From Anaerolineae bacterium (GTDB lineage: Bacteria > Chloroflexota > Anaerolineae > Aggregatilineales > Phototrophicaceae), in the NCBI GenBank assembly GCA_034420635.1, contig DAOULD010000136.1, positions 14,372 to 78,371 of the forward strand: a stretch of 64,000 nt of DNA, in the 5' to 3' direction. Shown here in pieces: positions 1 through 64,000 of the stretch. The position numbers and the translations under genes were made by a program. Numbering within the stretch: the stretch's first letter is position 1; the number at the start of each line of letters is the position of its first letter. The notes below the pieces were generated by a model that saw only the letters and a program-made list of their open reading frames with translations, made no database searches and had not been told where the DNA came from.

Positions 1-587
1 ATGGACCTTGCGGCTAGCGCCTGCTGCTTGACTTCTTCGATTTGGCCATAATGACCGACCTCGTGCGAAAGGCCAAAGAGGAAGGCGGCCGGCGCATTCA
101 TGTTGCCAAATCGCGCGGCAAAACGCTCTGAAACGACGCGATGCACATCAAGAAAGGGTGAATCCGGCCAGGTCTCGAGGTAGGCGTTGCGCAAGCGCCG
201 GCTTTCCTCGAGCCGCTGACGGACTTTGGCGACTGTTGTCATATCGCGCCAGGGCGTCTCGTAACGCGGCCGTTCGGAAGCGGCAACGCCACGAGCTAGC
301 AGGGAACTGAACGCGGCCGCTTCTTCGGTGCTGGCGGTGACGTGCGCAATGAGATGTCCGAAAGTCCAGCCGATGCTCTCTTCGCCATCAACCGCGTAGG
401 GATCATCGGCTTCCGGATCTTCGGGCGTGTTCACGATATCAGCGTCGGTCAATCCGTCCAGCAGCGAGAGCAAGTAGTCAATGCTTTTGTCGCTAAATTC
501 GCGTAGCGCCGCTGCGTCGATATTTTCACGCTCTGCGTAGTCCAGGTAGGTTATTTCGCCGTTTTGCATCGGTGCAAAATCTATCAT
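1..587 (-). CDS. DinB-family (DinB_2-like) protein; 3' end lies outside the window
   Basis: Not in the ORF track because it runs off the window edge. Hand translation of the minus strand from ATG 587..585 gives MIDFAPMQNGEITYLDYAEREN...IGWTFGHLIAHVTASTEEAA...LFGLSHEVGHYGQIEEVKQQ. The GHLxxH ... HExGHxGQI histidine pattern is typical of DinB/YfiT-like helical bundles. Confidence 0.55.
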   Translation of the reverse strand, partial: MIDFAPMQNGEITYLDYAERENIDAAALREFSDKSIDYLLSLLDGLTDADIVNTPEDPEADDPYAVDGEESIGWTFGHLIAHVTASTEEAAAFSSLLARGVAASERPRYETPWRDMTTVAKVRQRLEESRRLRNAYLETWPDSPFLDVHRVVSERFAARFGNMNAPAAFLFGLSHEVGHYGQIEEVKQQALAARS

Positions 588-761
588 TGCGCACACTCCC
601 GTTATAGTTGTGCCGAAGCCTATTCACATTACGGATGATCTTAACGTTATCAAACTTACTTGCCTCTCCATCTGGTTGGTGAAAGATACTAGCGATGGTA
701 AACTGAATTCGGGCGTTGCTGGCGCGCAGGCTCAGATCATTCATGAAATGGAAACTTATGC

Positions 762-2783
762 ATGTTGACGGACGTTGAGAAACTGCTTTTTGTTCTTCTG
801 GCGGCATTCTCCATTGGCGCGGCTTACTCCGGATTCGCTGAAATGGCGGGCATCATTCAACGAGGTCGGGGTCAATTGCAACTTGACAGACTGTGGCGGC
901 GGATGTTGCGGGCGCTGGTTGTTTACCTGTTTCAGCGGACGACGCTAAGGACTCGACGGGCAACTGGCCTCTTTCATTGGGGCATCGTCTTGGGCTTCAC
1001 TTACTACTTTCTTGTCAACGTTGTGGACCTGGCGATTGGCTTCGCGCCGGACTTTGAGTTGACGTTATCTGGTTGGGGAGCATGGTTTGATTTGTTTCGT
1101 TTGCTAGGGGACGTCTTGAGCATTGTGGTGCTGTTGGGAATCTGCTATTTCATCGCCCGTCGGTTCTATTTGCCGAGCAGGCGCGCGCTACATTTCAATG
1201 ACAATATTCTGCTTCATCCCAGCGTGCGAGATGGCGCTATAAATCGTGATTCACTGATTGTCGCGGCTTTCATCCTGCTGCATGTCGGCGCGCGTTTTCT
1301 TGGCGAATCCATTACAGTGGCGCAACACGGTCACGACCCTTTCATGCCCTTTGCTTCGGCGGTTGCGCCACTTTGGCAATATCTAAATGTCGACTCGCTG
1401 TTAGCATTGCGGCACCTGTGGTGGTGGATCGCATTGGGCGGCATTCTGGTTTTCTTGCCATATTTCCCGTCTACAAAGCATGCGCATCTTTTCATGGCGC
1501 CGCTGAATTTCTTGACTCGGCCCGAGCGCAGTTCACTTGGGGAGTTAGAACCACTTGACTTTGAAGATGACGCGATCAAACAGTTTGGCGCCGCTCGACT
1601 GGAAGACCTTCATCAGACGCATATCTTCGATGGTTTCGCCTGTATCATGTGCAATCGGTGCCAAGATGTTTGCCCGGCTTATGTGACCGGCAAGGAACTG
1701 TCGCCGGCTGCGCTTGAAGTTAATAAACGTTTCCATATCAAGGATGATTGGGAGTCGCTGGCAAAGGGTCAGGAGTCTGAGCGGGCTTTAGGCGGCTTGC
1801 TCCTGAGCGAGTCGGCGCTTTGGGCATGTACAGCTTGTGGCGCCTGCGTCGACATTTGCCCGGTCGGCAACGAGCCGATGTTCGACATAATGGACATTCG
1901 GCGCGACGCCGTGCTCATGCAGAGCGAGTTCCCCAAGGAATTGCTGGGCGCCTTCAACGGAATGGAACGGCAAGGGAACCCCTGGCAAATAGCCGAATCT
2001 CGCCTCGGCTGGACACAGGGGCTGGAGTTTCCGGTGCCAACGGTAGAAGAGAACCCTGATTTTGAAATCTTGTATTGGACGGGTTGCGCAGTCAGCTACG
2101 ACCCCAGAGCCCAGCAAACGGCTCGGGCGCTGGTGAAAGTCTTGCACGCTGCCGGTGTCAACTTCGCAATCCTTGGCGAGCAAGAGCGCTGTACGGGGGA
2201 CATCGCGCGCCGCGCCGGCAATGAATACTTGTATTATGAATTGGCGAAGGCCAATGTCGAAACGTTAAGCGCCTTGTCCCCCAAGAGGATTGTGGTCACC
2301 TGCCCTCATTGTTTGCACAATATCGGCAAGGAATACCACCAGTTTGGCGGATCCTTCGAGGTCGTTCATCACAGTGAACTGATCGACGAGTTGATCGGTT
2401 CGGGTCAATTGCCGGTTGCGGCCAAGGCCTCGCGCTGGAGCAACGTCACCTTTCACGATCCCTGTTATCTGGGTCGTCACAACGATGTTTTCGACCCGCC
2501 GCGCGATGCTTTGGGGGCGATAGATGTTGGCATCATAGAAATGCCGCGCAATCGCAGAAACTCATTTTGCTGCGGCGCGGGCGGCGCGCAATTCTGGAAG
2601 GAAGAAGAACCCGGCGAAAAGAAAGTCAGTGTTGAGCGCATTCAAGAAGCGAAAGCGACAGGCGCGGAGGCTATCGCAGTCGCGTGTCCTTTTTGCATGC
2701 GCATGTTTGAGGACGCCGGCAAGGAACTTGGCGAGAAAACCGACGTGGTGGATATCGCTGAGATCGTCGCCGACAGATTATGA
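762..2783 (+). CDS. Membrane-anchored Fe-S oxidoreductase, HdrD/GlpC-like (multi-TM N-terminus, 2x[4Fe-4S] ferredoxin motifs, two cysteine-rich CCG domains)
   Basis: 673-aa ORF with a hydrophobic N-terminal ~250 aa. Ferredoxin-type CxxCxxCxxxCP motifs: CIMCNRCQDVCP and CTACGACVDICP. C-terminal CCG-type cysteine motifs: TGCAVSYD, CPHCLHN, HDPCYLGRH, SFCCGAGG, ACPFCMRM. Confidence 0.8.
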   Translation: MLTDVEKLLFVLLAAFSIGAAYSGFAEMAGIIQRGRGQLQLDRLWRRMLRALVVYLFQRTTLRTRRATGLFHWGIVLGFTYYFLVNVVDLAIGFAPDFELTLSGWGAWFDLFRLLGDVLSIVVLLGICYFIARRFYLPSRRALHFNDNILLHPSVRDGAINRDSLIVAAFILLHVGARFLGESITVAQHGHDPFMPFASAVAPLWQYLNVDSLLALRHLWWWIALGGILVFLPYFPSTKHAHLFMAPLNFLTRPERSSLGELEPLDFEDDAIKQFGAARLEDLHQTHIFDGFACIMCNRCQDVCPAYVTGKELSPAALEVNKRFHIKDDWESLAKGQESERALGGLLLSESALWACTACGACVDICPVGNEPMFDIMDIRRDAVLMQSEFPKELLGAFNGMERQGNPWQIAESRLGWTQGLEFPVPTVEENPDFEILYWTGCAVSYDPRAQQTARALVKVLHAAGVNFAILGEQERCTGDIARRAGNEYLYYELAKANVETLSALSPKRIVVTCPHCLHNIGKEYHQFGGSFEVVHHSELIDELIGSGQLPVAAKASRWSNVTFHDPCYLGRHNDVFDPPRDALGAIDVGIIEMPRNRRNSFCCGAGGAQFWKEEEPGEKKVSVERIQEAKATGAEAIAVACPFCMRMFEDAGKELGEKTDVVDIAEIVADRL

Positions 2784-2855
2784 CGTTCGCTTGCGAAGTC
2801 GAAGCAAAGCGCTTTGTGAACCTATCGATCAAGAGCCTGTCGGCAGCGGGAGAGC

Positions 2856-3479
2856 GTGACCTTGGCTTTCGACTTTGAAGAGACGCCGGTACTGGAGACC
2901 GAGCGGCTTCGCTTGCGGCGCATCCAGCCCAGCGACCTGGCTGCCTGGGCGGAGATCTGGCAGTGCGTAAGCGTGAGGCAATACTTGCTTGAATTTGAAG
3001 AGGTCCCCGATGATTCGGCGGTATGGTCCATCATGGAATGGGCGGGCCGCATTTTCAAGCGGAAGACGGGCATTCGCTGGGCGATCACGCTGAAACCGAA
3101 GGATCGTATGATAGGCTCCTGCGGTTTCCATCTGTACGATGCGGGCAACAGGCGGCTGGAGATCGGCTACGAGTTGCATAAGGCTTACTGGCGAAGGGGA
3201 ATCATGACTGAGGCGGTTGCTGAAGTTTTGCGCTTCTGTTTTGATTGCCTGAATGTTCATCGCGTCGAAGCCGATGTAACCGAAGGCAACGTCGCGTCGG
3301 CTGCCTTGCTGCGAAAGCTGGGTTTTGTTTTGGAAGGCCTTTGGCGCGAGCGCGTCTATTCGCGCGGCGCCTATCATGGCATGTGGCAATTTGGCCTGCT
3401 CGAACAGGAATATTATCGGAATATGGAAGATGCGAGATGTGTCCCACTTGTAAAGCGCCCTCATCTGCCACATAGCTGA
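2856..3479 (+). CDS. GNAT family N-acetyltransferase (RimJ/RimL-like)
   Basis: 207-aa ORF with a GTG start. N-terminal ETERLRLRRIQPSDL and the core AYWRRGIMTEAV...VHRVEADVTEGNVASAALLRKLGF are typical of the Acetyltransf_3/RimL type. It ends 33 nt upstream of GT-C paralog 1. Confidence 0.8.
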   Translation: MTLAFDFEETPVLETERLRLRRIQPSDLAAWAEIWQCVSVRQYLLEFEEVPDDSAVWSIMEWAGRIFKRKTGIRWAITLKPKDRMIGSCGFHLYDAGNRRLEIGYELHKAYWRRGIMTEAVAEVLRFCFDCLNVHRVEADVTEGNVASAALLRKLGFVLEGLWRERVYSRGAYHGMWQFGLLEQEYYRNMEDARCVPLVKRPHLPHS

Positions 3480-3512
3480 TTTGAGTTGAACGGCGGTACC
3501 TAGGGAGCTTCC

Positions 3513-5399
3513 ATGAACTTCCGAAGCCACGCATGTCTATTTTTGATGGTTTTCATCCTTCTCCTGGCGTTTTTTCTTGGCGCGCGCGAACTGAATAGAT
3601 TTCCCGTTTGGGGTGACGAACTCTCCACTTTGACAAACATTGGAGCATTCGACCCGCCATATACGCCGTCGGCTGTTGTGAAATCGCTTCTGCATTATAC
3701 GCCGCTTGAAATGCCAGCATTCTTGGTTGTCAGCGCGTTATGGGCCCAGTTGGCTGGATGGTCGCAGTTTGTATTGCGTCTTCTGTCGCTGTTTGCCGGA
3801 TTGGCGTTTGTCGCCTTCGTTTATCGCTTCGCCGCGGAAAACTTTGGCAAGAACAGCGGCCTGTTTGCCGCGTTACTTCTTAGCACGAATGCGTTCGTTT
3901 TGGTTTTCTTTTCGGAGTTTCGCACTTACACGCTTTTGCTGCTAACTTTCATGGTACACCTATGGCTATATGCCAGGCTCTGGCGATGCCGCAAACCGAC
4001 CACAGCAGGCGTTCTGCTCTTCGCACTGTCTGGTTCGATGATGCTATACACACATCTTGTTTCCGTTGTCATGATTGTTGCTCTTGTCTTCGTCCACATT
4101 ATTTCACAGCCAAAGAACCATCGATGGCGGCAAATCCTTGTTGCGTGGACTATAAGCTTTCTGCTGTTTTTGCCATACGCTCTTGGACTGCTGCGCGAAA
4201 TATCGGAAAAGACAAACGATCCTGGCGCTGCATCAACTCTTGAGCTATTGATCGCCATCGCAGACATCGCGTCAAATGGACTGCTTTGGCTGATGCTCCC
4301 CTTGTTGGGCTCGTTAGTTTACCTAATGCTGCGCAGGCGCAGATGGATAGCGCAGTATATCTTTCTCGTTGCCATTGCTTCATTTCTTGTCCTGCTCTTT
4401 CTCAATATGGTATTCAATGTAATAGTCATAAACAGAATGCGATACTTTCTTCCGGTAATCTCTTTGATGCTCATTCTTTTCTCGGCAGGTCTGGCTTCTA
4501 TAGCAAGGCGGCGCGTCTTTGGCGTTGCTGTTCTGGTGATATCCTGTGTTGCTGGCGTCGGGCTTGCAGGCTCGAACGAAAGCGTCGTGTACGCTGGGTT
4601 AATTGTCAAATCACGAGAATTTCCTCCATTAAACCGATATGTTTATCACCTTCGCGACAAACTGGGCGGCGACGAATTTGTTCTGGGATTCACTAAGCAT
4701 GAAGTGATCAATGAGCCTGAACGCTTCAGTTCCCACAGCTTTGTCGATTACTACCTGCAGGCGCAACTCGGTATTGACGGCGTATTCCTGCACACAAATC
4801 GCAAACGCTATCGGTTGGAGCAAGATGTCCGGTCGATTCTCAGAGCCCATCCTCACGTTCTACTTGCGCACGACCCTTCGAACGTGCCGCTCAACTATGC
4901 TCGAACGCTTGCAATCATTGAAGAAGCTTACCTAGCGTACGCATCGTTGGTGGAGGAGCCGGCGCTGCGAATCCGCAAATATGCGCATCCGGTTATGGGC
5001 TGCGACCGTGAACCGGCATCAATTCAGTACGAAAATGGCGCGCGCTTGTTGGACCGCGCCATTGAATTCGATATTGACGACCAGCGAATAGACGCATTGA
5101 CCTGGTGGAATGTGCCAGACGAAGCCATGCTGGACGAATACAACATTTCCTTACAAATCATCTCATCAGAAGGGAAGAATGTCCGACAAACCGATCGTCA
5201 TCTTTATGACAATATCGTGCCATGGTCTGTGATCGATTTGTCGACAGAAGAGTTGCCTGCCGATGACTATGAGCTTGTCTTGATATTGTACAGACGTGAT
5301 TCGGGGTCGAAAGTTGTCGGAGTGGATCAATCAACTGAGGAGTTTGGCAGTATACTTCCCTTGCTGGGCTTCACCAGGCGCCTGGAAGATGCGGAATGA
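3513..5399 (+). CDS. GT-C fold membrane glycosyltransferase (PMT_2/ArnT-like, GT39/83-like) with C-terminal extracytoplasmic domain; paralog 1 of 8 (subgroup A)
   Basis: 628 aa with about 10-12 hydrophobic segments in the first ~360 aa. Acidic loop-1 motif VWGDELSTL follows TM1. Shared paralog motifs: FSEFRTYTLL, MLYTHLVS, LPYA, RMRYFLP. C-terminal domain motifs: HPHVLLAHDPSNVPLNYARTL, MGCDREPASIQYENG, YNISLQ, DDYELVLILY. Confidence 0.8.
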   Translation: MNFRSHACLFLMVFILLLAFFLGARELNRFPVWGDELSTLTNIGAFDPPYTPSAVVKSLLHYTPLEMPAFLVVSALWAQLAGWSQFVLRLLSLFAGLAFVAFVYRFAAENFGKNSGLFAALLLSTNAFVLVFFSEFRTYTLLLLTFMVHLWLYARLWRCRKPTTAGVLLFALSGSMMLYTHLVSVVMIVALVFVHIISQPKNHRWRQILVAWTISFLLFLPYALGLLREISEKTNDPGAASTLELLIAIADIASNGLLWLMLPLLGSLVYLMLRRRRWIAQYIFLVAIASFLVLLFLNMVFNVIVINRMRYFLPVISLMLILFSAGLASIARRRVFGVAVLVISCVAGVGLAGSNESVVYAGLIVKSREFPPLNRYVYHLRDKLGGDEFVLGFTKHEVINEPERFSSHSFVDYYLQAQLGIDGVFLHTNRKRYRLEQDVRSILRAHPHVLLAHDPSNVPLNYARTLAIIEEAYLAYASLVEEPALRIRKYAHPVMGCDREPASIQYENGARLLDRAIEFDIDDQRIDALTWWNVPDEAMLDEYNISLQIISSEGKNVRQTDRHLYDNIVPWSVIDLSTEELPADDYELVLILYRRDSGSKVVGVDQSTEEFGSILPLLGFTRRLEDAE

Positions 5400-5460
5400 T
5401 GCGCGTTCTCGTGATAGCTTGATATCACACATTGTGAGTTTATTCTGAAACTACAGACAG

Positions 5461-7377
5461 ATGAAACCTGCGGACAAATCTGAAGCCACGATCCAAAGAA
5501 ATCGCCTGGTAGCGATTGCCGCCATGACGTGCATATTGCTGCTGGCATTCGCGCAGGGCGCTCACGGCTTGAATCTGGATCCGATATGGGCGGACGAGTT
5601 GTACTCATTGACAAGCATGGGAGCCTTTGAGTCCCCCTACACTCTTGGTGAAGTAGTGCAATCTTTGCGTCGATACAACCCTGATCACGTTCCGCTCTAC
5701 TTTTATATAGGAGCGCTTTGGGCAAGAATAGCCGGCTGGTCTCAGTTGTCTATGCGACTAATATCGCTGCTTTTCGGCATGCTTACAGCAGCGACGCTAT
5801 ATCGCTTTGGAGCGCAGGTCGTAAGCCAACGAACAGCGCTGGTTGCTGCCTTTTTGACCGTCACAAGCGCTTTTGTGATTTTGTATTTTCATGATCTGCG
5901 CATGTATACAATGCTAATGTGGCTTGGTATCCTTCACACTTGGCTTTACTGGCGAATTGCGCATGGACATCATGTTTCGCGGCTGACTTGGGTATTGTTC
6001 TACGGATCCGCCATTTCCCTGTTTTATACGCACAATTTTTCAACGTTAGTATTTGCTGGGCTAGCCTTCTATCATCTGCTGTTTATAAAGAAGTCACTTT
6101 GCTGGCTTAAGATCGTTGTCGCGTGGTGCATCTGCGCCCTAGTGTTTTTGCCTTATGCGCCTTTTGTGATTGACGGTATTCTGCTGCATCAAGAATTCGA
6201 CCGAAACCCCTTAGATACCTTGGCCGTGATAGATACGTTTGCCTTGCTATTGGCCAATGGTCAGATCATCCTATGGCTGCCCATTCTGTTGACGGTCGGA
6301 TACGCGCTTGCGCGTCGCCAAAGCGGCTCGATTCTGCGGATCCTTGCTGTCGCAAGTTCTATGGTCGTCGTACTTCTTGCCGTACATACGGCATTTCACC
6401 TTATTACTATTACCCGTCTGCGATATCTGCTCGTCCCATGGTTACTTATAAACGTTGTCATTGCATTCGGCATTGCGGAAATCCCGAAACACGCATGGAT
6501 CGCTCATCTGTTGATTCTTGCCTGGCTGATTGCGGGTTACCGATTTACGAGTTCAGGAGATATTCTCAACTACGCCGGGCTGATGTCAAGAACGGAGAAC
6601 TTTCCGCCATTGCACCAATATGAACGTCATTTGAGGGACAGCGTGGCATCAACGGATTTTCTGGTGGGTTTTGACGAATCAGGCGTAGTGAGTCAGGTGC
6701 ATCGTGAGTATTACAGCGCAAACAGCATCAGTGATTACTACTTGCAGACAATGCTTGGGATAGACGGCACATTTCTCCATCCAAGCAAGAAACGCTATCG
6801 CCTTGAGCGAGATGTACGCGAAATTCTACAATCACATCCTCACGTTCTACTTGCGCACGACCCTTCGAACGTGCCGCTCAACTATGCTCGAACGCTTGCG
6901 ATCATTGAAGAAGCTTACGTACCGTGTACATCGTTGGTGGAGGAGCCGGCGTTGCGGATTCGCAAATACACGCATCCTGTCATGGGCTGCGACCGTGAAC
7001 CGGCATCAATTCAGTACGAAAATGGCGCGCGCTTGTTGGATCGCGCCATTGAATTCGATATTGACGACCAGCGAATAGACGCATTGACCTGGTGGGATAT
7101 CCCGGACGACGAAATGCTGAACCAATACAATATTTCCTTGCAAATAATCACCTCGGATTGGCAAAACATTCGGCAAGTTGATCGCCATCTTCATGATGAT
7201 TTGGTCCCTTGGGGTGTCAGCGAGCTGTCGACTGCAGACCTGCCCTCTGGGGACTATCGGCTGATGTTGATAGTATACGATAGATTTACCGGTGTAAAAT
7301 TGGGCGGCATCGACTTGATAAGCAGTCAGTCTGGGGAAATCTTACCACTGTTAAGTTTCGAAATAGACTCACAGTGA
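5461..7377 (+). CDS. GT-C fold membrane glycosyltransferase with C-terminal domain; paralog 2 of 8 (subgroup A)
   Basis: 638 aa. Motifs: IWADELYSL, NPDHVPLYFYI (HPPLY-like), FHDLRMYTML, WLYWRIAHG, LFYTHNFS, RLRYLL. The C-terminal domain is near-identical to paralog 1 over 6835-7095 and to paralog 4 over 7084-7212. Confidence 0.8.
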   Translation: MKPADKSEATIQRNRLVAIAAMTCILLLAFAQGAHGLNLDPIWADELYSLTSMGAFESPYTLGEVVQSLRRYNPDHVPLYFYIGALWARIAGWSQLSMRLISLLFGMLTAATLYRFGAQVVSQRTALVAAFLTVTSAFVILYFHDLRMYTMLMWLGILHTWLYWRIAHGHHVSRLTWVLFYGSAISLFYTHNFSTLVFAGLAFYHLLFIKKSLCWLKIVVAWCICALVFLPYAPFVIDGILLHQEFDRNPLDTLAVIDTFALLLANGQIILWLPILLTVGYALARRQSGSILRILAVASSMVVVLLAVHTAFHLITITRLRYLLVPWLLINVVIAFGIAEIPKHAWIAHLLILAWLIAGYRFTSSGDILNYAGLMSRTENFPPLHQYERHLRDSVASTDFLVGFDESGVVSQVHREYYSANSISDYYLQTMLGIDGTFLHPSKKRYRLERDVREILQSHPHVLLAHDPSNVPLNYARTLAIIEEAYVPCTSLVEEPALRIRKYTHPVMGCDREPASIQYENGARLLDRAIEFDIDDQRIDALTWWDIPDDEMLNQYNISLQIITSDWQNIRQVDRHLHDDLVPWGVSELSTADLPSGDYRLMLIVYDRFTGVKLGGIDLISSQSGEILPLLSFEIDSQ

Positions 7378-9296
7378 AGCAAAACTCAACAGACGATACT
7401 TCTGAATTCAAAGGCGCTGCCGGCGACGTATCGACGCTAGCAAGCATAGTCGTCGTATTGCTGCTTGCTTTTGCCTTGGGCGCCTATGGTCTTGATCGAG
7501 ATTCGCTTATCGGGGATGAACTCAACTCGCTGTCAATCATGGGCGCTTTCGATCAGGCGCATTCGCCGGCCGATGTCGTGGCGCTCTTAAAACAATACGC
7601 TCCGGATCACCAACCGCTTTATTTCGTTCTTGGCTGGGCCTGGGCCCAGTTGACCGGCCTGTCGCAATTTACCATGCGGCTGCATGCCTTGCTGATTGGC
7701 ATGTTGATGTTTGCCTGGCACTATCGCCTGGCAACGGACCTGGCAGGCCGGCGCGTCGCGGTTTTGGCCGCGTTGCTCGTGAGCGCAAACGCCTTGGTCA
7801 TCACAAATCTTCACCACATTCGAATGTACAGTTTGGTCATGCTGTTTGCAGTCATACACTTTTGGCTCTATTGGCGGCTGGTTCACGGGCCTGGCAAGGG
7901 ACGTTTAACATGGAGTCTTTTTGTCGCGTCATGTACCGCCTTTATGTATACCCACAATTATTCTCTTGTATTCTTCGCCGCGCTGGGCATTTATCATTTG
8001 CTCTTCATTGCGCGATCAAGTCAATGGCTTCGGGTAATGGCGGCTTGGGCGCTGGGTTTCGCACTGTTTCTTCCCGGTCTTTGGCTTACTCTGGCTGGGA
8101 TATCTTTCCAATTCGAATACGCAAGGAATCATCCGCTGCTTACACACGAGCTGATTGCGGCTCTGGCGCTGGACTTCAGCAATCATCTTGCCGCGCTTTG
8201 GCTCCCGATGGTTGTTGCCCTCGGTTTGTCGCTATACCGCTGCAGAACGGGGGTCGTTGCGAGGTTGGCGTTTATTGGTCTTGCTATGTTTGTCATTATG
8301 GCTTCAATAAACGCTGTGACGCAAAGCATAGATTGGACAAGAACGCGCTACTTCCTGATGATGTGGCCCCTGTTCGTGATCAGTTTTTCCGCCGCTCTCT
8401 ATTCCTTGCCGCTGAAACGCGTATTATTACCCTTATTCATTTTGCTTTGGGCTGTTTCTGGATATCGAGTCGCGTACACCGATGTTGTCTTCCAATACGC
8501 GTTCGTTTTCTATCCGAACAAAGCGTATCCACCGCTTCACAGATACGTGCAGCACTTGAGGGGAAAGGTCCGCGCAGACGATTATGTGCTCGGCTTTAGA
8601 ACATCGGACGAGATATTTGCGCGTTGGTCCACTGTTGGAGGAACCTTTATCGATTTTTATCTTGGCAACCGATTGGGTATCGACGGCGCTTTCTTGCACG
8701 CCAGCCTCAAACGCTACCGGCTTTCGGAAGACACGCGCGACATTCTCTCGGCTCATCCCCATTTATTGCTGGCTCACGATCCGAGCAATGTCCCGCTCAA
8801 CTACGCGAAAACACTGGAAGTCGTTCAGGAAGTTCTCATGCCATGTGACAAGTTGGCAGATGAACCTGCGTTGTCAATCCGCAGATACGCGCATCCCGTT
8901 ATGGGCTGCGACCATGAACCCGCATCAATTCATTACGAAAACGGCGCGCGCTTGTTGGATCGCGCAGCGCGCTACGATGCAGCCGGGCAGCGAATAGCGG
9001 CATTGACCTGGTGGGAAATCCCGGATGACGAAATGCTGGACTTGTACAATGTTTCACTGCAAATTATCACCCCGGATTGGCAGAATCTGCGCCAAGTCGA
9101 TCGTCACCTTTATCGTCGAATGGTCCCTTGGAGCGTCATTGAGCTGTCTACTGCGGGGCTGCCCGAGGGCGAGTACCGGCTGATGTTGATTCTGTACAGT
9201 CGCGAAACGGGCGAGAGAGTTGGCGCTACAGATTTGTCGAGTGGCGAGTCAGGGTTTATGCTGCCGCTGCTATCTTTCAACATACGCGCTAAATGA
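7374..9296 (+). CDS. GT-C fold membrane glycosyltransferase with C-terminal domain; paralog 3 of 8 (subgroup A)
   Basis: 640 aa. The GTG start overlaps the paralog-2 stop (GTGA). Motifs: LIGDELNSL, APDHQPLYFVL, LHHIRMYSLV, WLYWRLVHG, FMYTHNYS, HPHLLLAHDPSNVPLNYAKTL, MGCDHEPASIHYENG, YNVSLQ, GEYRLMLILY. Confidence 0.8.
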   Translation: MKQNSTDDTSEFKGAAGDVSTLASIVVVLLLAFALGAYGLDRDSLIGDELNSLSIMGAFDQAHSPADVVALLKQYAPDHQPLYFVLGWAWAQLTGLSQFTMRLHALLIGMLMFAWHYRLATDLAGRRVAVLAALLVSANALVITNLHHIRMYSLVMLFAVIHFWLYWRLVHGPGKGRLTWSLFVASCTAFMYTHNYSLVFFAALGIYHLLFIARSSQWLRVMAAWALGFALFLPGLWLTLAGISFQFEYARNHPLLTHELIAALALDFSNHLAALWLPMVVALGLSLYRCRTGVVARLAFIGLAMFVIMASINAVTQSIDWTRTRYFLMMWPLFVISFSAALYSLPLKRVLLPLFILLWAVSGYRVAYTDVVFQYAFVFYPNKAYPPLHRYVQHLRGKVRADDYVLGFRTSDEIFARWSTVGGTFIDFYLGNRLGIDGAFLHASLKRYRLSEDTRDILSAHPHLLLAHDPSNVPLNYAKTLEVVQEVLMPCDKLADEPALSIRRYAHPVMGCDHEPASIHYENGARLLDRAARYDAAGQRIAALTWWEIPDDEMLDLYNVSLQIITPDWQNLRQVDRHLYRRMVPWSVIELSTAGLPEGEYRLMLILYSRETGERVGATDLSSGESGFMLPLLSFNIRAK

Positions 9297-11212
9297 AAGC
9301 AATGCGCGCCGATACTGCAAACGCCAGGAACAGGGATCTCAGCCATTTGTCCCTGCTCGCTCTAACGGTTGTTATATTGCTTTTCTCTTTTGCTGTTGGC
9401 GCGCGCGGGTTGAACGCGGACCTGGTGTGGAATGATGAATTGGCGTCGCTCACCAACTTCGGCGCCTTCAATAGGACACTGACCCTGCAAGGCGTGATCG
9501 AATTAATGCAGCAGTATAGTCCTGCGGATGTACCTGTTTTCCCCTGGATCGGCTACATATGGGCGCGACTAGCTGGATGGTCGCAATTTGCCCTGCGGTC
9601 GCTGTCTCTTTTTGCCGGTGTATTAATGATCGCCCAATTGAATAGCTTTGCGTCCAGAGTTTTCGATCGGCGGGTAGCCGTCGTTGCCTCGTATCTTATC
9701 GGGAGCAGTTCTTTCGTATTGCTTTACTTTCACGAGCTGCGAACCTATACGATTTTCATGCTCTTTGTCACTATCTATTTGACAGCCTATTGGGAGCTTG
9801 CTTTCGCTGCTCGCGCGACGTTTTTTCCCAGGCTGCTTATTCCAATATGTACGGTTGTCCTTCTCTATACGACAATTATTTCGTTAGTCTTTTTCGCGAC
9901 GCTTGCGATAATTCATGTCTTGTTCGCTCCAAAAAGGCGGCAGTGGATAGAGATCGTGTTGAGTTGGGTGCTTGGCGCGATGTTCATGCTTCCGTTCGCA
10001 GCATCGCACGCGCAAGGGGTGGGGCTGGTTACAAATGATGGGTTGGCCGCTTCCGCTCCCGAAGTTCTTTGTGCCTTCTTGCGTCTTGCCGTCAACGGCC
10101 TGGACTTTTTGTGGGCTCCGCTTATAGCTGTTGTGTGCTACGCGCTGTGGAAGACAGCCAATCGCGACCTGCTGCGATTAATCGCGTTTGCGGCGATCAC
10201 GGTCGCGCTCCTGCTGTTGGCGAACGACCAGTTCGCGCTAATTGCTGTAACGCGGATTCGTTATTTCCTGCTCGCCTGGATCCTACTTGTCGTCATTTTC
10301 GCATGCGGCTTGGTCTCATTGCCCCGTTGGAAGTTGCCTACGGTCGTTCTACTGGCGATATGGTTCGTGGCGGGCAGCCAGTTCGGACAATCTGCAGACT
10401 TCTCAACATATTATGCTGGCGCGAAAGCATCCGCGCCGGATGCGCCCCCGCTATCGCAAATTGTAACCCGCCTTCGAGGAAGGGCAGGACCTCAAGACTT
10501 CTTGCTTGGGTTTTATGAATCTTACGATCCGAACTATGTTTGGCAGGTCCACAGCGCCGGAAGCGTCGCCGACTACTACTTGAATACTCAACTGGGCATT
10601 GACGGCGTGTTTCTTCATGCGAATCGCAAACGCTATCGGCTGGAGGAAGACGTCCGGTCGATTCTCAGATCCCATCCTCACGTTCTGCTTGCCCACGACC
10701 CATTGAAAGTCCCGCTGAACTATGCCAGAACGCTTGCGATCATTGAAGAAGATTACCTAGCGTGCGCATCGTTGGTGGAGGAGCCGGCGCTGCGAATCCG
10801 CAAATATGCGCATCCCGTTATGGGCTGCAATCACCAACCCGCTCCCATTGATTACGACAATGACATACGATTAATTGACCGCGCCGCGCGTTACGATACC
10901 GACGCAGAGGTTGTTCAAGCGTTGACCTGGTGGGATGTCCCGGACGGCGAAATGCTGAACCAATACAATATTTCCTTGCAAATCATCACCTCGGATTGGC
11001 AAAACATTCGACAAATTGATCGCCATCTTTATGACGGATTGGTCCCTTGGAGTGTCATTGAACTGTCCACGGCAGATCTCCCCCTCGACGACTACCGGAT
11101 CATGTTGATCTTGTACAATCGAGAGAACGGGTCCAAAGTCCCAGGCGTCGATGAACTCAGCGGCGAATCGGCCGGTATTCTTCCGATTGCGTCTTTTTCC
11201 ATCGACACCTAG
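9293..11212 (+). CDS. GT-C fold membrane glycosyltransferase with C-terminal domain; paralog 4 of 8 (subgroup A)
   Basis: 639 aa. The ATG start overlaps the paralog-3 stop (ATGA). Motifs: VWNDELASL, SPADVPVFPWI, FHELRTYTIF, LLYTTIIS, HPHVLLAHDPLKVPLNYARTL, MGCNHQPAPIDYDND, YNISLQ, DDYRIMLILY. Confidence 0.8.
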   Translation: MKAMRADTANARNRDLSHLSLLALTVVILLFSFAVGARGLNADLVWNDELASLTNFGAFNRTLTLQGVIELMQQYSPADVPVFPWIGYIWARLAGWSQFALRSLSLFAGVLMIAQLNSFASRVFDRRVAVVASYLIGSSSFVLLYFHELRTYTIFMLFVTIYLTAYWELAFAARATFFPRLLIPICTVVLLYTTIISLVFFATLAIIHVLFAPKRRQWIEIVLSWVLGAMFMLPFAASHAQGVGLVTNDGLAASAPEVLCAFLRLAVNGLDFLWAPLIAVVCYALWKTANRDLLRLIAFAAITVALLLLANDQFALIAVTRIRYFLLAWILLVVIFACGLVSLPRWKLPTVVLLAIWFVAGSQFGQSADFSTYYAGAKASAPDAPPLSQIVTRLRGRAGPQDFLLGFYESYDPNYVWQVHSAGSVADYYLNTQLGIDGVFLHANRKRYRLEEDVRSILRSHPHVLLAHDPLKVPLNYARTLAIIEEDYLACASLVEEPALRIRKYAHPVMGCNHQPAPIDYDNDIRLIDRAARYDTDAEVVQALTWWDVPDGEMLNQYNISLQIITSDWQNIRQIDRHLYDGLVPWSVIELSTADLPLDDYRIMLILYNRENGSKVPGVDELSGESAGILPIASFSIDT

Positions 11213-11260
11213 AACCATTTGTGGTACGACGAGACCTTCTGAAAACTCTTCTGCGGCTCA

Positions 11261-13198
11261 ATGGATATGAAGCGCAAAGCCATCGCATCGCGTTCGACGA
11301 ACGCCACAGAAAACGCCCTCATCAGTTGCGGCAGCCTTGCAACTATGGTCGCTGTTTTTTTGCTAGTGTTTGCCATCAGCGTGAGCGGAGCGAATGGCTA
11401 TATCTTCCGCACCGACGAACTGTTTTCTGTCTCCAATATGGGCGGGTTTGATCCGCTTTACGGTCCTGCCGAGATTATTCACTCGATTTCGCAATTCAGC
11501 CCGGATCATGCCCCGCTGTTTTTCTTACTTGGCGCCGGCTGGGCGAGTGTCGCGGGCTGGACACAGTTCGCCTTGCGCATGTTTGCTGTTTTGACGGCGA
11601 TTGTGATGATCGCCTGTTTGTACCGTTATGCGACCGATGCTTTCGATTACCGAACCGGCCTGCTTTCATCGATCTTGATGGGCGCGTCCGCATACTTGGT
11701 TCTGCACTTTCACGACTTTCGCATGTATCCACTGCTGCTTTTGCTTGCGATCGTTCACAGTTGGCTCTATTGGCGGCTGGAGAGCGGACGGGCGGCCAAT
11801 CGGCGGCACTGGACCCTATTTGTTTTCTCGGCGATATCGCTGCTTTATACGCATACGTTTTCGGTCATACTATTTGCCGGACTGGCGGCTTTTCACCTGA
11901 TTCTTGCGCGCAAATCAAATCACTTTATGAAGATTTGGGCGGGATGGGCGATAGCCGCGATTGCTTATTTGCCATACTTTCCGACAACTCTGGCTGCGCT
12001 GGAACAAGCGGCTCAAATCGAAAAAGTGACGGCGGCCGCCGCGAGTATCGGAGAACTGATTGGGACTTTCTCGCATCTGTTGACGAATGGCGCTGACTGG
12101 CTTCTGGTTCCCTTTGGCGCAGCAGTCGTATATGGCGTACTTCGCCTTCGCGACCGCGCCTCTTCGAGGCTGCTGTTTCTTGCGCTTGGGATGCTCATCG
12201 TCCCGCTCGCGCTTAACGAGTTGGTGGGTTTGATTCCGCTCTCGAGGATGCGCTATTTCCTGATACTTTGGTTTCCCTTCCTGTTGCTTTTTGCCCGCGG
12301 GATCACGCTAGCGCCGCGCTGGGCATGGCTGGCGCCGATTCTTGTGATTGCCTGGTCGGTTGCCGCGTATCAATACTATCATTCTGAGGATGTGCTACTC
12401 TACATAGGGGGCATGTCCAAGACGCGCAACTATCCCGCTCTGGACGACTATGTGAGACAGTTGCGCAACAAAGTTCGGTCGGAAGACTTCCTGCTCGGTT
12501 TCGCCCGCAATTACTACCTCAATCACGATCACAAACACGGCAAGAGCGTGTCCGACTATTATACGCAGTTACAATTGGGCATCGACGGCGCATTCGTTCG
12601 CAGCCGGGCGGTCGGTCCTTGGCTCGTCGAGGAGATGGACGAATTGATTGACGGGCATCCGTATCTGTTATTCGCCTATGAGCCGCAGAACGCGCCTGAC
12701 GGACTTGAAGGCGCCATACACGTGATGCACAGCAGGTATAAAGCCTGCGACGTCTTGGTTGATTCCAGTACGCTCTATGTGCAAAGATTCGTCGATCCCT
12801 TGCTGCATTGCGATCGAGCTTCTCTGCGTATCGAATACGAAAATGGTATTGCAATTGCCGATCGCTATGTTGAGTTCCAGCCGGATGCCGCTCTTTTGAC
12901 GTTACTGATCGGCTGGGATGTACCCAACCAGCGTTTGTTGAATGCTTTCAGTTTCTCGCTCCAGGTTCATACGCCACAAGGGGAAAAGGTCGCGGAGGGA
13001 CATAGCGACTTTTATCTGCATCAGTTTTCGCGAAAGTGGAACACGCTTAAACTGCCTATCGCCGGCATCGCTCCTGGTGAGTATCGTCTGGTTGTCATTC
13101 TGTATAATACCGAGAGCGGGAAGAAAGTCGGGGGAGTCGATATTTCCACAGGCGAGACGGGCACGATTCTTCCGATTCTTTCCTTTACTGTAGAATAG
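11261..13198 (+). CDS. GT-C fold membrane glycosyltransferase with C-terminal domain; paralog 5 of 8 (subgroup B)
   Basis: 645 aa. Motifs: IFRTDELFSV, SPDHAPLFFLL, FHDFRMYPLL, WLYWRLESG, LLYTHTFS, RMRYFLILW, HPYLLFAYEPQNAP, LHCDRASLRIEYENG, GEYRLVVILY. Confidence 0.8.
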   Translation: MDMKRKAIASRSTNATENALISCGSLATMVAVFLLVFAISVSGANGYIFRTDELFSVSNMGGFDPLYGPAEIIHSISQFSPDHAPLFFLLGAGWASVAGWTQFALRMFAVLTAIVMIACLYRYATDAFDYRTGLLSSILMGASAYLVLHFHDFRMYPLLLLLAIVHSWLYWRLESGRAANRRHWTLFVFSAISLLYTHTFSVILFAGLAAFHLILARKSNHFMKIWAGWAIAAIAYLPYFPTTLAALEQAAQIEKVTAAAASIGELIGTFSHLLTNGADWLLVPFGAAVVYGVLRLRDRASSRLLFLALGMLIVPLALNELVGLIPLSRMRYFLILWFPFLLLFARGITLAPRWAWLAPILVIAWSVAAYQYYHSEDVLLYIGGMSKTRNYPALDDYVRQLRNKVRSEDFLLGFARNYYLNHDHKHGKSVSDYYTQLQLGIDGAFVRSRAVGPWLVEEMDELIDGHPYLLFAYEPQNAPDGLEGAIHVMHSRYKACDVLVDSSTLYVQRFVDPLLHCDRASLRIEYENGIAIADRYVEFQPDAALLTLLIGWDVPNQRLLNAFSFSLQVHTPQGEKVAEGHSDFYLHQFSRKWNTLKLPIAGIAPGEYRLVVILYNTESGKKVGGVDISTGETGTILPILSFTVE

Positions 13199-13236
13199 AG
13201 TTAGCGCTTCAATCTCATCGTGGGAAGAAGTCGCAA

Positions 13237-15192
13237 TTGGCAACTTTTCCCGACTGGGGAGACTTCGTCTTGCAGTTCCGCAGCATCTTCTCCGACAAAC
13301 ATGATACTATCGGCAAGGACGCGTCATCTTTGCTGATGGTCTTCGTTCTCCTCTGCGTTTTTGTGTTTGGCGCCAATGGCTTGAATACCGACTCCATCTG
13401 GACCGATGAGCTATACGCCATTACCAACATGGGTGGATTCGACGGACCTTATTCGCCGGCGGAAGTTGTCAATTCAGTAGCCGAGAACTTCCCCGATCAC
13501 GTGCCGCTCTTCTTCTTGCTTGGCGCCGGCTGGGCAAACTTCGTGGGATGGACGCAATTCGCCCTGCGCTTGTTGCCGGTATTCGCGGGCGTACTCATGA
13601 TTGCCTGGACGTATCGCCTGGCGAGCGACATGTTTGATCGTTTTGCTGGCTTGGCTGCCGCAAGTCTCTTGGCTACCTCGGCCTACATGGTCCTGTATAT
13701 CCATGACTTCCGTATGTATTCACTGTTTCTCACGCTCGCTATTGTACATTTGTGGCTTTATTGGAAACTGATGGAGCGCAAATCAATAGATGGCCGTCCG
13801 ACATTTGTGGCTTTCGTGTTGTCGGCGGTTGCGCTGATTTACACGCACTTCTTCTCGATCATCTTTTTCACAGGGCTTGGCGCATATCATCTCCTAATCT
13901 TGCGGAAGTCTCGCCGTTGGTGGCAAACGTTGCTAGGCTGGGCGATTGCCGCAACGCTCTTCTTGCCCTATCTGCCGGTCTTGATTGCTGGCGTTCAGCG
14001 CGCTGCGGACAAGCCAAATGTCACTAGCAGAGCGGCTTCGGCTCCCGAATTGCTTTCCACGTTTCTCTGGCTGCTGACAAACGGGGCGCCCTGGCTGCTG
14101 GTTCTCCTGACTCTGCTTGTGGCTATCGGCTTTCGTCGCCGGCGCGATCATAAGGCTGCAAAATTCACGCTGATCCCGCTGACGATGGTGATCTTGATCA
14201 TCGTCGCCAATGAGTGGATTGGTCTCATCCCCTTGACCAGGATGCGATATTTCTTGATTGTCTGGATTCCGATGTTCCTCATCATAGCTTATGGCTTGAG
14301 TGCTTTGCCGAGCCGGCGCGCCGTGACAACGCTCATCATGCTGATGTGGTGTCTGTCTGGCTTTCAGTTTTATCGGTCAGAAGAGATCATGAACCATGTA
14401 GGCAGTATGGTGTTTACCAGGCTCTATCCGCCACTGCCTGATTATGTCTGGCATTTGACGGGAAAACTGCGCTCGGAGGATTATCTGCTGGGATTCTCCA
14501 AGAGCAGCCATGTGAACAAAGTCCTGACACTGGGGAAGAGTGTGGCGGATTATTACACGCAGGAGCAACTGGGTATCAATGGCGCCTTTATCCGTCGTGG
14601 CGCCTATGGAGAATGGCTGGAAGGTGAGATCAGGCAATGGATGGGAAATCAGCCCTATCTATTATTCGCGTTTGATCCTCAAGATTTGCCAAACAGTTAT
14701 CAGCGAGTGCGCGAAGTCATCGAAAGCAAGTATTTGCAATGCGAAGTCGTGGTGGAAGAACCGCAACTTTTTGTCCAGCGCTATGTCAATTTACGTCTGG
14801 GCTGTGACCGCGAATACCGGCCGATAGCCTATGAAAATGGCGTGACGCTGGTCGACCGTTTCGCCCAATATGCTCCGGAAGAGCAGAAAGTCTACATCCT
14901 TACCGGTTGGGAAGTGGAGAACGAAGAGGCGCTATATGAGTATAATTTGTCCTTGCAATTCATCACGCCGGATTGGCAACGACTGGGAGCGCAAATCGAC
15001 CGCCATCTTTATGATAATATTCTCCCGTGGTTTACGGCCGAATTGTCTACCGAGGATCTGCCGCCCGGCGATTATCGCCTGATGGTCATCCTCTACGATC
15101 GCGAATCGCGGAAGAAAGTGGGGGGAGTCGTCCTGGCCAGCGGGTGGGAAGACAGTATCTTCCCGATAGTCTCGTTTACCGTAGAAGCCTGA
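13237..15192 (+). CDS. GT-C fold membrane glycosyltransferase with C-terminal domain; paralog 6 of 8 (subgroup B)
   Basis: 651 aa; the longest ORF starts at TTG, so the true start is uncertain. Motifs: IWTDELYAI, FPDHVPLFFLL, IHDFRMYSLF, WLYWKLMER, LIYTHFFS, RMRYFLIVW, QPYLLFAFDPQDLP, LGCDREYRPIAYENG, YNLSLQ, GDYRLMVILY. Confidence 0.8.
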   Translation: MATFPDWGDFVLQFRSIFSDKHDTIGKDASSLLMVFVLLCVFVFGANGLNTDSIWTDELYAITNMGGFDGPYSPAEVVNSVAENFPDHVPLFFLLGAGWANFVGWTQFALRLLPVFAGVLMIAWTYRLASDMFDRFAGLAAASLLATSAYMVLYIHDFRMYSLFLTLAIVHLWLYWKLMERKSIDGRPTFVAFVLSAVALIYTHFFSIIFFTGLGAYHLLILRKSRRWWQTLLGWAIAATLFLPYLPVLIAGVQRAADKPNVTSRAASAPELLSTFLWLLTNGAPWLLVLLTLLVAIGFRRRRDHKAAKFTLIPLTMVILIIVANEWIGLIPLTRMRYFLIVWIPMFLIIAYGLSALPSRRAVTTLIMLMWCLSGFQFYRSEEIMNHVGSMVFTRLYPPLPDYVWHLTGKLRSEDYLLGFSKSSHVNKVLTLGKSVADYYTQEQLGINGAFIRRGAYGEWLEGEIRQWMGNQPYLLFAFDPQDLPNSYQRVREVIESKYLQCEVVVEEPQLFVQRYVNLRLGCDREYRPIAYENGVTLVDRFAQYAPEEQKVYILTGWEVENEEALYEYNLSLQFITPDWQRLGAQIDRHLYDNILPWFTAELSTEDLPPGDYRLMVILYDRESRKKVGGVVLASGWEDSIFPIVSFTVEA

Positions 15193-15245
15193 GCGCTAAT
15201 TGATCAAGCTCTGCCGTCGCAGATCTACAGGTACGGAATCAAGCC

Positions 15246-17195
15246 ATGCGCGCTGCACAATCCAGTAGCTCAAAGCAAAAGCGAAATACGGAACAGGACG
15301 CAAACGGTTGGGAGATCGGCCGCGGAAGCGCGCTGGCCTTGCTGACTATCATAATGTTGATGGCTTTTGCTTTCGGCGCCAATGGACTGAATACCGAACC
15401 GATTTGGGCGGATGAATTGTATTCTCTGACCAATATGGGTGTTTTCGATCCACCCTATAGCCCACAACAGATCATCAATTCGATTACAACCTATAGTTCG
15501 GATCATGTACCGCTGTATTACCTGCTGGGATCGGTATGGGCGCAATTAGTCGGATGGTCCCAGGTTTCCATGCGCATGTTTTCGGTGCTGTCCGGGGTGC
15601 TTATGATTGCATGGCTTTATCGCCTGTCAACGGAAGTATTCTGCCAGCGGACAGGTTTGATTGCGGCGCTGCTCATGACCACATCGGCTTACGTAATTGT
15701 CTTCTTCCACGATATCCGCATGTATACGATGCTGTTATTGCTGTTCGCCATGCAGGCCTGGTTCTATTGGCGAATTGCTCACACACAGCAAGTGTCCCGC
15801 CTGTACTGGGTCGCATTCTTCTTATCTGCCTTGGCTCTACTTTATACACATGTATTCTCGCTGCTGGTTTTCACACTGCTCGGCTTATACCACCTGTTAT
15901 TTGCGCCACGGTCGGCGCGCTGGCTTCGTTTGCTGACTGTTTGGGGACTAACCGGGCTGCTGTTTTTGCCGTATTTACCAACATTGTTTACCGCCATTGC
16001 TTTGGCCGCGGAAAACGTAAAGGTGACGACTGCCGCGGCGTCTATCCCGGAATTGATCTACAATTTTGCTTTCCTGCTCTTCAATGGTCAGGATTTGTTG
16101 ATCCCGCTGTTTGCAGGGATTGTGATTTACTCCTTATGGCGCACCCGTTCCAGCGTCGCCTGGAAATTCGCGCTGGTGTCGCTGGCGGTATTGCTGCTGA
16201 TCACTTTGCTCAACGAGCTTGTGGGCATCATCCCGGTAAAGCGCATGCGATATTTCCTCATCTTGTGGATCCCCTTCGTCATGATCTGCGCCTTTGGCCT
16301 TACATCAATGCCGCGTTGGCGCCGCGCCACTTTTTTGTTCGCGCTGATTTGGATATCTGCGGGTTACCAATTCTATCGCTCACAACAACTGTTAGACTAT
16401 ATTGGCGGTATGCAGAAGGCGCGTCTTCACCCGCCAATACACGAATACGCGGACGCGCTGCTTGGCAAGGTTCGGTCGGAAGACTTCCTGCTGGGGTTTT
16501 CCTTCGTTGATTATGTGAACAATGTCTACAAGTTTGGCGATAACGTGATTGACTATTATACCGGCGCGCAGTTGGGTATCGACGGCGCTTTTATTCCCTG
16601 GCGCTGGAGTGGGGAACGTTTGATGATCGATCTCGTTCGCAAGATCGATCGACATCCCTATATCTTGCTCGCCTACCATCCAAATGACCTCAAAAAGAAT
16701 CACGAAGACGTGTACGAGTACATCGCGGCCCGCTACGATAGTTGCGAGGCGATCATTGATAGAGAAGACCTGTTTGTTCAGCGTTTCGTGAATCCCCTAG
16801 CGGGTTGCCAGCACGAATACCTGCCCATTCATTTCGAAAACGGAATCATCATCGTCGACCGATTCGGCGAGTACGATGCGACGAAGGACCTGTTTCGGAT
16901 CGTCACCGGTTGGGAAGTCGCGTCCGATCAGCAGCTTGACCAATACAATATCTCGATACAGTTGCTGGATTCTGAATGGGAGAAATACTGGCAAGGCGAT
17001 TGGCATCTCTACAATCGCATCTTGAAATGGCACGAATTGGAATTCCAGCCGACTCGCCAACTCACTCCAGGCGTTTACCGCCTCGTGGTTATCCTATACG
17101 ATCGCGAAACTGGCGAGAGAGTCGCGGGCGTAGACTTAAGCAGTGGCGAAACCGGCCAGCTTCTGCCGCTCTTGACCATCTCTGTCGAAGCCTAG
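15246..17195 (+). CDS. GT-C fold membrane glycosyltransferase with C-terminal domain; paralog 7 of 8 (subgroup B)
   Basis: 649 aa. Motifs: IWADELYSL, SSDHVPLYYLL, FHDIRMYTML, WFYWRIAHT, LLYTHVFS, RMRYFLILW, HPYILLAYHPNDL, AGCQHEYLPIHFENG, YNISIQ, GVYRLVVILY. Confidence 0.8.
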   Translation: MRAAQSSSSKQKRNTEQDANGWEIGRGSALALLTIIMLMAFAFGANGLNTEPIWADELYSLTNMGVFDPPYSPQQIINSITTYSSDHVPLYYLLGSVWAQLVGWSQVSMRMFSVLSGVLMIAWLYRLSTEVFCQRTGLIAALLMTTSAYVIVFFHDIRMYTMLLLLFAMQAWFYWRIAHTQQVSRLYWVAFFLSALALLYTHVFSLLVFTLLGLYHLLFAPRSARWLRLLTVWGLTGLLFLPYLPTLFTAIALAAENVKVTTAAASIPELIYNFAFLLFNGQDLLIPLFAGIVIYSLWRTRSSVAWKFALVSLAVLLLITLLNELVGIIPVKRMRYFLILWIPFVMICAFGLTSMPRWRRATFLFALIWISAGYQFYRSQQLLDYIGGMQKARLHPPIHEYADALLGKVRSEDFLLGFSFVDYVNNVYKFGDNVIDYYTGAQLGIDGAFIPWRWSGERLMIDLVRKIDRHPYILLAYHPNDLKKNHEDVYEYIAARYDSCEAIIDREDLFVQRFVNPLAGCQHEYLPIHFENGIIIVDRFGEYDATKDLFRIVTGWEVASDQQLDQYNISIQLLDSEWEKYWQGDWHLYNRILKWHELEFQPTRQLTPGVYRLVVILYDRETGERVAGVDLSSGETGQLLPLLTISVEA

Positions 17196-17201
17196 ACGCT
17201 C

Positions 17202-19112
17202 ATGCTAGATCCAGCCCCAGGCAAACGTCACCTATTCCAGGCTTTTCCTCGCTGGTGGCGGATGCTGCCGATATTACTGCTGGTAACGCTGCTGGCGGCG
17301 GGTGGGATTAACGCCGATGTCATCTGGTACGATGAACTGACTTCAATCGGCCATGCTGGCGGCTTGACGGGACCCTTTTCGCCGCTGGACGTGCTTCACT
17401 CGATCAGCACGCACAGCCCCAAACATGGTCCCTTGTTCTTTGAATTGCTGGCGGGTTGGGGCGCGCTTGTGGGGTGGCATCATGTTGTCTTGCGCTGCTT
17501 GCCACTCTTCTTTGGCGTTCTGACGGTCGCCTGGGTATACCGTATTGGGCAGGATTTTCTGGGTTGGCGCGCGGGACTATGGGCCAGCGCTTTCCTGGGG
17601 CTGAACGTCTTCTGGTTGGAGTACTTTCACGAAATCCGAATGTACACCGCGCAAGCGGCTATGCTCGTAGCGATGCTTTGGCATTACTTGCACATCGTGC
17701 AATCAAAGTCGACTATTGGCAAAGTACGTTGGTTCGGGCTGATCCTCACGGCATCGTTGTCACTATATGCCCAGCCTTTTTCACTCTTTGTTTTCCTGGC
17801 TGTCGGCTTCTATCACCTGGTATTCGTTCCCAAAACGAAGCGCTGGATTCATACTGCTCTGGCGTTTTTGCTTGTCGGCGTACTATACCTGCCTTGGCTT
17901 CCAGTAACTTACGTAGGGTTGACAACAAAGTTTGACGCTTGGGGAGAAATGCCCTTTGAGCAGGCGGTGGACGTCTTTCTCCAACTGCTGTCTAACGGAA
18001 ACTGGTTGGTGATTCTGATCGCGCTTGCTGCGGCTGCCTTGCACCTGCGGAAGCGCGAGAACTTGAAAAAAGCCTTGCCGTTTTGGGTGCTTGCCTTTGT
18101 CATCCTGGCGCTTCTATTGTCGGTGAATGAAGCTGTTAGACTTATTCCTTTACGCCGGTCTCGCTATTTCTTTGTCGTCTTTTACCCCGCCGCGCTAATC
18201 GTTGGCAGTGGCTTGGCATGGATACGACCGCGTCCGCTACCGATAATCCTCCTGGCGCTGTATATCGGTTCGGGGTTTGTCTTGCGCGGCAGGGACGATT
18301 ATGTCAATTATCAAGGTACGATTCGCGCCATCCAGAGTTATCCTCCCATTTACGACTACGTTCTGGCATTGCGGGATCTTGTCTCCGAAGAAGACTTCGT
18401 GGTCGGATTCTCCAACATCAATTTCATCATACGTCGAGGCAAAGTTGGCAAGAGCACGGCGGATTATTATTTTGAAACGCTGATGGGCATCGATGGAACC
18501 TTTATTCGAACGAACCTTGATAACGCTCAACTTGAGGAGGATATACCAGACAAGCTGGAAGACCATCCCTATCTTCTCTTTACCTACAATCCCTTGGACA
18601 AACCGGCGATCTTCGACCGAACCAGGTCAATCATCGAGAGAGATTATGCGCCTTGCGAACTTGTTTTAGACGAAGCGGAACTCCGCGTAGAGCGCTATGT
18701 CTACCGTACTCTGGACTGTGACCGCAAATATCAGCCGATTCGCTACGACAATGGCATCTCCATCGTTGACAAATTCGCTGATTTCATTCCCGATCGCGAT
18801 GTCCTGCGCGTCGTGACCGGATGGGAAGTGGCCGACAAAGCGCTTCTGGACCAATACAATATATCGATTCAGATCCATTCGCTGGACGGGCAAAAGGTCG
18901 CTCAAATCAACCCGGATCGTCACCTTTACCATGATGTCCTGAAGTGGTTCGTTGTGGAGTTGTCCACGTCAGATCTGTCGCCTGGCGACTATAGGGTTGT
19001 AGTCCTGGTCTATGACCGATATCCTCCGCACGCGAAGGTCTTCGGCAGCGACATCGAATCCGGCGAGTACGGGAAGATATTGCCCATACAGTCCTTCAGC
19101 ATTCCGGGATAG
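17202..19112 (+). CDS. GT-C fold membrane glycosyltransferase with C-terminal domain; paralog 8 of 8 (subgroup B, most divergent)
   Basis: 636 aa, starting 6 nt after the paralog-7 stop. Motifs: IWYDELTSI, SPKHGPLFFEL, FHEIRMYTAQ, SLYAQPFS, RSRYFFVVF, HPYLLFTYNPLDKP, LDCDRKYQPIRYDNG, YNISIQ, GDYRVVVLVY. Confidence 0.8.
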   Translation: MLDPAPGKRHLFQAFPRWWRMLPILLLVTLLAAGGINADVIWYDELTSIGHAGGLTGPFSPLDVLHSISTHSPKHGPLFFELLAGWGALVGWHHVVLRCLPLFFGVLTVAWVYRIGQDFLGWRAGLWASAFLGLNVFWLEYFHEIRMYTAQAAMLVAMLWHYLHIVQSKSTIGKVRWFGLILTASLSLYAQPFSLFVFLAVGFYHLVFVPKTKRWIHTALAFLLVGVLYLPWLPVTYVGLTTKFDAWGEMPFEQAVDVFLQLLSNGNWLVILIALAAAALHLRKRENLKKALPFWVLAFVILALLLSVNEAVRLIPLRRSRYFFVVFYPAALIVGSGLAWIRPRPLPIILLALYIGSGFVLRGRDDYVNYQGTIRAIQSYPPIYDYVLALRDLVSEEDFVVGFSNINFIIRRGKVGKSTADYYFETLMGIDGTFIRTNLDNAQLEEDIPDKLEDHPYLLFTYNPLDKPAIFDRTRSIIERDYAPCELVLDEAELRVERYVYRTLDCDRKYQPIRYDNGISIVDKFADFIPDRDVLRVVTGWEVADKALLDQYNISIQIHSLDGQKVAQINPDRHLYHDVLKWFVVELSTSDLSPGDYRVVVLVYDRYPPHAKVFGSDIESGEYGKILPIQSFSIPG

Positions 19113-19122
19113 GTATTCTGAT

Positions 19123-19797
19123 ATGAATCCAGTCAAGCGTCTGCTGAGGCCGCTCTACGCGCCGCTCGTTCGCAAGTATCGCAATCGCGCGAAATTGAAA
19201 AACCAGCAAGGGCTTATCCGCGCGGGCATCAAAGAATGCACAGGAACCGGAAAGCCGCTCAAAGTCATCATTGGCGCGGGAGATACGCGTTACGAAAACT
19301 GGATCGCGACTGATATTCCCGCATTCCACGTTCTCAAACACGAGCATTGGGCGCTGCTTTTCCAGCCCGCGTCAATCGATAGAATGTTGGCTGAACATGT
19401 CTTTGAGCACTTGACAGTTGATGAGTTGAGCCAGTTTCTCCGTTTGGCGCGTCTCTACATGTCCAAGAGCGGGCGCATTCGACTGGCTGTGCCGGACGGA
19501 AACCATCCGGATGCAGAATACATTGAACATGTGCGCCCGGGCGGCATAGGCGAGGGGGCTGCCGATCACAAGGTGCTCTACACTAGCGAAAAGATCGCAA
19601 ATGTCTTGCGAGAGTGCGGCTACGAATTCCAACTCCTGGAATACTTTGACGCCTCGGGTGAATTTCACCGGGAGCCCTGGCATGCGGAGGACGGATTTAT
19701 CGGTCGATCGGCTGCGCATGACGAGCGAAATGTCGACGGCAAATTGATTTATACCAGCTTGATCGTCGACTGTTGGCCGCGTCAAACCGTCGAGTAG
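19123..19797 (+). CDS. Small SAM-dependent methyltransferase-like protein (COG4627-like)
   Basis: The ORF track gives 19012..19797, but its first 37 codons overlap paralog 8. ATG 19123 (MNPVKRLL) lies 10 nt after the paralog-8 stop. Motifs: VIIGAGDTRYENWIATDI (Gly-rich motif I-like) and MLAEHVFEHL (typical of Methyltransf_11/23-type proteins). Confidence 0.55.
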   Translation: MNPVKRLLRPLYAPLVRKYRNRAKLKNQQGLIRAGIKECTGTGKPLKVIIGAGDTRYENWIATDIPAFHVLKHEHWALLFQPASIDRMLAEHVFEHLTVDELSQFLRLARLYMSKSGRIRLAVPDGNHPDAEYIEHVRPGGIGEGAADHKVLYTSEKIANVLRECGYEFQLLEYFDASGEFHREPWHAEDGFIGRSAAHDERNVDGKLIYTSLIVDCWPRQTVE

Positions 19798-19813
19798 AGA
19801 TGAACCCCCGCCA

Positions 19814-21211
19814 TCAGATGTTGAGGAAGCGGCCTTGCAAACCGTGCGCCACCTCTTTTATCGCTTCGCTCAAGGTGGGGTGGGCGTGTACGTTGCGCGC
19901 GATCTCGGCCGCGGTCAATTCGGCAGAGCGAGCCAAAGTCAGTTCGGGCAGCAGTTCCGTAACATCGTGGCCGATCATATGGGCGCCAAGGATTTCGCCA
20001 TAGCGCTTGTCGCTGATCACCTTGACGAAGCCGCTGGCGTCACCCATGCCCCGCGCCTTGGCATTGGCTTGAAAGGGGAATTTGGCAACCGCCACTTCGT
20101 AACCGCGCGCTTTCGCCTGATCTTCGGTGTATCCAAAGCTGGCGACCTGCGGCTGACAATAGGTGGCGCGCGGCATCATATCGAAATCGAGGGCAACGGT
20201 TGCTGCGCCCGCGATATTCTCCGCAGCGACCACACCCATGGCCTCGGCTACGTGGGCGAGCATCAATTTGGCGGTGACATCACCGATGGCGTAAATGTGC
20301 GGGATATTGGTCCGCATCTCTTCGTTGATCTCTATGGCGCCCCCGGCGTCGAGCGAAACTCCTGTGTTTTCCAGCCCGTATCCGGTCGTGCGCGGCTGGA
20401 AACCAATCGCCTGAAGAACGCGTTCGGCACGGAGTTGTTCTTGCTCGCCATCGTCAGTTGATACGTCGACGGTGACGCCACTGGCGTCTTCAACGATGGC
20501 CTCGACCCGTGCGCCAGTCATGATTTTGATGCCCATCTTCGCGTAGATCTTGCCGAGTTCCTTGCTCACCTCGGGATCTTCTAGGGGCAGGATACGATCC
20601 AGGAATTCGACCATGGTGACTTCGACGCCATAGTTGCGCATGATATAGGCGAATTCGACGCCAATTGCGCCAGCGCCGGCGATAATCACGCTGCCCGGCA
20701 GATTGTCTTCCATAATCTGTTCTTCGTAGGTGACAACGCGCTCGCTCAACGCTGTGCCTGGGATCAGACGTGTTGTGGCGCCGGTGGCGATAATGAGGTG
20801 CTTGAAGTTGATCGTTTCTTCGGAGCCGTCATTCAGTGATACAGCCATATTGTTGGCGTCCACGAGCGTCGCCCAGCCTTCAAAGGTCGAAATCTTGTTC
20901 TTGCGCATCAGAAACTGCACACCTTTGGTCAAGCCGTTGGCGACACGGCGACTACGCTTAAAGGCTTTGGCGTAGTCCAGGCTGAAGTCGCCGCTGATGC
21001 CAAAGGTGTCGGCCTCATTGTTAAGGATATATGCCAGCTCGGCGTTATGCAGCAATGCTTTGGAAGGAATACAGCCGACATTCAGGCATATGCCGCCCCA
21101 GTATTTCTTCTCGACGATCGCGGTATTCAGCCCAAGTTGGCTGGCGCGGATAGCGGCGATGTAACCGCCGGGTCCGGCGCCCAGCACAACCAGATCAAAT
21201 TCCTTAGCCAT
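19814..21211 (-). CDS. lpdA: Dihydrolipoyl dehydrogenase (E3)
   Basis: 465 aa. N-terminal FAD motif [13 protein letters not shown], redox-active disulfide [19 protein letters not shown] motif [13 protein letters not shown], and C-terminal dimerisation HAHPTLSE. Confidence 0.92.
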
Positions 21212-21300
21212 GGCGTTCTTGCTCCCGTTCGTTGATGAATGCGCAATTCGCCTAGTCTAGCGCAGGCGCGGCGCAAATTGAAGTGGGGCTGGCGCGAACC

Positions 21301-22052
21301 CCAGGGCAATCGCTGCAAATTGTTTCTTAGCGCCGAGTAGACCGAGGGTCGCGTAGACACTGACGGCCGACACTGACCGTCGGTCGCGTGGACACCCGCT
21401 AAGCCACCGGCACAGAGTTTTATATTAGCTAGCGAAGTTATCATGCAGTCAGCGGGCAGCCACTCCTAGAGAGTATTTGTTTTCGGTTTGTTTATTATCC
21501 GGCTTTGTCCGTTTCGGACAATAAAATATATTTTTCGGACAGTAGACGCGGTTTTCTGACCGAAACGGAGGAAAGGCAGGCGGCTGACGGTATGAATTTG
21601 GTTTGCCGGCGCGCCCGCCGCCATAAAGGTGGCTTCTGCTCCTGACATGCCCCTGACATGCCTCTGAACTGCCTCTAGCTGTCCCGCTAAATTCCGCAAG
21701 TGTATAGACACCGTATAGATACAGTCTGTTTTTTCGGGGGATACTTTTTAGAGTCTGGTGGTGGAGGGAGGAATAGGCGGATTGCATCGGCTGGGGACCG
21801 AGATTGAGAGCTTGCGATAATTGATCCATAGGGGGAGTGTATCATGATTCTGAGTAGAAATAAAGAACAAATGTTCAAGGTTTTTCGAGGTTGCCAAAAA
21901 TCGATTTCGGGCCTCTAGCAGGGTGGCGTTGGTCACGTAGATATTGATCTTCGACACAGCCCGCCGACATTGACCCTCAACACGCTCGGCGGCGAAATAG
22001 AGTTTGAATGTTATCTTCGCGGCAGATGTCAATTTTGATGCGATTGCCCTGG
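21301..22052. mobile_element. 752-bp non-autonomous (MITE-like) element or decayed IS, with no intact transposase ORF
   Basis: Perfect 13-bp terminal inverted repeats: CCAGGGCAATCGC at 21301-21313 and its reverse complement GCGATTGCCCTGG at 22040-22052. Weaker similarity continues about 12 bp inward. The ends are flanked directly by an 8-bp direct repeat CGCGAACC (21293-21300 and 22053-22060), consistent with a target-site duplication. Confidence 0.55.
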
Positions 22053-22159
22053 CGCGAACCCGATGTGCGGACTGCCCGGGTGTATTTCAATATTTTGGGA
22101 GGATGCTCCAGGAACTACAAAAGCGCATCGCCCTTTGGCGGGTTCTACGTACGGATTCA

Positions 22160-22223
22160 CCACAGAGGCACAGAGCGCACAGAGATTTTAAGAAAAAACT
22201 TCGTGTTCTTCGTGCCTTTGTGG
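22160..22223 (+). repeat. Long imperfect hairpin repeat (25-nt arms, 14-nt A-rich loop)
   Basis: 5' arm CCACAGAGGCACAGAGCGCACAGAG (22160-22184), 3' arm CTTCGTGTTCTTCGTGCCTTTGTGG (22199-22223). On the + strand this gives 18 Watson-Crick pairs, 4 G:U pairs and 3 mismatches. The G:U pairs become C-A mismatches on the other strand. Confidence 0.5.
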
Positions 22224-22349
22224 TTAATTTTGCTTTTGAACGGCAAAGCCATGTAATTTGCCAATAATCTGAAATGCACCCCTCTGCCTCACGCGCTGTT
22301 CATTGAGCAAGATTCCATGCTACAATAGCGTCAGGCGGAGGACAGAAGA

Positions 22350-22625
22350 ATGACCATCGACATCCCAGAAGACGTCGCCCTGCGTTTGGAACGGCTCGCG
22401 GAGCAGCGCGATACCAGCCCGGGCGAGTTGCTGCGCGACATGATTGAGCGCTATGCCAAAGATCAAACTGCGGATGACAAGCCCTGGGCGACATTGGCGG
22501 ACTTGGCGCGTCATGCGAAGCTAATGAACATGGCGTCGCCTGAACCGGTAAACACTGCCGAGCGCAGCCGCGAAATCTTGAATACAGAATACGCCGATTA
22601 TCTGAAGAGCCGCATTGATCCTTGA
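22350..22625 (+). CDS. vapB: Ribbon-helix-helix (CopG/VapB-type) antitoxin
   Basis: 91 aa. The N-terminal MTIDIPEDVALRLERLAEQRDTSPGELLRDMIERY fits an RHH fold pattern. Its stop overlaps the start of the downstream PIN gene (TTGA). Confidence 0.7.
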   Translation: MTIDIPEDVALRLERLAEQRDTSPGELLRDMIERYAKDQTADDKPWATLADLARHAKLMNMASPEPVNTAERSREILNTEYADYLKSRIDP

Positions 22626-23036
22626 CGCTCATCACCGATAGCAGCTTCTTAGTTGCGCTGTATGACAGCAGCGAAATACATCACGCGAAAGCAAACGATT
22701 TCTCAGCGAATCGGTCGGAGTCGATACTCGTGCCGGATCTTGTATTGCCGGAAGTAGGTTTCTTGCTCCGACGCAACTTGGGATATGCAAACAGCTTTAA
22801 TTTCTTTGATTTCTTCAACTATAGCTTTGTTAGACTTATACCTGCATTTGAGGAAGACTTGGCAAGGGTCTACGAGATTTCCCGTCAATATGACAGCGCC
22901 CAATTTGACATCGTGGACTAGCTGCATCATGGTCATCGCGGAGCGGCTGAACATCACGCGTATCGTGACCTTCGACCGGCGCGATTTCAGCGTGTTTCGT
23001 CCCAGTCACTGCGAGTATTTCGAACTGTTGCCTTGA
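22622..23036 (+). pseudogene. vapC: PIN-domain toxin VapC, disrupted by a +1 frameshift near 22919
   Basis: Frame 1 (22622..22921) encodes MTLITDSSFLVALYD...LVLPEV...QFDIVD then TAG. The canonical PIN C-terminus SCIMVIAERLNITRIVTFDRRDF continues in the +1 frame (ORF 22785..23036). Skipping the single base T22919 joins the two parts. Confidence 0.7.
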
Positions 23037-23188
23037 TCTATTAGTATCCCATTCCAAACCTAGCGCGTGCCTGCGAGTCGCAGCGGTCCAATGCCCCGCT
23101 CGGCGCTCTCGGTGTCCTCGGCGGTTAAGAAAAATCTGCTGCGATTGCTATAGTCGCGTCTGCGAAGGGCTTGTGGCTGGATGTGGAG

Positions 23189-23980
23189 TCAGGGCCCGGG
23201 ATGGCAAGCGCCCTGCAGCCTCTGACGCTTTGCCTCGAAGAGAATGACGGCCGCGGCGGAAGCAACATTGAGCGATTCGGCTTCATGCGACATGGGGACA
23301 GATACGCTTGATCGGGAAATCCGCCGCGCGTCCGAACTAATGCCGCGCGCTTCGTTGCCCACAACCAGCGCCCAGGGCGGACCCCAATCTACCTCGGTAT
23401 AGATCGCCTCTCCTCCAGCGTCCGCGCTGTACACTGCCAAGCCAGCGCAATAGGCGCGGATCTCGCGCCAATTCGCCTCGGCAACGGGCAGGCGAAAATG
23501 GACGCCCATACCGGCGCGCAAGACTTTGGAACTGTAAGGATCGACGCAACCCGGCGCTAAAATGGCGATGTCAACGCCCGCGGCAGCGGCGCTGCGCAAG
23601 ATTGTTCCCATATTGCCCGGCTCGCGGACCGTGTCCAGGATTAACACCCGCTCAGCTTGAATCGGCATTGGCGGCTTGGGGATCTGGAAAATGACCAGGA
23701 TGCCCGGCGTCCGCTTTGTATCGCTGATGTGCGACAGGACGCCGTCGCTGACGGGGAGGAGCTCGCAATTGCGATTCTGCAAGGTAGCGATTAGCTCATA
23801 GTCGGCGGACTCCGGCGAATAAAGCGCGAGATCGGGCCTGCCGCCGCTATTCAAGGCGTCCTTGATCAATCGGTCGCCTTCGAGGATCAGTTTTTTTTCG
23901 CTGCGCCGCAGGCGTCCCTTGGTCTGCAAGGATTTGACGTATTTGACACGCTTGTTTTGTGTGCTGGTGATGATGTCCAT
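23189..23980 (-). CDS. TrmH/SpoU family RNA 2'-O-methyltransferase
   Basis: Motifs: LILDTVREPGNMGTILRSAAAAG, VVGNEARGIS, and SLNVASAAAVILFE (SpoU motifs). The ORF track starts at TTG 23995; ATG 23980 (MDIITSTQNKRV) is preferred because it clears the upstream terminator. Confidence 0.8.
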   Translation of the reverse strand: MDIITSTQNKRVKYVKSLQTKGRLRRSEKKLILEGDRLIKDALNSGGRPDLALYSPESADYELIATLQNRNCELLPVSDGVLSHISDTKRTPGILVIFQIPKPPMPIQAERVLILDTVREPGNMGTILRSAAAAGVDIAILAPGCVDPYSSKVLRAGMGVHFRLPVAEANWREIRAYCAGLAVYSADAGGEAIYTEVDWGPPWALVVGNEARGISSDARRISRSSVSVPMSHEAESLNVASAAAVILFEAKRQRLQGACHPGP

Positions 23981-23993
23981 GGTTGGCTTCGCC

Positions 23994-24026
23994 AATTAAA
24001 AAAGGGTCGCTATTGTGACCCTTTTC
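23994..24026 (-). terminator. Rho-independent terminator after rplT
   Basis: On the minus strand, stem AAAAGGGTC / GACCCTTTT (24017-24025 pairing with 24000-24008) has an 8-nt loop and is followed by TTAATT, giving a U-rich run. It lies 27 nt downstream of the rplT stop. Confidence 0.6.
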
Positions 24027-24052
24027 AATGTTACGGTCGATTGTAGCGGCTA

Positions 24053-24406
24053 TTACAGGCTTTGCTTCGCCACAGACACGACCTTGCTGAAGGTATCCGC
24101 ATCATGAACTGCCAAATGCGCCAGACTCTTGCGATCAAGCTCAACACCCGCCAGCTTCAAACCATGGATCAACTGGCTGTACTTCATGCCGTTCATACGA
24201 GCGGCTGCATTAATGCGTTGAATCCAAAGACGACGCAACTGGCGGCGGCGCTGTCGTCTGTCACGATAGGCATACCACAGGCTGCGCATCATGGCTTCGT
24301 TAGCGCGCTTGAATAGCTTGCTGCGCGTGCCCCATTGTCCTTTGGTGAGCTTGAGGACTTTTTTGTGTCGTCTGCGTCTGACGAATCCCGTTTTTGTTCT
24401 TGCCAT
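24053..24406 (-). CDS. rplT: 50S ribosomal protein L20
   Basis: 117 aa. [26 protein letters not shown]...[26 protein letters not shown] is canonical L20. Confidence 0.95.
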
Positions 24407-24426
24407 GTTTCTTCTCCGTAGTTACA

Positions 24427-24454
24427 TCGTCCCGTGTATGAAAGGGCGGGACGA
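24427..24454 (-). promoter_or_regulatory. Intercistronic 8-bp hairpin between rpmI and rplT
   Basis: TCGTCCCG (24427-24434) pairs with CGGGACGA (24447-24454) around a 12-nt loop. On the mRNA it sits about 20 nt upstream of the rplT GGAG ribosome-binding site and start. Function is unproven. Confidence 0.3.
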
Positions 24455-24477
24455 CCGATTGGCGTAGTTCGGCGGTC

Positions 24478-24729
24478 CTAAGCCGGCGGATTCGCCTTGT
24501 ACTTGCCGAGATAGGGCGCCAGGCGCCGGATGCGGCGTCGCATTGCAACTTCACCGACCTCCATGCGTTTGTCCCACTGCCGCTTAACGCGCTTTGCCGA
24601 ACGTCGCCGAAGATGACTCTTGCCGCCCTTGGTACGGACGATCTTTCCTGTGCCGGTCATACGAAAGCGCTTGGCCGTTGCCTTGTGCGTTTTGAGTTTG
24701 TACTTTGTCGTCTTCTTCTTGCGTGGCAC
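24478..24729 (-). CDS. rpmI: 50S ribosomal protein L35
   Basis: 83 aa. KLKTHKATAKRFRMTGTGKIVRTKGGKSHL matches the L35 core (KTHxxAAKRF). It lies between infC and rplT, as in the conserved operon. Confidence 0.9.
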   Translation of the reverse strand: MPRKKKTTKYKLKTHKATAKRFRMTGTGKIVRTKGGKSHLRRRSAKRVKRQWDKRMEVGEVAMRRRIRRLAPYLGKYKANPPA

Positions 24730-24745
24730 TACTAACTCTCCAATT

Positions 24746-25279
24746 TCATTTGCTTTCCTTGTTTGGCGCCAAGATCATCAGCATGTCACGACCTTCCATA
24801 TTCGGGCGCTGTTCTACGACGCCAACTTCTTGCAAGGCTGCTTCGATTTTCGCCAGGCGATCGCGTCCGATGTGCTGATGTGTGATTTCTCTACCGCGAA
24901 ACCGTACACGGAACTTGACTTTTTTCCCTTCTTGCAGCCACTTTGTCGCACGTTTGATGTCGAATTGAAGGTGATATTCGTCCGTCTTTGGTCGCAGTTG
25001 TATCTCCTTGATCGTGACTTTAACCTGGTTCTTTTTGGACTTGCGTTCTTTACGGCGTTGCTCGTATTGAAACTTACCGTAATCCATTATGCGGCAAACC
25101 GGCGGCTGAGCCTTAGGCGCTACCTCGACCAGGTCTAGTCCTACATCGTCCGCGCGTTCCTGCGCATAACGAATGTTGACAACACCAATATTGGTATTGG
25201 TATCGTCAATAAGCCGGACTTCGCGTACGCCGCGAATATCTCGATTGATTCGATGTGGTGAACTCGCTATCTCGACCAT
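24746..25279 (-). CDS. infC: Translation initiation factor IF-3
   Basis: 177 aa. Motifs: INRDIRGVREVRLIDD, LDLVEVAPKAQPPVCRIMDYGKFQYE, KEIQLRPKTDEYHLQ. The longest ORF begins with ATG 25279. Confidence 0.92.
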   Translation of the reverse strand: MVEIASSPHRINRDIRGVREVRLIDDTNTNIGVVNIRYAQERADDVGLDLVEVAPKAQPPVCRIMDYGKFQYEQRRKERKSKKNQVKVTIKEIQLRPKTDEYHLQFDIKRATKWLQEGKKVKFRVRFRGREITHQHIGRDRLAKIEAALQEVGVVEQRPNMEGRDMLMILAPNKESK

Positions 25280-25337
25280 TCCCTTCGGTTAAATCGGTCA
25301 AACTAAAAAATGCGTAGCTCACTGAACTACGGGCGCG

Positions 25338-25368
25338 TAGTGTAACACAGGCGCGAATCGCTTGTCAA
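25338..25368 (-). promoter_or_regulatory. Candidate sigma-70-type promoter for infC-rpmI-rplT
   Basis: The minus strand reads TTGACA (25368-25363), an 18-nt spacer, then TACACT (25344-25339), about 60 nt upstream of the infC start. Confidence 0.35.
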
Positions 25369-25402
25369 TTATGAGTACTCGGCGAAGAATCGCGCAGGCA
25401 CG

Positions 25403-25726
25403 CTATTTGTCATAGCTCAACTGCAAGGCTTGAAAATGGGAAAGCGACGATTCATACATCTCTATGAGTTCTTCATCGCTGCCTTTGAATCGCCGCAAGG
25501 TCTGTTGCGCGCAGGCCGTGCAACCTCTCATCGCCCGATAACTGTCCGTTTCACAAGCGAGGCAACCATTGAGCTCGATCATAACAGACATCAAGGCGAT
25601 AACCTCAACACTGGTCTCATTTTTGCGGGACAATTTGTCTATGAGATTCATCCATTTGGGGCCGCGCGTGTGCCGAAGCGCCGGAATGGCATAGTGCGGG
25701 AATAAGATTTCGTTGTCGGCGTACAT
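25403..25726 (-). CDS. Hypothetical small Cys-rich protein (CxxC-x11-CxxC)
   Basis: The ORF track gives 25403..25762. An internal ATG at 25726 (MYADNEILFPHY) gives 107 aa. It contains NGCLACETDSYRAMRGCTACAQQ. I recognise no family. Confidence 0.4.
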   Translation of the reverse strand: MYADNEILFPHYAIPALRHTRGPKWMNLIDKLSRKNETSVEVIALMSVMIELNGCLACETDSYRAMRGCTACAQQTLRRFKGSDEELIEMYESSLSHFQALQLSYDK

Positions 25727-25857
25727 ATTTTCCGATCTAGCTCCTGAGCGGCAAACAGGCAACTCCGTACATCACACCATGATATGCGCTTTTGCGGTTG
25801 ATGGCAAACCCAACATTGATGATTCTAGGGCAGAATTGAGAGTCCGCAATGATTCGC

Positions 25858-26958
25858 TCATTTCAGACGTCGGTAATGACGCATTAAGTCCTGAAGTTGG
25901 TCATGCGGCAAGGCGCGCAAAGTGTTCCCGTCTCTGCCAACTGTGGTTTTCGCCGCAACCAGCGCGTTGTACACGGATTCTTCGACACACTCGACCACCG
26001 CGCGAAATAACTGATCGATCAACGTTCCCGCGAGGAAGGGCGCTTCTTCGTTAATCGCGCGGGCCTCGCTGACAAGTTCTGTGGCTCCATGTGCGCGGCG
26101 GTTACAAGTCGAGAAGGCGATAACGAAGTCGCCGCTGCCGCTGTGGCAGATGGTCCCGGTACGCCCGAGCCCGAATGCCGCGCGTTTTGCCATGCGCTCA
26201 AGTTGTCGGGCGTCGAGTGGCGCGTCGGTGGCGATGACGATCATCACCGATCCTGGCGGCGAATCAAAGTTATCTTCGGGGACGTGTTGCCCGACTGGCA
26301 CTCCCAGCATCTGTAATTCATGACGCTGGCCGAAGTTGGTCTGCAGCAGCGCGGCGACTGTATAGGCGCCGTCGATCACGAGGCGCGAGGCGGTGCCGAT
26401 TCCGCCTTTGAAGCCGTAGCAGAGTGTCCCGGCGCCCGCTCCTACGCAGCCTTCAGCTACGGGGCCTGTGCTGGCGCCGTCGATTGCGCGCAGCACGTCA
26501 GCTTGGCCGATATGCCGTCCTTGTCCATCGTTGAGGAAATTATCGTTGCATTCCCCAACAACCGGACTGACATTGCTTGTTGTGATCGCAATGTCGGGAT
26601 TCTCCCTGATCGAGTAGCTGACGACTGCGTCCCAGACCTTGCCCACATTGAGCGTATTGGTCAGGCAGATGGGCGTTTCAATGACGCCGAGATCGCGGAT
26701 CTGCTCGAACCCGGTTGCCTTGCCGTAGCCATTGATGGTGTAGACCGCGGCCGGCGTCTTCTCGCGAAAGACATTGCCGGAGTGGGGCAGAACGGCAGTG
26801 AGGCCGGTGCGGATCGGTCCCCGGCCCGGCGCTAGCTTTCCTTCGCCTTCATTTCTTGTGACATGCCCGACACGGAGGCCGGGGACGTCGGTAATTCCAT
26901 TGAGCGAGCCCGTAGGCAGGTGGTTTGCTATTGGAATAAGGTCGCGAAATCTTGTCAT
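25858..26958 (-). CDS. DmpA/S58 (P1) family aminopeptidase
   Basis: 366 aa. Motifs: NGITDVPGLRVGHVT, GPIRTGLTAVLP, and FKGGIGTASRLV (the self-processing Gly-Ser/Thr region of the DmpA/BapA family). Confidence 0.8.
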   Translation of the reverse strand: MTRFRDLIPIANHLPTGSLNGITDVPGLRVGHVTRNEGEGKLAPGRGPIRTGLTAVLPHSGNVFREKTPAAVYTINGYGKATGFEQIRDLGVIETPICLTNTLNVGKVWDAVVSYSIRENPDIAITTSNVSPVVGECNDNFLNDGQGRHIGQADVLRAIDGASTGPVAEGCVGAGAGTLCYGFKGGIGTASRLVIDGAYTVAALLQTNFGQRHELQMLGVPVGQHVPEDNFDSPPGSVMIVIATDAPLDARQLERMAKRAAFGLGRTGTICHSGSGDFVIAFSTCNRRAHGATELVSEARAINEEAPFLAGTLIDQLFRAVVECVEESVYNALVAAKTTVGRDGNTLRALPHDQLQDLMRHYRRLK

Positions 26959-26967
26959 AAGTCGCGA

Positions 26968-27747
26968 TCACCGCAGGGCTCGAATAAGGGACAGCGTGGC
27001 TGCAAGCGCGCGATCGCCGCCCTTTAGAGTTCCGTTCCACAGGCTGAAGAGAATGCCCACGGTGTCGCTTTTGGCCAGAATCTGCTGGAGTGAATTGATG
27101 CTTTCCTCCAACGAAGGTCCGTCTGGTTCGGGATAACTCATCGCGGGCATGTCTTCACAGTCGACGACATCGGTATCGAAGTGGATGTATAGCGGCTTTT
27201 GGGGCAGCGTGGCTTGATTGAGCGCGTCCAGGGTCTCGTAAATCGTCACTTGGCTTGCGCGCAGCATGATCTCTTCTTCGGGATCGAGATTGCGCACATC
27301 GCTAACAATCACATTGGATTCGGCGATGGGCTCGAGGTCGATGCCCCGCATGAGATGTTGATTGCCGCGCCCGACCAGCGCCGCCAGAGGCATGCCGCCA
27401 AGGAACCCGCTGGGCGTCGTTTCCGGCGTATTGAAGTCGCCATGCGAATCATACCAGAGGACGGCGGGCGCGCGTCTTTCCAGACCCTTGACCATGCCCA
27501 GGCAACTCGTGCAGTCGTTGGCGAATACGACCGGGACCTTGTCTGGAAAAGCCTTGATGGTATCCGCGAGCGCGCGATTGACAGCCACAACCGGGTCGTC
27601 AGAGGCTTGAAAATCGGGTTGAATGTCCACCCAATCCGCGTCCAATTCATCAGCGACGCCCGCCCCGCGCAGCGCTTGAACTTCAGTGCGATCGCGTCTC
27701 TTTTCGCCCAGATAGTAGGGCACGCCGATACAGATGTAATTCGACAT
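26968..27747 (-). CDS. Arginase/ureohydrolase-fold protein (atypical first metal motif)
   Basis: 259 aa. WYDSHGDFNTPETT matches the DAHxDxxxP motif and IHFDTDVVDCEDMP matches DxDxxDP. Where GGDHS is expected, the sequence reads ANDCTS. Confidence 0.6.
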   Translation of the reverse strand: MSNYICIGVPYYLGEKRRDRTEVQALRGAGVADELDADWVDIQPDFQASDDPVVAVNRALADTIKAFPDKVPVVFANDCTSCLGMVKGLERRAPAVLWYDSHGDFNTPETTPSGFLGGMPLAALVGRGNQHLMRGIDLEPIAESNVIVSDVRNLDPEEEIMLRASQVTIYETLDALNQATLPQKPLYIHFDTDVVDCEDMPAMSYPEPDGPSLEESINSLQQILAKSDTVGILFSLWNGTLKGGDRALAATLSLIRALR

Positions 27748-27757
27748 TGCACCGCTC

Positions 27758-28759
27758 CTATTGAATAATCAAGACTTGCCCAACATAAATGAGGTTGGGA
27801 TTTAGCAGGCCATTGGCAGCGGCAATATCCCACATGTCGCGCCCGTAGATGTTAGCGATGCTCGCCAGCGTCTCGCCGCGACGCACAACGTGACTCTGCG
27901 CATCAGTTGGCAGGTCGCGGGAGCCCCCGCTCAAGCCCGTCCCCAGCGGGAGTACGAAGATCTCGCCGGCGTACAAGCGACTTTCGCCCCGTAGATTGTT
28001 CAAGTCCATGAGGTCTTGCAAAGGCACGGCGTAGCGCTGCGCCAAGCCTTCGACCGTGTCGCCCGGCTGCACGACGCGTATGCGATATAGCAGTTTAGGA
28101 AAAGCCCGCAGAGGAGTCGGAACAACGGTTGGCGTAGACGCAGGAATCACAGCCGCAGCTTCGGGAGTCGCCGTATCGGCGGCTTGGTCCTCAAATGCTG
28201 GCGCCTTAAGAACCTGACCGGCGTAGATCAGATTCGGATTGGCGAGATTGTTGACCCTTGCCAGCGTCTGCCAATCCAATCCATAGCGCTGGGCTATCTG
28301 GTTTAGCGCTTCGCCCGGCTGAACGACATGACTGCCCTCGAAACCGTCCAGCGCGCCTTCCGGCAGATAAAGCGTTTGTCCTGGAATGAGGTGGTTCTCT
28401 TGTTGGATATTGTTGGCTGTCATCAAGTCAGCTACGGTGACGCCAAAACGGGCAGCGATCGATCGAATACTATCGTCCGGTTCCACTTGATGGCTGAGTA
28501 GTTGGATCTCTGGCGCGGGAATGCGCAGTATCTGCCCACGCGCAAGGAACTCTTCGTCGCTCAGATTGTTGCGTTCCAGCAGCGCCGCTACCGACACTTG
28601 AAAATATGCCGCGATTGATTCGAAACTGTCGCCCGTTTGCACCGTGTACCATTCATCGTCGGTTGACGCGCTGAAAACGCTCCAAAGCAGAACAGCGGTT
28701 GTTATCGCCACGTAACAGATCTTTCGAGGCAAAGCGCGCATGCCTATGTTCCTCTTCAA
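27758..28759 (-). CDS. Secreted or membrane-anchored protein with five LysM peptidoglycan-binding repeats
   Basis: 333 aa. An N-terminal hydrophobic anchor is followed by five ~44-aa LysM units, for example YTVQTGDSFESIAAYFQVSVAALLERNNL and HVVRRGETLASIANIYGRDMWDIAAANGL. No catalytic domain is recognisable. Confidence 0.85.
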   Translation of the reverse strand: MKRNIGMRALPRKICYVAITTAVLLWSVFSASTDDEWYTVQTGDSFESIAAYFQVSVAALLERNNLSDEEFLARGQILRIPAPEIQLLSHQVEPDDSIRSIAARFGVTVADLMTANNIQQENHLIPGQTLYLPEGALDGFEGSHVVQPGEALNQIAQRYGLDWQTLARVNNLANPNLIYAGQVLKAPAFEDQAADTATPEAAAVIPASTPTVVPTPLRAFPKLLYRIRVVQPGDTVEGLAQRYAVPLQDLMDLNNLRGESRLYAGEIFVLPLGTGLSGGSRDLPTDAQSHVVRRGETLASIANIYGRDMWDIAAANGLLNPNLIYVGQVLIIQ

Positions 28760-28905
28760 CCGTATCCAACAAGCGAAATGAAATTTGAATTCGCCCGGTT
28801 GTGCGCAGCGTCGGCAACTAGAACATATTTGAGATTATAAACCCATGCTGCGATTCGCGCGCGGACCATACCCTGTAGAGCGGTGATCGCGCTGGCGCGT
28901 CGGGG

Positions 28906-29559
28906 TTAAAGCCCGCTCAAATGCGTGACAGGCAAGTTGAGCGCTTCCTTTAGGATCTGCCAGTGGAATGCCAGAAACTCTCGCAGCAGCGAATGAGGAT
29001 AGGAGTGCGGATGATGAATGCGCTCCGCGGGAACGGGACTGGCATATGTTTCGACGTCGCGCTGAGTAAAGAGCCAGCCGGCGCGCAGCATGTGATAACT
29101 GTCGCTGACCAGCACGGCGCTTGTCCAACCGCGTTCCGCCATTAGTCGGCTGCTGAAGAGGGCGTTTTCCTCGGTGCTGCGGCTTTTGTCTTCCAGCAGG
29201 ATCGCGGATGGCGGTAAACCATGATTTCGCTGGATTTCGCGGCAGGCATCGGCTTCGCTGCGCGGGAAAGACTCGGCTTGGCCGCCGGCGCAGATGACGG
29301 CTGGCGCGATGCCCTCGCGCCACAGATCAGCGGCTCGCAAGCTGCGTCGGGTTAGAGCCGGTCCTGGTCTGCCGTCACGGCGCAGGCCCGCGCCCAGCAC
29401 GATGATGACTTCAGCGGGGCGGGTATTGTCTTGCGTACCGGCGACGTGAATGGCAGTTATAAATGCGGCGAAGTAGATAATCGCGGCTAGCAGACAAAAC
29501 AGCATGATGCGCTTGAGAATTTGTCGACTTTTGGTCTTTTGATGAGACTTGTTTACCAT
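28906..29559 (-). CDS. DUF218 / YdcF (ElyC/SanA-like) family protein
   Basis: 217 aa. An N-terminal TM segment is followed by VIIVLGAGLRRDGRPGPALTRRSLRAADLW...VICAGGQ, typical of DUF218. Confidence 0.75.
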   Translation of the reverse strand: MVNKSHQKTKSRQILKRIMLFCLLAAIIYFAAFITAIHVAGTQDNTRPAEVIIVLGAGLRRDGRPGPALTRRSLRAADLWREGIAPAVICAGGQAESFPRSEADACREIQRNHGLPPSAILLEDKSRSTEENALFSSRLMAERGWTSAVLVSDSYHMLRAGWLFTQRDVETYASPVPAERIHHPHSYPHSLLREFLAFHWQILKEALNLPVTHLSGL

Positions 29560-29798
29560 GCGCAGATTTTTCTTTGTTTGTCAGCGCGAGCCCCAGGGGA
29601 CAGCTAAGGGTTGGTTGGCGAATATATCTTGCTGCGATTTGCCTTCGCGGTCGATCGGTGTCGGTTTGTGACGCTTCGTTGGCCTAAGTATAGGACAATG
29701 TGTCAGCAAGTGGACGCCTTAAAACAGATCGCTCCCCGTCGTGACGAGGAGCGGAAGAATAGCGGTTCAAAATCTCTCGAATTTTTCGGCGACAATCG

Positions 29799-32345
29799 TC
29801 AGCACTCGCTGTAGCCGCAAGTGAGGCATCTGCGGCAGTTCTCCGCCCGGATCAATGCGATCGTGCCGCATTCGGGGCAGATATCGGCGCCGGAGACGGC
29901 GCCGTTGGCGCCCAAATTGTCAGCGTCGCTTCCTGATGCCTCCTCTTCGTCCATGGGCAGGTCCAGTTGCAAGGGCTGATCTTCGGGGAAGAATTCCATC
30001 TGCAGGACCCGGGCCACGGCATCGGGCAGCGAAAGCACGCGCTTGGGACCAAAACCGATGGGGCGCGCTCCGCCGATATCTTGCAGTTGCTCGATGATCA
30101 GCCTGAGCATCTCGCGCCGGTTCTGTGGAGCGGTGGTACGCAACTGAAGCGAGATCATTCTGCCCAGGCTTTCGGCATCGGCCTGGATGTCCGTGCCCGC
30201 CTTGCCGATGGCGATGAATACCTCGAAGGGGTTGCCGCGGTCGTCGCGGTTGATGGTGATGTAGGCTTTGCCAAAGGGCGTTTGCGTCTTGACCGTCAAT
30301 CCCTGAAGACTATCCGGACGCGGATAGACGCGATGCGGCGTGGATGCCGGCTCGGCGTCGTCGCCGGATTCCGCTTTGGCTGAGGGCTTCAAGTCTTCCA
30401 TTTCGTTCTCTGCTCGTTCGTCGCCCTTGAGCATCAGCACCTGTTCGTCTCGGCTGCCATCGCGATAGATGGTGCCGCCCTTACAGCCCAGTTCATACAT
30501 TTTGCGATAGAGATCGCTGACCTGTTCGACGCTGTACTCATTGGGCACGTTGCAAGTCTTGCTGATGGCGCTGTCAATCCAGCGCTGGAAAGCGCCCTGC
30601 ACCTTGACGTGCTCTTCCGGCGAGAGGTCCATGGCGGTGACGAAATAGTCCGGCAACTCGTTGGCATCGGGATGCGCCTCGTACCAATCCTTGACAATCG
30701 GCACCTTTTCTTCGTGCAAGCCCAGGCGGCTCTTGCGATAGTAAACCCAGGAGAAAAACGGCTCCACGCCCGTTGAGGTATTGACCATGGTGCCAGTGGT
30801 GCCGGTTGGCGCTTGCGTGAGCAGGGTGACATTGCGGATGCCGTCGCGACGGATTTTCTGACGCAGATTCTCCGGCATGGCTTGCATATAGCCGCTTTCG
30901 ATGAACTTCTCGGCATCGAATTGGGCGAAGGCGCCTTTCTCCAGCGCCAAATCGCTCGATGTTTCATAGGCGGCGATGGCTATCGTCTTGTAGATTTGGT
31001 CGATCAATTCTACCGACTCGTCGCTGCCGTAACGCACGCCGAGCTTCAGCATCAATTCGGCGATGCCCATTGTTCCCAAGCCAACGCGCCGTTCAGCCAT
31101 TTGCACACGTTCGTTTTCTTCGAAGAAATAGGGCGTCGTGTCGATGACATTGTCCAGGAAGCGCGTCGAATACGCGACTGTCTTGCGCAAATCATCCCAG
31201 GCGACATCGCGATTGTTTTCGTCGTAGAAGCGCGACAAGTTGATCGCGCCCAGATTACAGACTGAAAAGGCGCCTAGCGGCTGTTCGCCACAGGGATTGG
31301 TCGAAATCAGCGGATTGAAATACCAACTGTTCGCCATCTTGTTGCTGCGCTCGTTAAACCAGATCCCTGGTTCCGCGCTGGCCCAGGCGCTCTCGACGAT
31401 GGCATGCCAGAGCTCGCGCGCTTTTACCGTTTTGTATTGAATGACCTTGCGCCCGGACGCGACCCAGGTGTTGAGGTCGCCGTCCCAAAACGCGTCGTAA
31501 TCGGGATCGCGCGTGTCCGGGAAAATCAGGGGCCAGTCGTCGTCCGCGGCAACGGCTTCCATCAAGCGGTCGGAGACACCGACGCTGATATTGGCGTTGG
31601 TGATCTGGCCCGCTTGACGTTTGCTGTTGATAAAGTTGAAGATATCGGGATGCCAGTCGTTGAGGATGAGCATCAGCGCGCCGCGCCGGCTGCCGCCTTG
31701 CTCAATAAGTCCGGTGACAAAGCTGTACAAAGCGCCCCAAGACACCGCGCCGCTGGAACGTCCGTTAACCCCTTTGACATAAGAATGGCGCGGACGCAAG
31801 GTCGACAAATTGATGCCGACGCCACCGCCTCGCGACATGATCTCGGTCATTTGGGTCAGCGTCGTCATGATCCCTTCGCGAGAATCATCAGGCGACGGAA
31901 TCACATAACAATTGTAATAAGTCAGATCTTGATCAGTGCCAGCCGCTGTGAGGATACGGCCGCCGGGCACGAACTTCCAGTCGTCCAGCAGCCAGCGGAA
32001 CTTCTCCGACCATTCATCCTGCTTGGCCGGGTTCGCTTCTGTCGCGGCGACGCCGCGCGCCACCCGGTCCATCATCTGCGCCGGCTCGGTCTCGGTCGGT
32101 TTGTCGACGTGTTCCAGGTCGCGCGCCACCACCTCGCCATCGAGCAGGGTGACAGTCACTTGCGGCAAGTTTATCTCGGTGACCGTACCAATCTCGCGCT
32201 GGCCGGTTTTGGCGTTGATGACCACAATCACCTTGTCGCCGATGCTCAGGGTACTGCGGGTCATATCTTTCTGCGCGTAACGATCCAGGAATATCTTGTA
32301 TCCAAGTTCGTGCAAGGCGCTTCGTGTGGCGTGAGTCTGGACCAT
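29799..32345 (-). CDS. nrdJ: Class II (adenosylcobalamin-dependent) ribonucleotide reductase
   Basis: 848 aa. Motifs: LDRYAQKD, the active-site region NPCGEQPL, and TGTTGTMVNTSTGVEPFF. The C-terminal Cys-rich tail is CPECG...CRRCLTCGYSEC. Confidence 0.9.
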   Translation of the reverse strand: MVQTHATRSALHELGYKIFLDRYAQKDMTRSTLSIGDKVIVVINAKTGQREIGTVTEINLPQVTVTLLDGEVVARDLEHVDKPTETEPAQMMDRVARGVAATEANPAKQDEWSEKFRWLLDDWKFVPGGRILTAAGTDQDLTYYNCYVIPSPDDSREGIMTTLTQMTEIMSRGGGVGINLSTLRPRHSYVKGVNGRSSGAVSWGALYSFVTGLIEQGGSRRGALMLILNDWHPDIFNFINSKRQAGQITNANISVGVSDRLMEAVAADDDWPLIFPDTRDPDYDAFWDGDLNTWVASGRKVIQYKTVKARELWHAIVESAWASAEPGIWFNERSNKMANSWYFNPLISTNPCGEQPLGAFSVCNLGAINLSRFYDENNRDVAWDDLRKTVAYSTRFLDNVIDTTPYFFEENERVQMAERRVGLGTMGIAELMLKLGVRYGSDESVELIDQIYKTIAIAAYETSSDLALEKGAFAQFDAEKFIESGYMQAMPENLRQKIRRDGIRNVTLLTQAPTGTTGTMVNTSTGVEPFFSWVYYRKSRLGLHEEKVPIVKDWYEAHPDANELPDYFVTAMDLSPEEHVKVQGAFQRWIDSAISKTCNVPNEYSVEQVSDLYRKMYELGCKGGTIYRDGSRDEQVLMLKGDERAENEMEDLKPSAKAESGDDAEPASTPHRVYPRPDSLQGLTVKTQTPFGKAYITINRDDRGNPFEVFIAIGKAGTDIQADAESLGRMISLQLRTTAPQNRREMLRLIIEQLQDIGGARPIGFGPKRVLSLPDAVARVLQMEFFPEDQPLQLDLPMDEEEASGSDADNLGANGAVSGADICPECGTIALIRAENCRRCLTCGYSEC

Positions 32346-32581
32346 GAGAAGGCTATCCTAAACAGAATCGTTCAAACCAGGGCATTTAGGATTTCATGAC
32401 TAGCGCGCCTCGTATCTCAGTCAATCGCTGGCGCAATGAAGACGTCAGAGGCGTTTTCGGAATGGACTACTTGTAGTGAAAAGGATTTCTCTTTTATAGC
32501 ATGGAAGGCATTGATTGTCGAACAGAAACGACAGAAAAATGAGTCGGATTTCTTGCAAATTGACGCGCATTTCGAGAAACC

Positions 32582-32695
32582 CTTGTAATATCAAACGACG
32601 CGGCTTTTGTTCGAAAAACACAACAGTATAGATGGAAGTATATCATGCAGGATCGAGTCGAAAAAAGTCTATTTTCTGTGACATGATATTACAAG
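32582..32695 (-). promoter_or_regulatory. Candidate operator or RNA helix in the nrdJ leader (12-bp inverted repeat)
   Basis: CTTGTAATATCA (32582-32593) and its exact reverse complement TGATATTACAAG (32684-32695) are separated by 90 nt. A third related copy, GTATATCA, lies at 32638-32645. The repeats sit 240-350 nt upstream of the nrdJ start. Confidence 0.3.
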
Positions 32696-32970
32696 ACTCG
32701 CCTTTGTAAAGGCGGCTAGTGAGGCGCGACAAGCGCTGTGCGCCAGAGCGTGCCCATGATGAAATGTTGGCGCAATCGGATTCCTGGGCGAGTCGCCATA
32801 AACAGATACAACACCCTCGGGGGCTGAGGAGAGGATATGTTTGAGGTAACGCGCTACGATAGCAACGGGTCAGCGACCGGCGTAGGTCAGTGTCTACGCG
32901 ACCTGACCGCTACAGGCGCCATTCATATTTGAAAACCTGTCATATCCTCAACTCTAAGACTATTGTCACC

Positions 32971-33001
32971 GAAATCAAAAAGTGGGCTATATTAGCCCAC
33001 T
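32971..33001 (-). terminator. Rho-independent terminator after ftsZ
   Basis: An 8-bp stem AGTGGGCT / AGCCCACT (32981-32988 and 32994-33001) with a 5-nt loop is followed on the minus strand by TTTTGATTT. It lies 27 nt downstream of the ftsZ stop. Confidence 0.6.
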
Positions 33002-33027
33002 CTTGTCTCGTTTTGGTTGTGGCGAAT

Positions 33028-34260
33028 CTATTCTCTGCGATTCCGCTTGCGCAAGAACGCTGGCAAATCGGTGTTTTTCGGATCGATATTATCGTAGGTG
33101 CGCGGATCTTCCTGCGGCGATGACGCGGGTCCCATCTGTTGGCGCTGGAAGGATGATCCGCCGCCACTGGACATCGACTCCCCAGGCGACGGCGCCTCGA
33201 TTTCAACATCCTCGTATATGGGGCGCTGCACCGGCGTTGGATGCGGCACCGGCGTCGGTTGGCGGATCGGCAGTGTGCCCGCTTCTTTCATGCTGGCCTC
33301 GAGCCGGCTCCGCTCAAACCCGGTCGCGATCACAGTGATGTGGACCTCATCGCCCATGCTTTCGTCAATATGGGCGCCAAAGATCAGGTTACATTCCGGA
33401 TGCGCACTGTCTTTGATAATGGCCGCCGCCTCGTTGACCTCGAATAGCGTCAGATCGCTGCCACCGGTGATCGAGAACAGAATACCTCGCGCGCCGTCGA
33501 TGGTGACGTCCAGCAAGCCGCTGGTGATCGCTTGTTCTGCGGCTGCGCGAGCCCGGTCGTCGCCGGCCGCGCGCCCTACCGCCATCAGCGCCGCGCCGCC
33601 TTCGGACATAATCGTGCGGACATCAGCAAAATCGAGATTGATCAAGCCGGGCACGGTGATCAACTCGGATATGCCCTGGATGCCTTGACGCAAAACATCA
33701 TCGGCTAGCGAGAAAGCCTGCTGCAGGGTGGAGCGCTTGTCCGCCATCTGCAAGAGGCGATCGTTCGGGATAACGATCAGGGTATCTACCTGGCTCTTCA
33801 AGCCTTCAATGCCCGTTTTGGCAAGCTGAGCGCGGCGCGTTCCTTCAAAGGTGAAGGGACGGGTCACGACGCCGATGGTCAAAGCGCCCAGCTCTTTGGC
33901 GATCTGCGCGATGACTGGCGAAGCCCCGGTGCCGGTGCCGCCGCCCATACCGCAGGCAACAAAGATCATATCGGAGCCGCGCAATACCTCGAGCAGGTCT
34001 TCCGAACTCTCTTCAGCCGCTTTTCGTCCGATCTCTGGATTGCCGCCGGCGCCCAGTCCGCGCGTCAATTTGTCCCCAATACGCACACGCGTTTTGGCTT
34101 TGGAAAGCATCAGAGCCTGGTTGTCCGTGTTGACCGCGATGAATTCGACGCCCCCAAGGCCCTCGTTGATCATGCGATTCACGGCGTTACCACCGCCACC
34201 GCCGACACCAACGACTTTTATCTGCGCGAAATTCTCACCCGTTATAAGATCGTTGACCAT
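33028..34260 (-). CDS. ftsZ: Cell division GTPase FtsZ
   Basis: 410 aa. Motifs: [15 protein letters not shown] and the tubulin signature [15 protein letters not shown], with a disordered Pro/Gly-rich C-terminal linker. Confidence 0.95.
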
Positions 34261-34393
34261 TGTGACTTTCCTTTGAAATCAACGCGTTTACGCAACGCAA
34301 ATGCCAGATTACTGTCCTTAATTGTACGCCCAATCATAACGGGCGCAAATCGAATTTGAAGCAAAAATTAAAATAAAAAACAACGATGTTTTC

Positions 34394-35629
34394 TTAGTCG
34401 TCCTGGGGCAAAAAACGACGCAAAAAGTCGTTCATTACTCGTCCCCAGCGCGACACCGGCAAGCCAACATTATCGTCGGTTTCCGGCTCCGTCACGCTGT
34501 CCATTTCCAAGCCCAGACGCAGCAAACCAACACTGGTGCTGTAGGACGGATTCTTGAGCGTGTCGGCGATACCCGTGATGTTCTCCGGTTGCGCCAAACG
34601 AACCGGTACGTTGAGTATGCGCGAGGCGAGTTCCCGGTAGCCCGGGAGTTGCGAACTGCCGCCGGTGATCACGGCGCCGGCTCGTAATAGACCGGCATAA
34701 CCGGAGCGTTTGATCTCTTTTTCAGCCAGATCAAAGATCTCTTCAAATCGCGCTTCGATTACCATTGCCAGGTCGCGGCGCTTCACCTGTAATATGTCGC
34801 CGCCGAAGGGCTCCACCGGGAAGACTTCGCTTTCTTCTACGGCATCCATATCCGCGTGGCCTCGCTGCATCTTCACTTGTTCCGCCAGTTCGAATGGCAC
34901 GCGCATCCAGTAAGTGATGTCTTGCGTCACGTGATTGCCGCCGACGGGAATGATGGCAGTATGCCAAACCGTGCCGTCAATGAAGATCGCGAGATCGGTA
35001 GTCCCGCCTCCAATGTCGATAATCACCGCGCCCATATCGCGTTCGTGGCTTGTCAGCACGGCATCGCCCGCCGCCAGCGGATTCAGGATGAAACGATCGA
35101 CCAAAACGCCTGCTGTTTCCACGGCGTCTTCCAGGTTGGCCAAGCTGGTGGTGGAAGCGGTAATGATATGCGCGTCAACCTCGAGCCGGAAGCAGTGCAT
35201 GCCGATTGGGCTGCGAATCCCTTCCTGGCCATCCAGCGTGTAACTGCGCGGAACCACGTGCAACACTTCGCGATTGTGCGGGATGGCGATTCCCCGCGCA
35301 ACCGCCATTGCTTTTTCAAGATCTTCCGCTTGTACGCTGCGCGGACCGACAATCGTGGTGATGCCGCGGCTGGTCAACGAGGAAATATGACTGCCCGCTA
35401 CGCTGACAAAAGCGCGGTTGATATCGTAGCCGCTCGACTTTTCCGCTTTGCGAATGGACTTGCCAATCGCCGCGGACAAGGCGTTAACATCGTTGACCAC
35501 GCCTTTTTTCATGCCGGCGCTCGGCTCAATACCCAATCCGACGACGTAGATATCCTCCGGGCGCACTTCGCCGACCAGCGTGCAGATCTTGTGTGTACCT
35601 ACATCAATTCCTACTACCAGATCACCCAT
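34394..35629 (-). CDS. ftsA: Cell division protein FtsA (actin-like ATPase)
   Basis: 411 aa. Motifs: VVGIDVGTHKICTLVGE, VIIDIGGGTTDLAIF, VITGGSSQLPG. Confidence 0.9.
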   Translation of the reverse strand: MGDLVVGIDVGTHKICTLVGEVRPEDIYVVGLGIEPSAGMKKGVVNDVNALSAAIGKSIRKAEKSSGYDINRAFVSVAGSHISSLTSRGITTIVGPRSVQAEDLEKAMAVARGIAIPHNREVLHVVPRSYTLDGQEGIRSPIGMHCFRLEVDAHIITASTTSLANLEDAVETAGVLVDRFILNPLAAGDAVLTSHERDMGAVIIDIGGGTTDLAIFIDGTVWHTAIIPVGGNHVTQDITYWMRVPFELAEQVKMQRGHADMDAVEESEVFPVEPFGGDILQVKRRDLAMVIEARFEEIFDLAEKEIKRSGYAGLLRAGAVITGGSSQLPGYRELASRILNVPVRLAQPENITGIADTLKNPSYSTSVGLLRLGLEMDSVTEPETDDNVGLPVSRWGRVMNDFLRRFLPQDD

Positions 35630-35635
35630 AAGGAT

Positions 35636-36478
35636 CTAACGCCCCCATAAAATCTTGTAAAAAGGCGCATCAGGATTCGCGATGTTCAATTCGGTAATCT
35701 CTATGCCTCGACTGTTCAGGTTGTTAACATACGCCTGATATTCGTTGATTTTCCTGCTCATGCCCGCGCTTGAATCTATCCCCATCCAAATCTGCCAACC
35801 TTGATCGTTGGTCCAACCCAGTCCATTGACCGGGTCGTAGTCGAGATCGGTACCGGGCGGCAGGAACTCCTGCAAGCGCAACGCGCCGAGTACGACATCC
35901 TTGTCCAGCCTCTTGAGATCCGTCAGCGTCGCGGACGGACCCTTGAATGCGTCGACCGCCACGTTGACTCGTATCACGTCAGGCATAGCGGCGCGCGCGG
36001 GCATAATTCGTCCTTGTATATCAATCCAGGTTTCATTTCCCGCTTCCGACCAGACGATGGCGGGTTGACGCTCTTGCACCAACATCGTAATCAGGTTTGG
36101 GGGCCAACCTAGCTCCACAGTCACATCGGCAATGGACGAAGAGCGCAGCACGTTGCGACGAATCTCTTCGGGATCCAGCCAAAACATGTGAAAATCGGCG
36201 ATGCTGGAAAAGGCGAAGACCTCCTCGCGCGCCAAAAAATCGTTGCCTCGAACCTGCACAGAACGCACATAAAACAAGTCACTGGAAAAGAACAACACCA
36301 AGACGACGCCAAACATCAGGAAAAGGACGCCACTCGTGATGCGCCAGCGCAAATGCGTCTGCGCTCGTTCGTTGCGTATCGCGGTCTGTCGTTCTGGCTT
36401 GGCGCCCGGTGACGCGCGATGAAGCACTCCTGGCCTGCGATCGGGCTGCCGTTTGCGAATCTGAACGTGACTGACCAC
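35636..36478 (-). CDS. ftsQ: Cell division protein FtsQ/DivIB-like (POTRA)
   Basis: 280 aa. A basic N-terminus and a single TM segment are followed by a POTRA-like FYVRSVQVRGNDFLAREEV. Its position between murB and ftsA also supports the call. Confidence 0.7.
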   Translation of the reverse strand: MVSHVQIRKRQPDRRPGVLHRASPGAKPERQTAIRNERAQTHLRWRITSGVLFLMFGVVLVLFFSSDLFYVRSVQVRGNDFLAREEVFAFSSIADFHMFWLDPEEIRRNVLRSSSIADVTVELGWPPNLITMLVQERQPAIVWSEAGNETWIDIQGRIMPARAAMPDVIRVNVAVDAFKGPSATLTDLKRLDKDVVLGALRLQEFLPPGTDLDYDPVNGLGWTNDQGWQIWMGIDSSAGMSRKINEYQAYVNNLNSRGIEITELNIANPDAPFYKILWGR

Positions 36479-36575
36479 CGACGATCTTCCGGGTATGCTT
36501 GAATCTCATCGCGACTTGGCTCGCATTTAGTTTACTATTGCTCGAAATACGGCGCAATCAAAGAGGCGGGCAATA

Positions 36576-37493
36576 TCAAGCCCATTCGCCGAGGGTCTGA
36601 ATCTCGAGTTCCAATCGCGTTCCAAAGATGTCTTCGACGCGTCCGCGCACCGCTTCGATTAGCCGGTAGTAATCGCTGGCGCTGGCGTTTTCGCCTATGT
36701 TGACAAAGAAGTTGGCGTGGACCGGGGACACCTGAACATCGCCAATGCGAAAGCCCTTGAGATTTGCAGCCTCGATCAGCCGCCCGGCGTAATCGCCCGG
36801 TGGATTCTTAAAGATGCTGCCGAGGCTGGCTCCCGGCGGCTGTGTACGTTTTCGATAGTCGCTGAACTCGTTCATCCGTCGCAGTATGGCAGCCGGCTGC
36901 GCTTTTTTCAGTTGAAAAATCGCCTTCATGACAAAGAATCTCGTGTCGGCGCGCGCCTTGAGTTCCGAGTATCGGTACGCGTAGTTTAGCTCTTCCAGGT
37001 CATACCAGGTTTTGCCCTGCCCCGATTCAAATATCAGTGCTTTGCGAAGGGTGTTCGCCATATCGCCCCCGTGGGCGCCGGCATTGTTGACGACTGCTCC
37101 GCCCACGGTTCCGGGTACGGCAATTGCCCATTCCATGCCTTCGAAGCCGCGTTCCTGGCAATAGCGGACCAGACGAATCAAATTGGCGCCGCTACTTGCG
37201 GAAACATGAATGTCGCTGCCGCATGTCTCGTGGGAGATTTGCGTAGCGCGGTTGATAACCGTGAGTCCACGGATGCCCTTGTCGGCAACAAGCACATTGG
37301 CTCCGCCACCGATGACGGCAACCGGCAAACCGTGTGACCAAGCTATCCGCAAGACGGCGAGGGTCTCGCGGAAACCAGGATCTTTGGCGATATAGAGATA
37401 ATCCGCCGGACCCCCCAGTCGAGCGGCGGTGAATCTTGCCAGCGGCTGATGGCGCAGAACTTGCTCTGGGAAGGGCGGTTCGGGCGCGGTCAT
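36576..37493 (-). CDS. murB: UDP-N-acetylenolpyruvoylglucosamine reductase
   Basis: 305 aa. It has an FAD-binding region ([17 protein letters not shown]) and C-terminal [17 protein letters not shown]. Confidence 0.9.
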
Positions 37494-37495
37494 AT

Positions 37496-38881
37496 CTATC
37501 GATCGTTGGATTCAAGATAGAGATCGGCTATACGGTTCGCGTCTCCGGCGCTGCAAATGAGCACCACCGTCGGACCCGCGATATCCCGGCGCAGGCAAGC
37601 GACGGCGTCCTCAAAGCTGGGCGCAAATCGCGCGCTGGGATGATCCGCCATGGATTCCACCAGCATCGGGCTAGAGATACCCGGGATCGGGTCCTCGCGC
37701 GCGGCGTAAATCGGCGTGATCAATACCTGATCGGCAGCGTCAAAAGCCGAAAGGAAATCCGGCAAGAATTGACGGACCCGGCTATAGGTATGCGGCTGCC
37801 AAATTGCCCAAATCTGATGTCGCGGATAGCGCGCGCGAGCGGCGTGGATGTTTACCCTGATCTCAGTGGGATGGTGCGCATAATCGTCGACAATGATCAC
37901 ATCGTCCCGAATCCCGCGTATCTCAAAGCGGCGTTCGGTATTCTTAAAGCTGGCCAAGGCGGCCGCGCTTTCTTCAAAACCGACGCCTTCCAGGTCGGCG
38001 ACGATCATGGCTGCCAGCGCATTGACAACATTGTGGGCGCCCGGAACCCTCAGAGCCAAGCTGCCCAGAAAAACCCCATTTTTAAGGATGCGGGCGCTAG
38101 TCTCGTTTTCGGAAAAAGCGAGCTCGGTCGCGCGCCAATCGGCGCTCGCATCGTCGATGGCATAGCTGAGTGCGGGAAGCTCTTGCTCTTTTCGCATATT
38201 CAACAGACTGACGGCGCCGCTGTCATCGCTGCAAGCCACCAGCGTGCCGGACGCGGGTACAAGCTCGGCGAATTTGGCGAATGCGCTCAACTGGTCCTCT
38301 GCCGTCAGGAAATAGTCGGGATGGTCATGCTCGACGTTTGTGACTACCGCGATTTGCGGCTGCAGTCCATGGAACATATTGTCATATTCGTCGGCTTCGA
38401 TCACGAAACTTTGTCCCGCGCCGACCCCCGCGTTCTTGCCGGTATTGCCCATGGTTCCGCCGACAATATAACTGGGATCCGCGCCGGCCTGCCGCAGGAT
38501 ATGCACGATCATCGAGGTGGTGGTAGTTTTCCCATGCGTGCCCGCCACGGCAATCGTCCGCTGTCCTTCCAAGAGCGGCGCCATGAAGGGGTTTCGTTTG
38601 ACAATCGGTATGCCCTTTGACTGGGCGGCGCGCACCTCGACATGCTCCGCCGCGACCGCCGAAGACATCAGCACCAAATCGGCGCCGTCGACAAAGTCGG
38701 CATGGTGACCGCGATAAACGCGAGCGCCTTCATTCTGCAAGGCGGCGGTGATTCCGCTCGGGCGGAGATCTGAACCGCTGACGGTAAAGCCGCGCTGCAG
38801 GAGAATGCGCGCAATGGCGGACAAACCCGCGCCACCGATGCCAATTAGATGTATGTGCTGCCCGGGCGTCAATTTGAGCAT
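37496..38881 (-). CDS. murC: UDP-N-acetylmuramate--L-alanine ligase
   Basis: 461 aa. Motifs: HIHLIGIGGAGLSAIA, the P-loop AVAGTHGKTTTTSMI, and DDYAHHPTEI. Confidence 0.9.
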   Translation of the reverse strand: MLKLTPGQHIHLIGIGGAGLSAIARILLQRGFTVSGSDLRPSGITAALQNEGARVYRGHHADFVDGADLVLMSSAVAAEHVEVRAAQSKGIPIVKRNPFMAPLLEGQRTIAVAGTHGKTTTTSMIVHILRQAGADPSYIVGGTMGNTGKNAGVGAGQSFVIEADEYDNMFHGLQPQIAVVTNVEHDHPDYFLTAEDQLSAFAKFAELVPASGTLVACSDDSGAVSLLNMRKEQELPALSYAIDDASADWRATELAFSENETSARILKNGVFLGSLALRVPGAHNVVNALAAMIVADLEGVGFEESAAALASFKNTERRFEIRGIRDDVIIVDDYAHHPTEIRVNIHAARARYPRHQIWAIWQPHTYSRVRQFLPDFLSAFDAADQVLITPIYAAREDPIPGISSPMLVESMADHPSARFAPSFEDAVACLRRDIAGPTVVLICSAGDANRIADLYLESNDR

Positions 38882-39003
38882 GGGTCATCACAGCCCCAAT
38901 TTTTTGGAAATGATCTTTAAGCGCTTCCGCATCTGCCAAGGTATACCCAAGCGAGCGACTGTCGGAAAGATTTCTGCTATGGCATAGGCAGCCGATAGCC
39001 AGG

Positions 39004-39531
39004 TCACACGATCAGAATGACAATCGCGAGCAGAACCAAGATAGTCAGAGCCAAGAGATCTCCGCTACCGGTCAAGCCTCCGCCCAATAAGATCGCTGGC
39101 ATGGATCCCAGACCTAGATAGCTCACGCTGCCTTCCGCGGGAGCCGACAAAAGCTGCGGAAACGGATAACGGTTGATATCGAGAAAATACCAGACGGACC
39201 CAGCCAGGAAATAGCCATTGACGCAACCGGCTGCCGCGCCCAACAACCCGTTTCGAATGCGGCCTATTCTGCCTTCGGGATTGATGACTGCCTCGTTGCG
39301 GTAAGCGAATACGACAATCGCCGAAAAGACGCAAAGCTGCAACAAGAAGATCTGTCCATTCGTCAGAAGCATATACAGGCTGCCACGCAGCAAACTGTCA
39401 AATTGGAAGATGGCAAAAAATCCCAGCAGCATGGCAGTTGTGGCGATCAACTGGCGTTGCCATCCCTGGAGCGCGCCGATCAGGGCGAAGAAGATCGCCG
39501 TCCCCCACATTAACGATGCGAAACTAATCAA
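39004..39531 (-). CDS. CvpA-like small integral membrane protein (paralog b)
   Basis: 175 aa, about 4-5 TM segments. The N-terminal LIGALQGWQRQLIATTAMLLGFF resembles the GxxRGxxxE start of the CvpA family. It is clearly paralogous to 39596..40156 (NGYFLAGSVWYF versus NGYLLSGSIWYF). Confidence 0.5.
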   Translation of the reverse strand: MISFASLMWGTAIFFALIGALQGWQRQLIATTAMLLGFFAIFQFDSLLRGSLYMLLTNGQIFLLQLCVFSAIVVFAYRNEAVINPEGRIGRIRNGLLGAAAGCVNGYFLAGSVWYFLDINRYPFPQLLSAPAEGSVSYLGLGSMPAILLGGGLTGSGDLLALTILVLLAIVILIV

Positions 39532-39595
39532 GTTGCTCTATCCCATTTAAGTCACAGGAAAACCAGAATGCCGTACCGCCTCAATAAATACAGCG

Positions 39596-40156
39596 TCAAA
39601 TCAGGACCAGCACCACCACAAACAGAACGATGACCATCAACGAAAGAAGATCGCCCGAGGAGCCGGGTCCACCCGCCAGGACATAGAGCGGCAAATTCGC
39701 GATCGAGTGAGAGCTGAGCGAGCCATCTGCTGGCGCTTCCAGATACGGGGACAATGGGTAGTCGTTGATGTGCATGAAGTACCAGATTGAGCCGCTCAGG
39801 AGATAGCCGTTGGCAGCGCCAACAATGCCGCCCAGCACTTTGGACTGGGCCGGGTCTCGTCCTTCGCCGCCGGTCGCTTCGCGGGCGTCGCTGCCGATCA
39901 ACGCTCGAGTTTGGTAAGCGAAGAAGGCTATGGCCAAAAAGATGCCGACCTGGAAAAGAAACTTTTGCCCGGCTGCGAAGGGGGCCAGAAGTTGCTGTCG
40001 CAAGGCAGCATCGAATTGGTGAAGCGCAAAGAGGCCCAAAGTAATGCCGGCCATGGCGATGATCTCTTTGGTCCAGCCTCGTTGCAAGCCGACGAAAGCG
40101 AAACAGGCGACGAAGACCCACATCAACGCGACTAACTCCAGCATCTCAAGCTCCAC
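39596..40156 (-). CDS. CvpA-like small integral membrane protein (paralog a)
   Basis: 186 aa. Motifs: FVGLQRGWTKEIIAMAGITLGLF...ANGYLLSGSIWYF. An alternative ATG at 40144 would start 2 nt after the murG stop. Confidence 0.5.
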   Translation of the reverse strand: MELEMLELVALMWVFVACFAFVGLQRGWTKEIIAMAGITLGLFALHQFDAALRQQLLAPFAAGQKFLFQVGIFLAIAFFAYQTRALIGSDAREATGGEGRDPAQSKVLGGIVGAANGYLLSGSIWYFMHINDYPLSPYLEAPADGSLSSHSIANLPLYVLAGGPGSSGDLLSLMVIVLFVVVLVLI

Positions 40157-41249
40157 CGACTTCGATAAGCAAGTCCGCGAGGCGACGCGCGCCTTCGGCG
40201 TTTGCCAAGGCTCGAGAGTTTGCTCGCATCTCCTCCAATCGCGCGTCGTCGCGGATTAGCGATATGATCCTGTGGAACAATGATGATGCCATGTCCTCGT
40301 CGTTCAGGCGCAGCGCAGCGCCACGATCGCTCAGGTAATCCGCGTTGACGCTTTGGTAGCGCCAGGCATAGGGATAGGGGACGAGGATAGCTGGCAAAGC
40401 AAATAGAGGCAATTCCGCCAGGGTACTCGCGCCCGCTCGACAGACTGCCAGGTCCGCGGCTGCAAAAGCCAATCCCATATCCTCATGAAGATAAGGGAAG
40501 GGCCGATACTGCGGATGCCGCCTATACGCTTCCACCTGGGACATGCTCCGTTCCCAATCGAAGTCGCCGGTGATGTGTATGATCTGCAATCCCTCGTCCA
40601 GCAGCCGAGGCAGGCAGTCGCCAAGCGCGATATTGATGCTGCGAGCGCCGCGACTGCCCCCGAAAACCAGTAGCGTTTTGCCGGAGGGGTCCAGCTTAAA
40701 TCTCGTTATCGCTTGTTCCCGCGTCGCTTGCAAGCGATTTCCCTGCAAGGGATAACCGGTGACTACCGACCTTCCCGCAGGAAAATATTTGGCGGATTCG
40801 CTGACCGTAATCGCGATTCGCGATGCGAAGCGTTGCAAAGCCTTGATCGTCAATCCGGGTTCAATATCGGGCAAATAGATGACGATCGGTATGCTCAGCA
40901 TACGCGCCCCAAGCGCTAGCGGCAAGTTTGCCCAGCCACCTGTCAAGAGCGCGACGCCTGGTCGAAGGCTGCGTAGCCTGTTGAAGGCTTGCAGGGCGCC
41001 CAGGCTCAGTTTCGCGGCGCTGGAAACGACCGTCAATGAATCGACGCCGTGCAAGGGACCGGCGTGAAGCTCGTGGTAGGCTGCAAAAGGGATTCCCGAC
41101 TCCTGCACCAGCTTTCGTTCCATACCGCCCACCGCGCCGACAAAGAAAAGTTGATGTTCGCTATTGCCGTCGGCCAATAGCGCCCGGGCGGTTGCCAGCG
41201 CGGGATAGACGTGACCGCCGGTTCCCCCAGCCCCGATCAGTATTCGCAA
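40146..41249 (-). CDS. murG: Lipid II-forming UDP-GlcNAc transferase MurG
   Basis: 367 aa. A TTG start is preceded by GGAG. Motifs: ILIGAGGTGGHVYPALA, and C-terminal CRAGASTLAEL. Confidence 0.9.
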   Translation of the reverse strand: MRILIGAGGTGGHVYPALATARALLADGNSEHQLFFVGAVGGMERKLVQESGIPFAAYHELHAGPLHGVDSLTVVSSAAKLSLGALQAFNRLRSLRPGVALLTGGWANLPLALGARMLSIPIVIYLPDIEPGLTIKALQRFASRIAITVSESAKYFPAGRSVVTGYPLQGNRLQATREQAITRFKLDPSGKTLLVFGGSRGARSINIALGDCLPRLLDEGLQIIHITGDFDWERSMSQVEAYRRHPQYRPFPYLHEDMGLAFAAADLAVCRAGASTLAELPLFALPAILVPYPYAWRYQSVNADYLSDRGAALRLNDEDMASSLFHRIISLIRDDARLEEMRANSRALANAEGARRLADLLIEVGGA

Positions 41250-42486
41250 ACTCGTTTCTCCGTTCGGAAGCGCGCTTCCGCCACAATGCCACTCGCTGTA
41301 CGCTCAACATCAGGCCGATACCGATCATCACCACCATCAACGAAGATCCACCGAAGCTGATGAAGGGCAGGGGCACGCCCGTAGACGGTACGGCGTTTGT
41401 CATCACCGCGATGTTCAGCAAAGCCTGGACGATCACCCACGATGTGAAGCCGACGCAAAGCAGCGAGCCAAAGGTATCGCGCGCGTGCCGCGCCATCCGG
41501 AATCCCCGTATCGCCAAGGCGACGTAGAGCGCAACGACGACTGCGGCGCCCAAGACGCCAAACTCCTCGCCGATGACCGCAAAAATGCTATCGGTATGCG
41601 GCGCTGGCAAGGCGCCGAATTTCTGCGCTGATTGTCCCAATCCCACGCCAGTCCAGCCGCCCTTCATAAACGCGGCGATCGCCTGTTGGGTATGGTAGTT
41701 CGTCAAGGTCAGATCGTTGAGTCCCGCCAGAAAGTCGATAATACGGTTCTGCGCGTAGCCCAGCCCCGCGATCAACACATATGCAACAGCGCCAAGTAGT
41801 CCGCCCATCGCTATGATATGGAGCAGGTTCGCGCCGGCGACAAAAAACATGATGCCGGCCGTCAAGGCGACGATTGCCGCCGAACTCAGGTCCGGCTGTT
41901 GCGTAATCAAGAAGGCAATGACGCCAACGACCATTATGAAAGGCAGAAATCCAAAGAAAAAACTGCCGACCCGAGCATTCTTTGAACCGAGCCAAGCCGC
42001 CAAATAAACGACGATCGCGAATTCCGCCAGTTCGCCCGGCTGAAAGCGGCCCCCAACCAGGGAACGACGAGCGCCAAACTTGTCATCGCCCACCAGCAGC
42101 ACAGCGATCAGAGCGCCGATCGTGAAGAGCAGCAGCCATACCGAGAAGCGCTTCCAAAACCGATAGTCAACTGCCGCGAAGAATATGAGCGCAATACTGG
42201 AGAAGAAAACGTTACGCAGGTGCTCCTCCACGAAGAAGCCCGTAGCGGTCCCGTAAGTATTATTGCTCCAGTCAAACGTGGAACTGTAAACCATGAGCGA
42301 GCCGATTATCAAAAGCAGGATGACGATGGCGAGCAGCGGCTTGTCCAGCGTAGCGAAAAAACTGCGATTGACCGGCGCTAGTGGGCGAGCGCTATCGTCG
42401 CCGACAATTGTCAAGCCGGGACTGCGACTCAACCGCCGCCGAAACCGACGACGCCCGGTATCATTGTGGATGGCTTGTTCCGTCAT
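41161..42486 (-). CDS. ftsW: SEDS-family peptidoglycan glycosyltransferase FtsW
   Basis: The ORF track gives 41161..42627. ATG 42486 (MTEQAIHND) is the first start downstream of the murD stop (42524). It has 9-10 TM segments with QPGELAEF, PDLSSA and LPFISFGGSSL motifs. The 3' end overlaps murG by 89 nt. Confidence 0.85.
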   Translation of the reverse strand: MTEQAIHNDTGRRRFRRRLSRSPGLTIVGDDSARPLAPVNRSFFATLDKPLLAIVILLLIIGSLMVYSSTFDWSNNTYGTATGFFVEEHLRNVFFSSIALIFFAAVDYRFWKRFSVWLLLFTIGALIAVLLVGDDKFGARRSLVGGRFQPGELAEFAIVVYLAAWLGSKNARVGSFFFGFLPFIMVVGVIAFLITQQPDLSSAAIVALTAGIMFFVAGANLLHIIAMGGLLGAVAYVLIAGLGYAQNRIIDFLAGLNDLTLTNYHTQQAIAAFMKGGWTGVGLGQSAQKFGALPAPHTDSIFAVIGEEFGVLGAAVVVALYVALAIRGFRMARHARDTFGSLLCVGFTSWVIVQALLNIAVMTNAVPSTGVPLPFISFGGSSLMVVMIGIGLMLSVQRVALWRKRASERRNEFANTDRGWGNRRSRLSRAGNRPGAIGRRQ

Positions 42487-42523
42487 AGGACTCGCTCTTT
42501 GTCCGCCCACATGCGTAAATCCA

Positions 42524-43945
42524 TTATAGTGCAGATACCAATTGGCGAAAGTGATCTCCGCGCTCGGCAAAGTCGGCATAGGCATCGTAGCTCGTTCCGC
42601 CGGGCGACAAGAGCACAACATCACCATCTTGCGCGACTTCAGATGCGCGATGCACAGCCTCTTCCAGCGTCTGCGCCCGCAATACCTGATCGTCGCGGAC
42701 AGACATCAGCGAAAGCAGCTTCATGACCTTGATGGCGACCTGTTTCTCGCCCTCCTTGCCGAAGATGATGACATGGCGCGCTTTTGCCAGCGCCAACTGA
42801 ATCGCGCCTTCCCAAGGCAAGTCTTTGTCCGCGCCACCGATCAGCAATATCAGTGGTTCGTCGTAGCTTTGCAAGGCGGCAATCAGGCGTTCCGGCGCGG
42901 TAGCGATACTGTCATTCACGTATGTGACGCCGGCGATTCGGCGCACTGTCTCTAGTCGATGCTCCACCGGGCGAAAGGCGCGAATCGCCTCGCGCATCGC
43001 CTCGGGCATGACGCCGGGACGATCGATGGCTAATCCCATCGAACCGCTTATCGCGCAAGCCGCTAGGACATTCGCCGCATTATGATCGCCGCGCAGGGGG
43101 ATCTCGTCCCGCGGGCAGACAACATGCGGCGTCGAATCGTAACTGGCGGATCCTGCCACAAAAACACGATTACCTAATAGAAACGCGCCATCGGGCACCA
43201 GATCATAGGCGCTGAACGCCGACAGTTCGCCGCGAACAAGCTGCTCCATCGCGCGGCTGCCGGGGTCATCCCAGCCAAGCACGGCGACGTCTGTTTGCTT
43301 CTGGTATCGGATGATGTTGGCTTTGGCAGCGGCATAACGCTCCAGTGTGCCGTGCCGGTCAAGATGATTGGGCGTCAAGTTGAGCAGGGCAGCGACTTGC
43401 GGGCTGTTGCTCATCAACTCCAGTTGAAAACTGGAAAGCTCCATGACAACCACATCGTTTTTCGTGATTTTGGGAAGGTTTTCAACAAGCGGGTTTCCGA
43501 TATTGCCCCCCAGCCAGACCGTGTAGCCGGCTGCCCCCAGTATCTTTGCCACCAGGGCGGCGGTCGTTGTCTTCCCGGCGCTGCCGGTGATGCCAATGAC
43601 GGGGGCTGGGCACCGCTCGATAAACAATTGCGCGTCGTTGGTAAAGGGAATATTGCGCTTGCGCGCCAAGTCAAATATCGGCAGGTCCAGCGGAACCCCG
43701 CCGGAAACACAGATGGCTTTTGCGCCGATCAATACTTCTTCCGGATGTCCGCGCAGAAAGAAACGCGCACCGGGATATTGTGAGCGGCGGATGCCCAACT
43801 CTTTCGCGCCGCGACTATCTGTGACCACAACCTCGGCGCCGATGGTTGGCAACCAGCGCGCTAAGGCTCTTCCTTGCCGTCCAAAGCCGAATATGACAAT
43901 TCGTTTACCGGACAAGTAGTCTCGTGCTGGCATTAGTCGAGGCAA
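42524..43945 (-). CDS. murD: UDP-N-acetylmuramoylalanine--D-glutamate ligase
   Basis: 473 aa. Motifs: VIFGFGRQGRALARWL, the P-loop IGITGSAGKTTTAALV, and NDSIATAPER. Confidence 0.9.
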   Translation of the reverse strand: MPRLMPARDYLSGKRIVIFGFGRQGRALARWLPTIGAEVVVTDSRGAKELGIRRSQYPGARFFLRGHPEEVLIGAKAICVSGGVPLDLPIFDLARKRNIPFTNDAQLFIERCPAPVIGITGSAGKTTTAALVAKILGAAGYTVWLGGNIGNPLVENLPKITKNDVVVMELSSFQLELMSNSPQVAALLNLTPNHLDRHGTLERYAAAKANIIRYQKQTDVAVLGWDDPGSRAMEQLVRGELSAFSAYDLVPDGAFLLGNRVFVAGSASYDSTPHVVCPRDEIPLRGDHNAANVLAACAISGSMGLAIDRPGVMPEAMREAIRAFRPVEHRLETVRRIAGVTYVNDSIATAPERLIAALQSYDEPLILLIGGADKDLPWEGAIQLALAKARHVIIFGKEGEKQVAIKVMKLLSLMSVRDDQVLRAQTLEEAVHRASEVAQDGDVVLLSPGGTSYDAYADFAERGDHFRQLVSAL

Positions 43946-43956
43946 TCCTGAACCAG

Positions 43957-44037
43957 CGCTGCTCGGCGCGTAACCGGCGAAAAGATTCCAGGAATGTCGC
44001 GCTCGCGCAAAATAGCAAGTCTGCTTGTCGCACGAGC
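43957..44037 (-). repeat. ~80-nt interspersed intergenic repeat, copy D (forward on the minus strand)
   Basis: The minus strand reads GCTCGTGCGAC-22nt-GAGCGCGACATTCCTGGAATCTTTTCGCCGGTTACGCGCCGAGCA. The 45-nt core has 5 mismatches and no gaps against copy A. The copy fills most of the mraY-murD spacer. Confidence 0.8.
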
Positions 44038-44072
44038 GCCGCAGTCTACATAAACAGGTGGGAGCGCGCGCA

Positions 44073-45122
44073 TCAAAGCGGTCCGAGCGCGCGCTGCCGC
44101 AGCAGCGCCAATGCCACGCCGATGAATGCGCAAAGAATGCTGATCAGCCAAAAGCGCTGTACGATTTGCGTCTCGCTCCAGCCGCCCAATTCAAAGTGAT
44201 GATGTATTGGCGTGCGGCGAAAGGGCCGGATATCCACGCCGTAAAAGCGTCGGCTCAACTTGGCGGAAGCCACTTGCAAAATCACGCTCAAAATCTCCAT
44301 AACGGGCACGATCGCGATAATCGGCAACAAGAGCCACTGACCGGTCATAACCGCGACCGTGCCGAGCGTCGCGCCCAGAGCCAGGGAGCCCGTATCTCCC
44401 ATAAACAACTGTGCGGGATGCGCGTTGTACCAGAGAAATGCGAAACAAGCGCCGACGACTATGAAACAAAGGTCAATCAAGAAAATCTGATTCTGCAAAT
44501 AGGCGATAACGCCGTAAGCGCCGAAGGCGCTCGCGGTCACTATACCGGCAAGACCATCCAATCCATCGGTGAAATTGGTCGCGTTGGAACTGCCGATGAT
44601 GATAAAGGTGCTGATCGCGATAAAGATTAACGGATGCAATGGGATTTCTACCGGTATCAGCGGAAGCGGCATGGAGTTGGCGTAGGAAAAGCCAACCTGT
44701 GACATGATGGTGGATGCGATCAAAGCCAAGACAATCTGTCCCAGAAACTTCACTTTGCCGGACAAGCCTTCGCCGACGCTGCCCCGCGATGTCTGTATTC
44801 CTTCCCAATCGTCGATCAAGCCCAACAGAGCGAACCCAATCAATACCGACAGCGGCAGCAAGATGCTGCGCCCTTCGCCTTCCTGAACAATCCGTGAGAT
44901 ATTGAGAGCGAGCGTGATGGCAATTGTTGGCAGGATGATCATGATCCCGCCCATCGTTGGTGTGCCGACTTTCTTCACATGCGCGCTGTCCATCAACTCT
45001 GCGCGGATCTGCTTGCCGAGCTTGAAGCGGTGCAGGATCTCTACAAAGGGACCACCCCAGATAACACCCAGTAAGAATGTCGCCCCACCTACGCTTAATG
45101 CCAGCGGTAGTTTCGCCTCCAT
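44073..45122 (-). CDS. mraY: Phospho-N-acetylmuramoyl-pentapeptide transferase
   Basis: The ORF track gives 44073..45197. ATG 45122 (MEAKLPLAL) follows the ftsI stop by 13 nt. Motifs: GTPTMGG, LIDDW, NATNFTDGLDGLA, and the polytopic HHHFEL. Confidence 0.9.
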   Translation of the reverse strand: MEAKLPLALSVGGATFLLGVIWGGPFVEILHRFKLGKQIRAELMDSAHVKKVGTPTMGGIMIILPTIAITLALNISRIVQEGEGRSILLPLSVLIGFALLGLIDDWEGIQTSRGSVGEGLSGKVKFLGQIVLALIASTIMSQVGFSYANSMPLPLIPVEIPLHPLIFIAISTFIIIGSSNATNFTDGLDGLAGIVTASAFGAYGVIAYLQNQIFLIDLCFIVVGACFAFLWYNAHPAQLFMGDTGSLALGATLGTVAVMTGQWLLLPIIAIVPVMEILSVILQVASAKLSRRFYGVDIRPFRRTPIHHHFELGGWSETQIVQRFWLISILCAFIGVALALLRQRALGPL

Positions 45123-45135
45123 CTGCAGCGGGTCC

Positions 45136-46884
45136 TCAGCTTCCGACCGAACTGATATTGCGCGTGGAGCGCGCCAGGTTGTGCCGTACCTCGTCAACCG
45201 GTATCTCCAGCAAGATCACCAGTCGATCGGCCAGACGCCGGAATACCGGCGCGGCGACTTCGTAGCCGTAGTAATCATCAGGCCGATCCAACTTGACCAT
45301 GACGACGACTTGCGGATCGTCTGCCGGTAAAAATCCAATAAACGTCACGATGGATGAATTGCGGCCCACTTCATAGTCCAGGGCGGTTGCGATGCGCGCG
45401 GTGCCGGCCTTCCCGGCGATAGTATAGCCGGGCAGTTGCGCCGCTGGCGCCCCTTCGGCGACCGATTGCACCAATAGATCGGTGACAATACTGGCGGTCT
45501 CCTCGGAAATGACGCGGCGTATGGTGATCGCCTGCGCGTTTTGCACGCCATCTTCGGTGATCGCCTGGCGCACGATGCGGGGCTGACGCATGATGCCGTT
45601 GTTGGCGATTGCCGCAAAAGCCGTAATCATTTGCAGGGGCGTGGCCTTCATGCGCTGCCCATAGCTGTTCAGTCCCAGATAGCTTTCCGACCAATTGCTA
45701 TCGCCGGGCGTCTTGAGTTCGCCGCTTTCTTCCGCGAACAGATCGACGCCGGTAATCTGTCCCAAACCAAATGCGCGCATCATGCTGTAGAAATTGTCCA
45801 TGCCCATCTCGAGAGCGATGGTGGCGGCGCCAACATTGACGGAACGAACAAGTATTTGAGCGACGTCTATGGCGCCGTGGGTTTGGAAGCGCCGGTTCCA
45901 AATCTTGTAGCCGCCTACGTCAAGGTTTCCCTCGTCATTGTAAGTCCAGTACGGTGTGATGGCGCCTGTTTCCAAGCCTGCGGCAACCGTCAGCGCTTGC
46001 ACGATAGATCCAGGCTCAAAGTCTTCGTTGATGGACGGATTTAGCAAGAGATTAGGGTCTTCGATTTCCAAGAAGGTGTTGGGGTCCAGTTTAGGATCGT
46101 TGGCCATGGCGAGAATATCGCCGTTACGCGGATCCATGACAATGGCAGAGCCTCGGAACGCGCCCGATTCCAGAACCGCTCTTTCTAATTCTGATTCCAC
46201 CCAGAACTGGACATCCCGATCCAAGGTTAGCAGGATGTCTTGGCCTCGCTGATCGGTCGGTACATCCTCCGGCAAGTCAATCGGAACATTGCTGATGGAA
46301 AGATCCAGAACACGGCCGGCCAAGGTGTCGTTGTAGGCGCCTTCGACGCCCATCGCGCCTTTAAGCTGCTCGTCAACAACGAAGCCGATCACATGGCCCG
46401 CCAAGGGACCCTGTGGATAAAAGCGCTTCGGTATCCTTTCCAGATCAACGGAAATCTCGTCGAGGGCGGCAATTGCCTGTCCTTGGTCCGCCGAAATGGG
46501 ACCGGCGACGAACTCCCAGAGATTCTCGCTGGTGGCGCGACGATGTATCTCGAACTCATCGATATCGAGGATAAGCGCGAGTTGCCTGCTGAGGCCTAAA
46601 GCATCAGCTACCAGGCTAGGGCTGACGCCAACACGATACTGCAATGCGTTAAAGGCGAGGGGTTCGCCGTCTCGGTCATAAATCAGGCCGCGTTCCGCGG
46701 GTATCCTGCGCGTCGAACTGGTGATGGCGCTCCCTCGCCGTTCCATCTCCTGTCGGACCGAGCGCGGGAAAAACTGGAAGTTTGCCAGGTTTATCACCAG
46801 GTAACCAGCCATCACGATGAGAAAGATGATCACGAAAGGCAGTCGTGAATGGATTGTTGTCTGCTGGGAGGAAGGTCCTTGCAT
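45136..46884 (-). CDS. ftsI: Class B penicillin-binding protein (FtsI/PBP2-type) with non-canonical active-site motifs
   Basis: 582 aa with an N-terminal TM anchor, a dimerisation domain and a transpeptidase domain. FEPGSIVQALTVAAGLE sits where (Y/F)EPGSxxK is expected, RSVNVG provides SxN, and AGKAGTA sits where KTGT is expected. The dcw position between ftsL and mraY supports the call. Confidence 0.8.
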   Translation of the reverse strand: MQGPSSQQTTIHSRLPFVIIFLIVMAGYLVINLANFQFFPRSVRQEMERRGSAITSSTRRIPAERGLIYDRDGEPLAFNALQYRVGVSPSLVADALGLSRQLALILDIDEFEIHRRATSENLWEFVAGPISADQGQAIAALDEISVDLERIPKRFYPQGPLAGHVIGFVVDEQLKGAMGVEGAYNDTLAGRVLDLSISNVPIDLPEDVPTDQRGQDILLTLDRDVQFWVESELERAVLESGAFRGSAIVMDPRNGDILAMANDPKLDPNTFLEIEDPNLLLNPSINEDFEPGSIVQALTVAAGLETGAITPYWTYNDEGNLDVGGYKIWNRRFQTHGAIDVAQILVRSVNVGAATIALEMGMDNFYSMMRAFGLGQITGVDLFAEESGELKTPGDSNWSESYLGLNSYGQRMKATPLQMITAFAAIANNGIMRQPRIVRQAITEDGVQNAQAITIRRVISEETASIVTDLLVQSVAEGAPAAQLPGYTIAGKAGTARIATALDYEVGRNSSIVTFIGFLPADDPQVVVMVKLDRPDDYYGYEVAAPVFRRLADRLVILLEIPVDEVRHNLARSTRNISSVGS

Positions 46885-46901
46885 AAAAAGGGCTTCTCGC
46901 G

Positions 46902-47408
46902 CTAGCTGCCAAAGGCTTCGATTTGTTCTCGCAAAGTCGCTAGTTGCCGCTGTATCCAGCCATTGAATGTCTCATCATAGACCGGACTTGGATCCTGGTT
47001 AGCGCGCGCGCTCGCCGCTTCCGCAAAGGAATTTCTGCGCGTCGGGCTGTAGCCCTCGATCACCACATAATCTATTTCATCGTTGGTCGCCGGGCGAAAA
47101 CCGATATCTTGGGCGCGCAGTGTCAAGCGCGGGACCGTACGAAACCGGGCAATCTCTGCGATTAACTGTTCATTTGTGTATTTGAGTTCGTCACGCTGGA
47201 CAATCAAGTCTTCAATGGTTCGGTTGGTGATGGCGAAGGACGCGACCTGTGAGAGATAGATGCTGCCAAGCGCGAGCAAAATAGCGGTGCCGAGGATCGC
47301 AAGCATCGCCGCTTGATTGCGGGCATAGAAGCGTTTGCGGCTAAGCGTATGTTGAAACCAATTCTGTGCCATCTTACTCTTTTTTGATTTGCTCCCTTGC
47401 TCATGCAA
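46902..47408 (-). CDS. ftsL: FtsL-like cell division protein (single TM plus coiled coil)
   Basis: 168 aa. A basic N-terminus and the TM segment AMLAILGTAILLALGSIYL are followed by a coiled-coil-like TNRTIEDLIVQRDELKYTNEQLIAEIA. The TTG start at 47408 lies inside repeat copy A, so ATG 47372 (MAQNWFQ) is a plausible true start. Confidence 0.5.
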   Translation of the reverse strand: MHEQGSKSKKSKMAQNWFQHTLSRKRFYARNQAAMLAILGTAILLALGSIYLSQVASFAITNRTIEDLIVQRDELKYTNEQLIAEIARFRTVPRLTLRAQDIGFRPATNDEIDYVVIEGYSPTRRNSFAEAASARANQDPSPVYDETFNGWIQRQLATLREQIEAFGS

Positions 47409-47476
47409 GTAGTGTGATTACTATTTCATATGAGCGCGACATTCCTGGGACCCTTTCGCCGGTTACGCGCCCAGCG
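47399..47476 (+). repeat. ~80-nt interspersed intergenic repeat, copy A (forward on the plus strand)
   Basis: GCTCATGCAAG-22nt-GAGCGCGACATTCCTGGGACCCTTTCGCCGGTTACGCGCCCAGCG. It lies in the rsmH-ftsL spacer, antisense to the dcw transcript. Confidence 0.8.
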
Positions 47477-47593
47477 ACTATTGATTGGTCTTTCCGAACA
47501 GTTGCTCAGCCGACTGTAAGTCCAGGGTCTTGCTAAAGCCGGCGCAAACATAGTTACAAATTTATCAAAAACGCGATATTTCGCAACAGAGGT

Positions 47594-48592
47594 TCAATCG
47601 AACTTCAACTTTTCGACGACCCTCAGCTTGGCGCTACGGCTCCGCGGGTTGCTACTTAGCTCTATATCACCGGGCACGATCGGTTTTCGATTGACGAGCC
47701 TGACCAGCGCTCGCTTTTCTTCAATTGACGCCATGCCCGGCGGAGCGACAACCTCCTGCGCCAGGTCCCGGAAGCTCCGCTTGACGATACGGTCTTCCAG
47801 GCTGTGAAAGGCGATCACTGCCAGTCTCCCGCCGGGACGCAACAAGTCGACGGCGATCGGCAGCGCCTTTTCCAGGGATTCCAATTCCCGGTTAACTGCG
47901 ATGCGCAGCGCTTGAAACACCTTGGTAGCCGGGTGAATCTTCGTCATTCGCCGCCGCTTGGGGACCACGGTTTTGACAAGGCTTGCCAACTCGCCTGTGC
48001 TTCGTATCGGTCTCTGAGCTACGATAGCGCCGGCGATCTTGCTGGCGGCCTTCTCTTCCCCCAATCGAAAGAAGAGGTCGGCAAGGTCTTTCTCTGGAAG
48101 GGAGTTAAGCAGTCTTTCCGCAGTGACGCTTTCGTTCAAAGCGTCGAAGCGCATGTCGAGCGGGCCCTCGTGTCGGAACGCGAAGCCGCGCCCGGGATCG
48201 TCCAGTTGCATGGACGAGAGGCCCAAGTCCAATATGATGGCGTCGACCGCGCGCCAGCCGCGCTGGAATGCCACAGCGCGCATATCGACATAACTAGCTT
48301 GCGCGACGGTCACGCGTTCAAGATACGGCGCCAGATTGCGGCGGGCGATCTCAATCGCGGTATCGTCAAGATCAAATGCCAATACTTCCCCGGCGCCCGC
48401 TTGCAGCATGGCGCGCGTGTGTCCGCCGGCTCCAAGCGTCCCGTCAATGACTCGGTTGAGCCTCCCGTCGGAGGGGGGCGTCAGTCGAAGCAATGGCTCA
48501 ACAAGCACTGGTATGTGCGCGCTCACAAGTTGTAATCCCTTCGCGCTTGGTGAATCCAATTGTAGCTTGTTTTGCGATGCGAGCCCCCTCAT
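47594..48592 (-). CDS. rsmH: 16S rRNA (cytosine1402-N4)-methyltransferase
   Basis: 332 aa. Motifs: HIPVLVEPLL, VIDGTLGAGGHT, ILDLGLSSMQLD, AVIAFHSLEDRIVK. The true start may be internal. Confidence 0.9.
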   Translation of the reverse strand: MRGLASQNKLQLDSPSAKGLQLVSAHIPVLVEPLLRLTPPSDGRLNRVIDGTLGAGGHTRAMLQAGAGEVLAFDLDDTAIEIARRNLAPYLERVTVAQASYVDMRAVAFQRGWRAVDAIILDLGLSSMQLDDPGRGFAFRHEGPLDMRFDALNESVTAERLLNSLPEKDLADLFFRLGEEKAASKIAGAIVAQRPIRSTGELASLVKTVVPKRRRMTKIHPATKVFQALRIAVNRELESLEKALPIAVDLLRPGGRLAVIAFHSLEDRIVKRSFRDLAQEVVAPPGMASIEEKRALVRLVNRKPIVPGDIELSSNPRSRSAKLRVVEKLKFD

Positions 48593-48627
48593 TTTGCCCG
48601 CTATGTCGTTCTCCGCAACAGCGTATC

Positions 48628-50565
48628 ATGATAAAATGGTTCATGTCCCAATCGCTTGCCAATATCAGCCAAGCGCTAATGGAATACCAGAAACCACAGC
48701 ACATCGAGACCATTCTCAAGAATCTGCCCGCCAAGCCCGGCGTTTATCTTCTGAAGAACAGCAAGGGCCGGATCATCTATGTGGGCAAAGCCAAGCGCCT
48801 GCGCAATCGCGTCCGCAGTTACTTTACGACTGTCGCCGATGGCAATAGCAAGACGCTGCGCATGCGCGCGGAGGTCGATGACATTGACTTCATCATTACG
48901 GAAAGCGAAGTCAAGGCGCTGATCCTGGAAGAAACCCTGATCAAAAAGCACAAACCGCGTTTCAACATCGAGCTCAAAGATGACAAGCGATATCCCTATA
49001 TCCGCGTCAGTTGGGCTGATGCCTTCCCGAAAGTGGAAACCACCAGGCGCATTCTCAACGACGGCTCGCGCTACTTCGGTCCCTATACAGCCATGTGGGT
49101 GGTTCAGAAAACGCTAAGCGACCTGCGCAAAGCCTTTCCTTATTTGACCTGCGACCGGGACATCGACGGTCAGGACGAGCGCGCCTGCCTTTTCCACGAC
49201 ATCAAGCTTTGCAACGCGCCCTGTATCGGCGCCGTCAGCCGCGATGAATACCGCGAGATGATTCAAGAACTAATGGACGTGCTTAGCGGCAAGGCTGAGT
49301 GCGTGCAGAAACGCCTGATGCATGAAATGTTGGGCGCGTCCGAGCAACTCAACTTCGAAAAAGCCGCCGGCATCCGTGACCAGTTGAAGGCGATAGACTA
49401 CATCACCAACAAGCATAAAGCCGTTGGCAAGAACATGACCGATCACGATGTCATCGCCCTGGCTCGCGACGAGCGCGACGCCACCGTACAGATCATGTTC
49501 ATCCGCAACGGCAAGCTGATCGGCAGCGATTCGCGCGCGGTAAACAATACGGAAGGCGAATCGGACGCGGCCGTGCTGGAACAGTTCATCAGCCAGTTTT
49601 ACGCCACCAGCAGCAACATCCCGCGCGAATTGATATTGCCCAACGCAGTCGAGGAAGCGCGTATCCTGGAGCGTTGGCTCAGCGACAAACGCGCCAGCTC
49701 GAAAGTATCAATTCATGTGCCGCAGCGTGGCGACAAACGCAAATTAGTCGCGCTGGCGCAGGAGAACGCGCTGGAAAGCCTGCAAATGATGCGGGCTCAA
49801 TACGAGGCCGATACCACCAAGCACGAACAAGCGTTGGCGCAACTGCACGAAGCTTTGCGACTCCCGCGTATACCCAACCGCATCGAATGTTACGACATCA
49901 GCACGACGCAGGGCACCGCGATCGTCGCCAGCCGGGTGGTCTTTGCCCGTGGCGTGGCCCGCAAAAGCGAATATCGCCGTTTCAATATTCGTTCGGTTTC
50001 CCACGGTGGATCGGACGATTATCAATCCATGCGCGAGGCTTTGACACGGCGCTTCTTGCGTTGGAGAGACGCGGTTGAGTCGGGGCTCTCGCTGACGCCG
50101 GACGGGGTGGACAAGGCTGAAACCTGGCGCCTGCTGCCGGACCTGCTTTTGATTGACGGCGGCAAAGGACAGCTCAATGTCGCCTGGAGCGTATTAGCCG
50201 AATTTGGCTTGCGGGACCGGGTGCCGGTCGCGGCTTTGGCGAAACGCATTGAAGAAGTCTTCCTGCCCGAACAATCGCAGTCAGTGCTGCTGCCCCGCCG
50301 CAGCGAAGCGCTCTATCTTGTTCAGCGCGTGCGTGACGAAGCGCATCGCTTCGCCATCACCAGCCATCGCAAGCGTCGGCGCAAGATGAGCCTCGCCAGC
50401 CGCCTGGAGACAATACCGGGTGTGGGACCCAAACGCCGCAAGGTCTTGCTCAAACACTTTGAAAACTCGATTGACGCCATCAGAAGCGCCAGCATCAACG
50501 AACTGGCGGAGGTCAATGGCATTAACAAGGAAGTCGCTTTGGCGATCAAGAGCCATCTGGATTGA
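48628..50565 (+). CDS. uvrC: Excinuclease ABC subunit C
   Basis: The ORF track starts at 48493, which overlaps rsmH. ATG 48628 or 48643 is preferred. It has the GIY-YIG motif PGVYLLKNSKGRIIYVGKAKRLRNRV, a UvrBC-interaction region, and a C-terminal (HhH)2 domain (IPGVGPKRRKVLLKHF). Confidence 0.9.
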   Translation: MIKWFMSQSLANISQALMEYQKPQHIETILKNLPAKPGVYLLKNSKGRIIYVGKAKRLRNRVRSYFTTVADGNSKTLRMRAEVDDIDFIITESEVKALILEETLIKKHKPRFNIELKDDKRYPYIRVSWADAFPKVETTRRILNDGSRYFGPYTAMWVVQKTLSDLRKAFPYLTCDRDIDGQDERACLFHDIKLCNAPCIGAVSRDEYREMIQELMDVLSGKAECVQKRLMHEMLGASEQLNFEKAAGIRDQLKAIDYITNKHKAVGKNMTDHDVIALARDERDATVQIMFIRNGKLIGSDSRAVNNTEGESDAAVLEQFISQFYATSSNIPRELILPNAVEEARILERWLSDKRASSKVSIHVPQRGDKRKLVALAQENALESLQMMRAQYEADTTKHEQALAQLHEALRLPRIPNRIECYDISTTQGTAIVASRVVFARGVARKSEYRRFNIRSVSHGGSDDYQSMREALTRRFLRWRDAVESGLSLTPDGVDKAETWRLLPDLLLIDGGKGQLNVAWSVLAEFGLRDRVPVAALAKRIEEVFLPEQSQSVLLPRRSEALYLVQRVRDEAHRFAITSHRKRRRKMSLASRLETIPGVGPKRRKVLLKHFENSIDAIRSASINELAEVNGINKEVALAIKSHLD

Positions 50566-50574
50566 AGATTGCGG

Positions 50575-50946
50575 TCACTCCTGCGCGGAGCAATCAAAGT
50601 TTTCGGCCGCAAGAATGGCTTCCAACTGGGCGATCAGCGGACTTATATGGTTCTGTACAACGTTCCAAAGCGTGTCGAGATTAATATCGAAATAAGCGTG
50701 CGCCAGCCAATTGCGTATGGCCTTCATGCTTGACCAAGGCAGGTCGGGTTACCTGGCGCGACACTCGGGCGACACGGAACCGACGGCCTCTCCCAGAATC
50801 TCCAGCAACCTGGCCAGGATTAATTGCAAGCCTTCGTCCTTCGAAAGCGACGCTCGTGTGTGTCCCTGTGCGAATCTCTGAGCCTTCTGAGCGGCTTCAA
50901 GCGCGTGGCACAGCCTTGCGCGGTCATTCTCCCGGCTGGATTTCAA
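50575..50946 (-). pseudogene. hepT: HepT (DUF86/HEPN) toxin interrupted by one in-frame TAA
   Basis: ORF 50749..50946 ends ...LEILGEAVGSVSPECRAR-TAA (stop at 50749-50751). The same frame continues PDLPWSSMKAIRNWLAHAYFDINLDTLWNVV... to TGA 50575-50577. RNWLAHAY is the HEPN Rx4HxY motif. Confidence 0.7.
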
Positions 50947-51238
50947 AGATCAGTCTTGCTTCCTCACATACCGATTGTCGGAAATAGCGACTCAAATCTT
51001 CCGGAGTTCGCAAGTCAACTTCTCGGCCGATAATTCGGCTTAGGTCAACCATGTGTTGGAAGAAGGCCATACCCACCTGGGCCCCAGCTACATACTCCAC
51101 CAGCAAGTCTATGTCGCTTTCGGAGCGCAAATCCCCACGAAGCGCCGAACCGAAGACGGACAAACGCCGAATCGGCTGACTTGCGCAGTATTTGCGAATG
51201 GCGTCCAGGGGCAGGCCCATCGCCGTTTCAGGATTCAA
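50924..51238 (-). CDS. mntA: MNT-type nucleotidyltransferase antitoxin
   Basis: 104 aa. VFGSALRGDLRSESDIDLLVEY is the GSxxRGx(n)DxD minimal nucleotidyltransferase motif. It overlaps the hepT start by 23 nt. Confidence 0.75.
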   Translation of the reverse strand: MNPETAMGLPLDAIRKYCASQPIRRLSVFGSALRGDLRSESDIDLLVEYVAGAQVGMAFFQHMVDLSRIIGREVDLRTPEDLSRYFRQSVCEEARLIFEIQPGE

Positions 51239-51284
51239 AGCGTACCTCTCGATAACGTTATATATAGTTTAACGCAAATCGCGC

Positions 51285-52874
51285 CTATATATACAACTGA
51301 TGCACGTGACGAATGAAGTCCTGCCCCCGCAGTATCTCCATCAAGGACTCGGGAAGCGCCTCGTCAAAATTAAGCACGGTCAGCGTATTGCCGCCCGGTT
51401 CGGCGCGCCCGGTATGCCAACTGGCGATGTTGATGCCGTTTTCCGCCATCAGGGTGCCGACTCGGCCGATCACGCCGGGCTTGTCATAACTGCCCATGAT
51501 AAGCAGATGTCCGCGCGGCTCGAAGTGGATACGGTAGCTGTTAATCTGCAGGATATAGGGCTTCTGCCGGTCCAGCAGGGTCCCGGCGATGCTGATCTCC
51601 TCGCTGTCATCCAGCGTAATCTGGCAGGTGATGACATTGCTGTATTCGCTGATTTTGATGCCTTTGGCCTGCGTGATCCGCCAGCCATGCTCGGTCGCCA
51701 AAACAGGGGCGTTGACATAGCTCACCTTTTCGCCGTGTATCGGCGTTAGCAACCCCTTCAAAATGCCGACTGTCATCGGCTTGATCAGCCCGTTCATGTC
51801 CTCGCCAATGATCTCGATGGCGATGCGCCGAATGGGACCGCGAGCCAAAATGTGCTGCAAGCTGCCGATGCTTTCCGACAATTGCATATAAGGACGGGCG
51901 TCGCTGTAATTCAAGCCCGGCAGCAGCGGCATGTTGACGACATTGCGGTAGTCGCGGTCGTCCAGCGCGTCAATCACTTGCTTGACGATCTGAATGGACA
52001 GATCTTGCCGGGCTTCCGCGGTATTGTCGCCGATATGCGGCGTATGAATCACCTTATCCAAACCGATCAGGGGGCTGTTGAAGGGAGGCTCTTCGTTCCA
52101 GACGTCCAGGGCGACGCCGCCCAGGCGCCCGTCCTTTAGCGCGTCCGCCAACAGCGCTTCCTTGATGACGCCGCCGTGCGCAGTATTAATGAAGCAGGCG
52201 CCGGGTTTCATCTGGTCCAGCATGTCCGCCGTGAAGAAGTCGACGGTCTCGTCCGTGGCCGGCACATGCAGACTGACATAGTCCGCCGACCCCAGCAATT
52301 CGCGCAAGCCGACCAATTGAATGCGTTTGTCATTGACCTGCTCTTCGCGGATATAGGGATCGTTTGACAAAACGCGCATGCCGAAGGCTAAACAGAGATG
52401 CGCGACGCGCTGCCCGACCCGACCCAAACCGATGATGCCGACCGTTTTGCCATGCAATTGTTTACCGACTTGCGGTCCCCGGTCAAAAAGCCACCAGCCT
52501 TCGCGCAGGCTGTCATGGATATCGGGCAGATTGCGATTGAGCGCCAACATCAAGGTCAGCGTATGTTCGGCGGCGGCGATGGCGCTGACGCCGGGGATAT
52601 TCATGACCAGGATGCCGCGTTCTGTGGCATGATCGATGTCGATCCCGGTCAAGCCGGCGGACATACGCGCGATCAGTTTCAGGTTAGGCGCGTGTTCCAG
52701 CAGCGGCGCGTCCAATTTGAAATCGGAACGCGTGATGATGGCGGTGGCGTCGCCCAGCGCCGCGCGCACGTTGGAGGTTTTTGGCGGGACGATGATTACA
52801 TCGACATCGTCGGTCGCCTCCAGCAGGGCGATGCTCTCGGCTGTGAGGTCTGTCGCGACCAAAATCCGCCGCAT
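51285..52874 (-). CDS. serA: D-3-phosphoglycerate dehydrogenase (long form with ASB and ACT domains)
   Basis: The ORF track starts at 52967; ATG 52874 (MRRILVATD) fits the family N-terminus. It has the NAD motif GKTVGIIGLGRVGQRVA and a C-terminal ACT domain (LIMGSYDKPGVIGRVGTLMAENGINI). Confidence 0.85.
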   Translation of the reverse strand: MRRILVATDLTAESIALLEATDDVDVIIVPPKTSNVRAALGDATAIITRSDFKLDAPLLEHAPNLKLIARMSAGLTGIDIDHATERGILVMNIPGVSAIAAAEHTLTLMLALNRNLPDIHDSLREGWWLFDRGPQVGKQLHGKTVGIIGLGRVGQRVAHLCLAFGMRVLSNDPYIREEQVNDKRIQLVGLRELLGSADYVSLHVPATDETVDFFTADMLDQMKPGACFINTAHGGVIKEALLADALKDGRLGGVALDVWNEEPPFNSPLIGLDKVIHTPHIGDNTAEARQDLSIQIVKQVIDALDDRDYRNVVNMPLLPGLNYSDARPYMQLSESIGSLQHILARGPIRRIAIEIIGEDMNGLIKPMTVGILKGLLTPIHGEKVSYVNAPVLATEHGWRITQAKGIKISEYSNVITCQITLDDSEEISIAGTLLDRQKPYILQINSYRIHFEPRGHLLIMGSYDKPGVIGRVGTLMAENGINIASWHTGRAEPGGNTLTVLNFDEALPESLMEILRGQDFIRHVHQLYI

Positions 52875-52963
52875 GTGCTTCACAGCGCCAACTGCCCGGG
52901 TCGAGGCAGCTTGATCTCTTGTCTGGGCGCGGCAGTTCTGGTCGCTGCCGCCGAGCGGCTGGC

Positions 52964-53632
52964 TCAAGCGAACAAACCTTTCCTTTCGAATTCCGCCAAT
53001 ATGTCGTAGAGGCTCTCGTAAACGCGTTTGTTGATTCCGGCGAAGTCATCAAGAGTGGAATGCGACAGGTCGGGCACGGAATAACAGGTCATGCCCGCCG
53101 CCAATGCCGACAGAGTCCCGGCCGGGCTATCCTCTAGCGCCAGGCAGCGCGCGGGCGCGTAGCCCAGCTGCTCGGCGGCGTAAAGATAAATATCGGGCGC
53201 CGGTTTGCCTCGCGCCATATGCTGCGCTGAATAACGCTGCGGGATCAACCCGTCCCAACCAAGCAGATCCACAAAATGGTCGATAACGCAATCCCAGGAG
53301 CTTGAGGCGATTGCCCGAGGGATCTCTCGCTCGGCGACAAATCGGATGATTGCTTCCGCGCCCGGGCGGGGCTGAATCTTCTCCAGAGGCATCCCTAAAA
53401 TGCGCCCGGTAATCTCTTCAATGATCGCCTCGGGCGATTCGCCCACCTTGGGATAATGGCGGTGGATGATGCGCGCGAACTCATCCACGCGAACGCCGAT
53501 CGTTTGCTCGCGCACATCTTCGGCATAGGTATAGCCAGCGCCTTCAATCATTTCGATCTCCGCCTCGTGCCAAAGCGGTTCCGAATCGACCAGCAGCCCG
53601 TCCATATCGAAGATTATCGCGTCGAAACTCAT
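52964..53632 (-). CDS. HAD-IA family hydrolase (beta-phosphoglucomutase or sugar-phosphatase-like)
   Basis: 222 aa. Motif I is IIFDMDGLLVDSE, motif II is IASSS, and motif III is KPAPDIY...LEDSPAG. Its start overlaps the upstream gene's stop (ATGA). Confidence 0.75.
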   Translation of the reverse strand: MSFDAIIFDMDGLLVDSEPLWHEAEIEMIEGAGYTYAEDVREQTIGVRVDEFARIIHRHYPKVGESPEAIIEEITGRILGMPLEKIQPRPGAEAIIRFVAEREIPRAIASSSWDCVIDHFVDLLGWDGLIPQRYSAQHMARGKPAPDIYLYAAEQLGYAPARCLALEDSPAGTLSALAAGMTCYSVPDLSHSTLDDFAGINKRVYESLYDILAEFERKGLFA

Positions 53633-54486
53633 GTCGTATGTATGCCTTCAAATGCCTGAATAAACTGGTCAAGTCGCTTACTTGCTTGGAAGCTGACCGC
53701 CTCCGAATCACGCGCCAGACCGATGCCCTTGAGATAGAGCGATTCGAATGCGCCGCCCGCCACAGTTTGCCAGCCGGCGCGTCCAGCTGCAATTGGCAGA
53801 ATCGGCGCCAGTGAACAGGCGCTCACAAAGACTTCGGACTCCGCTTTCACCTTGTCCCGCGCCAACACGCCGCCATAACCAATGAAGAGATCGACCTGTT
53901 CTTTGGTGGCAAGATCGCTTGCGCCGTCGCCGATCATGATGCGCCGCCCGGGAGTATCACCCGCCAGCTCGCTGATAATCTGCGACTTGCCTTTTGATAC
54001 CGTCAGCGGACCTTGATCGAAATCCAGATAGGTCTGCGCATGTTGGATCTGTGGCTCGTGATAGCGCCACCACTGCCCGGATAGTTCGTTGTATTCCAAT
54101 TCGACAGCGCGGATACGCGCGGCATCCACCCCCAGTCGCCGGCCGAAACCTTTCACGGCATCGATCAATCCGCCGCTGATGATGAAAACCTGCTTGCCCA
54201 GGTAATGGAGCGCCGCGATCACTTCGGCCGCGTCCTCGACCATGGTTTCCCAGTAGCGTTCCTCAATCGCCTTGAGTTGGGCGCGCGTGGGACGGATGGC
54301 GCGCAAACGTTTGCCATACACTTCGGCGAGATCAAGCTCGCCGTCCATGGCCTTGTTGGTCAGCAGGCCGACGCGGCCCCCCTTGCCTTTGAAGCGAGCC
54401 AGCTCGTCAATGCCCTCGATCCCCGACAAGGTGCTGTCGCAGTCGAAGAAGATCAGGTCGTAACTTTGCCAACCGGCGTCGGGCAT
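53629..54486 (-). CDS. HAD-IB family phosphatase (phosphoserine-phosphatase-like)
   Basis: 285 aa. Motif I is LIFFDCDSTLS, motif II is IISGG, and motif III is KGK...MIGDGASD. Its proximity to serA fits a phosphoserine phosphatase (SerB)-like role, which is an inference. Confidence 0.6.
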   Translation of the reverse strand: MPDAGWQSYDLIFFDCDSTLSGIEGIDELARFKGKGGRVGLLTNKAMDGELDLAEVYGKRLRAIRPTRAQLKAIEERYWETMVEDAAEVIAALHYLGKQVFIISGGLIDAVKGFGRRLGVDAARIRAVELEYNELSGQWWRYHEPQIQHAQTYLDFDQGPLTVSKGKSQIISELAGDTPGRRIMIGDGASDLATKEQVDLFIGYGGVLARDKVKAESEVFVSACSLAPILPIAAGRAGWQTVAGGAFESLYLKGIGLARDSEAVSFQASKRLDQFIQAFEGIHTT

Positions 54487-54631
54487 ATTTCAATCCTCAG
54501 CAGCCGCCAGAACACCATCATTATATCCGCGAGAACAGATATATGAACAGCGCTATACCAGGTATCTTGATCCGATTTGATCAGCCATAGCGCTAGCCTG
54601 TTGTCCGGAACTTAAGGACTTGTAACCCCGC

Positions 54632-54693
54632 TTGAATCCCGCCCCTGTCTGTCCTATAATCGACCGCTAGTTTTGGACGTTCCTGTATCCAAA
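54632..54693 (+). promoter_or_regulatory. Near-consensus promoter plus palindromic candidate TetR operator
   Basis: TTGAAT (54632-54637), a 17-nt spacer, then TATAAT (54655-54660). Immediately downstream lies the 6-10-6 inverted repeat TTTGGA-N10-TCCAAA (54672-54693). Confidence 0.5.
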
Positions 54694-55383
54694 TGCGGAA
54701 GAAGGAGCCAACGTTTGGCGCGGAAACCTGCGGACCAATCTGTAGATCGCGAGGATATTCTTTGGGCAGCGGCTGAAGTGCTGCGGCGCAAGGGTTACGA
54801 TGCCACGACCATGAAAGATATCGCTGCCCAGGTAAATCTAACCGCCGCCAGCTTATATCATCATTTCAAGAACAAAGATTTCTTGCTCCTGAGCGTGCTG
54901 GAGGTCGGGCATGAATTGGCGACGGCAAGGCTGGAGCGCATCGTCGACTCGGATATGTCTCCCAGCGAAAAGTTCGCTGCCATGGTTCGCTCGCATATCG
55001 TCAGCATCAGCGAGAACGTCGCCGTTAGCGCGGCAATGGTCTTTGAGATACGGGCGCTGCTCAATGTGAATCAAGGTACCAGGAATGGCAAACGCAAGTT
55101 TCATGAAGAATATGTCGAGCGGCGCAACCATTTCTTTGAGCGCCGCGACTATTTTGAGAGTTTGTTTCACGATACGTTGGCTGCTGGTATTGAAGCTGGG
55201 GAGTTTCGTCCGGTCGATGCGGCAATCGTAACCAAGACCATCCTGGGCGCGCACAACTGGATCGGCGTCTGGTACCGCGAGGGCGGGCGGCTCACTGGCG
55301 ACGAAGTGGCGGATGTGATGGCCGACTTTTTTATGTCGGCGTTGCGCCGCGAGGTAAGCAAGTCAAGTCCCCTTGGCGAATAG
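54673..55383 (+). CDS. TetR/AcrR family transcriptional regulator (likely fatty-acid degradation repressor)
   Basis: It has an HTH region, ILWAAAEVLRRKGYDATTMKDIAAQVNLTAASLYHHFKNKD. The longest ORF starts at TTG 54673. TTG 54715, preceded by GAAGGAG, is an alternative start. Confidence 0.8.
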   Translation: MDVPVSKCGRRSQRLARKPADQSVDREDILWAAAEVLRRKGYDATTMKDIAAQVNLTAASLYHHFKNKDFLLLSVLEVGHELATARLERIVDSDMSPSEKFAAMVRSHIVSISENVAVSAAMVFEIRALLNVNQGTRNGKRKFHEEYVERRNHFFERRDYFESLFHDTLAAGIEAGEFRPVDAAIVTKTILGAHNWIGVWYREGGRLTGDEVADVMADFFMSALRREVSKSSPLGE

Positions 55384-55426
55384 CTCGGTTTGGCCGTTTT
55401 CCCGACCATCAGAAAGAAGGCAACAG

Positions 55427-56131
55427 GTGCAAAGAATCCTCATCACAGGCTCGAATCGAGGCATTGGCCTTGAATTAGTTCGCCAATACGTGGGTGACGG
55501 CGATGTCCGCTTGTTTGCTACCTGCCGCAATCCGGACAAGGCGCAGCAACTGCAAGAATTGGCAGATCTTTATGCTGGCCTGCTCCACGTCCTGCAAATG
55601 GATATTACTGATGAAAACTCGATCGCGGCCGCCGCGGCCGCTGTTGCGGCAAAGGTTGACGGACTGGACCTGCTCATCAACAACGCTGGCATTGGCGGCG
55701 ACGACCACGCCCGAATCATGGGGCAACTGACGGCATCTGAGGTTGGCAGAGTCATCACGACGAATGCCGTGAGTCCGCTGATTGTCACGCAGGCTTTTCG
55801 CGGTTTATTGAAGCGCGGATTGAACCCGCGCGTCGTGATGATCTCCTCCGGCATGGGCTCGCTGCAGCGGGCGGACGGCCGTTCGTACGCCTATCGCATG
55901 AGCAAGGCGGCGATGAACATGGCGGCAAGAGTCCTGGCATTTGATGACGCGCTGGCCGGCGTCACGTCGGCGTCCGTCAATCCTGGCTGGGTTCAAACGG
56001 ACATGGGCGGACCAAAGGCCGCGCTCACACCGGAAGAGTCGGCGAGCGCGTTGCGCGCCCTGTTCAAACGGTTGACGCCCGCCGACAATGGCAAGTTCTT
56101 TCAGTACGACGGCAGCGAGCTGCCTTGGTAA
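55427..56131 (+). CDS. Short-chain dehydrogenase/reductase (SDR)
   Basis: The ORF track starts at TTG 55373. GTG 55427 (VQRILITGSNRGIG) is preceded by AGAAGG. Motifs: TGxxxGIG, NNAG, and YxxxK (YRMSKAA). Confidence 0.8.
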   Translation: MQRILITGSNRGIGLELVRQYVGDGDVRLFATCRNPDKAQQLQELADLYAGLLHVLQMDITDENSIAAAAAAVAAKVDGLDLLINNAGIGGDDHARIMGQLTASEVGRVITTNAVSPLIVTQAFRGLLKRGLNPRVVMISSGMGSLQRADGRSYAYRMSKAAMNMAARVLAFDDALAGVTSASVNPGWVQTDMGGPKAALTPEESASALRALFKRLTPADNGKFFQYDGSELPW

Positions 56132-56185
56132 GCGTTGCCGCTGCAAAGCGAGAGCGGGAATCAGGATCGAAAGGCGATAGCGTAA

Positions 56186-58573
56186 ATGGGACGGCAAATC
56201 AAGAAGGCGGCGGTCATCGGTTCCGGCACGATGGGCGGCGGTATTGCAGCGCTTCTCGCGGGCGTCGGCATTGAAACGCTGCTGCTGGATATCCCGCCGG
56301 GTGACAGCTCGCCCGAGGACAGCGCAAGGGTCCGCAACGCGATTGTCAACGGGAATTTGAAATCATTACAGAAAATGCGCCCGGCGCAGCTCTACAGCCC
56401 GGCTGATCTGGCGAACATTCGCGTCGGCAACATCGAGGACGATCTGGAAAAGGTGGCTAACGCCGACTGGGTAGTCGAAGCGATCGTCGAAGTCCTCGAC
56501 ATCAAGCGCATGCTCATGGCGCGTCTGGTCGAATGCGTCAAGGACGATGCGGTCGTCAGCAGCAATACCTCCGGCATTCCCATTCACCAAATCGTCGCGG
56601 GTTTGCCGGGGGGCTTCGCGCGGCGCTTCCTGGGAACGCATTTCTTCAATCCCCCGCGTTACCTGCGGCTGCTGGAAATCATCCCGCACGCCGGTACCGA
56701 TCCCGCCATCGTCGACTTCATGATGCGCTTCGGCGCTGATGTTTTGGGCAAGGGCACGGTCCGCTGCAAGGATACCCCCAACTTCATCGGCAATCGCTTC
56801 ATGTCGCTTTCGGGCATGCAAGCGACCAATTACGCGCTGGATCACGGCTATACCGTCGAAGAAGTGGATGCCTTGACTGGTCCGCTGATCGGTCGCCCAA
56901 AGACCGCCACCTTCAATCTGAACGATCTGGTGGGCTTTGACATCGCGGTGGGGGTGGCGCGCAATCTTTATGAAGCCATTCCCGATGATCCGGCGCGGGA
57001 GATATTGACGCACCGAAAGAATGCCGAACTTTCGGACAAGCTGCTGGAACGCGGATGGCTGGGACGTAAGACCGGCAGAGGCTTTTATCACATGCGGCGC
57101 GACGGCGGCAAAAAGGAATTGTGGGCGCTCAACCTCGATACGCTGGAATACGAGCCGCCCAGCAAGCCGCGATTCGATAGCGTAGGTCAGTACCGCAAAG
57201 TTGAGCCGCTGGGCGAACGCATACGGCTGCTGATCAACGCCGATGACCGCGCGGGAAAGTACCTCTATCATTTGCACGCCTTTTTGCTGGCGTATGCCTC
57301 GCAGCGCGTGCCGGAAATCACCGACACCATTGTCAACATTGACAACGCGCAGAAATGGGGTTTCGCGCACCAAATGGGCCCCTTCGAAATCTGGGACGCC
57401 ATCGGCGTCGCCTCAACCGTCGATCGCTTTGAGACCGACGGTTATCCGGTGGCGGATTGGGTCAGGGACATGCTCGCCGCCGGCCACGCCAGCTTTTATC
57501 AACGAGACGACGGCGGGAAAATTATCGGCTATTACAGTCCGCAGGTTCGCACTTATCAGCCACTCCTCAAAGATCCGCGGGAGATCACCGTTGCCGACTT
57601 GCGCGCGTCCGGCGCCGAAGTTTACAGCAATGGCGACGGAAACATCTACGACATGGGCGACGGCGCTTTACTCTGGGAATTCAACACCAAGCAGAACAGC
57701 ATCACCCCCGGCTTGATCGAATCGGGCTGGAAGGCGTTGGACCTGCTGGATTCGCCCCAATACCGAGCCTTGGTCATTGGCAATGACGGCGAGCGCTTTT
57801 CCATCGGCGCCAACCTTGATCCATCGGCTTTAATGGCTGGACTTGAAGGCATCGAAAAAGCGCTGGTCTCCCTGCAAGATCTGACGAATGCGCTTCGCTA
57901 TGCGCCCAAGCCGGTCGTTGTAGCAGCGCATAATATGGCGCTGGGCGGTGGCGCGGAACTGGTGATGTCCGGCAGCGCGGTCGTGGCGTATGTCGAGCTT
58001 TACATGGGACTGGTCGAGGTTGGCGTCGGCTTGGTTCCGGCGGGCGGCGGCTGCAAGGAGTTGGTTCGACGGCTGGTGAATCCGCTGGCGACTGCCGGCT
58101 CGGACGATGTCTTGGCGGGCTTGCAGAAAGCCTTCGAGACCATCGCCACCGCCAAGGTCAGCGGCAGCGCCAAAGAAGCGCAATCGCTCGGCTTCCTGGC
58201 AGCATCTGATAAGATTGTCATGAACAGATCGCATTTGCTGGGCGAAGCGAAGGCGCTGGCGCTGGCATTGAGCGAGACCTATCGGCAGCGCAAGCCGGAA
58301 GCGGTCTATGCCGCGGGGCGTGACGCCTACGCGGCGCTCTTGCTCGGCGTGGCGGGTTTCCAGGAAGCCGGATATGCCAGCGAACACGACGCCTTGATCG
58401 CGCGCAAGCTGGCGTACATTCTTACCGGCGGGGCTTTGGCCGAGCCGCAGTGGGTCGCTCAGCAGTACCTGTTGAATTTGGAGCGTGAGGCTTTTTTGAG
58501 CTTGATCATGGAGACGAAGACGCAGGAGCGCATCATGCACATGCTGCAGACGAATAAACCCTTGCGGAATTGA
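56186..58573 (+). CDS. fadN: Bifunctional 3-hydroxyacyl-CoA dehydrogenase / enoyl-CoA hydratase (FadN-type)
   Basis: 795 aa. The N-terminal NAD motif is AAVIGSGTMGGGIAALLA, with GTHFFNPP. The C-terminal crotonase-like region reads ALVIGNDGERFSIGANLD...GGGAELV. Confidence 0.85.
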   Translation: MGRQIKKAAVIGSGTMGGGIAALLAGVGIETLLLDIPPGDSSPEDSARVRNAIVNGNLKSLQKMRPAQLYSPADLANIRVGNIEDDLEKVANADWVVEAIVEVLDIKRMLMARLVECVKDDAVVSSNTSGIPIHQIVAGLPGGFARRFLGTHFFNPPRYLRLLEIIPHAGTDPAIVDFMMRFGADVLGKGTVRCKDTPNFIGNRFMSLSGMQATNYALDHGYTVEEVDALTGPLIGRPKTATFNLNDLVGFDIAVGVARNLYEAIPDDPAREILTHRKNAELSDKLLERGWLGRKTGRGFYHMRRDGGKKELWALNLDTLEYEPPSKPRFDSVGQYRKVEPLGERIRLLINADDRAGKYLYHLHAFLLAYASQRVPEITDTIVNIDNAQKWGFAHQMGPFEIWDAIGVASTVDRFETDGYPVADWVRDMLAAGHASFYQRDDGGKIIGYYSPQVRTYQPLLKDPREITVADLRASGAEVYSNGDGNIYDMGDGALLWEFNTKQNSITPGLIESGWKALDLLDSPQYRALVIGNDGERFSIGANLDPSALMAGLEGIEKALVSLQDLTNALRYAPKPVVVAAHNMALGGGAELVMSGSAVVAYVELYMGLVEVGVGLVPAGGGCKELVRRLVNPLATAGSDDVLAGLQKAFETIATAKVSGSAKEAQSLGFLAASDKIVMNRSHLLGEAKALALALSETYRQRKPEAVYAAGRDAYAALLLGVAGFQEAGYASEHDALIARKLAYILTGGALAEPQWVAQQYLLNLEREAFLSLIMETKTQERIMHMLQTNKPLRN

Positions 58574-58594
58574 GCTAGCAAGAAAGGATTTACC

Positions 58595-59779
58595 ATGCGC
58601 CAGGCAGTCATAGTCGCAACTTCACGCACAGCGGTCGGCAAGGCGCTGCGCGGCAGCACCAAGAACGCCCGTTCGGACGACATGGCGGCGACGGTCATCG
58701 CCGACCTGCTCGACAAGACCGAAGGCAAGCTTGATCCTGCCGATATCGACGACGTGATCATGGGTTGCGCCATGCCGGAGGGATCGCAGGGCATGAACTT
58801 CGCGCGCGTGATCGCCTTGCGCGCCGGATTGCCGGTCGATACTCCCGGGCAAACAGTCAATCGCTTCTGCTCCAGCGGTTTGCAGACTATCGCCCTGGCT
58901 GCCAACAGCATCATCGCCGACCAGGCGGATGTTGTGATCGCGGGCGGCGCCGAATCGATGTCCTCCGTGCCGATGACCGGGCATCACTTAAGCCCGAATC
59001 CTCACATGGCGGAAAACGATCCCAATGTCTATATGAGCATGGGGCTGACCGCTGAGCGGGTCGTCAGCGAATTCGGCATTGATCGCGAAGACATGGATCG
59101 ATTCGCATACGAAAGTCATCGCAAGGCAGCCGCCGCTACCGACGCGGGAATTTTCGCCGAAGAGATCGTGCCCTTCGCCTGGGAAGAGACCGTCGTCGGC
59201 GACGATGGTATGCCCGCCACAATAACCAAAGTCCTTGACCAAGACGAACATCTTCGCCGCGAAACCACAATGGAAGCGCTTGCCGGACTCAAGCCGGTCT
59301 TCAAAGCGAAGGGATCGGTGACCGCCGGCAATTCCAGCCCCTTGAGCGACGGCGCGGCCGCGGTAGTCGTCATGGACAGGGAAAAGGCCGAAAACTTGGG
59401 TTTGAGGCCCCTGGCTCGATTTGTAGGATTCTCAGTCGCTGGCGTCCGGCCGGAGATCATGGGCGTTGGTCCCATCAAAGCGGTGCCAAAGGCGCTGAAA
59501 CGATGTGGCATGACGCTCGACGATATTGATGTTATCGAGCTGAACGAAGCATTTGCTTCGCAGTCGCTGGCGGTCATGCGCGAATTGGAACTGAATCCGG
59601 AAATCGTCAACGTCAATGGCGGGGCGATCGCTCTCGGTCATCCTCTGGGATGTACCGGCGCCAAGCTGACGGTGCAGCTCATCAACGAGATGAAACGGCG
59701 CGGTAGCAACTATGGCATGGTCACGATGTGCATTGGCGGTGGCATGGGCGCGGCCGGCATCTTCCAGAACCTCAACTAG
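58595..59779 (+). CDS. fadA: Acetyl-CoA C-acyltransferase (3-ketoacyl-CoA thiolase)
   Basis: 394 aa. The active-site Cys region is VNRFCSSGLQ, with NEAFASQ, GAIALGHPLGCTGAKL and CIGGGMG. Confidence 0.9.
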   Translation: MRQAVIVATSRTAVGKALRGSTKNARSDDMAATVIADLLDKTEGKLDPADIDDVIMGCAMPEGSQGMNFARVIALRAGLPVDTPGQTVNRFCSSGLQTIALAANSIIADQADVVIAGGAESMSSVPMTGHHLSPNPHMAENDPNVYMSMGLTAERVVSEFGIDREDMDRFAYESHRKAAAATDAGIFAEEIVPFAWEETVVGDDGMPATITKVLDQDEHLRRETTMEALAGLKPVFKAKGSVTAGNSSPLSDGAAAVVVMDREKAENLGLRPLARFVGFSVAGVRPEIMGVGPIKAVPKALKRCGMTLDDIDVIELNEAFASQSLAVMRELELNPEIVNVNGGAIALGHPLGCTGAKLTVQLINEMKRRGSNYGMVTMCIGGGMGAAGIFQNLN

Positions 59780-59787
59780 CGGCAGCT

Positions 59788-60045
59788 TTACGGCAGCATG
59801 TTGGCCGCCGGCAAGGGCAATCTGAATTCTACAGTTGTCCCGCGTCCAAGTCCCTCGCTTTTGACGTCAATAGCGCCGCCATGCGCTTCAATGATCGCGC
59901 GGACGATATCTAGTCCCAATCCTCTTCCGCGACTGCGGGATTGATCTGTCCGGTAGAATCGCTTGAAGATATGCGGCAAATCAGCCGGATCAATTCCCAG
60001 GCCATCATCCTTTTGCTCATTTGAAACAGTACCAGTATAACCCAA
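59788..60045 (-). pseudogene. Remnant of a sensor histidine kinase (HATPase_c C-terminal ~85 aa only)
   Basis: The G1/F/G2 boxes are present: DDGLGIDPADLPHIFKRFYRTD...GLGLDIVRAIIEAHGG. There is no HisKA H-box or N-box. An in-frame stop lies 8 codons upstream of the TTG start (60070-60072), and no recognisable kinase sequence appears in 60046-60440. Confidence 0.6.
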
Positions 60046-60443
60046 GCCTATACACTTAGCGGGTTTGGTTCAAGGTTGGAGGAAGACTCGGTTAGCGCCC
60101 TTGATCTCCCTCAGCCGCCGCTGTGACTCACTGCTTGCGCCCCCTGCTTCGGACGTTTCGGACTCCCGCCCAAATACGGGTCCGACTGTATGCGCCGATC
60201 ATGGCGATGCTGGCGCTCCCGAGTTTGTTCTTCTTCATGTCTGCACCTCAACTTTCTGAACTTGTTCGGTTTTGCTGAGGAATTATCTCCTCATTACCCG
60301 CAGGCTAGCGATGAAATGTCGCAGAATTATCTCAGTTCCCGAGCAATTCGCCGGCGCTTCGGACGTATCGTTATTTTCTTTATGGGTCTACACTGGAGGG
60401 CATAGCTTTTCGAGCGCATTGATAGGGTTACCCGGGGCGGAGA

Positions 60444-61211
60444 ATGTCAGCGTTTTATACGAGAGTGGCGCGCTTCTACGATGCGGAGAACAGTGACAAA
60501 ACGGATGATTTGCAACTCTATAGCGAACTCGCCGAGGAGAACAAAGGCGATATCCTTGATGTCGGCTGTGGCACCGGTCGCGTACTGTTTCACCTGGCGC
60601 AGCAAGGGCATCGAGTCCATGGCATCGATAATGATCGCGCCATGCTGGACCGGCTTGAACGCAACCTGGAACAGGCGGCGCTGCTTGATGAAAAGATCAG
60701 CGCCATCCATGCTGATGTCTTGAAACATGAGTATCAATCGCGTTTCGCCTTGATCCTGTTGACCTATAACGTACTGATGCACTTTCACGAGCAAGACCAG
60801 CAGATCGCGCTGCTAGGCAAGCTGCGTCGCTGGCTTGCGGACGATGGCTTGTTGATCATTGATCTGCCCAACGCGGGTCCCGCATTCGCATCGCCAGATA
60901 CCGAGGCGCCCACGTTGGAACGAACCTTTCTGGATCCGGAAACGGGCCACATGATTATGCTGCAATCTGTCAGCTTCATCGACCGCGCGCAGCAACTGCT
61001 GCATGTCGACTGGATCTACGACATAATCGATGGCGATGGCAGCGTTAAGAGGCTGTTCGCGCCACACAAACTTCGCTACTTTTTCCTGGCTGAACTCAAA
61101 CTGCTTTTGGAACGCTGCGGTCTTGGGCTGGCGGCAGTCTACGGCGATACCGGCCGCGGAGATTACACATCCGAAAGCGAACGAATGATCGTCTTTGCCA
61201 ATGCAGTCTGA
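60444..61211 (+). CDS. Class I SAM-dependent methyltransferase
   Basis: 255 aa. Motif I is ILDVGCGTGRVLFHLAQQG, followed by HGIDND, with an acidic post-I region and LIIDLPN. Confidence 0.8.
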   Translation: MSAFYTRVARFYDAENSDKTDDLQLYSELAEENKGDILDVGCGTGRVLFHLAQQGHRVHGIDNDRAMLDRLERNLEQAALLDEKISAIHADVLKHEYQSRFALILLTYNVLMHFHEQDQQIALLGKLRRWLADDGLLIIDLPNAGPAFASPDTEAPTLERTFLDPETGHMIMLQSVSFIDRAQQLLHVDWIYDIIDGDGSVKRLFAPHKLRYFFLAELKLLLERCGLGLAAVYGDTGRGDYTSESERMIVFANAV

Positions 61212-61221
61212 GCGCCTCGCG

Positions 61222-62085
61222 ATGATATCGTTAACTCGCCAGGGATCCTCCCTTTGCCGTTGTTTTCTATTTCTCTGTATCACGGCACTGGTTGCAGGAT
61301 GCATGCTGACGGAGGTCAATCCAAGAAGATCTGCGCCGACGGCAATGCCTTTACCGCCGCGGCCAGTTGCCGAACCGACGACCGAGATATTATCGTCTGA
61401 AGAACTTTATAGGGACGACGCGAGCGTCATTGGACGCACGGACCCGAGTTTCGCCTCCTTGCCTGTCGACGCGGTACTTCCGCCAGCGCCTTTAGGGGAT
61501 TCCACGCGTCGCGTCAAGGTCGTTTTGGAAGACGGCTCCGTTTTAGAAGGCGAACGCTACGGTTTCAGCGTGTTGCGCCAGCCGGGAATACTGATATTGA
61601 GTCGGGACGTTTCCAATTGGCGTCCGCTGACCAAACGCTTGGCGGAGCGGGGGTTTGTCGTCTTGGTCCTCGAAACCGGCGGTTGGTTGGAAGCGCATCA
61701 CCTGACGACAATATTGCGCTCCCTGACCGCCATCAGCAAGGTAGACGCGGGCTGGATTGCCATTATTGGCGCGGAACGCTCCGCCGACCTGGCGCTGCTC
61801 GGCTGCGCTGTCAACGAATTGTGCGACGCTGCCGCGCTCCTCAGCCCCTTGTCCCGGGATACATTGCTGAACATGCTGTTGAGCTATGGCGCGCGACCGC
61901 TCTGGCTGGCTGCGGCAAGGGACGATGCCGAAGCCCATGCCGCGGCTCGGGCGCTGGCGCGCTCCGCCTCTGGCGAGGCGCAGCTACTCGAATTCGATCG
62001 GGGCAGAGGTGTAGAATTGCTGGTCAATCAACCCGAAATCGTGGACCAACTGGCGGAGTGGCTGTCATTGAATCTTGGCGGCTGA
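61222..62085 (+). CDS. Putative lipoprotein with an alpha/beta-hydrolase-like fold and no clear nucleophile elbow
   Basis: The ORF track starts at 61195. ATG 61222 gives a signal peptide with the lipobox LVAGC. FVVLVLETGG...IAIIGAERSADLAL...LWLAAARDD resembles a dienelactone-hydrolase-like topology, but GxSxG is absent. Confidence 0.4.
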   Translation: MISLTRQGSSLCRCFLFLCITALVAGCMLTEVNPRRSAPTAMPLPPRPVAEPTTEILSSEELYRDDASVIGRTDPSFASLPVDAVLPPAPLGDSTRRVKVVLEDGSVLEGERYGFSVLRQPGILILSRDVSNWRPLTKRLAERGFVVLVLETGGWLEAHHLTTILRSLTAISKVDAGWIAIIGAERSADLALLGCAVNELCDAAALLSPLSRDTLLNMLLSYGARPLWLAAARDDAEAHAAARALARSASGEAQLLEFDRGRGVELLVNQPEIVDQLAEWLSLNLGG

Positions 62086-62137
62086 AGCCGATTAAAGGGG
62101 CAGCCGGTTGGCTGTCTCTCATCTAATAGATCGCGTC

Positions 62138-62215
62138 GCTCATGCAAGGAAAGGACTTGTTATTTTGCGTGAGCGCGACATTCTTGTGGACAATTCGCCG
62201 GTTACGCGCCGAGCG
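62138..62215 (+). repeat. ~80-nt interspersed intergenic repeat, copy B (forward on the plus strand)
   Basis: GCTCATGCAAG-22nt-GAGCGCGACATTCTTGTGGACAATTCGCCGGTTACGCGCCGAGCG. It ends 15 nt before the probable M20 start codon. Confidence 0.8.
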
Positions 62216-62230
62216 GCTGAAAGGGGAAAG

Positions 62231-63370
62231 ATGTCGGAATTGCTCAATTATTTCGCAGATCGTACAGAATCCATGCTAGACGCGCTGACGGAGATGGTCA
62301 GGCGCGAGTCCTTCACGCGCGAGAAGGCGCAGGTCGACCGGCTCGTCGACTGGATGGGTGAGCGGTTCCAAGCCATGAAGGCCGATTCGATCCTCCGCTA
62401 TCCGCAGGAAACATGCGGCGACTTTTTGCTGGCCAAGTGGAACGCGGACGCGCCCGGCAAGCCATTCCTTTTCTTGGTCCACGTCGATACCGTGCATCCG
62501 ATCGGATCGCTGGAAACCATGCCGATCAAGATCGAGGACGGACGCTATTATGGTCCCGGCTCACTTGATATGAAGGGCGGCACGGTCATTGCTCTGGAGG
62601 CCATCGACGGTTTGAGGAAGCGAAGCCAGTTGCCGGCTCGTCCTATTCTCTTTTTGGTGACCACGGAAGAAGAAATCGGCAGCCCCGTTTCCGAACCGCT
62701 GATCAAGCGACTGGCAGCGCATAGCGAACTTGTGCTAGTGATGGAGCCAGCAACCAAAGAAGGCACGATCAAAACCTGGCGCAAGGGCGGCGGCAAATAC
62801 GAGTTGATCGTGAAAGGGAGGGCGGCGCACGCCGGCATCGCGCCACAGGAAGGCATTAACGCCATCATTGAATTTGCGCAGCAGGCTCTGGAAATCAATC
62901 GGCTGAACGATCTCAAGTATGGCACATCAGTCTCGATTACTGTGGTAGAGGGAGGCTCCGCCGGCAACGTGATTCCGGCGCGGGTCGAAGCTCATATTGA
63001 TACGCGCGTCATGACCATCGACGCGATGAATAGCCTGCACGACGCGCTTACCAGTCTCTATCCCAAGATGCCCGGCGCAAAGGTGATTTGCAGGCGGCAC
63101 GGGCATCGCCCGCCCATGGAACGTCGCTCGGGCTTGTTTGAAAAGGCGAGGTCCATTGGCGACAAGCACGGGATAACAATATTCGAAGGCGGAACCGGCG
63201 GTGGCTCGGACGGCAATTTCACTGCGGCCATGGGCGTTCCCACGCTGGATGGCTTGGGCGCGCATGGCGATGGCGCGCATGCGCCCCACGAACACGTCAT
63301 TATCAGCAGCTTGCCGCGCCAGGCGGCATTGATCGCGGCGCTGCTCCTGGAGTGGAACGCCGAAGGCTGA
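62231..63370 (+). CDS. M20 family metallopeptidase (carboxypeptidase G2 / glutamate carboxypeptidase-like)
   Basis: The ORF track starts at 62108 and would read through repeat copy B. ATG 62231 (MSELLNYF) is preceded by GGGGAAAG. Motifs: LVHVDTVHP, GPGSLDMKGG, TTEEEIGS, and C-terminal GGGSDGNF. Confidence 0.8.
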   Translation: MSELLNYFADRTESMLDALTEMVRRESFTREKAQVDRLVDWMGERFQAMKADSILRYPQETCGDFLLAKWNADAPGKPFLFLVHVDTVHPIGSLETMPIKIEDGRYYGPGSLDMKGGTVIALEAIDGLRKRSQLPARPILFLVTTEEEIGSPVSEPLIKRLAAHSELVLVMEPATKEGTIKTWRKGGGKYELIVKGRAAHAGIAPQEGINAIIEFAQQALEINRLNDLKYGTSVSITVVEGGSAGNVIPARVEAHIDTRVMTIDAMNSLHDALTSLYPKMPGAKVICRRHGHRPPMERRSGLFEKARSIGDKHGITIFEGGTGGGSDGNFTAAMGVPTLDGLGAHGDGAHAPHEHVIISSLPRQAALIAALLLEWNAEG

Positions 63371-63513
63371 GCCTCATTGACCACATTTTGCGAGTCGTCA
63401 GTTGTTGCAATCGTACAAGGGACGTCGGCTATTCTTGGCGCATCTTCCCCGTTTTTGACGCGCGCGGCGACGCTAGAATTGCCGTGTTTATCAATTCAAA
63501 TTCTTTTCGCGCC

Positions 63514-64000
63514 ATGGAAGTCCTGTTCTTTTCCGCATTTGCGCTATCGCTAGCTTTTGCCGTCCAGCCCGGCGTCATCGGATTTGAAGCCTTGCGGCGC
63601 GGCATCGCCAGCGGTTGGAGCGCTGCCCTGCATGTCGAGTTGGGATCGCTGGTGGGCGACGCGGTCTGGGCGGCGCTGGCGCTATTGGGCGCGTCGGTAT
63701 TGTTTCAAAACCGTTTTGTGACTCTGCTGCTCGGGCTATTTGGCTCTGTGCTTATCTTGCGCTTCGCCTGGGATGCCTGGCGAGCCTCGCGCCAAGATGT
63801 AGAAATCGCCGCGGACGGGAACGCGCGGAGCAATCACTTTGTCGCCGGCGCCATGCTTTCTCTTTCCAATCCACAGAACATCACAGCCTGGCTAGGCATG
63901 AGCGGGACCATCATTGGCTTGGGATTCCTCAACCCGCAGCCGATTCATCTCTTGGTGTTCTTCTCGGGATTCATGATCGCGCAGGTCTGTTGGTGCTTCT
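63514..64000 (+). CDS. LysE/RhtB family amino-acid exporter; 3' end lies outside the window
   Basis: Not in the ORF track because it runs off the window edge. Hand translation from ATG 63514 gives MEVLFFSAFALSLAFAVQPGVIGFEALRRG...GAMLSLSNPQNITAWLG, matching the typical LysE N-terminal PGP-like and SNPxxxxxW motifs. An in-frame GTG at 63484 is an alternative start. Confidence 0.7.
   Translation, partial: MEVLFFSAFALSLAFAVQPGVIGFEALRRGIASGWSAALHVELGSLVGDAVWAALALLGASVLFQNRFVTLLLGLFGSVLILRFAWDAWRASRQDVEIAADGNARSNHFVAGAMLSLSNPQNITAWLGMSGTIIGLGFLNPQPIHLLVFFSGFMIAQVCWCF

Follow-up and report, generated by a model that had tools for sequence, protein, structure and literature searches.

A tandem array of eight predicted ArnT-like membrane glycosyltransferase genes with a stable and a hypervariable half in an uncultured Anaerolineae bacterium

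Why should a bacterium carry eight membrane glycosyltransferase genes side by side, and do these genes serve one purpose or several? The question is raised by a locus of an uncultured Chloroflexota (Anaerolineae) bacterium, located at positions 3513-19112 of the 64-kb stretch of metagenome-assembled DNA analysed here (the window). A preliminary description, made from the sequence alone, had reported eight consecutive open reading frames of one shared architecture in this region, and this observation was confirmed. Eight co-directional ORFs encoding proteins of 628-651 amino acids were found at exactly the positions described; they align end to end with 29-48% pairwise identity, which is far above chance. 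The genes, designated G1 to G8, are tightly packed (overlaps of 4 nt and gaps of 6-61 nt). The features of the locus are listed below, where L001 to L016 denote corresponding loci in related genomes and a suffix denotes a gene therein.

2856-3479, plus strand: GNAT (Acetyltransf_3, RimJ/RimL-like) N-acetyltransferase gene (PF13302, E 8e-33), 33 nt upstream of G1, also found upstream of the array in L010, L001, L003, L006, L012, L013 and L016; on present evidence the association is positional only.
3513-5399, plus strand: G1, 628 aa, hypervariable half (PMT_2, E 1.9e-11); the most aberrant copy (H87E, H155S, W175A, W341I, W369S, C500Y), which keeps D-E, R158, Y160 and RxRY; an exact match (P0389) is present in a public contig.
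4785-5003, plus strand: gene-conversion tract in the G1 C-domain, matching G4 10610-10828 at ~92-94%.
4848-5109, plus strand: gene-conversion tract in the G1 C-domain, matching G2 6835-7096, with 1 mismatch in 110 nt in the stretch 5000-5109.
5461-7377, plus strand: G2, 638 aa, hypervariable half (PMT_2, E 1.4e-7); part of its C-domain has been overwritten by conversion with G1 and G4.
7087-7191, plus strand: gene-conversion tract in the G2 C-domain, matching G4 10925-11029 at ~95%; G1 differs here.
7374-9296, plus strand: G3, 640 aa, hypervariable half, GTG start overlapping the G2 stop (PMT_2, E 1.7e-6); the extra unit of this genome relative to the 7-copy relatives.
9293-11212, plus strand: G4, 639 aa, hypervariable half (PMT_2, 24.2 bits); divergent at H87D, H170Y, W172T, R176E and H202T.
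11261-13198, plus strand: G5, 645 aa, stable half (PMT_2, E 2.4e-7).
13237-15192, plus strand: G6, 651 aa with a TTG start (the true start may be slightly downstream), stable half (PMT_2, E 2e-7), although its membrane domain has been replaced by a divergent allele.
15246-17195, plus strand: G7, 649 aa, stable half, used as the modelled reference.
17202-19112, plus strand: G8, 636 aa, stable half (PMT_2, E 6e-6); the deepest-branching member, with an ortholog even in the 5-copy array of L012.
19123-19797, plus strand: conserved methyltransferase-like ORF of 224 aa, starting 10 nt after the G8 stop; the listed ORF 19012-19797 is probably over-extended upstream.

The ORF downstream of G8 is called 'predicted SAM-dependent methyltransferase' in JGI records and travels with the array. 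Orthologs (62-94% identity) are found directly after the last GT-C gene in all loci, including the rearranged L013, and omega is 0.17-0.22. The methyltransferase assignment rests on source names and one PF13489 hit, whereas no Pfam or PDB hit was obtained for the ORF of the window.

The assignment of the eight proteins to the GT-C superfamily was supported by sequence profiles and by structure prediction. All eight match Pfam PMT_2 (PF13231) at residues ~70-240 (E 2e-11 to 5e-5), seven of them above the gathering score, while G4 is just below (24.2 against 26.1 bits). An AlphaFold model of G7 (pLDDT 91.1, pTM 0.86) matched ArnT best in a Foldseek search (5ezm/5f15, E 2e-8, TM 0.52-0.55 on the target, ~600 aligned columns), followed by ALG12, STT3/PglB, Aft (AftA/B/D) and Pmt enzymes; all 33 PDB matches at E ≤ 0.001 are GT-C enzymes. 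In the predicted layout of G7, TM1 (residues 26-45) is followed by a first outer loop (46-89) with D56-E57, about 11-13 helices up to residue ~377, an alpha/beta subdomain (~385-520) and a beta-sandwich (~525-649). At the sequence level, no link to any biochemically characterised GT-C was found: NCBIfam returned no family at E ≤ 0.01 for five paralogs, and no PDB sequence was hit by phmmer or with a 68-sequence profile at E ≤ 10. Membership in CAZy GT83 (ArnT) is therefore not supported by sequence, ArnT being only the nearest fold, and the functional inference rests on fold and motifs only. The public annotation 'glycosyltransferase family 39' is nominal, since neither a PMT (PF02366) nor a MIR domain is present and no Pmt sequence in the PDB was hit.

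The D-E-L motif after TM1 is present in all eight proteins. D56/E57, R158, Y160, R333, R335 and Y336 (G7 numbering) are invariant in 68 homologs and in all eight paralogs. The D-E pair lies 10 residues after TM1 in a strongly acidic loop (net charge -4.9 and 0.8 Lys/Arg on family average) and is thus predicted to face outside. The other motifs proposed in the preliminary description are family consensus features rather than universal ones, as G1, G4 and G8 deviate at several of them. G1 has SEFRTY where the others have FH(D/E)xRMY, G4 has LYTTIIS where the others have LYTHxFS, and G8 has WHYLHI where the others have WLYWR; these three proteins have lost several near-invariant residues and might be altered or inactive. 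The AT-richness noted by eye is real but modest. GC content is 0.49-0.53 in the array and 0.55-0.60 in the neighbours, while GC3 is 0.53-0.54 in G1/G2, 0.59-0.60 in G3/G4 and 0.61-0.63 in G5-G8, compared to 0.62-0.76 in other genes of the window.

The last ~270 residues, described beforehand as one uncharacterised domain, are hydrophilic, homologous in all eight proteins and match no Pfam, NCBIfam or PDB sequence. In the model (pLDDT 91) they form two subdomains, an alpha/beta part and a beta-sandwich. The latter resembles the carbohydrate-binding domain of Wzt, which binds O-antigen (TM 0.47 on the target, E ~1e-3), and GH2 sandwiches, but these matches are weak and generic (E 1e-5 to 1e-3, TM ≤ 0.48). 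The region occurs almost only in this ~640-aa architecture (542 of 1.84 billion representatives).

An assembly expansion, which had been named beforehand as a refuting scenario, is excluded. The copies are far too diverged for an assembly duplication, an identical G1-G2-G3 stretch occurs in a second, independently named assembly, the locus (HdrD-like, GNAT, array, methyltransferase-like ORF) recurs in related genomes, and the array is syntenic in eleven other genomes, with the same ordered paralogs in independent assemblies including the closed chromosomes OZ242327, OZ253499 and OZ220735. Copy number ranges from 3 to 8, with one pseudogenised copy in L016, so that the view of an eight-member array as far beyond precedent needs tempering: within this lineage, arrays of 3-8 copies are the rule. 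Omega is 0.10-0.27 for the six paralogs with a usable ortholog pair (G2, G4-G8), indicating purifying selection.

The comparison with related loci divided the array into two halves. G5-G8 are stable 1:1 orthologs in the trees, kept distinct down to 53-67% identity, and collinear DNA identity of 85-92% was found only from G5 rightward. G5 has 1:1 orthologs (53-91%) in L001-L011 and L016 (omega 0.22), and omega is 0.13-0.15 for G7 and 0.11-0.13 for G8. The G6 membrane domain is only 73% identical to that of L001_5 (dS 0.77), in contrast to 93% in the C-domain (dS 0.21). G1-G4 are hypervariable, and their membrane domains are swapped for 33-36%-identical types between close relatives. The membrane domain of G1 is 33-36% identical to that of the position-1 gene of close relatives (35% to L001_1, with 66% in the C-domain), but 74% to L016_1. 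Against L006_2, the membrane domain of G2 is 92% identical (dS 0.16), whereas its C-domain is only 77% identical (dS 0.87). G3 has no ortholog in L001-L012, and two collinear blastn blocks of the window overlap on L006 3608-3944. The G4 ortholog L001_3 is 70% identical with dS ~1.0; the dS of swapped segments (0.77-1.0) contrasts with a background of 0.15-0.2. The C-domain DNA of G1-G4 is homogenised by gene conversion, with up to 99% nucleotide identity in the tracts and, in the tract shared by G1 (4848-5109) and G2, a third-codon-position identity of 93-97% compared to ~30% elsewhere; the pattern is a mosaic from separate events. Paralog-specific conserved residues flank the two active-site motifs.

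The interpretation given in the preliminary description, GT-C (ArnT-like) enzymes in a tandem array, is supported by these data. Of its two alternatives, an assembly line for a complex extracytoplasmic polysaccharide or glycoprotein and a diversifying family with different acceptor specificities, a mixture is supported, with a conserved four-gene core and a diversifying four-gene set. With moderate confidence, each gene is taken to encode an ArnT-like GT-C integral-membrane glycosyltransferase. In this view, the sugar would be taken from a polyprenyl-phosphate-linked donor at the outer face of the cytoplasmic membrane, the Asp-Glu pair would do the chemistry, and conserved Arg/His/Tyr residues (H155-D-x-R158-x-Y160, R333-x-R335-Y336) would hold the lipid phosphate. 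The acceptor would be extracytoplasmic, most likely a cell-envelope glycopolymer, which the C-terminal module outside the membrane would help to hold. The analysis itself demonstrates the fold (as modelled), the motifs, the outside-type charge of the D-E loop, purifying selection, synteny, copy-number variation, conversion tracts and domain-level mosaicism, whereas catalysis, donor class, acceptor, the role of the C-terminal module including any glycan binding, expression of the genes and the biological purpose of the variability are inferred. The higher variability of the membrane domains could also reflect relaxed constraint rather than selection for diversity. Scans for promoters and terminators were uninformative. 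The pathway context is missing within the window: no GT2 polyprenyl-phosphate sugar synthase, GtrA-type flippase or any other glycan-synthesis gene was found by Pfam among the ~44 ORFs scanned, nor were a GT2 synthase or GtrA-type flippase found in the called genes of L012, L013 and L016, although such genes may lie elsewhere in the genome.

ArnT (GT83; 4-amino-4-deoxy-L-arabinose transferase) shares the overall plan of a cytoplasmic N-terminus, TM1, a long first outer loop carrying the catalytic acidic residue, a multi-helix bundle and a C-terminal soluble alpha/beta domain, and its donor is an undecaprenyl-phosphate sugar. The array proteins differ by the additional ~125-aa beta-sandwich. 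The acceptor of ArnT, lipid A, is not expected in Chloroflexota, which are regarded as lacking LPS, and arnT is a single-copy gene within an arn operon supplying its donor, which is not present here. The mycobacterial EmbC-EmbA-EmbB and AftA/B/D arabinosyltransferases, the former cited as a precedent in the preliminary description, are tandem GT-C paralogs that each make a different linkage on a wall polysaccharide, use a polyprenyl-phosphate sugar donor and carry C-terminal extracytoplasmic carbohydrate-binding modules, an analogy which the weakly matching beta-sandwich may fit. However, they are much larger (~1100-1400 aa) with different CBM folds, Emb has three copies instead of eight, and to our knowledge neither a hypervariable half nor domain-restricted gene conversion has been described for emb. 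In extracytoplasmic glycan-decoration systems (Gtr-type O-antigen modification, CsbB/YfhO, and GT-C side-chain transferases of streptococcal and lactococcal rhamnose wall polysaccharides; PMC11754754, PMC10821137), several GT-C enzymes in one genome each add a different side-chain sugar outside the membrane, and their presence or absence gives strain-specific surface glycans, which is the behaviour proposed for G1-G4. There, each GT-C is paired with an adjacent GT2 synthase and often a GtrA flippase, and the GT-C genes are dispersed rather than in an eight-gene tandem array. Protein O-mannosyltransferases (GT39; Pmt1/2/4, bacterial Pmt) share the GT-C fold, the D-E motif in loop 1 and the organisation in multi-paralog families, but have a different C-terminal module.

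Among other explanations, the one that survives best, though unlikely, is that the enzymes are protein O-glycosyl (mannosyl) transferases, as the public label 'glycosyltransferase family 39' implies, each glycosylating a different set of secreted or surface proteins as they emerge from the membrane. This is in line with the name of PMT_2, with the Pmt1/2/4 and TMEM260-like models among the weaker structural matches and with the multi-paralog eukaryotic PMTs, which act on different substrates. It is weakened by the absence of PF02366 and MIR domains, by the better scores of ArnT, ALG12 and STT3, by the beta-sandwich, which is closest to glycan-binding modules, and by the lack of obvious target protein genes linked to the array. 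It is doubtful, too, that the paralogs form a hetero-oligomeric complex as Pmt1-Pmt2 do, with G1, G4 and G8 as non-catalytic scaffolds and the shared C-domain as the oligomerisation interface, which would be why it is kept alike. The lost residues, the homogenised C-domains of G1-G4 and the tight gene packing, compatible with co-translation, are in favour of it. However, all eight proteins keep the D-E pair, R158/Y160 and RxRY, the varying copy number is hard to reconcile with a fixed complex, and near-identity at third-codon positions shows conversion, not selection on an interface. A neutral birth-and-death expansion with largely redundant copies, in which the variability of G1-G4 would be relaxed constraint plus recombination with no adaptive role, is similarly improbable. 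Omega is higher than for the housekeeping neighbour (0.08), a pseudogene exists, and G1/G2 have the lower GC3 expected for weakly expressed genes. On the other hand, G5-G8 have been kept as distinct orthologs, all tested copies are under clear purifying selection, replaced segments are intact, divergent, selected alleles rather than decayed sequence, and paralog-specific conserved residues cluster at the active-site motifs. An assembly artefact, for which only the repetitive nature of the array and its metagenomic source could be put forward, is refuted by the data given above.

In the favoured explanation, G5-G8 and the downstream methyltransferase-like gene form a conserved core in which each paralog keeps its own orthologous identity and so presumably its own linkage or acceptor step. 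G1-G4 would be a fast-turnover set, whose membrane (catalytic) domains are exchanged for very different types between closely related genomes, whose copies are gained and lost by unequal crossing-over within the conserved C-domain DNA, and whose C-domains are kept alike by gene conversion. The expected outcome would be a common glycan scaffold with strain-specific decorations, which suggests a variable sugar coat at the cell surface of this bacterium.

Eight open reading frames on the plus strand, termed G1 to G8 according to their order, encode 628 to 651 aa large proteins and are located as follows:

3513-5399, plus strand: G1, GT-C paralog
5461-7377, plus strand: G2, GT-C paralog
7374-9296, plus strand: G3, GT-C paralog
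9293-11212, plus strand: G4, GT-C paralog
11261-13198, plus strand: G5, GT-C paralog
13237-15192, plus strand: G6, GT-C paralog
15246-17195, plus strand: G7, GT-C paralog
17202-19112, plus strand: G8, GT-C paralog

The array thus lies exactly where the preliminary description had placed it, and this observation is confirmed. The genes are either separated by 6 to 61 nt or overlap by 4 nt. The gene products align over their whole length at 29 to 48% identity and are, therefore, old and diverged paralogs rather than an artefact of repeat assembly. All eight match the Pfam family PMT_2 (PF13231) at residues ~70-240, seven of them above the curated cut-off, while G4 scores slightly below (24.2 against 26.1 bits). 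The last ~270 residues are homologous in all eight proteins and match nothing in Pfam, NCBIfam or the PDB sequences. The sequence motifs listed in the preliminary description are real as consensus features; D-E-L after the first transmembrane helix (TM1) is universal, whereas several of the other motifs are lost in G1, G4 and G8. The lower G+C content noticed there is real but modest (0.49 to 0.53 in the array against 0.55 to 0.60 elsewhere). GC3 is 0.53 to 0.54 in G1 and G2, rising to 0.61 to 0.63 in G5 to G8, compared to 0.62 to 0.76 in other genes. Because of the lower GC, a horizontal acquisition of the whole array was considered, but this was rejected since the locus is syntenic and vertically inherited and only G1 and G2 stand out in GC3.

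An AlphaFold2 model of G7, built on 68 homologs, was of high confidence (mean pLDDT 91.1, pTM 0.86). In a Foldseek comparison of this model with the PDB, ArnT was the best match (5ezm/5f15, E 2e-8, TM 0.52 to 0.55 on the target, ~600 aligned columns), followed by ALG12, STT3/PglB/AglB, AftA/B/D, ALG9, Pmt4/Pmt1-2 and DPY19. Every match at E<=0.001 is a GT-C enzyme. D56, E57, R158, Y160, R333, R335 and Y336 (G7 numbering) are invariant across the 68 homologs and retained in all eight paralogs of the window, while H87, H155, Y200-T201-H202 and others are nearly invariant in the homologs. The loop following TM1 (residues 46-89, carrying D56-E57) has a family-average net charge of -4.9 and contains only 0.8 Lys/Arg, which is the signature of an extracytoplasmic loop under the positive-inside rule. 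The number of membrane helices is estimated to be 11 to 13, although a Kyte-Doolittle topology estimate gave inconsistent counts (5 to 9) across the paralogs, and family-averaged charges resolved only the N-terminal tail and the first loop. Sequence searches with G7 and with a 68-sequence profile against all PDB chains gave no hit, even at E<=10, so that no residue-level mapping onto ArnT was possible, and NCBIfam returned no family for five paralogs. Since a sequence-level link to any solved or curated GT-C was not found, not even with a profile, the proteins are GT-C by (predicted) fold and clan-level HMM, but not members of GT83 (ArnT) or GT39 (PMT) in the strict sense. The public label “glycosyltransferase family 39 protein” is nominal. 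The earlier interpretation of the gene products as GT-C type glycosyltransferases is hence supported.

The C-terminal region, modelled alone (pLDDT 91.4), comprises two predicted subdomains. The first is an alpha/beta unit (G7 ~385-520) located where ArnT-like enzymes have their periplasmic domain, and the second is a beta-sandwich of ~125 aa (~525-649). The best small-domain match was the carbohydrate-binding domain of the O-antigen ABC transporter Wzt (8dky/6o14, TM ~0.47 on the target, E ~1e-3), followed by the Ig-like sandwiches of GH2 glycosidases and the FnIII domain of POMGNT2. These matches are weak and compatible with a glycan-binding role, but do not prove it. A Pfam search with the isolated C-domains at E<=10 gave only noise. 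With a profile of the eight C-regions, only 542 hits at E<=0.001 were found among 1.84 billion representative proteins. Virtually all full-length hits are 600 to 680 aa large with the module at the C-terminus, and more distant ones still carry PMT_2. The module is therefore specific to this GT-C subfamily.

The neighbouring genes are housekeeping genes. Upstream of the array, an HdrD-like Fe-S protein and a GNAT acetyltransferase are encoded. Downstream, a 224-aa ORF is followed by genes for lipoamide dehydrogenase and a SpoU methylase on the other strand, and further on by ribonucleotide reductase and the dcw cell division/peptidoglycan cluster. No polyprenyl-phosphate sugar synthase, flippase or polysaccharide gene was found in the window. 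Promoter and terminator scans showed no excess over shuffled sequences and no intergenic terminator, and neither a tRNA gene nor an Rfam family reached the threshold anywhere in the 64 kb. The following features surround the array:

2829-3530, minus strand: 233-aa ORF without family hit, antisense to the GNAT gene and most likely a shadow ORF
19012-19797 (probable true gene 19123-19797): conserved 224-aa ORF after G8
21212-23188: ~2 kb between lipoamide dehydrogenase and the SpoU methylase, holding only small ORFs without Pfam hits; about 1 kb of it (21320-22290) is not collinear with the closest relative (L001)
27758-28759: protein with five LysM repeats
33028-48592, minus strand: near-complete dcw cluster (MraW, PBP transpeptidase, MraY, MurD-like, FtsW, MurG, MurC, MurB, FtsQ, FtsA and FtsZ), from which it follows that the organism makes peptidoglycan

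The homologs are found in Chloroflexota. Eleven related genomes were retrieved (Anaerolineae, Aggregatilineales and Phototrophicaceae MAGs, several of them closed chromosomes, including OZ242327, OZ253499 and OZ220735), all of which have the same locus in the same place. Of the array loci of related genomes, designated here by L numbers, L010 has six copies and L001, L003 and L006 have seven. More distant relatives keep the unit of GNAT, GT-C array and a ~222-aa ORF with fewer copies, namely five in L012, three in L013 (783, 640 and 1176 aa) and five plus one pseudogene in L016. The array of the window, with eight copies, is the largest seen. The probable pseudogene (L016:11958-13859) is a G2-like copy which aligns to G2 along nearly its whole length (44% identity), but only fragments of 108 and 114 aa were called there. 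In L013, the most distant array, the two larger proteins (L013:7541-9892 and L013:11926-15456) carry the C-terminal module of the family at ~536-782 but gave no PMT_2 Pfam hit; they may have a different or extended membrane domain or may be a fusion. The mechanically called downstream ORF overlaps the end of G8 by 100 nt, whereas its orthologs and the alignment with L007 indicate that the gene probably starts with the Met at 19123, 10 nt after the G8 stop. Its product is highly conserved (63 to 94% across the aligned loci), better than the GT-C proteins, always follows the last GT-C gene and remains attached to the array where the downstream synteny is rearranged. In JGI records it is named “predicted SAM-dependent methyltransferase”. 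This label is supported only by the source names and one precomputed PF13489 hit, as no Pfam, NCBIfam or PDB hit was obtained here with the sequence alone or as a profile, and the methyltransferase fold was not confirmed.

The two halves of the array differ in their evolution. G5, G6, G7 and G8 each have clean 1:1 orthologs in all close relatives, and G8 also has an ortholog in the five-copy array. Collinearity of the DNA at 85 to 92% identity between the window and its relatives runs from the start of G5 rightward, while in the G1 to G4 half only the parts coding for the C-domain still cross-match (65 to 86%). G1 itself is not a unique orphan, since orthologs with 72 to 75% identity are found in other genomes. 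For the six paralogs with a usable ortholog pair (G2 and G4 to G8), dN/dS was 0.10 to 0.27 in all cases, compared to 0.08 for LpdA, from which it is inferred that they are functional. The dS values are very uneven. Against a background of 0.15 to 0.2 between the window and L001, dS is 0.77 in the membrane domain of G6 and ~1.0 in G4, and 0.87 was obtained for the C-domain of G2 against L006. These segments have been replaced by divergent alleles.

The replacement is domain-wise. Between the window and L001, L005 or L006, the first gene of the array is 33 to 36% identical in the membrane domain but 65 to 66% in the C-domain, and the G1-type membrane domain of the window recurs at 74% in L016. 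G6 compared to its L001 ortholog (L001:7992-9944) is 73% identical in the membrane domain and 93% in the C-domain, and G2 compared to its L006 ortholog 92% and 77%, respectively. With a dS of 0.77 in the membrane-domain half of G6 and 0.21 in its C-domain half, a recombination breakpoint lies near the domain boundary even in the otherwise stable half of the array. Within the window, the C-domains of G1 to G4 are 55 to 64% identical while their membrane domains are 31 to 38% identical; no such difference was seen in G5 to G8. The cause is mosaic gene conversion, for which the following tracts were found:

4848-5109 (G1) against 6835-7096 (G2): near-identical, with 1 mismatch in 110 nt at 5000-5109
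~4785-5003 (G1) against G4: ~92 to 94% identical
7087-7191 (G2) against G4: 95% identical

Identity at third codon positions reaches 93 to 97%, against ~30% elsewhere. The difference between seven and eight copies maps to this homology as well. Two collinear blocks of the window both align to L006 and overlap on L006 3608-3944, inside a C-domain, as expected if one unit of 1919 nt (G3) arose or was inserted there by unequal crossing-over. Among the stable paralogs, the few positions which are fixed within each ortholog group but differ between the groups lie next to the two putative active-site motifs (55, 59 and 61 beside D56-E57, and 153, 161 and 163 around H155-D-x-R-x-Y160), and none of them in the beta-sandwich.

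Taken together, the gene products are proposed, with moderate confidence, to be extracytoplasmic glycosyltransferases dependent on polyprenyl-phosphate sugars. That they are GT-C glycosyltransferases as such is held with high confidence, whereas a different specificity of the individual paralogs is about as likely as not. In this view, D56/E57 would act on the acceptor and donor at the membrane surface, as in ArnT, PglB and Pmt, the conserved Arg/His/Tyr residues would bind the lipid phosphate, and the C-terminal module, outside the cell membrane, would hold the acceptor polymer. G5 to G8 would carry out four distinct conserved steps, while G1 to G4 would add variable decorations. The modelled fold, the motifs, the charge of the first loop, purifying selection, synteny, copy-number variation, conversion tracts and domain-level mosaicism emerge from the analysis itself, while catalysis, the donor class, the acceptor, the role of the C-terminal module and the purpose of the variability are inferred. 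The acceptor is more likely a wall or membrane-anchored glycan than lipid A, because Chloroflexota are regarded as lacking LPS, but protein acceptors remain a serious alternative.

The array resembles ArnT in its predicted fold, EmbCAB/Aft in being tandem GT-C paralogs with C-terminal modules, for which glycan binding is inferred here, and Gtr or streptococcal side-chain GT-Cs in the proposed strain-variable decoration. It is not a sequence member of any of those families and, within the window, lacks their adjacent donor-synthesis genes. Literature searches on COG1807, PMT_2 and GT39 in Chloroflexi or symbionts found nothing on this family, its C-terminal module or its arrays, and the sponge-Chloroflexi genome paper does not discuss it. 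The enzyme class is known, while the subfamily-specific module, the syntenic array of 3 to 8 copies and above all the split into a stable half and a cassette-swapping, domain-homogenised half appear to be undescribed. The locus is clearly more than a matter of routine annotation and directly testable, even though its function is inferred and the organism is uncultured.

A further-reaching possibility, which is not excluded but considered unlikely on present evidence, is that G1 to G4 form a recombination-driven cassette system for the diversification of surface glycans. The conserved DNA coding for the C-domain, kept alike by gene conversion, would serve as homology anchor and allow whole catalytic membrane-domain cassettes to be duplicated, deleted and exchanged within the array and between strains. 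Closely related symbionts would then display different envelope glycans, for example to escape phages or host recognition, on top of a constant scaffold made by G5 to G8. Phage escape or host interaction as the reason for the variability is speculation, and the sponge-symbiont origin of some relatives is inferred from MAG names only. To our knowledge, domain-restricted concerted evolution coupled to the swapping of catalytic domains has not been described for GT-C enzymes.

GT-C enzymes build or decorate the outermost glycans of cells, which decide phage adsorption, host recognition and immune evasion. Almost nothing is known about the envelope glycans of Anaerolineae-type Chloroflexota, a group which is abundant and mostly uncultured, and for which some related MAG names hint at a marine-sponge origin. 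The locus provides a defined, conserved and testable gene set of four stable putative enzymes, a variable set and a linked methyltransferase-like gene, and it defines a small, previously undescribed C-terminal module (alpha/beta plus beta-sandwich, as predicted) specific to one GT-C subfamily. Its evolutionary signature, with catalytic domains swapped and the accessory domain homogenised, can be followed in population metagenomes as a marker of strain-level surface variation.

Follow-up and report, generated by a model that had tools for sequence, protein, structure and literature searches.

Interlocus gene conversion and concerted evolution in bacterial paralogs are known from tufA/tufB, rRNA operons, and the mycobacterial PE/PPE genes. 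Cassette-based antigenic variation is known from Neisseria pilE/pilS, Borrelia vlsE, and Anaplasma msp2, and O-antigen and capsule gene clusters are hypervariable loci shaped by recombination between strains. Here, we studied a tandem array of eight predicted glycosyltransferase genes (g1 to g8) in a 64,000-nt stretch of a metagenome-assembled contig (referred to as the window), and we propose, with a probability of about 0.85, that the four front genes, g1 to g4, exchanged short pieces of C-terminal-domain DNA by interlocus gene conversion, in several directions. Such conversion is textbook biology, and the event itself is unsurprising. The locus provides a cleanly resolved case in uncultured Chloroflexota (Anaerolineae; Phototrophicaceae/Aggregatilineales-like MAGs), for which comparator genomes let donors, recipients, and junctions be assigned; pairwise comparison by itself puts the chimera junction in the wrong place. 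The array is previously undescribed, the event type is known, and literature searches gave no mention of the array or of the samples.

The array resembles conversion of the tufA/tufB type in that near-identity is short, sharp-edged, and inclusive of synonymous sites, in that trees built from different segments are incongruent, and in that exchange appears to depend on identical runs already present. It differs in that the tracts are limited to one sub-region of four of the eight tandem genes and are multi-directional, giving patchworks instead of whole-gene homogenization. Unlike sustained concerted evolution, the shuffling seems to be episodic, and the paralogs of most related genomes are unconverted.

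With pilE/pilS, vlsE, and msp2, the array shares a segmental, non-reciprocal-looking transfer among tandem relatives that alters a surface-exposed domain, as well as the prospect that near-identical populations may vary (the window versus assembly L017, described below). However, all eight array genes are full-length open reading frames (ORFs) with starts, showing no split into an expressed gene and silent cassettes; transfers would run from g2 to g1, g2 to g4, g4 to g1, and g4 to g2; and the predicted products are enzymes, not antigens. We identified no specialized cis element for cassette-like variation at the array, and the full-length genes and multi-directional transfers rule against programmed cassette variation like that of pilE/pilS.

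In fold, the products resemble EmbC-EmbA-EmbB, AftD, and ArnT (Foldseek matches to ArnT 5ezm, AftD 6w98, AftA 8if8, and EmbB 7bwr), with which they also share an N-terminal multi-helix membrane domain carrying an acidic motif after the first helix, a soluble C-terminal domain with a beta-sandwich, and an occurrence as tandem paralogs. In contrast to EmbC-EmbA-EmbB, there are eight copies rather than three, and sequence identity to solved structures reaches only 9-15%. To our knowledge, mosaic conversion tracts are undescribed for the EmbC-EmbA-EmbB, AftD, and ArnT loci. Like O-antigen and capsule loci, the array combines conserved flanks and a conserved core with neighboring glycosyltransferase genes that are 40-55% divergent between genomes that are close in other respects, and it comprises six to eight genes. 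Unlike those loci, its variable genes are paralogs of a single family that keep a fixed tandem frame, and the exchange junctions lie inside conserved-domain coding sequence instead of involving whole unrelated genes.

The array and its predicted products

The genes of the array are as follows:

3513-19112, + strand: eight tandem same-strand paralogs, g1 to g8, all full-length ORFs of 628-651 aa with their own starts
3513-5399, + strand: g1 (paralog 1), predicted GT-C glycosyltransferase, mosaic; 628 aa, Pfam PMT_2
5461-7377, + strand: g2 (paralog 2), predicted GT-C glycosyltransferase; ORF of 638 aa, Pfam PMT_2
7374-9296, + strand: g3 (paralog 3); 640 aa
9293-11212, + strand: g4 (paralog 4), mosaic; 639 aa
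11261-13198, 13237-15192, 15246-17195, and 17202-19112, + strand: g5 to g8, same family, without conversion tracts

Compared over whole genes, any two of the eight paralogs have a nucleotide identity of 0.44-0.56. Between genomes the number of array genes varies from 6 to 8, and the overall picture is that of a conserved GT-C array in which the back four genes are stable and the front genes have been replaced, duplicated, and patch-converted. Genes g5 to g8 are stable orthologs across the genomes compared, and neither sliding-window identity nor permutation fragments gave conversion tracts in them; the syntenic loci L001 and L002 lack g3; and front-slot genes are 40-55% divergent at the protein level between genomes whose g5 to g8 are 80-94% identical. 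Rfam gave no match in the window, and no tRNAs were found.

Pfam PF13231 (PMT_2) matches g2, g1, and g8 with 32.3, 44.9, and 27.0 bits, respectively (cutoff 26.1); NCBIfam gave no match; and homologs in the databases carry the name “glycosyltransferase family 39 protein.” The best Foldseek matches of the AlphaFold model (pLDDT 90.7, pTM 0.85) are to ArnT (5ezm, E = 2.7e-8; 5f15, E of about 3e-8), followed by ALG12, STT3/PglB, AftD, AftA, and Pmt4, and a sequence search of the PDB gave no match. The acidic motif expected in the first extracytoplasmic loop is present as D45 and E46 (g2 numbering), which do not vary among 46 family members or among the eight paralogs; in PMT/ArnT enzymes, such a motif is catalytic. 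The genes are predicted to code for GT-C glycosyltransferases (ArnT/PMT-like; CAZy GT39/GT83 neighborhood), and the tracts described below fall in the C-terminal extracytoplasmic domain of these predicted enzymes. That stretch codes for the most conserved part of the protein, in which C510, W545, S559, and Q561 are invariant and C489 is nearly so.

Near-identical tracts in the four front genes

The following tracts and landmarks were defined by comparison of the paralogs:

4797-5003, + strand, in g1: g1-g4 tract, 17 mismatches in 207 nt against 10622-10828; absent from an earlier note on this DNA
4848-5108, + strand, in g1: partner of tract A (ungapped comparison with g2)
6835-7095, + strand, in g2: tract A, 14 mismatches in 261 nt against g1 4848-5108; g2 residues 459-545
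6900-6981, + strand, in g2: cluster of 13 g1/g2 mismatches, out of 14 in tract A
7084-7095, + strand, in g2: shared motif TTGACCTGGTGG, coding for the LTWW part of a conserved ALTWW and present in all four front paralogs
7084-7212, + strand, in g2: tract B, 9 mismatches in 129 nt against g4 10922-11050; g2 residues 542-584
10622-10828, + strand, in g4: partner of the g1-g4 tract (17 of 207)
10922-11050, + strand, in g4: partner of tract B (ungapped comparison with g2)

The core CCTGGTGG of the shared motif starts at 5101, 7088, 9007, and 10926. The earlier note had reported about 14 and about 9 mismatches for tracts A and B, and our ungapped recount agrees with both, as it does with the drop to roughly two-thirds identity that the note placed just upstream of tract A (34 mismatches in 100 nt between 6735-6834 and 4748-4847) and with the greater divergence of g1 over tract B (34 of 129 for g1-g2, versus 9 of 129 for g4-g2). 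Two of the three identical runs given for tract A, those of 65 and 54 nt, are as stated; the third is 59 nt long rather than 57. The note also lacked a tract that joins g2 and g3 (8 mismatches in 86 nt between 6961-7046 and 8880-8965), and the patch at 8880-8965 of g3 is near-identical to both g1 and g2.

We scanned the gene pairs with sliding windows, using windows of 120 nt on a codon alignment for the related loci, where self-blastn at ≥80% identity had missed tracts through merged alignments and was replaced by the window scan. Uniform identity along the genes would have counted against the note; the windows gave 0.87-0.96 in the tracts versus 0.3-0.6 elsewhere. Against a generous background of 75% identity, the binomial probabilities of the tracts are 3e-17 (A) and 1e-7 (B). 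Permutation of polymorphic sites in the style of GENECONV, which the note had recommended, also supports exchange: the high-scoring fragments reach 178 (g1-g2, spanning 6837-7149), 128 (g1-g4), 104 (g2-g4), 57, and 48, whereas 1000 permutations never gave more than 28, and the result is significant with third codon positions alone.

The clearest signal comes from synonymous sites. The synonymous difference (pS) is 0.15 in tract A (g1-g2) and 0.14 in tract B (g2-g4), with a range of 0.00-0.20 inside the tracts (none of 7 between g1 and g2 at 7048-7083), whereas outside the tracts it is 0.72-0.86 for all pairs (0.79 in the N-terminal part of g1-g2). Informative sites in g2 are g1-like in 51 of 53 cases over 6849-7083 and g4-like in 31 of 34 over 7096-7218. 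A whole-gene 3SEQ-style test gave P values of only about 2e-3 to 1e-2, because the N-terminal part contributes noise from some 500 informative sites that are saturated; the local pattern of sites and the GENECONV-style permutations told more. Taken together, the near-identical synonymous sites, the permutation scores, and the presence of the same mosaic in a strain of 98.8% identity point to homologous recombination between paralogs, and selection and chance are excluded as the cause of the tracts.

Ancestry of each patch

Assignment of donors and recipients was made possible by a sister locus, L001, whose flanks and g5 to g8 are about 97% identical to the window and which has three front genes (L001_1, L001_2, and L001_3). 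The window genes were painted site by site against these three, with L001 taken as a proxy for the ancestral state, and the directions of transfer given here follow from that choice. Neighbor-joining trees of individual segments, with seven related genomes included, place the g1, g2, and g4 slots of the relatives in separate clades in the C-terminal region, while the front genes of the window change clade between segments, making the segment trees incongruent.

For g2, positions 5461-6834 are 98.2% identical to L001_2, and over 6835-6990 the identity to the g2 of the sister strain is 93.6%, against 67% to its g1 and g4. The next segment, 6991-7083, is 95.7% identical to L001_3, 58.1% to L001_2, and 98.9% to the resident g1; what follows, to about 7240, is 90.7% identical to the sister-strain g4; and the last ~135 nt (7241-7374) are <60% identical to every gene compared. 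Painting, segment trees, and identities thus place one putative junction in this gene:

6985-6993, + strand, in g2: inferred ancestry junction, g2-type to g4-type

The earlier note had read g2 as a paralog-1 piece followed by a paralog-4 piece. That order is not borne out, as 6835-6990 is g2's own orthologous sequence, unchanged as a donor would be (93.6% to its ortholog), and it is g1 and g4 that appear here as recipients of g2-type sequence. The switch that the note located at 7084-7095 is also misplaced for g2, whose junction at about 6985-6993 opens a contiguous g4-type tract from 6991 to about 7240; judging by the painting, 7084-7095 is instead where g1 returns to g1-type (about 5097-5113) and g4 to g4-type (about 10917-10922). 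This implies that the near-identity of g1 and g2 in tract A would be composite, its first part g2-derived and its second part g4-derived.

The other front genes are patchworks as well. Painting of g1 gives g2-type sequence at 4857-4945, g4-type at 4965-5097, and g1-type at 5113-5396 (in order, 89.9% identical to L001_2, 94.7% to L001_3, and 89.4% to L001_1), and the N-terminal 1.2 kb of this gene is ≤48% identical to anything found. The C-terminal part of g3 (8700-9120) is g4-type, with 86.5% identity to L001_3 over 8700-8965, and its N-terminal 1.2 kb is unique (≤50% to every gene examined). Unequal crossover was tried as a recent origin of g3, blastn having joined its C terminus to that of the L001 g2, and was rejected on the grounds that the N-terminal 1.2 kb is ≤50% identical everywhere. 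Gene g4 begins with a divergent allele of g4 type (the N-terminal part, about 73% identical to the sister-strain g4), followed by g1-like sequence at 10620-10660, g2-type at 10680-10790 and 10829-10917, and g4-type from 10922 to the end (10922-11209, 96.9% to L001_3).

At 6991-7083 and 10829-10917, g2 has g4-type sequence while g4 has g2-type sequence. Neither a simple reciprocal swap between the two nor strict non-reciprocity is clearly supported: g4, the presumed donor, itself has g2-type sequence here, and the g4 patch is 84% identical to resident-type g2 and 92% to g2 of another lineage (10829-10917: 92.1% to L005_2, 84.3% to L001_2, and 58.4% to L001_3). Since some patches, this one among them, are nearer to alleles of other lineages than to any resident gene, exchange between strains appears to contribute beside exchange within the genome. 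The note's broader claim, that recent and patchy recombination shuffles the C-terminal domain, is upheld by pS, permutations, trees, and the 98.8% strain (L016), with its scope reduced from all array members to g1 to g4.

We envisage homologous recombination between misaligned paralogs that would have left patches of 50-300 nt, only in g1 to g4. In this process, g2-type sequence would have been copied into g1 (4857-4945) and g4 (10680-10790) and g4-type sequence into g1 (4965-5097) and g2 (6991 to about 7240), with g4 itself overwritten at 10829-10917 by g2-type sequence. Strand invasion may be seeded in this region because the paralogs keep their longest identical runs there: In unconverted genomes, 24 of the 50 identical paralog runs of at least 17 nt lie at gene nt 1350-1800, and front paralogs are 60-75% identical over this stretch even in those genomes. 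Heteroduplex repair after strand invasion would yield short patches, and every conversion would extend the identity usable by the next one, while the membrane-embedded catalytic part may be spared because, at about 47% nucleotide identity, it is too divergent. At the protein level, conversion would probably have exchanged 5-20 residues in parts that lie outside the membrane (the alpha/beta and beta-sandwich subdomains) and are likely to contact the acceptor glycan.

Other assemblies and rival explanations

Comparison with other strains, also proposed in the note, supports the mosaic. L016, from a different sample and 98.8% identical over 21.2 kb, has the same pattern (17 of 261 and 12 of 129 mismatches), and its differences from the window are scattered point changes with no conversion signature. 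Logan contig L018 is 100% identical to the window over 7116-10794. A further assembly, L017, agrees with the window over 19,296 nt apart from 13 sites, all within 6900-6981; at each of the 13 its g2 carries the g1 base, the window's g2 bases match the g2 orthologs of other genomes, and the L017 version would turn the family-conserved Cys489 of g2 into Tyr. This discrepancy shows instability at 6900-6981, either in the population or on the part of the assemblers. In a distant relative with a chromosome-level assembly (OZ243936.1, L011), two front paralogs share a tract of about 240 nt with 93-100% identity at the homologous position, including an identical run of 124 nt, and the remainder of both genes is about 45% identical; this conversion is independent of that in the window. 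The front genes of 13 other genomes have the same domain and no such tracts.

One alternative, which we regard as unlikely but deserving of attention, is that a single recombination with the array of a divergent relative replaced the region from about 6991 in g2 to about 10372 in g4. The import would have brought in the new 3′ end of g2, the whole of g3, and the divergent N terminus of g4, and the likeness in tract B would have been inherited from the donor array. Indeed, the window differs from L001 in one continuous block: Beyond about 6990, g2 drops from 98% to 52-77% identity with L001, g3 is an additional gene whose N terminus is unique, and g4 shares just 73% with its L001 counterpart over the N-terminal 1 kb. 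The tail of g3 is only about 69% like that of g2, the last 135 nt of g2 match nothing found, and the divergence of the front slots relative to g5 to g8 suggests that allele replacement is common there. However, one part of the supposed import, g2 6991-7083, shares 95.7% identity with the sister g4 and 98.9% with the resident g1, whereas the rest of the block is about 70% identical to L001. Import would also leave over the near-identities of g1 with g2 and g4, g1 being outside the block, and the g1 tail and g2 N terminus are 89-98% identical to L001. Import and intragenomic conversion are not mutually exclusive.

It is highly improbable that the mosaic is an artifact in which a metagenome assembler collapsed or mis-threaded paralogs at shared k-mers, or polishing cross-mapped reads. 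The source is a metagenome-assembled contig, the identical runs of 54-65 nt are close to common k-mer sizes, and the 13-site difference in L017 is what collapse of a de Bruijn bulge bounded by two shared nodes would give, with the swap of Cys489 for Tyr in that version as a further hint. But the window version is less homogenized than that of L017, its g2 bases at the 13 sites agree with g2 orthologs elsewhere, and the mosaic recurs in L016 (different sample, own scattered SNPs) and partly in L018. Mis-joins at k-mers would be expected to delete sequence or fuse genes into hybrids, whereas here the gene order is kept and the patches are short and internal, and the chromosome-level L011 independently shows the same phenomenon. 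An artifact stays a live option for the L017 variant only.

Purifying selection or an embedded nucleotide element that keeps the stretch alike without recombination has a negligible probability: The stretch does code for the most conserved residues (C510, W545, S559, Q561, and C489), and front paralogs are 60-75% identical here in unconverted genomes too, but synonymous sites are near-identical in the tracts and saturated elsewhere, the identity partner changes along the gene, g5 to g8 and the front genes of the 13 other genomes share the domain without tracts, and no Rfam match lies in the window.

Interlocus gene conversion among g1 to g4 therefore remains the preferred reading. A more speculative and rather doubtful extension of it is that the front half of the array is a module that diversifies a surface glycan through recombination, in which the conserved C-terminal coding tract would act as a recombination “handle,” and N-terminal catalytic cassettes and C-terminal sub-domains would be newly combined, both inside one genome and among strains, faster than point mutations arise. 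The 13-site patch in L017, the 6-8 copies, the divergence of the front slots, and the independent conversion in a distant relative hint at such a module. If the enzymes build a cell-surface glycan, these bacteria could plausibly vary their surface through the array. Because metagenome assemblies of one and the same organism differ at the tract, caution is needed there in annotation and in strain-level SNP analyses.

The array and its near-identical tracts

The mosaic in this window is real and statistically overwhelming, and its cause is homologous recombination between g1, g2, g3, and g4, the four front genes in a tandem array of GT-C glycosyltransferases. The earlier note was right in its general inference of recombination among array members, which is confined to these four. 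The array and its neighbors are as follows.

Genes of the array and its flanks (window coordinates)
762-2783, Fe-S/CCG oxidoreductase gene, upstream of the array
2856-3479, small ORF, upstream; counterpart in syntenic loci called acetyltransferase
3513-5399, + strand, ORF g1
5461-7377, + strand, ORF g2
7374-9296, + strand, ORF g3
9293-11212, + strand, ORF g4
11261-13198, + strand, ORF g5
13237-15192, + strand, ORF g6
15246-17195, + strand, ORF g7
17202-19112, + strand, ORF g8
19814-21211, minus strand, dihydrolipoyl dehydrogenase gene, downstream

The eight ORFs encode 628-651 aa each and share pairwise identities of 0.44-0.56 (nucleotide) and 0.29-0.48 (protein). A spacer of 61 nt separates g1 from g2, and 4-nt start/stop overlaps join g2 to g3 (7374-7377, GTGA) and g3 to g4 (9293-9296, ATGA), which suggests translational coupling. 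No Rfam family matched anywhere in the window.

Recounting bore out the near-identities described earlier: g2 differs from g1 at 14 of 261 positions in tract A (6835-7095 vs. 4848-5108; identical runs of 65, 59, and 54 nt) and from g4 at nine of 129 in tract B (7084-7212 vs. 10922-11050), the two tracts sharing 7084-7095 (TTGACCTGGTGG). As had also been claimed, similarity drops upstream of tract A (g1 and g2 are 66% identical over the preceding 100 nt), and g1 is more divergent over tract B, differing from g2 at 34/129 sites. A sliding-window comparison on a codon alignment gave sharp local identity peaks among g1-g4: g1 vs. g4, 0.82-0.93 at columns ~1351-1570; g1 vs. g2, 0.88-0.96 at ~1396-1700; g2 vs. 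g4, 0.82-0.95 at ~1666-1800; and g3 vs. g1 and g2, up to 0.75-0.83. Over the same columns, g5-g8 reach only 0.45-0.6. The pattern thus goes beyond the two tracts first noticed.

The tracts result from recombination, and neither from selection nor from chance. Synonymous differences per site (Nei-Gojobori) are saturated outside the tracts for every pair (0.72-0.86), and fall to 0.15 for g1-g2 in tract A (0.08 in 6991-7047 and 0/7 in 7048-7083) and 0.14 for g2-g4 in tract B. Treated as a “child” of g1 and g4, g2 is g1-like at 51 of 53 informative sites in 6849-7083 and g4-like at 31 of 34 in 7096-7218. In a GENECONV-style test (1000 permutations of polymorphic columns; permutation maximum score 28), fragments scored 178 for g1-g2, 128 for g1-g4, 104 for g2-g4, 57 for g2-g3, and 48 for g1-g3. 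With third codon positions alone, g1-g2, g1-g4, g2-g4, and g2-g3 still beat all 1000 permutations, and g1-g3 gave P = 0.007.

Ancestry of the front genes

Syntenic loci were retrieved from other assemblies as comparators: a sister strain on an ENA scaffold (L001; flanks 97% identical to the window; seven paralogs, no g3); L002 (flanks ~89% identical; six paralogs, neither g1 nor g3); thirteen species-representative genomes with six to eight paralogs (L003-L015; Chloroflexota/Anaerolineae/Phototrophicaceae/Aggregatilineales MAGs, several chromosome-level); L016 (98.8% identical over 21.2 kb; same eight genes); and L017 (13 mismatches in 19,296 nt; same array). Across the window and L001-L017, a tandem GT-C array of six to eight copies is conserved in these Chloroflexota (Phototrophicaceae/Aggregatilineales-like) genomes, with g3 found only in the window's lineage. 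The g5-g8 slots hold stable orthologs in L001-L013 (73%-99% protein identity; exceptions in L011, whose g6 slot is at 59% and which has no g7 counterpart) and are at 51%-67% in L014 and L015, the most distant loci. Front slots are hypervariable: in most genomes, protein identity to the window's front genes is only 45%-59%. Neither the array nor its hypervariable front half seems to have been described before, as literature searches of limited coverage found no account of them; the kind of recombination seen here is well known. In L001 the g6 ortholog is split into two ORFs of 527 and 221 aa, apparently by a frameshift (15858-17826), and in L008 the first array gene is cut to 534 aa (4066-5670); these represent either occasional pseudogenization or assembly errors.

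In segment trees of the C-terminal region, the g1, g2, and g4 slots of relatives form three separate clades, so the types are clearly defined and concerted evolution is not a general feature. Segments were assigned by site painting against L001, segment trees, and exact identities.

Ancestry of segments in the front genes
g1, N-terminus: unique, at most 48% to anything
g1, 4857-4945: g2-type, 89.9%
g1, 4965-5097: g4-type, 94.7% (100% to L001 g4 over 5013-5072)
g1, 5113-5396: g1-type, 89.4%
g2, 5461-6834: 98.2% to L001 g2
g2, 6835-6990: still g2-type, 93.6% to L001 g2 (67% to L001 g1 and g4)
g2, 6991-7083: g4-type, 95.7% to L001 g4 (58.1% to L001 g2)
g2, 7084-7212: g4-type, 90.7% to L001 g4, 93.0% to resident g4
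g2, 7241-7374: no match above 60%
g3, N-terminus: unique
g3, C-terminal part: g4-type, 82%-87%
g4, N-terminus: divergent g4 allele, 72.9%
g4, 10620-10660: g1-like
g4, 10680-10790: g2-type
g4, 10829-10917: g2-type, nearest g2 of other lineages (92.1% L005, 88.8% L009, 84.3% L001)
g4, 10922-11209: g4-type, 96.9%

Given these types, tract A owes its g1/g2 identity to two sources, g2 up to ~6950-6990 and g4 beyond. The proposal that g2 is a chimera of g1 and then g4 therefore holds as to recombination among array members and fails as to donor, recipient, and junction: g2 is of its own type over 6835-6990 and has a single ancestry junction at ~6985-6993. The switch placed in g2 at 7084-7095 instead marks junctions in g1 and g4 that meet at a conserved ALTWW-coding motif, g2 being already g4-type there. 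The four front genes call for no fewer than half a dozen distinct exchange tracts. In the retrieved loci, no relative exceeds ~50%-60% nucleotide identity to the last ~135 nt of g2 (7241-7377) or the N-terminal ~1.2 kb of g1 and g3 (3513-4780 and 7374-8690).

A block imported from the array of a divergent strain (~6991 to 10372), bringing g2 its new 3′ end together with g3 and the divergent g4 N-terminus, probably contributed, but it leaves unexplained both the g1/g2 and g1/g4 tracts and why g2 6991-7083 so closely matches g4 of the sister strain itself. Selection alone is refuted by the near-identical synonymous sites (0.14-0.15 vs. 0.72-0.86) and the partner switch at informative sites, and a programmed cassette system is unsupported because all eight genes are full-length and transfers are multi-directional.

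Assembly integrity and a variant contig

Other contigs speak against the concern that the mosaic is an assembly chimera. An artefact of the window contig itself is unlikely, since the mosaic recurs in L016 (17/261 and 12/129 mismatches, plus scattered SNPs of its own) and L018, a partial Logan contig 100% identical over 7116-10794, agrees throughout its overlap. Divergence between the window and L016 is very uneven (~0.1%-0.2% in g2-g3, 5500-9000, with four and three differences per gene; 1.0%-1.6% in g4 and g1; 48 differences within 1 kb of g5, 12001-13000), pointing to either a recent exchange between strains by recombination or a local sweep.

L017, otherwise identical to the window, differs at 6900, 6919, 6922, 6926-6928, 6952, 6957, 6960, 6969, 6970, 6978, and 6981; these 13 sites are all but one of the g1/g2 mismatches in tract A. 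L017 has the g1 base at each, so its g2 differs from g1 at one of 261 sites, with a 206-nt identical run. The population could be segregating for another conversion from g1 to g2, 82-206 nt long, or a graph “bulge” flanked by the shared runs of 65 and 59 nt could have been collapsed by an assembler. The window's state is the older or correct one, as it matches g2 orthologs and L016; that of L017 would turn the conserved Cys489 of g2 into Tyr, as in g1.

A C-terminal hotspot and the encoded proteins

The C-terminal site is a recurrent hotspot. In chromosome-level L011 (OZ243936.1), two front paralogs, ~45% identical elsewhere, share a tract of ~240 nt (7497-7736 and 9483-9722; 93%-100% identity, 124-nt identical run) at the homologous C-terminal position, an independent conversion in a distant relative. 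Among the fourteen other genomes scanned (L001-L010 and L012-L015), paralogs share 50 identical runs of 17 nt or longer; 24 lie at gene nt 1350-1800, with 39 and 35 nt as the greatest lengths. Homologous pairing would start in this stretch, where long identical runs cluster, the membrane domain (~47% identity) being without such seeds. As is usual in bacterial recombination, misaligned copies would then undergo RecA-type strand invasion, heteroduplex repair would leave short patches, and growing identity would make exchange self-reinforcing.

Pfam PMT_2 passes its gathering threshold in g1, g2, and g8, and database homologs, from Chloroflexi/Chloroflexota MAGs, are named “glycosyltransferase family 39 protein.” An AlphaFold model of g2 (pLDDT 90.7, built on 46 family sequences) has membrane helices to ~residue 391, an alpha/beta subdomain at ~395-505, and a beta-sandwich at ~517-635. 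Its predicted fold is GT-C: The best Foldseek match in PDB is ArnT (5ezm, E = 2.7e-8), followed by ALG12, STT3/PglB, AftD, AftA, Pmt4, and EmbB, and its beta-sandwich weakly matches WzmWzt O-antigen ABC transporter chains. Tracts A and B encode residues 459-545 and 542-584, so the exchanged DNA codes for extramembrane parts of the protein, from where the alpha/beta subdomain ends through half of the beta-sandwich, its first.

CCTGGTGG occurs in all four front paralogs (5101, 7088, 9007, and 10926), where the g1 and g4 junctions coincide, and agrees at seven of eight bases with E. coli Chi (GCTGGTGG), which may not be this phylum's; the likeness is probably coincidence, as CCTGGTGG codes for LTWW, a conserved motif.

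D45 and E46, after the first helix, and C510 are invariant in the family, and C489 nearly so, the aligned Cys being kept in at least 90% of members. Alone among the eight paralogs, g1 lacks it, having Tyr at codon ~4938-4940, and retains the invariant C510, its likely disulfide partner; g1 may be functionally relaxed.

Follow-up and report, generated by a model that had tools for sequence, protein, structure and literature searches.

A 750-bp ISAs1-family MITE with non-coding cargo beside lpdA, with family ends probably set about 18 nt upstream of the −35 hexamers of promoters

Next to the gene for an lpdA-type dihydrolipoyl dehydrogenase (19814–21211, minus strand; Pfam Pyr_redox_2, 7.7e-71, and Pyr_redox_dim, 3.2e-36) lies an odd gap of 1.1 kb, beyond which a vapBC module follows. 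This gap is contained in the window, by which we mean the whole 64,000-nucleotide stretch of DNA that was analysed. An earlier note on the same DNA had described in it a 752-bp non-coding insertion with perfect 13-bp terminal inverted repeats and an 8-bp target-site duplication. It was taken for a MITE-like non-autonomous element or a heavily decayed IS, and the IS family was left unassigned. The locus thus raises the questions of what was inserted, which autonomous element it belongs to, and why it lies at this particular spot. As detailed below, the stretch at 21302–22051 is very probably a 750-bp MITE of the ISAs1 family that carries cargo DNA and belongs to a family whose ends lie about 18 nt upstream of the −35 hexamers of promoters.

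Both the inverted repeats and the duplication around them exist at the places described, but the borders had been set one base off on each side. The correction was made because the other copies and the parent ISs have CAGGG/CCCTG ends and 10-bp duplications: twelve other full-length copies, six from this genome and six from G012, start with CAGGG and end with CCCTG, a few of them with one or two base changes, and 10-bp duplications are found on all twelve as well as on the parent ISs, which start with CAGGG or CAGAG. With this shift the element occupies 21302–22051 (750 bp; termini CAGGGCAATCGC...GCGATTGCCCTG). The perfect part of the terminal repeat comprises 12 rather than 13 bp (CAGGGCAATCGC at 21302–21313 and GCGATTGCCCTG at 22040–22051), and the looser similarity reaches about 8 bp further in, where about 12 bp had been proposed. 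The target-site duplication is not the 8-bp CGCGAACC but the 10-bp GCGCGAACCC, identical at all ten positions between the left copy (21292–21301) and the right copy (22052–22061). A repeat search returned inverted arms at 21301–21319 and 22034–22052, together with CTGGCGCGAACCC, which is 13 nt long and directly repeated at 21289 and 22049. Within the window, the 13-mer CCAGGGCAATCGC is present at two sites only, namely the two ends of the element.

The window's own genome (G000; an uncultured member of the Phototrophicaceae, Chloroflexota; 4.7 Mb in 227 contigs, 95% complete) contains about 140 relatives of the element. About ten diverged long copies of the 750-bp form are present, at 78–85% identity, plus many isolated ends, so that the further copies to be expected of a mobile element do exist. 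In alignments that included the flanks, homology ends exactly at CAGGG/CCCTG and each of the dispersed copies has a 10-bp duplication of its own, such as TCGTTCACAT, AAAACCAGAC and GGGTGATCAT. The 18-mer end motif CAGGGCAATCGCTTCAAA, allowing up to three mismatches, occurs 283 times in the 4.7 Mb of G000 and not at all in 1 Mb of shuffled sequence, in agreement with the earlier judgement that coincidence was very unlikely. Among these ends are 37 intact pairs flanked by 10-bp duplications, which fall into one class of about 255 bp and another of 660–750 bp; when ends up to 8 kb apart were paired in G000 in search of a full-length IS, the largest pair measured 1011 bp. The idea that the terminal repeats and the flanking duplication of the window element arose by chance, for which the small size of the motifs and nothing more can be adduced, is dismissed by these ends, by the pairs with their duplications, and by the empty sites in relatives and the parent ISs described below.

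The best pairs are 94–98% identical in the short size classes, which are younger, as against 84–88% in the 750-bp class, and the best match inside G000 is 84% identical. The copies are old. Further copies were found in G012, G073, G065 and G021, with at least 12 in G012, the closest relative. The copy closest to that of the window is on contig C25 of G012 (86–88% identical, with the same unusual right end), and its site is empty in G000 (C216:37901–37908). One orthologous pair, on C110 of G000 and C32 of G012, has the duplication ATGGTCGGTT in common. Its two members are only about 84% identical, and unconstrained DNA therefore diverges fast between G000 and G012. Given this orthologous copy on the one hand and the G012 copy at a site empty in G000 on the other, the MITE family was active around and after the split of the two genomes.

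For the window element itself, the two flanks were joined and run against 60 genomes of the genus. In G059, G049 and G052, lpdA and vapB are about 140 bp apart, the element is absent and the target is present in a single copy (...GGGGCTGGCGCGATCGCGCTGTGCGG...), the configuration that the earlier note had proposed to look for in relatives. The homologous 10-mer at the empty site, in one copy, is GCGCGATCGC in G059 and GCGCGGTCGC in G049. As vapB follows lpdA in close relatives that are free of the insertion, the proposal that vapBC and the element together mark an accessory islet was abandoned.

A search of G000 with Pfam DDE_Tnp_1 gave two fragments, on contigs C47 and C53. The C47 fragment is unrelated to the element's ends. 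The C53 fragment lies 100 bp from a CAGGGCAATCGCATCAAATTGG end and belongs to a remnant at C53:51278 that consists of a terminal repeat and the C-terminal 104 aa of a transposase, which NF033564 places in the ISAs1 family (1.2e-28). Across G000 this model returned two fragments only (C53:51383–51643 and C157:14081–14182), and no intact cognate transposase was found by six-frame HMM search of the whole assembly. Since the assembly comprises 227 contigs and is 95% complete, an intact IS in its unassembled part is possible. Lack of the cognate transposase from the assembly bears on the current mobility of the window element, not on its ancestry.

In seven sister genomes, NF033564 detects many full-length transposase genes (E 1e-108 to 1e-126), with 15 in G053, 21 in G022, at least 27 in G082 and others in G008, G071, G061 and G001. 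These parent ISs measure 1210–1240 bp, have CAGGGCAATCGCATCAAA ends, reading CAGGGCAATCGC[A/T]TCAAA or CAGAGCAATCGCACCA, and are flanked by perfect 10-bp duplications. Their transposase of 378 aa matches Pfam DDE_Tnp_1_assoc (7e-34) and DDE_Tnp_1 (1.5e-26). Of 27 copies of the 1210-bp IS, 24 have a duplication of 10 bp, and part of the copies of the 1235-bp IS fit 9 bp. Both ends of the window element can be related to these ISs. The left terminal repeat (21302–21322, plus strand), composed of the perfect 12 bp CAGGGCAATCGC plus TGCAAATTG, is identical in 21 of 24 bases to the IS end of G022 and resembles the end downstream of the transposase gene (...ATCAAATTG). The right one (22031–22051, reading CAGGGCAATCGCATCAAAATTG on the minus strand) resembles the end upstream of that gene, and positions 731–750 of the element are identical in 20 of 20 bases to the ends of the 1210-bp ISs in G022 and G053.

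The IS family that had been left open is ISAs1. Terminal repeats starting with CAGGG are found at both ends of the window element and on the parent ISs; the duplication at the window element, ten bases out of ten, falls within the 8–10 bp of the family; and the cognate IS, within the family's 1.2–1.5 kb, has a single ISAs1-type DDE transposase between matching ends. ISs of Chromatiaceae and Methylococcaceae have nearly the same end, CAGGGCAATCGCATCA, and ISArsp11, an ISAs1-family member, is listed with the IR CAGGGCTGATGCAAAGTCG (CAGGGCTGATGC...) and a 10-bp DR (PMC6305408, Table 3). With further copies, empty sites and, in sister species, an autonomous partner of 1210–1240 bp with matching terminal repeats, the earlier reading as a MITE-like non-autonomous element was supported by every check that had been proposed with it. 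The window element is of an ordinary kind, a newly found MITE of a known IS family. It would be mobilised by an ISAs1-type transposase acting in trans, which would bind both terminal repeats, excise or copy the unit and join it to staggered cuts 10 bp apart; the lineage-specific insertions and the empty sites point to such mobilisation indirectly.

It had also been considered that the element might be a heavily decayed autonomous IS, the interior being a transposase gene mutated beyond recognition. Its 750 bp are large for a MITE and the family is old, with copies 78–88% identical, as such a reading would have it. However, blastn and tblastx comparisons of the element with five parent ISs gave matches only at the ends of about 20 bp, and when the whole genome was searched in six frames with the ISAs1 transposase HMM, none of the roughly ten copies gave a signal, so that the earlier note was right in recognising no transposase there. 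In addition, a version of the core module, about 365 bp long, occurs in G021 next to other repeats and outside ISAs1 ends. The 550–750-bp architecture is the same for all copies in the five species, so it was the short unit itself that was amplified. Decay of a complete IS is hence very improbable, and the interior of about 500 bp is better regarded as unrelated cargo.

As to the choice of the site, the outward flanks of the MITEs show a sigma-70 promoter pattern at a fixed distance, the −35 element starting at 19 nt and the −10 element at 42 (p ~1e-19 to 1e-24). In the 283 outward flanks from G000, of which 271 are unique sequences, T, T and G occupy positions 19–21 in 46, 41 and 46% (background 22, 22 and 28%), and TAwAAT appears at positions 42–47. 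This profile is that of a predicted sigma-70 promoter whose boxes are 17 nt apart. In 37 of the 283 flanks TTGACA, one mismatch being allowed, was found at offsets 18–21, compared with 2% expected (p 4e-19). A −10 box stands behind 62% of these hexamers, whereas the figure for such hexamers in the genome at large is 3.5% (odds ratio 45, p 2e-24), so that whole promoters are marked and not just the hexamer. Strict promoter matches with the −35 at offsets 18–21 were obtained for 19% of the flanks and for at most 1% at each other offset from 1 to 44; at a looser threshold of 8 of 12, random genome positions matched in 1.7%.

In 22 of the 37 intact MITEs a promoter-like site is present on exactly one side, and in none on both. 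There is no bias in the end type that faces the promoter, both doing so equally. About 40% of the MITEs have no recognisable promoter at the modal distance. On the promoter sides, ORF starts cluster 60–110 nt from the element end, a test of little discriminating power, as this G+C-rich genome has many long spurious ORFs.

The full-length ISs behave in the same way. The copies in the sister genomes are identical and hence young; a promoter-like site accompanies 17 of 27 in G022 and G053 and 24 of 45 in G082, G071, G008, G061 and G001 (about 21 of 41 after removal of duplicate loci), with the −35 start peaking at 19–20 and the −10 start at 42. Among ISAs1-family ISs of other phyla that have the same ends and 10-bp duplications, a promoter-like site was present in 2 of 15; the promoter preference may be lineage-specific, or the promoters of those phyla may be less consensus-like. 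The ends of the MITEs and of their parent ISs thus lie 18 nt (range 17–20) upstream of a predicted −35 element, on one side only and in either orientation, a placement that is non-random. If the hexamer is numbered −35 to −30, the 10-bp duplication falls at about −53 to −44. No published target preference of the ISAs1 family was found in a literature search of incomplete coverage.

The window copy fits this pattern. On the minus strand its left flank reads GGGTTCGCGC-CAGCCCCA-CTTCAAT-...-TAGACT, within which a putative lpdA promoter is predicted at 21254–21283, about 40 nt upstream of the lpdA start. Its −35 is TTCAAT (21282–21277) or CTTCAA (21283–21278), followed by a spacer of 17–18 nt and the −10 TAGACT (21259–21254). 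The distance of this −35 from the left end of the element, 18–19 nt, equals the family-wide modal distance. The putative promoter is weak, matching the consensus in 7 of 12 positions, and its sequence is conserved in 8 relatives.

At the same spot beside lpdA, different MITEs with the same ends were found in G012, G022 and G066, 17–18 nt from the same TTGAAG. The one in G012 has the same junction and is missing the right-hand duplication, that in G022 is 18 nt from TTGAAG with the duplication GGCGCGATTG/GGTGCGATTA, and that in G066 is 17 nt away. At least two of the insertions in these three species are clearly independent. Recurrent use of the lpdA spot by MITEs is explained by a fixed distance to one putative promoter. 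The 1.1-kb gap itself is mostly made up of two MITEs, the window element and a second one, which together account for its odd length.

The region of about −54/−44 is roughly the upstream edge of the RNA polymerase footprint. A possible mechanism is that the transpososome recognises something at promoters, either the bound RNA polymerase holoenzyme or the shape of promoter DNA, and that integration near the upstream edge of the footprint provides a 'safe' site at which the gene and its core promoter stay intact. More specifically, ISAs1-type transposases may read promoters, being positioned by the holoenzyme (sigma region 4/alpha C-terminal domains) or by promoter DNA architecture and integrating at about −54/−44. 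This would be a general 'safe-haven' strategy of the IS family and a bacterial counterpart of Ty1/Ty3 tethering. We put this forward tentatively and give it somewhat less than an even chance; we know of no tethering factor for promoter-proximal ISAs1 insertion.

The fixed distance might instead reflect survivorship or benefit, with insertions landing anywhere and only those upstream of promoters persisting, either because they are harmless or because they help the promoter. Intergenic insertions are expected to survive, and those seen here would be nearly neutral because the duplication restores the native sequence up to about −53. Neutrality alone, however, permits any position upstream of about −55, whereas the observed peak is sharp, with about half of the promoter-bearing flanks at one −35 offset and almost none at 1–17 or 22–44. 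Being one to two bases wide and recurring in the 100%-identical IS copies, for which there was little time for filtering, the peak is not explained by survivorship alone. A benefit to the promoter would predict an orientation bias, since one end would be the helping one, and none was seen. We therefore regard selection after random insertion as improbable and prefer site choice during insertion, by whichever means the promoter would be read.

The cargo that is brought to these sites is modular and built from reshuffled repeat modules. Beside both ends lie varying numbers of a unit of about 35 nt (GGTCGCGTAGACACTGACCGCCGACACTGACC), which also occurs alone at many places in G000 and the sister genomes at 90–97% identity. 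In the window element, short direct repeats of this kind are found subterminally on the left (21341–21396, plus strand; GGTCGCGTAGACAC / GACACTGACCG units, their number varying between copies) and, in the same orientation, on the right (21940–21978). Between them extends a conserved non-coding core (21410–21900, from the alignment of 13 copies), with a palindrome, TCCGTTTCGGACA...CCGAAACGGA, at 21508–21569. The shorter members of the family in G065 and G021 lack a sub-module of about 160 bp (21615–21775; approximately positions 314–474 of the element). Comparison of the surroundings of the cargo core in G021 with those in G065 revealed no common gene, only a common repeat of 320–370 bp. No reading frame is preserved in the 13-copy alignment, every frame being shifted by indels.

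Conservation of this kind raises the question of whether the element is a carrier of functional DNA, either a small RNA gene or a regulatory cassette, that is kept for its benefit to the host or to the element. Blocks of the interior are invariant across the 13 copies, and the core of about 365 bp has been kept in five species in different contexts. Furthermore, RNAalifold calculations with 17 copies gave the conserved palindromes a better fold than alignments with shuffled columns (z −3 to −5). The folding is about equal on both strands, however, as is expected of DNA palindromes, and is read as such rather than as an RNA gene. The interior as a single sequence folds no better than shuffles on either strand (z +0.24 and −0.41). 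A promoter and terminator scan inside the element turned up two weak promoter-like sites, a yield not above that of shuffled sequence, and an Rfam scan of 20500–23000 at E up to 1 gave no match within the element. Chance matches to miRNA models in that scan fall on a neighbouring hairpin at 22152–22231. Both orientations of the cargo relative to the neighbouring promoter occur, and with copies differing by about 7% from a master copy, chance alone should leave many columns invariant. Given that there is no strong promoter, Rfam match, excess folding or strand-specific pairing, the interior was called non-coding passenger DNA, and a function for it is considered unlikely.

The main point is accordingly a rule at the level of the family. 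A DDE transposon is found at a base-precise distance upstream of ordinary, predicted sigma-70 promoters, in either orientation, and the rule covers old MITEs and young identical IS copies alike. If true, it would offer a simple new model of how the choice of a target can be tied to the transcription machinery and would explain the repeated hits on the same intergenic spot in different species. Insertion sites could then be used as free promoter annotation in uncultured Chloroflexota, and the system might become a tool for placing DNA beside promoters without breaking them.

Bacterial MITEs and MICs such as Nezha in cyanobacteria, Correia elements, RUP, the Tn3-derived TIMEs and the Bacillus cereus MICs carry the terminal repeats of a parent, make a family-typical duplication, are present in many copies and are mobilised in trans. 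The window element is likewise non-autonomous and present in many copies. Bacterial MITEs are usually below about 600 bp and are internal deletions of the parent IS, whereas this element has 750 bp and an unrelated interior. Its size, above that of most MITEs, and an interior not derived from the IS place it nearer to cassettes that carry non-coding cargo than to elements formed by internal deletion. Compared with the ISAs1 family (ISAs1, IS1358, the E. coli H-repeat/ISEc1, ISPmar4 and ISArsp11), it is alike in its CAGGG termini and 10-bp duplication, and its partner IS is alike in its 1210–1240 bp and its one DDE transposase matching NF033564 over the full length. The window element differs in being devoid of a transposase and in sharing no more than about 20 bp at each end with the IS, and the promoter-proximal targeting seen here is absent from the description of the family.

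Insertion at fixed positions beside genomic features is well known from other elements. Ty1 and Ty3 of yeast insert at RNA polymerase III genes and read the transcription machinery, Tn7 inserts at attTn7, IS1397 and ISKpn1 target REP/BIME palindromes, and IS5 and IS1 have hot spots upstream of bgl, flhDC and glpFK, which have been put down to DNA structure and keep no set distance from the −35. Set against these systems, the element described here is alike in occupying a fixed position beside a genomic feature and in avoiding gene disruption. It differs in that the feature is an ordinary, predicted sigma-70 promoter and that the distance is fixed to the base, at −35 minus 18.

Fifteen bp to the right of the 750-bp element lies a second, unrelated MITE of ~207 bp (window 22077-22283). 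Its terminal repeats are GGGTGTATTTCAATATTTTGG and CCAATAATCTGAAATGCACCC, it is probably flanked by a 5-bp duplication, CTGCC, and it contains a 64-nt hairpin, CACCACAGAGGCACAGAG...TTCGTGCCTTTGTGGTTA. Other copies of this MITE in the same genome (contigs C87, at 3839-4044, C22, C28, C5, C49 and C31) are 96-98% identical, which marks the MITE as young. It is not present at the homologous site in the relatives G059, G049 and G052. Further to the right, the vapC (PIN) gene at 22622-23036 looks broken. The PIN match spans residues 4-96 of a 99-aa ORF and corresponds to positions 2-90 of the 120 in the model, and a typical PIN C-terminal end (…RIVTFDRRDF…) carries on in a different frame at 22785-23036.

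In the closest relative (G012), the junction homologous to window 21301/21302, GCGCGAACCC|CAGGG, carries a different MITE of ~290 bp (contig C31, ~2001-2290; extract L032). The orientation of its ends is opposite to that of the window element and the right-hand 10-bp duplication is absent, the right junction reading …CCCTG|TATGTGCGG. This state may reflect a replacement or a rearrangement.

The native target in the relatives, GCGATCGCGCTG, which is the counterpart of window 21292-21301, is similar to the element's own end, GCGATTGCCCTG, at 10 of 12 positions. This likeness may be a coincidence. Octamers of the GCGATCGC type seemed frequent in the window's own genome, an impression taken from a loose listing of end motifs.

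A unit of ~35 nt, GTAGACACTGACCGCCGACACTGACC…, occurs at window 21341-21396 and 21940-21978. It is also found alone at dozens of sites across the genus, many of them in this and the sister genomes, with 90-97% identity, and its sequence is better conserved than that of the MITEs carrying it.

Among the full-length ISs of the sister genomes, two identical copies in G022 (contig C2; extracts L102, 1070791-1074924, and L104, 3594995-3599128) have exchanged their flanking 10-mers, ACCATCCACC being found to the left of one and to the right of the other. Such an exchange is the signature of IS-IS recombination, i.e. of a large inversion or rearrangement. The 1235-bp subgroup (L181-L217; genomes G082, G071, G008 and G061) has the ends CAGAGCAATCGCACCA. 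In many of its copies the flanking repeats fit 9 bp rather than 10, with the paired 10-mers shifted by one base, so that the 1235-bp and 1210-bp subgroups differ in duplication length or in exact terminus.

Follow-up and report, generated by a model that had tools for sequence, protein, structure and literature searches.

IS110-family elements are now in use as programmable bridge recombinases, and the rules of their guides have been described for IS621 (Durrant et al., 2024; PMC11208160): the left guides correspond to the top strand, the right guides to its reverse complement, and the core is part of every guide. With the bridge RNA provided in trans, a donor of 22 bp is enough (PMC11208160). 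At IS110 loci, recognition by the donor arm alone can be sufficient, off-target insertions match part of the bridge RNA, and tandem units share a core (bioRxiv 10.64898/2026.08.31.748434, 10.64898/2026.08.14.744561); tandem non-coding repeat units have also been found beside IS110 transposases (bioRxiv 10.64898/2026.08.14.744561). A MITE-like element, MITEPpu9, is tied to the IS110-family ISPpu9 of Pseudomonas putida, where it is present in eight copies that mostly adjoin the IS and carries the sRNA gene ssr9 (PMC12288879). In the literature we found no report of a dispersed ~100-bp IS110 derivative at hundreds of copies.

Here we describe a repeat from a metagenome-assembled genome (G000; 4.7 Mb, 227 contigs) of the Chloroflexota (Anaerolineae, Aggregatilineales), which falls near records labelled 'Phototrophicaceae', many of them from sponges. 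The window, the 64-kb stretch of DNA that was analysed, is C136:14372-78371, and positions given without a contig are window positions. The copy of the repeat between mraY and murD, copy D, is best read as one insertion of a 90–103-bp non-autonomous mobile element derived from an IS110-family insertion sequence, a reading to which we give a probability of about 0.8. The family shares with IS621 and other IS110 elements the lack of terminal inverted repeats and a CT core that is single in the target and stands on both sides after insertion. Its parent encodes the DEDD_Tnp_IS110 and Transposase_20 domains behind a long non-coding left end, and the preferred target is an intergenic motif found repeatedly, much as IS621 prefers REP (PMC11208160). 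Unlike IS621, the miniature element encodes neither recombinase nor bridge RNA, having kept only ~13 nt from the left end and ~55 nt from the right, and it exists in hundreds of copies, most in sites that match the guides poorly.

The likeness to MITEPpu9 lies in being non-autonomous, in being bounded by left- and right-end sequences of an IS110-family element, and in a proposed movement with a transposase acting in trans. However, the present family is ~100 bp long, has no recognisable cargo, and numbers ~150–400 candidate copies per genome that are dispersed between housekeeping genes. Core-sharing tandems resembling those reported at IS110 loci occur here too, as head-to-tail repeat pairs with one common CT (C221:14689-14878 and C118:11542-11728 of G000) and as an IS joined to a repeat in the congener G049; the published cases are full IS with local expansion, whereas the units described here are independent miniature elements dispersed genome-wide. 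We think it somewhat better than an even bet that this is the first family with hundreds of copies per genome of miniature IS110 derivatives that have no terminal inverted repeats, transposase or bridge RNA and are moved in trans by a bridge recombinase, with the target specified by the guides occupied by young copies and half-matched CT sites by older ones.

The repeat in the mraY-murD spacer and its family

Both genes flanking copy D lie on the minus strand of the window: mraY at 44073–45122 (stop TGA at 44073–44075; Pfam Glycos_transf_4, 128.8 bits, and the ORF list) and murD at 42524–43933 (Pfam Mur_ligase_M, Mur_ligase_C and MurD-like_N). The murD ATG at 43931–43933 aligns with the start in all relatives compared, and the mraY-murD spacer is therefore 139 nt, compared with ~40 nt in relatives without the element. 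Counting the CT at each end, copy D is 103 nt long and occupies 43955–44057 on the minus strand (nhmmer match C136:58329-58428, E=1.2e-19). The CT at 44056–44057 is the 5′ core dinucleotide, which is single in empty sites, and the inserted element proper is the 101 nt at 43955–44055, GTTTATGTAGAC...GAGCAGCGCT, which includes the 3′ CT at 43955–43956. The element starts 15 nt past the mraY stop, ends 21 nt ahead of the murD ATG and runs in the same direction as the dcw genes, so the sense orientation just upstream of murD reported in an earlier sequence-only reading is confirmed. That reading had placed an ~80-nt repeat at 43957–44037; the location was right, but family alignments and empty sites show that this interval covers only the 3′ four-fifths of the element.

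From its 5′ end, copy D consists of a left terminus (CT|TATTTAACGAGCC, 44043–44055) that shares homology with the parental IS110-type left end; a variable stem-loop, with an outer helix and an inner hairpin, whose structure is kept while its sequence varies (44017–44050); a conserved block, GCTATTTTGCGCGAGC, that matches the right-end block GTTATTTTGTGTGAGC of the IS (44001–44016); and a right-end module with a GCGCG...CGCGC hairpin region and the terminus CGCGCCGAGCAGCGCT, for which the family consensus is CGCGCCGAGCGGCT (43955–44000), all on the minus strand.

A 40-nt core pattern has three matches in the window, against none in 100 shuffles, and an iterated nhmmer search of the whole genome returned 166 hits, 118 of them full length (~165 copies), which bears out the original claim that the repeat is real. 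Besides copy D, the window holds a full copy on the plus strand at 47379–47479, antisense to the dcw genes (C136:61750-61850, E=3.2e-15) and also found in the sister genome G012 at 87% identity; a second full plus-strand copy, B, at 62119–62218 (C136:76490-76589, E=1.1e-21), which is alignable only in part in G012; and a partial copy covering family positions 29–94 at 52900–52960, also on the plus strand (C136:67271-67331, E=7.2e-7). A 'left-hand extension' had been noted as common to copies B and D. It is present in both, but it is part of the element in all copies. Copy B lies 12 nt before the ATG of an M20 peptidase gene at 62231. The longest ORF of this peptidase runs through the repeat (62108–62230), and with the repeat masked the start is the ATG at 62231, behind GGGGAAAG; ORF callers should not extend genes through copies of this kind.

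The 3′ boundary of the family is sharp (...CGCGCCGAGCGGCT|), with the last 14 nt more than 90% conserved in 130 copies. At the 5′ end the consensus is CT|N(T/A)TTT(A/T)AYAAACC, with pyrimidines in front, and CT occupies family positions 1–2 in 75–79% of copies. Overall the copies are highly diverse, with a mean pairwise identity of 70% and a maximum of 95.5%. When the 5′ 17 nt were compared with the reverse complement of the 3′ 17 nt, only one of 17 positions matched, so a MITE in the strict sense, having terminal inverted repeats and a target-site duplication made by a DDE transposase, is ruled out by the lack of such repeats. We use 'MITE-like' loosely, for a miniature non-autonomous element.

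Two truncated copies in G000 (C43:22857-22960 and C125:48858-48960) have in common an alternative 3′ end, ...CGCTGCCGAAGG(C/T)CAGTGTCTACGCGAC, which looks like a left end from a third IS110 type (G042: CAGTGTCTACGCGACCC); these are possibly chimeric elements. The two genes of 401–402 aa beside them were considered as transposases and are in fact radical-SAM-like and MscS-like. Elsewhere in the window, positions 3700–19000 hold about eight paralogous units in tandem (families D1-D8) with a period of 1.9–2.0 kb and 60–85% nucleotide identity, which looks like a tandem array of related genes.

Empty sites and polymorphism

Copy D is shared only with the sister genome G012, where it is 93% identical within flanks that are ~95% identical. 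It was not found in G022, G008, L100, L101, L102, L141 or L142, although the MurD proteins of these relatives are 92–97% identical; for L100, L101, L102 and L141 the figure is 94–97%. The empty site of G022 and G008 reads TGA-TGCGCGCCTTGCCAGGTCT|GGTCCAGGATT..., with one CT at the target position, and the filled site of G000 reads ...CCCACCT[GTTTATG...GAGCAGCGCT]GGTTCAGGATT... By this distribution the insertion would date to the common ancestor of G000 and this one sister genome. Another locus, L105, has a different, 89-nt copy at a slightly shifted point of the same spacer, which is an independent insertion. The absence of copy D from the closest relatives, together with the separate copy in L105, indicates that the insertion is recent and the spacer permissive. 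The long mraY-murD spacer is an accident of recent insertion, and a leader or riboswitch annotation is not warranted.

Other sequences were also seen in this spacer. In L007, L011 and L019 (congeners G004, G010 and G003) it holds a different insertion of 250–300 nt, whose ends, CT|GTTTACGTTG ... GGTATTTTGCGTGAGCCGCTGC..GCAGCGCGTGTGTCTAC, resemble a second IS110 subfamily (C118, G022), and IS110-derived elements appear to have landed repeatedly in the mraY-murD spacer. Many congeners (L006-L021) have a conserved promoter-like box, (T)GCACTATAAT(T/A), 60–90 nt before murD. It is present where the spacer is long and absent from G000 and its closest relatives, in which the spacer without the repeat is ~40 nt; only some members of the genus may have a separate promoter for murD.

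For the comparison of G000 with its sister, 1.16 Mb of G012 was fetched and 0.95 Mb of it aligned to G000. Within this alignment 23–25 copies are common to both genomes, seven (plus three partial) occur only in G000, and 12 (plus one partial) only in G012; ~45% of copies are polymorphic for presence or absence between two genomes that are ~94% identical. Where a clean filled site in one of the two genomes could be paired with an empty site in the other, the empty site has a single CT and the filled site has one on either side of the element. In G012, copies at different loci are 100% identical over 89 nt, which indicates very recent copying. Across 61 genomes of the genus, the repeat is abundant in G000, G012, G049, G052, G059, G066 and G056 and absent or rare in about 40. 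The suggestion in the sequence-only reading of a small mobile repeat that tolerates operon spacers has thus held up, through polymorphic copies and empty sites, and the repeat can now be assigned to the IS110 family.

Orientation, fold and divergence of resident copies

The other suggestion made from the sequence was that copy D, in its sense orientation, might be a cis-regulatory RNA (a leader, attenuator or processing site) or a protein-binding site controlling murD. The position of copy D 21 nt upstream of the murD start, the similar placement of copy B before the peptidase gene, the covariation of one stem (below) and the strong conservation of the 3′ block across copies are what this idea would have in its favor. 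Copy D is presumably co-transcribed with the dcw operon. As for the family, genes were mapped over the whole genome with a simple Markov gene finder (4234 calls, 90% coding), and 145 copies were placed relative to the neighbouring genes in the orientation of the element itself. Because the gene finder was barred from calling starts through repeats, the statement that no copy overlaps a gene is circular, and we did not use it as evidence. In co-directional spacers 39 copies are sense and 52 antisense, which is no bias (p=0.21); 40 copies lie in divergent and eight in convergent spacers, and this spread follows intergenic length (expected 85/38/16; p=0.11). An enrichment beside gene starts, which had p=0.0005 when judged by the number of spacers, was gone once it was normalised by intergenic length (p=0.11).

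Searches for a regulatory structure gave equally little. Rfam returned no matches on the window at the gathering threshold and none on copy D at E<=10. Folded as RNA in its context, copy D is not more stable than shuffled sequences (z=-0.12), and a consensus scan of copy D for promoters and terminators found none, including at a stem followed by TTTT that looks like an intrinsic terminator by eye. The minimum-free-energy fold of copy D contains a long helix, GCGCTCGTGC/GCGCGAGCGC, but this belongs to one subfamily only and is unsupported across the family.

RNAalifold gave no usable consensus on the family alignment, and covariation was measured directly instead. Four pairs in the stem-loop of the 5′ half covary (9-43, 10-42, 18-31 and 20-29), with Watson-Crick fractions of 0.58–0.81 compared with 0.42–0.55 in shuffled alignments. 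The outer helix of this stem is the subterminal inverted repeat of the parent IS, AACGAGCC/GGCTCGTT. In the covarying stem, G.T occurs as often (9.2%) as A.C (10.0%), which favors neither strand as RNA, and the covariation of the stem is no argument for RNA. The sequence-only reading had described a selfish repeat as one with random orientation, random distance to starts and no covariation; orientation and context are indeed random, while one stem does covary.

The rate of change in resident copies bears on the same question. Among orthologous copies shared by G000 and G012, 216 of 1964 sites differ (11.0%), compared with 10.2% in other intergenic DNA and 12.3% at codon position 3, from which we conclude that resident copies decay essentially neutrally. 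Codon positions 1 and 2 differ at 3.9% and 2.5%, respectively. With copy D missing from relatives whose MurD is nearly the same and whose spacer is ~40 nt, with random orientation, neutral-rate divergence and no sign of a regulatory RNA from Rfam, the fold, the consensus scan or the G.T to A.C comparison, the cis-regulatory reading is largely refuted, and we regard it as extremely improbable. Copy D has no demonstrable role in murD expression.

A variant of host function is that the repeats were once mobile and are now domesticated, as landing pads for a nucleoid protein or recombinase or as mRNA stabilisers, with a useful conserved 3′ block. Columns conserved in the family are slightly less diverged in the shared copies (8.3%, against 10–12%), which may reflect weak constraint on resident copies; copies also survive where no IS110 gene is detectable, as in the closed genome G066, and the IS of G049 appears to have been targeted beside a repeat copy. 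However, the reduction is small next to the constraint on coding positions (2.5–3.9% at codon positions 1 and 2), nearly half of the copies are polymorphic between two closely similar genomes, and the repeat is patchy in the genus, with none or few copies in about two-thirds of the genomes surveyed (~40/61). Domestication thus seems to us very unlikely. The conserved blocks of the family are probably kept by selection for transposition competence and not by the host.

The parent IS110 element and its putative guides

Scanning the IS110 loci of congeners with the repeat model identified an element of 1591 bp in G049 (L088 reverse complement, 646-2236) with a 422-aa ORF that matches DEDD_Tnp_IS110 (PF01548, 70.2 bits) and Transposase_20 (PF02371, 33.8 bits). 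Its left end is CT|TTTTTAACGAGCC and its right end GGGCTCGTTATTTTGTGTGAGC-CAAGTTCTAAACGTG-CGAGCGGCT, with the internal block also given as GTTATTTTGTGTGAGC. The left terminus, the internal block and the right terminus are all common to this IS and the repeat, and the IS adjoins a full repeat copy with which it has one CT in common (L088). An IS of the same architecture is present in 21 copies in G001, and nhmmer aligns positions 31–57 of the repeat model to the right ends of the IS copies of both G001 and G049. In the parent, AACGAGCC at the left end and GGCTCGTT at the right end are inverted repeats of each other, and in the miniature element they come together as the outer helix.

Left ends of this IS were seen in G049, in G001 and at contig ends of G000. 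G000 thus has this IS type too, though in unassembled form: its left-end fragments are 73% identical to G049 over ~230 nt (the ends of C46 and C21 and the start of C198), and right-end fragments are 91% identical (starts or ends of C195, C55, C126 and C222), finish in CGAGCG(A/G)CT and carry the conserved block. The repeats also explain many contig breaks in assemblies of this sponge-associated clade. Contig C72 of G000 (1801 nt; reverse complement ~nt 120-605) holds an internally deleted derivative of the parent, ~490 bp long. Its left end, the putative bridge-RNA region, is complete at ~265 nt; 10 codons are left from the start of the transposase gene, and the right end is there as well. This derivative may represent a non-autonomous, 'bridge-RNA-only' kind of element, and C46 and C21 break exactly where it departs from the full-length form. 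Neither the G000 nor the G012 assembly contains an intact transposase gene for this type of IS; all that was seen are end fragments and the C72 derivative. The sole assembled IS110 gene of G000 (C118) was rejected as the parent: it belongs to another subfamily, with ends CT|GTTTTCTTTGCC ... GGGTCT, and scores 3.9 bits against the repeat model. Among the repeat-rich genomes an IS110 gene was found only in G049, and not in the closed, single-contig G066, which has ~150 candidate copies.

The absence of terminal inverted repeats, the subterminal hairpins at both ends and the clean insertion directly 3′ of a fixed short motif (..CT) are also what one would expect of a REP/REPIN- or IS200/IS605-type hairpin element (PATE), moved as single-stranded DNA by a Y1 (HUH) transposase or RAYT. 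Like REP/BIME and REPIN sequences, the present family is short, high-copy, intergenic and hairpin-forming, varies in ways that preserve structure, and is tolerated in operon spacers. The enzymes for such a pathway did not turn up, however: Y1_Tnp (PF01797) had no match in G000 or G012, the one member of the genus with clear IS200-like matches, G023, is free of the repeat, and no RAYT/Y1 gene was found in the repeat-rich genomes tested. There is no TnpB either (PF07282 had no match in G000, and no TnpB genes were found in G000 or G012). The family also differs in lacking inverted REP pairs, and its termini and internal block belong to an element that encodes a DEDD IS110 transposase. Movement by a Y1 enzyme is hardly credible on this evidence, and we return to an origin from an IS110 element.

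An alignment of the left ends of three IS variants revealed two guide-like stretches that covary. The first, resembling a target guide, changes from GAGCGCCU-ACCACAG in G000 and G001 to GAGCGUCC-AAAAAAG in G049, and tracks the flanks of its own IS, which are ...GCGCCT|CT ... CT|GTGGT in one case and ...GCGTCC(T)|CT ... CT|TTTTT in the other. The second, resembling a donor guide, changes from CAAAAUAAG to CAAAAAAAG, in step with a left-end start of CT-TATTT or CT-TTTTT. These stretches of the parent left end thus covary with donor ends and target flanks, and the changes appear to follow the LTG/RTG/RDG strand rules described for IS621 (PMC11208160), with the left end as a putative bridge RNA. 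In Rfam the only match to the IS left end was an unrelated tRNA.

The repeat copies are data independent of the IS left ends that gave the predicted target. In G000 the flanks of the repeat match GCGCCT|CT|GTGGT at 4.33 of 11 positions on average, compared with 2.90 of 11 for 56,216 intergenic CT sites (Mann-Whitney p=4e-12). The identical young copies of G012 all lie in ...CTCTGYGCCT|CT...CT|GTGGTGA, a near-perfect target, while most older copies are not in guide-matched targets. The flanks of copy D match the predicted target at 3 of 11 positions, which fits the 'half-match' off-target behavior reported for IS621 (bioRxiv 10.64898/2026.08.31.748434), and its left end, CT|GTTTATG, disagrees with the right donor guide of this type of IS, which calls for CT|TATTT.

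Taken together, these data suggest how copy D may have arisen. From its parent the element retains ~13 nt at the start of the left end, a stem made by the 8-bp subterminal inverted repeat, the right-end block GTTATTTTGYGTGAGC, a right-end hairpin, and the right terminus CGAGCGG followed by the CT core. We infer that it is mobilized in trans, with a full-length IS of this type supplying both the DEDD recombinase and the bridge RNA. The donor-binding guides of that RNA would pair with the ends of the element, and its target-binding guides with a CT-containing target, ideally GCGCCT|CT|GTGGT, with loose 'half-match' sites tolerated; recombination at CT would leave a CT on each side of the element. 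Copy D would have landed at an off-target-like CT in the mraY-murD spacer and would since have been carried passively in the spacer of the dcw operon, decaying neutrally; the murD start and the 21 nt before it are intact.

The main interest of the family would be that of a high-copy natural mini-substrate of RNA-guided (bridge) recombinases. Natural mini-donors of ~100 bp at hundreds of copies suggest how little donor sequence may be needed in vivo. If the reading is right, these genomes of sponge-associated Chloroflexota record both the minimal donor (~13 nt left and ~55 nt right) and the off-target spectrum of a bridge recombinase; presence/absence polymorphisms supply clean filled and empty sites, and a parent IS with readable guides permits natural targeting to be compared with the guide-specified target.

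A repeated intergenic motif, ...TTTTCTCTG(C/T)GC(C/G)CTCTG(C/T)GCCT-CT-GTGGTGAAT..., is the preferred landing site of the IS and of the youngest miniature copies, and its recurrence between genes is the counterpart of REP for IS621. It was seen in the flanks of C72 and C198 in G000, in the flanks at C1:21482, C45:99240 and C47:30033 in G012, and in L018. The G049 IS differs in its target guide, AAAAAAG, which matches CT+TTTTT, the start of a repeat copy; this match would explain the tandems, of repeat with repeat as well as of IS with repeat, that have a common CT.
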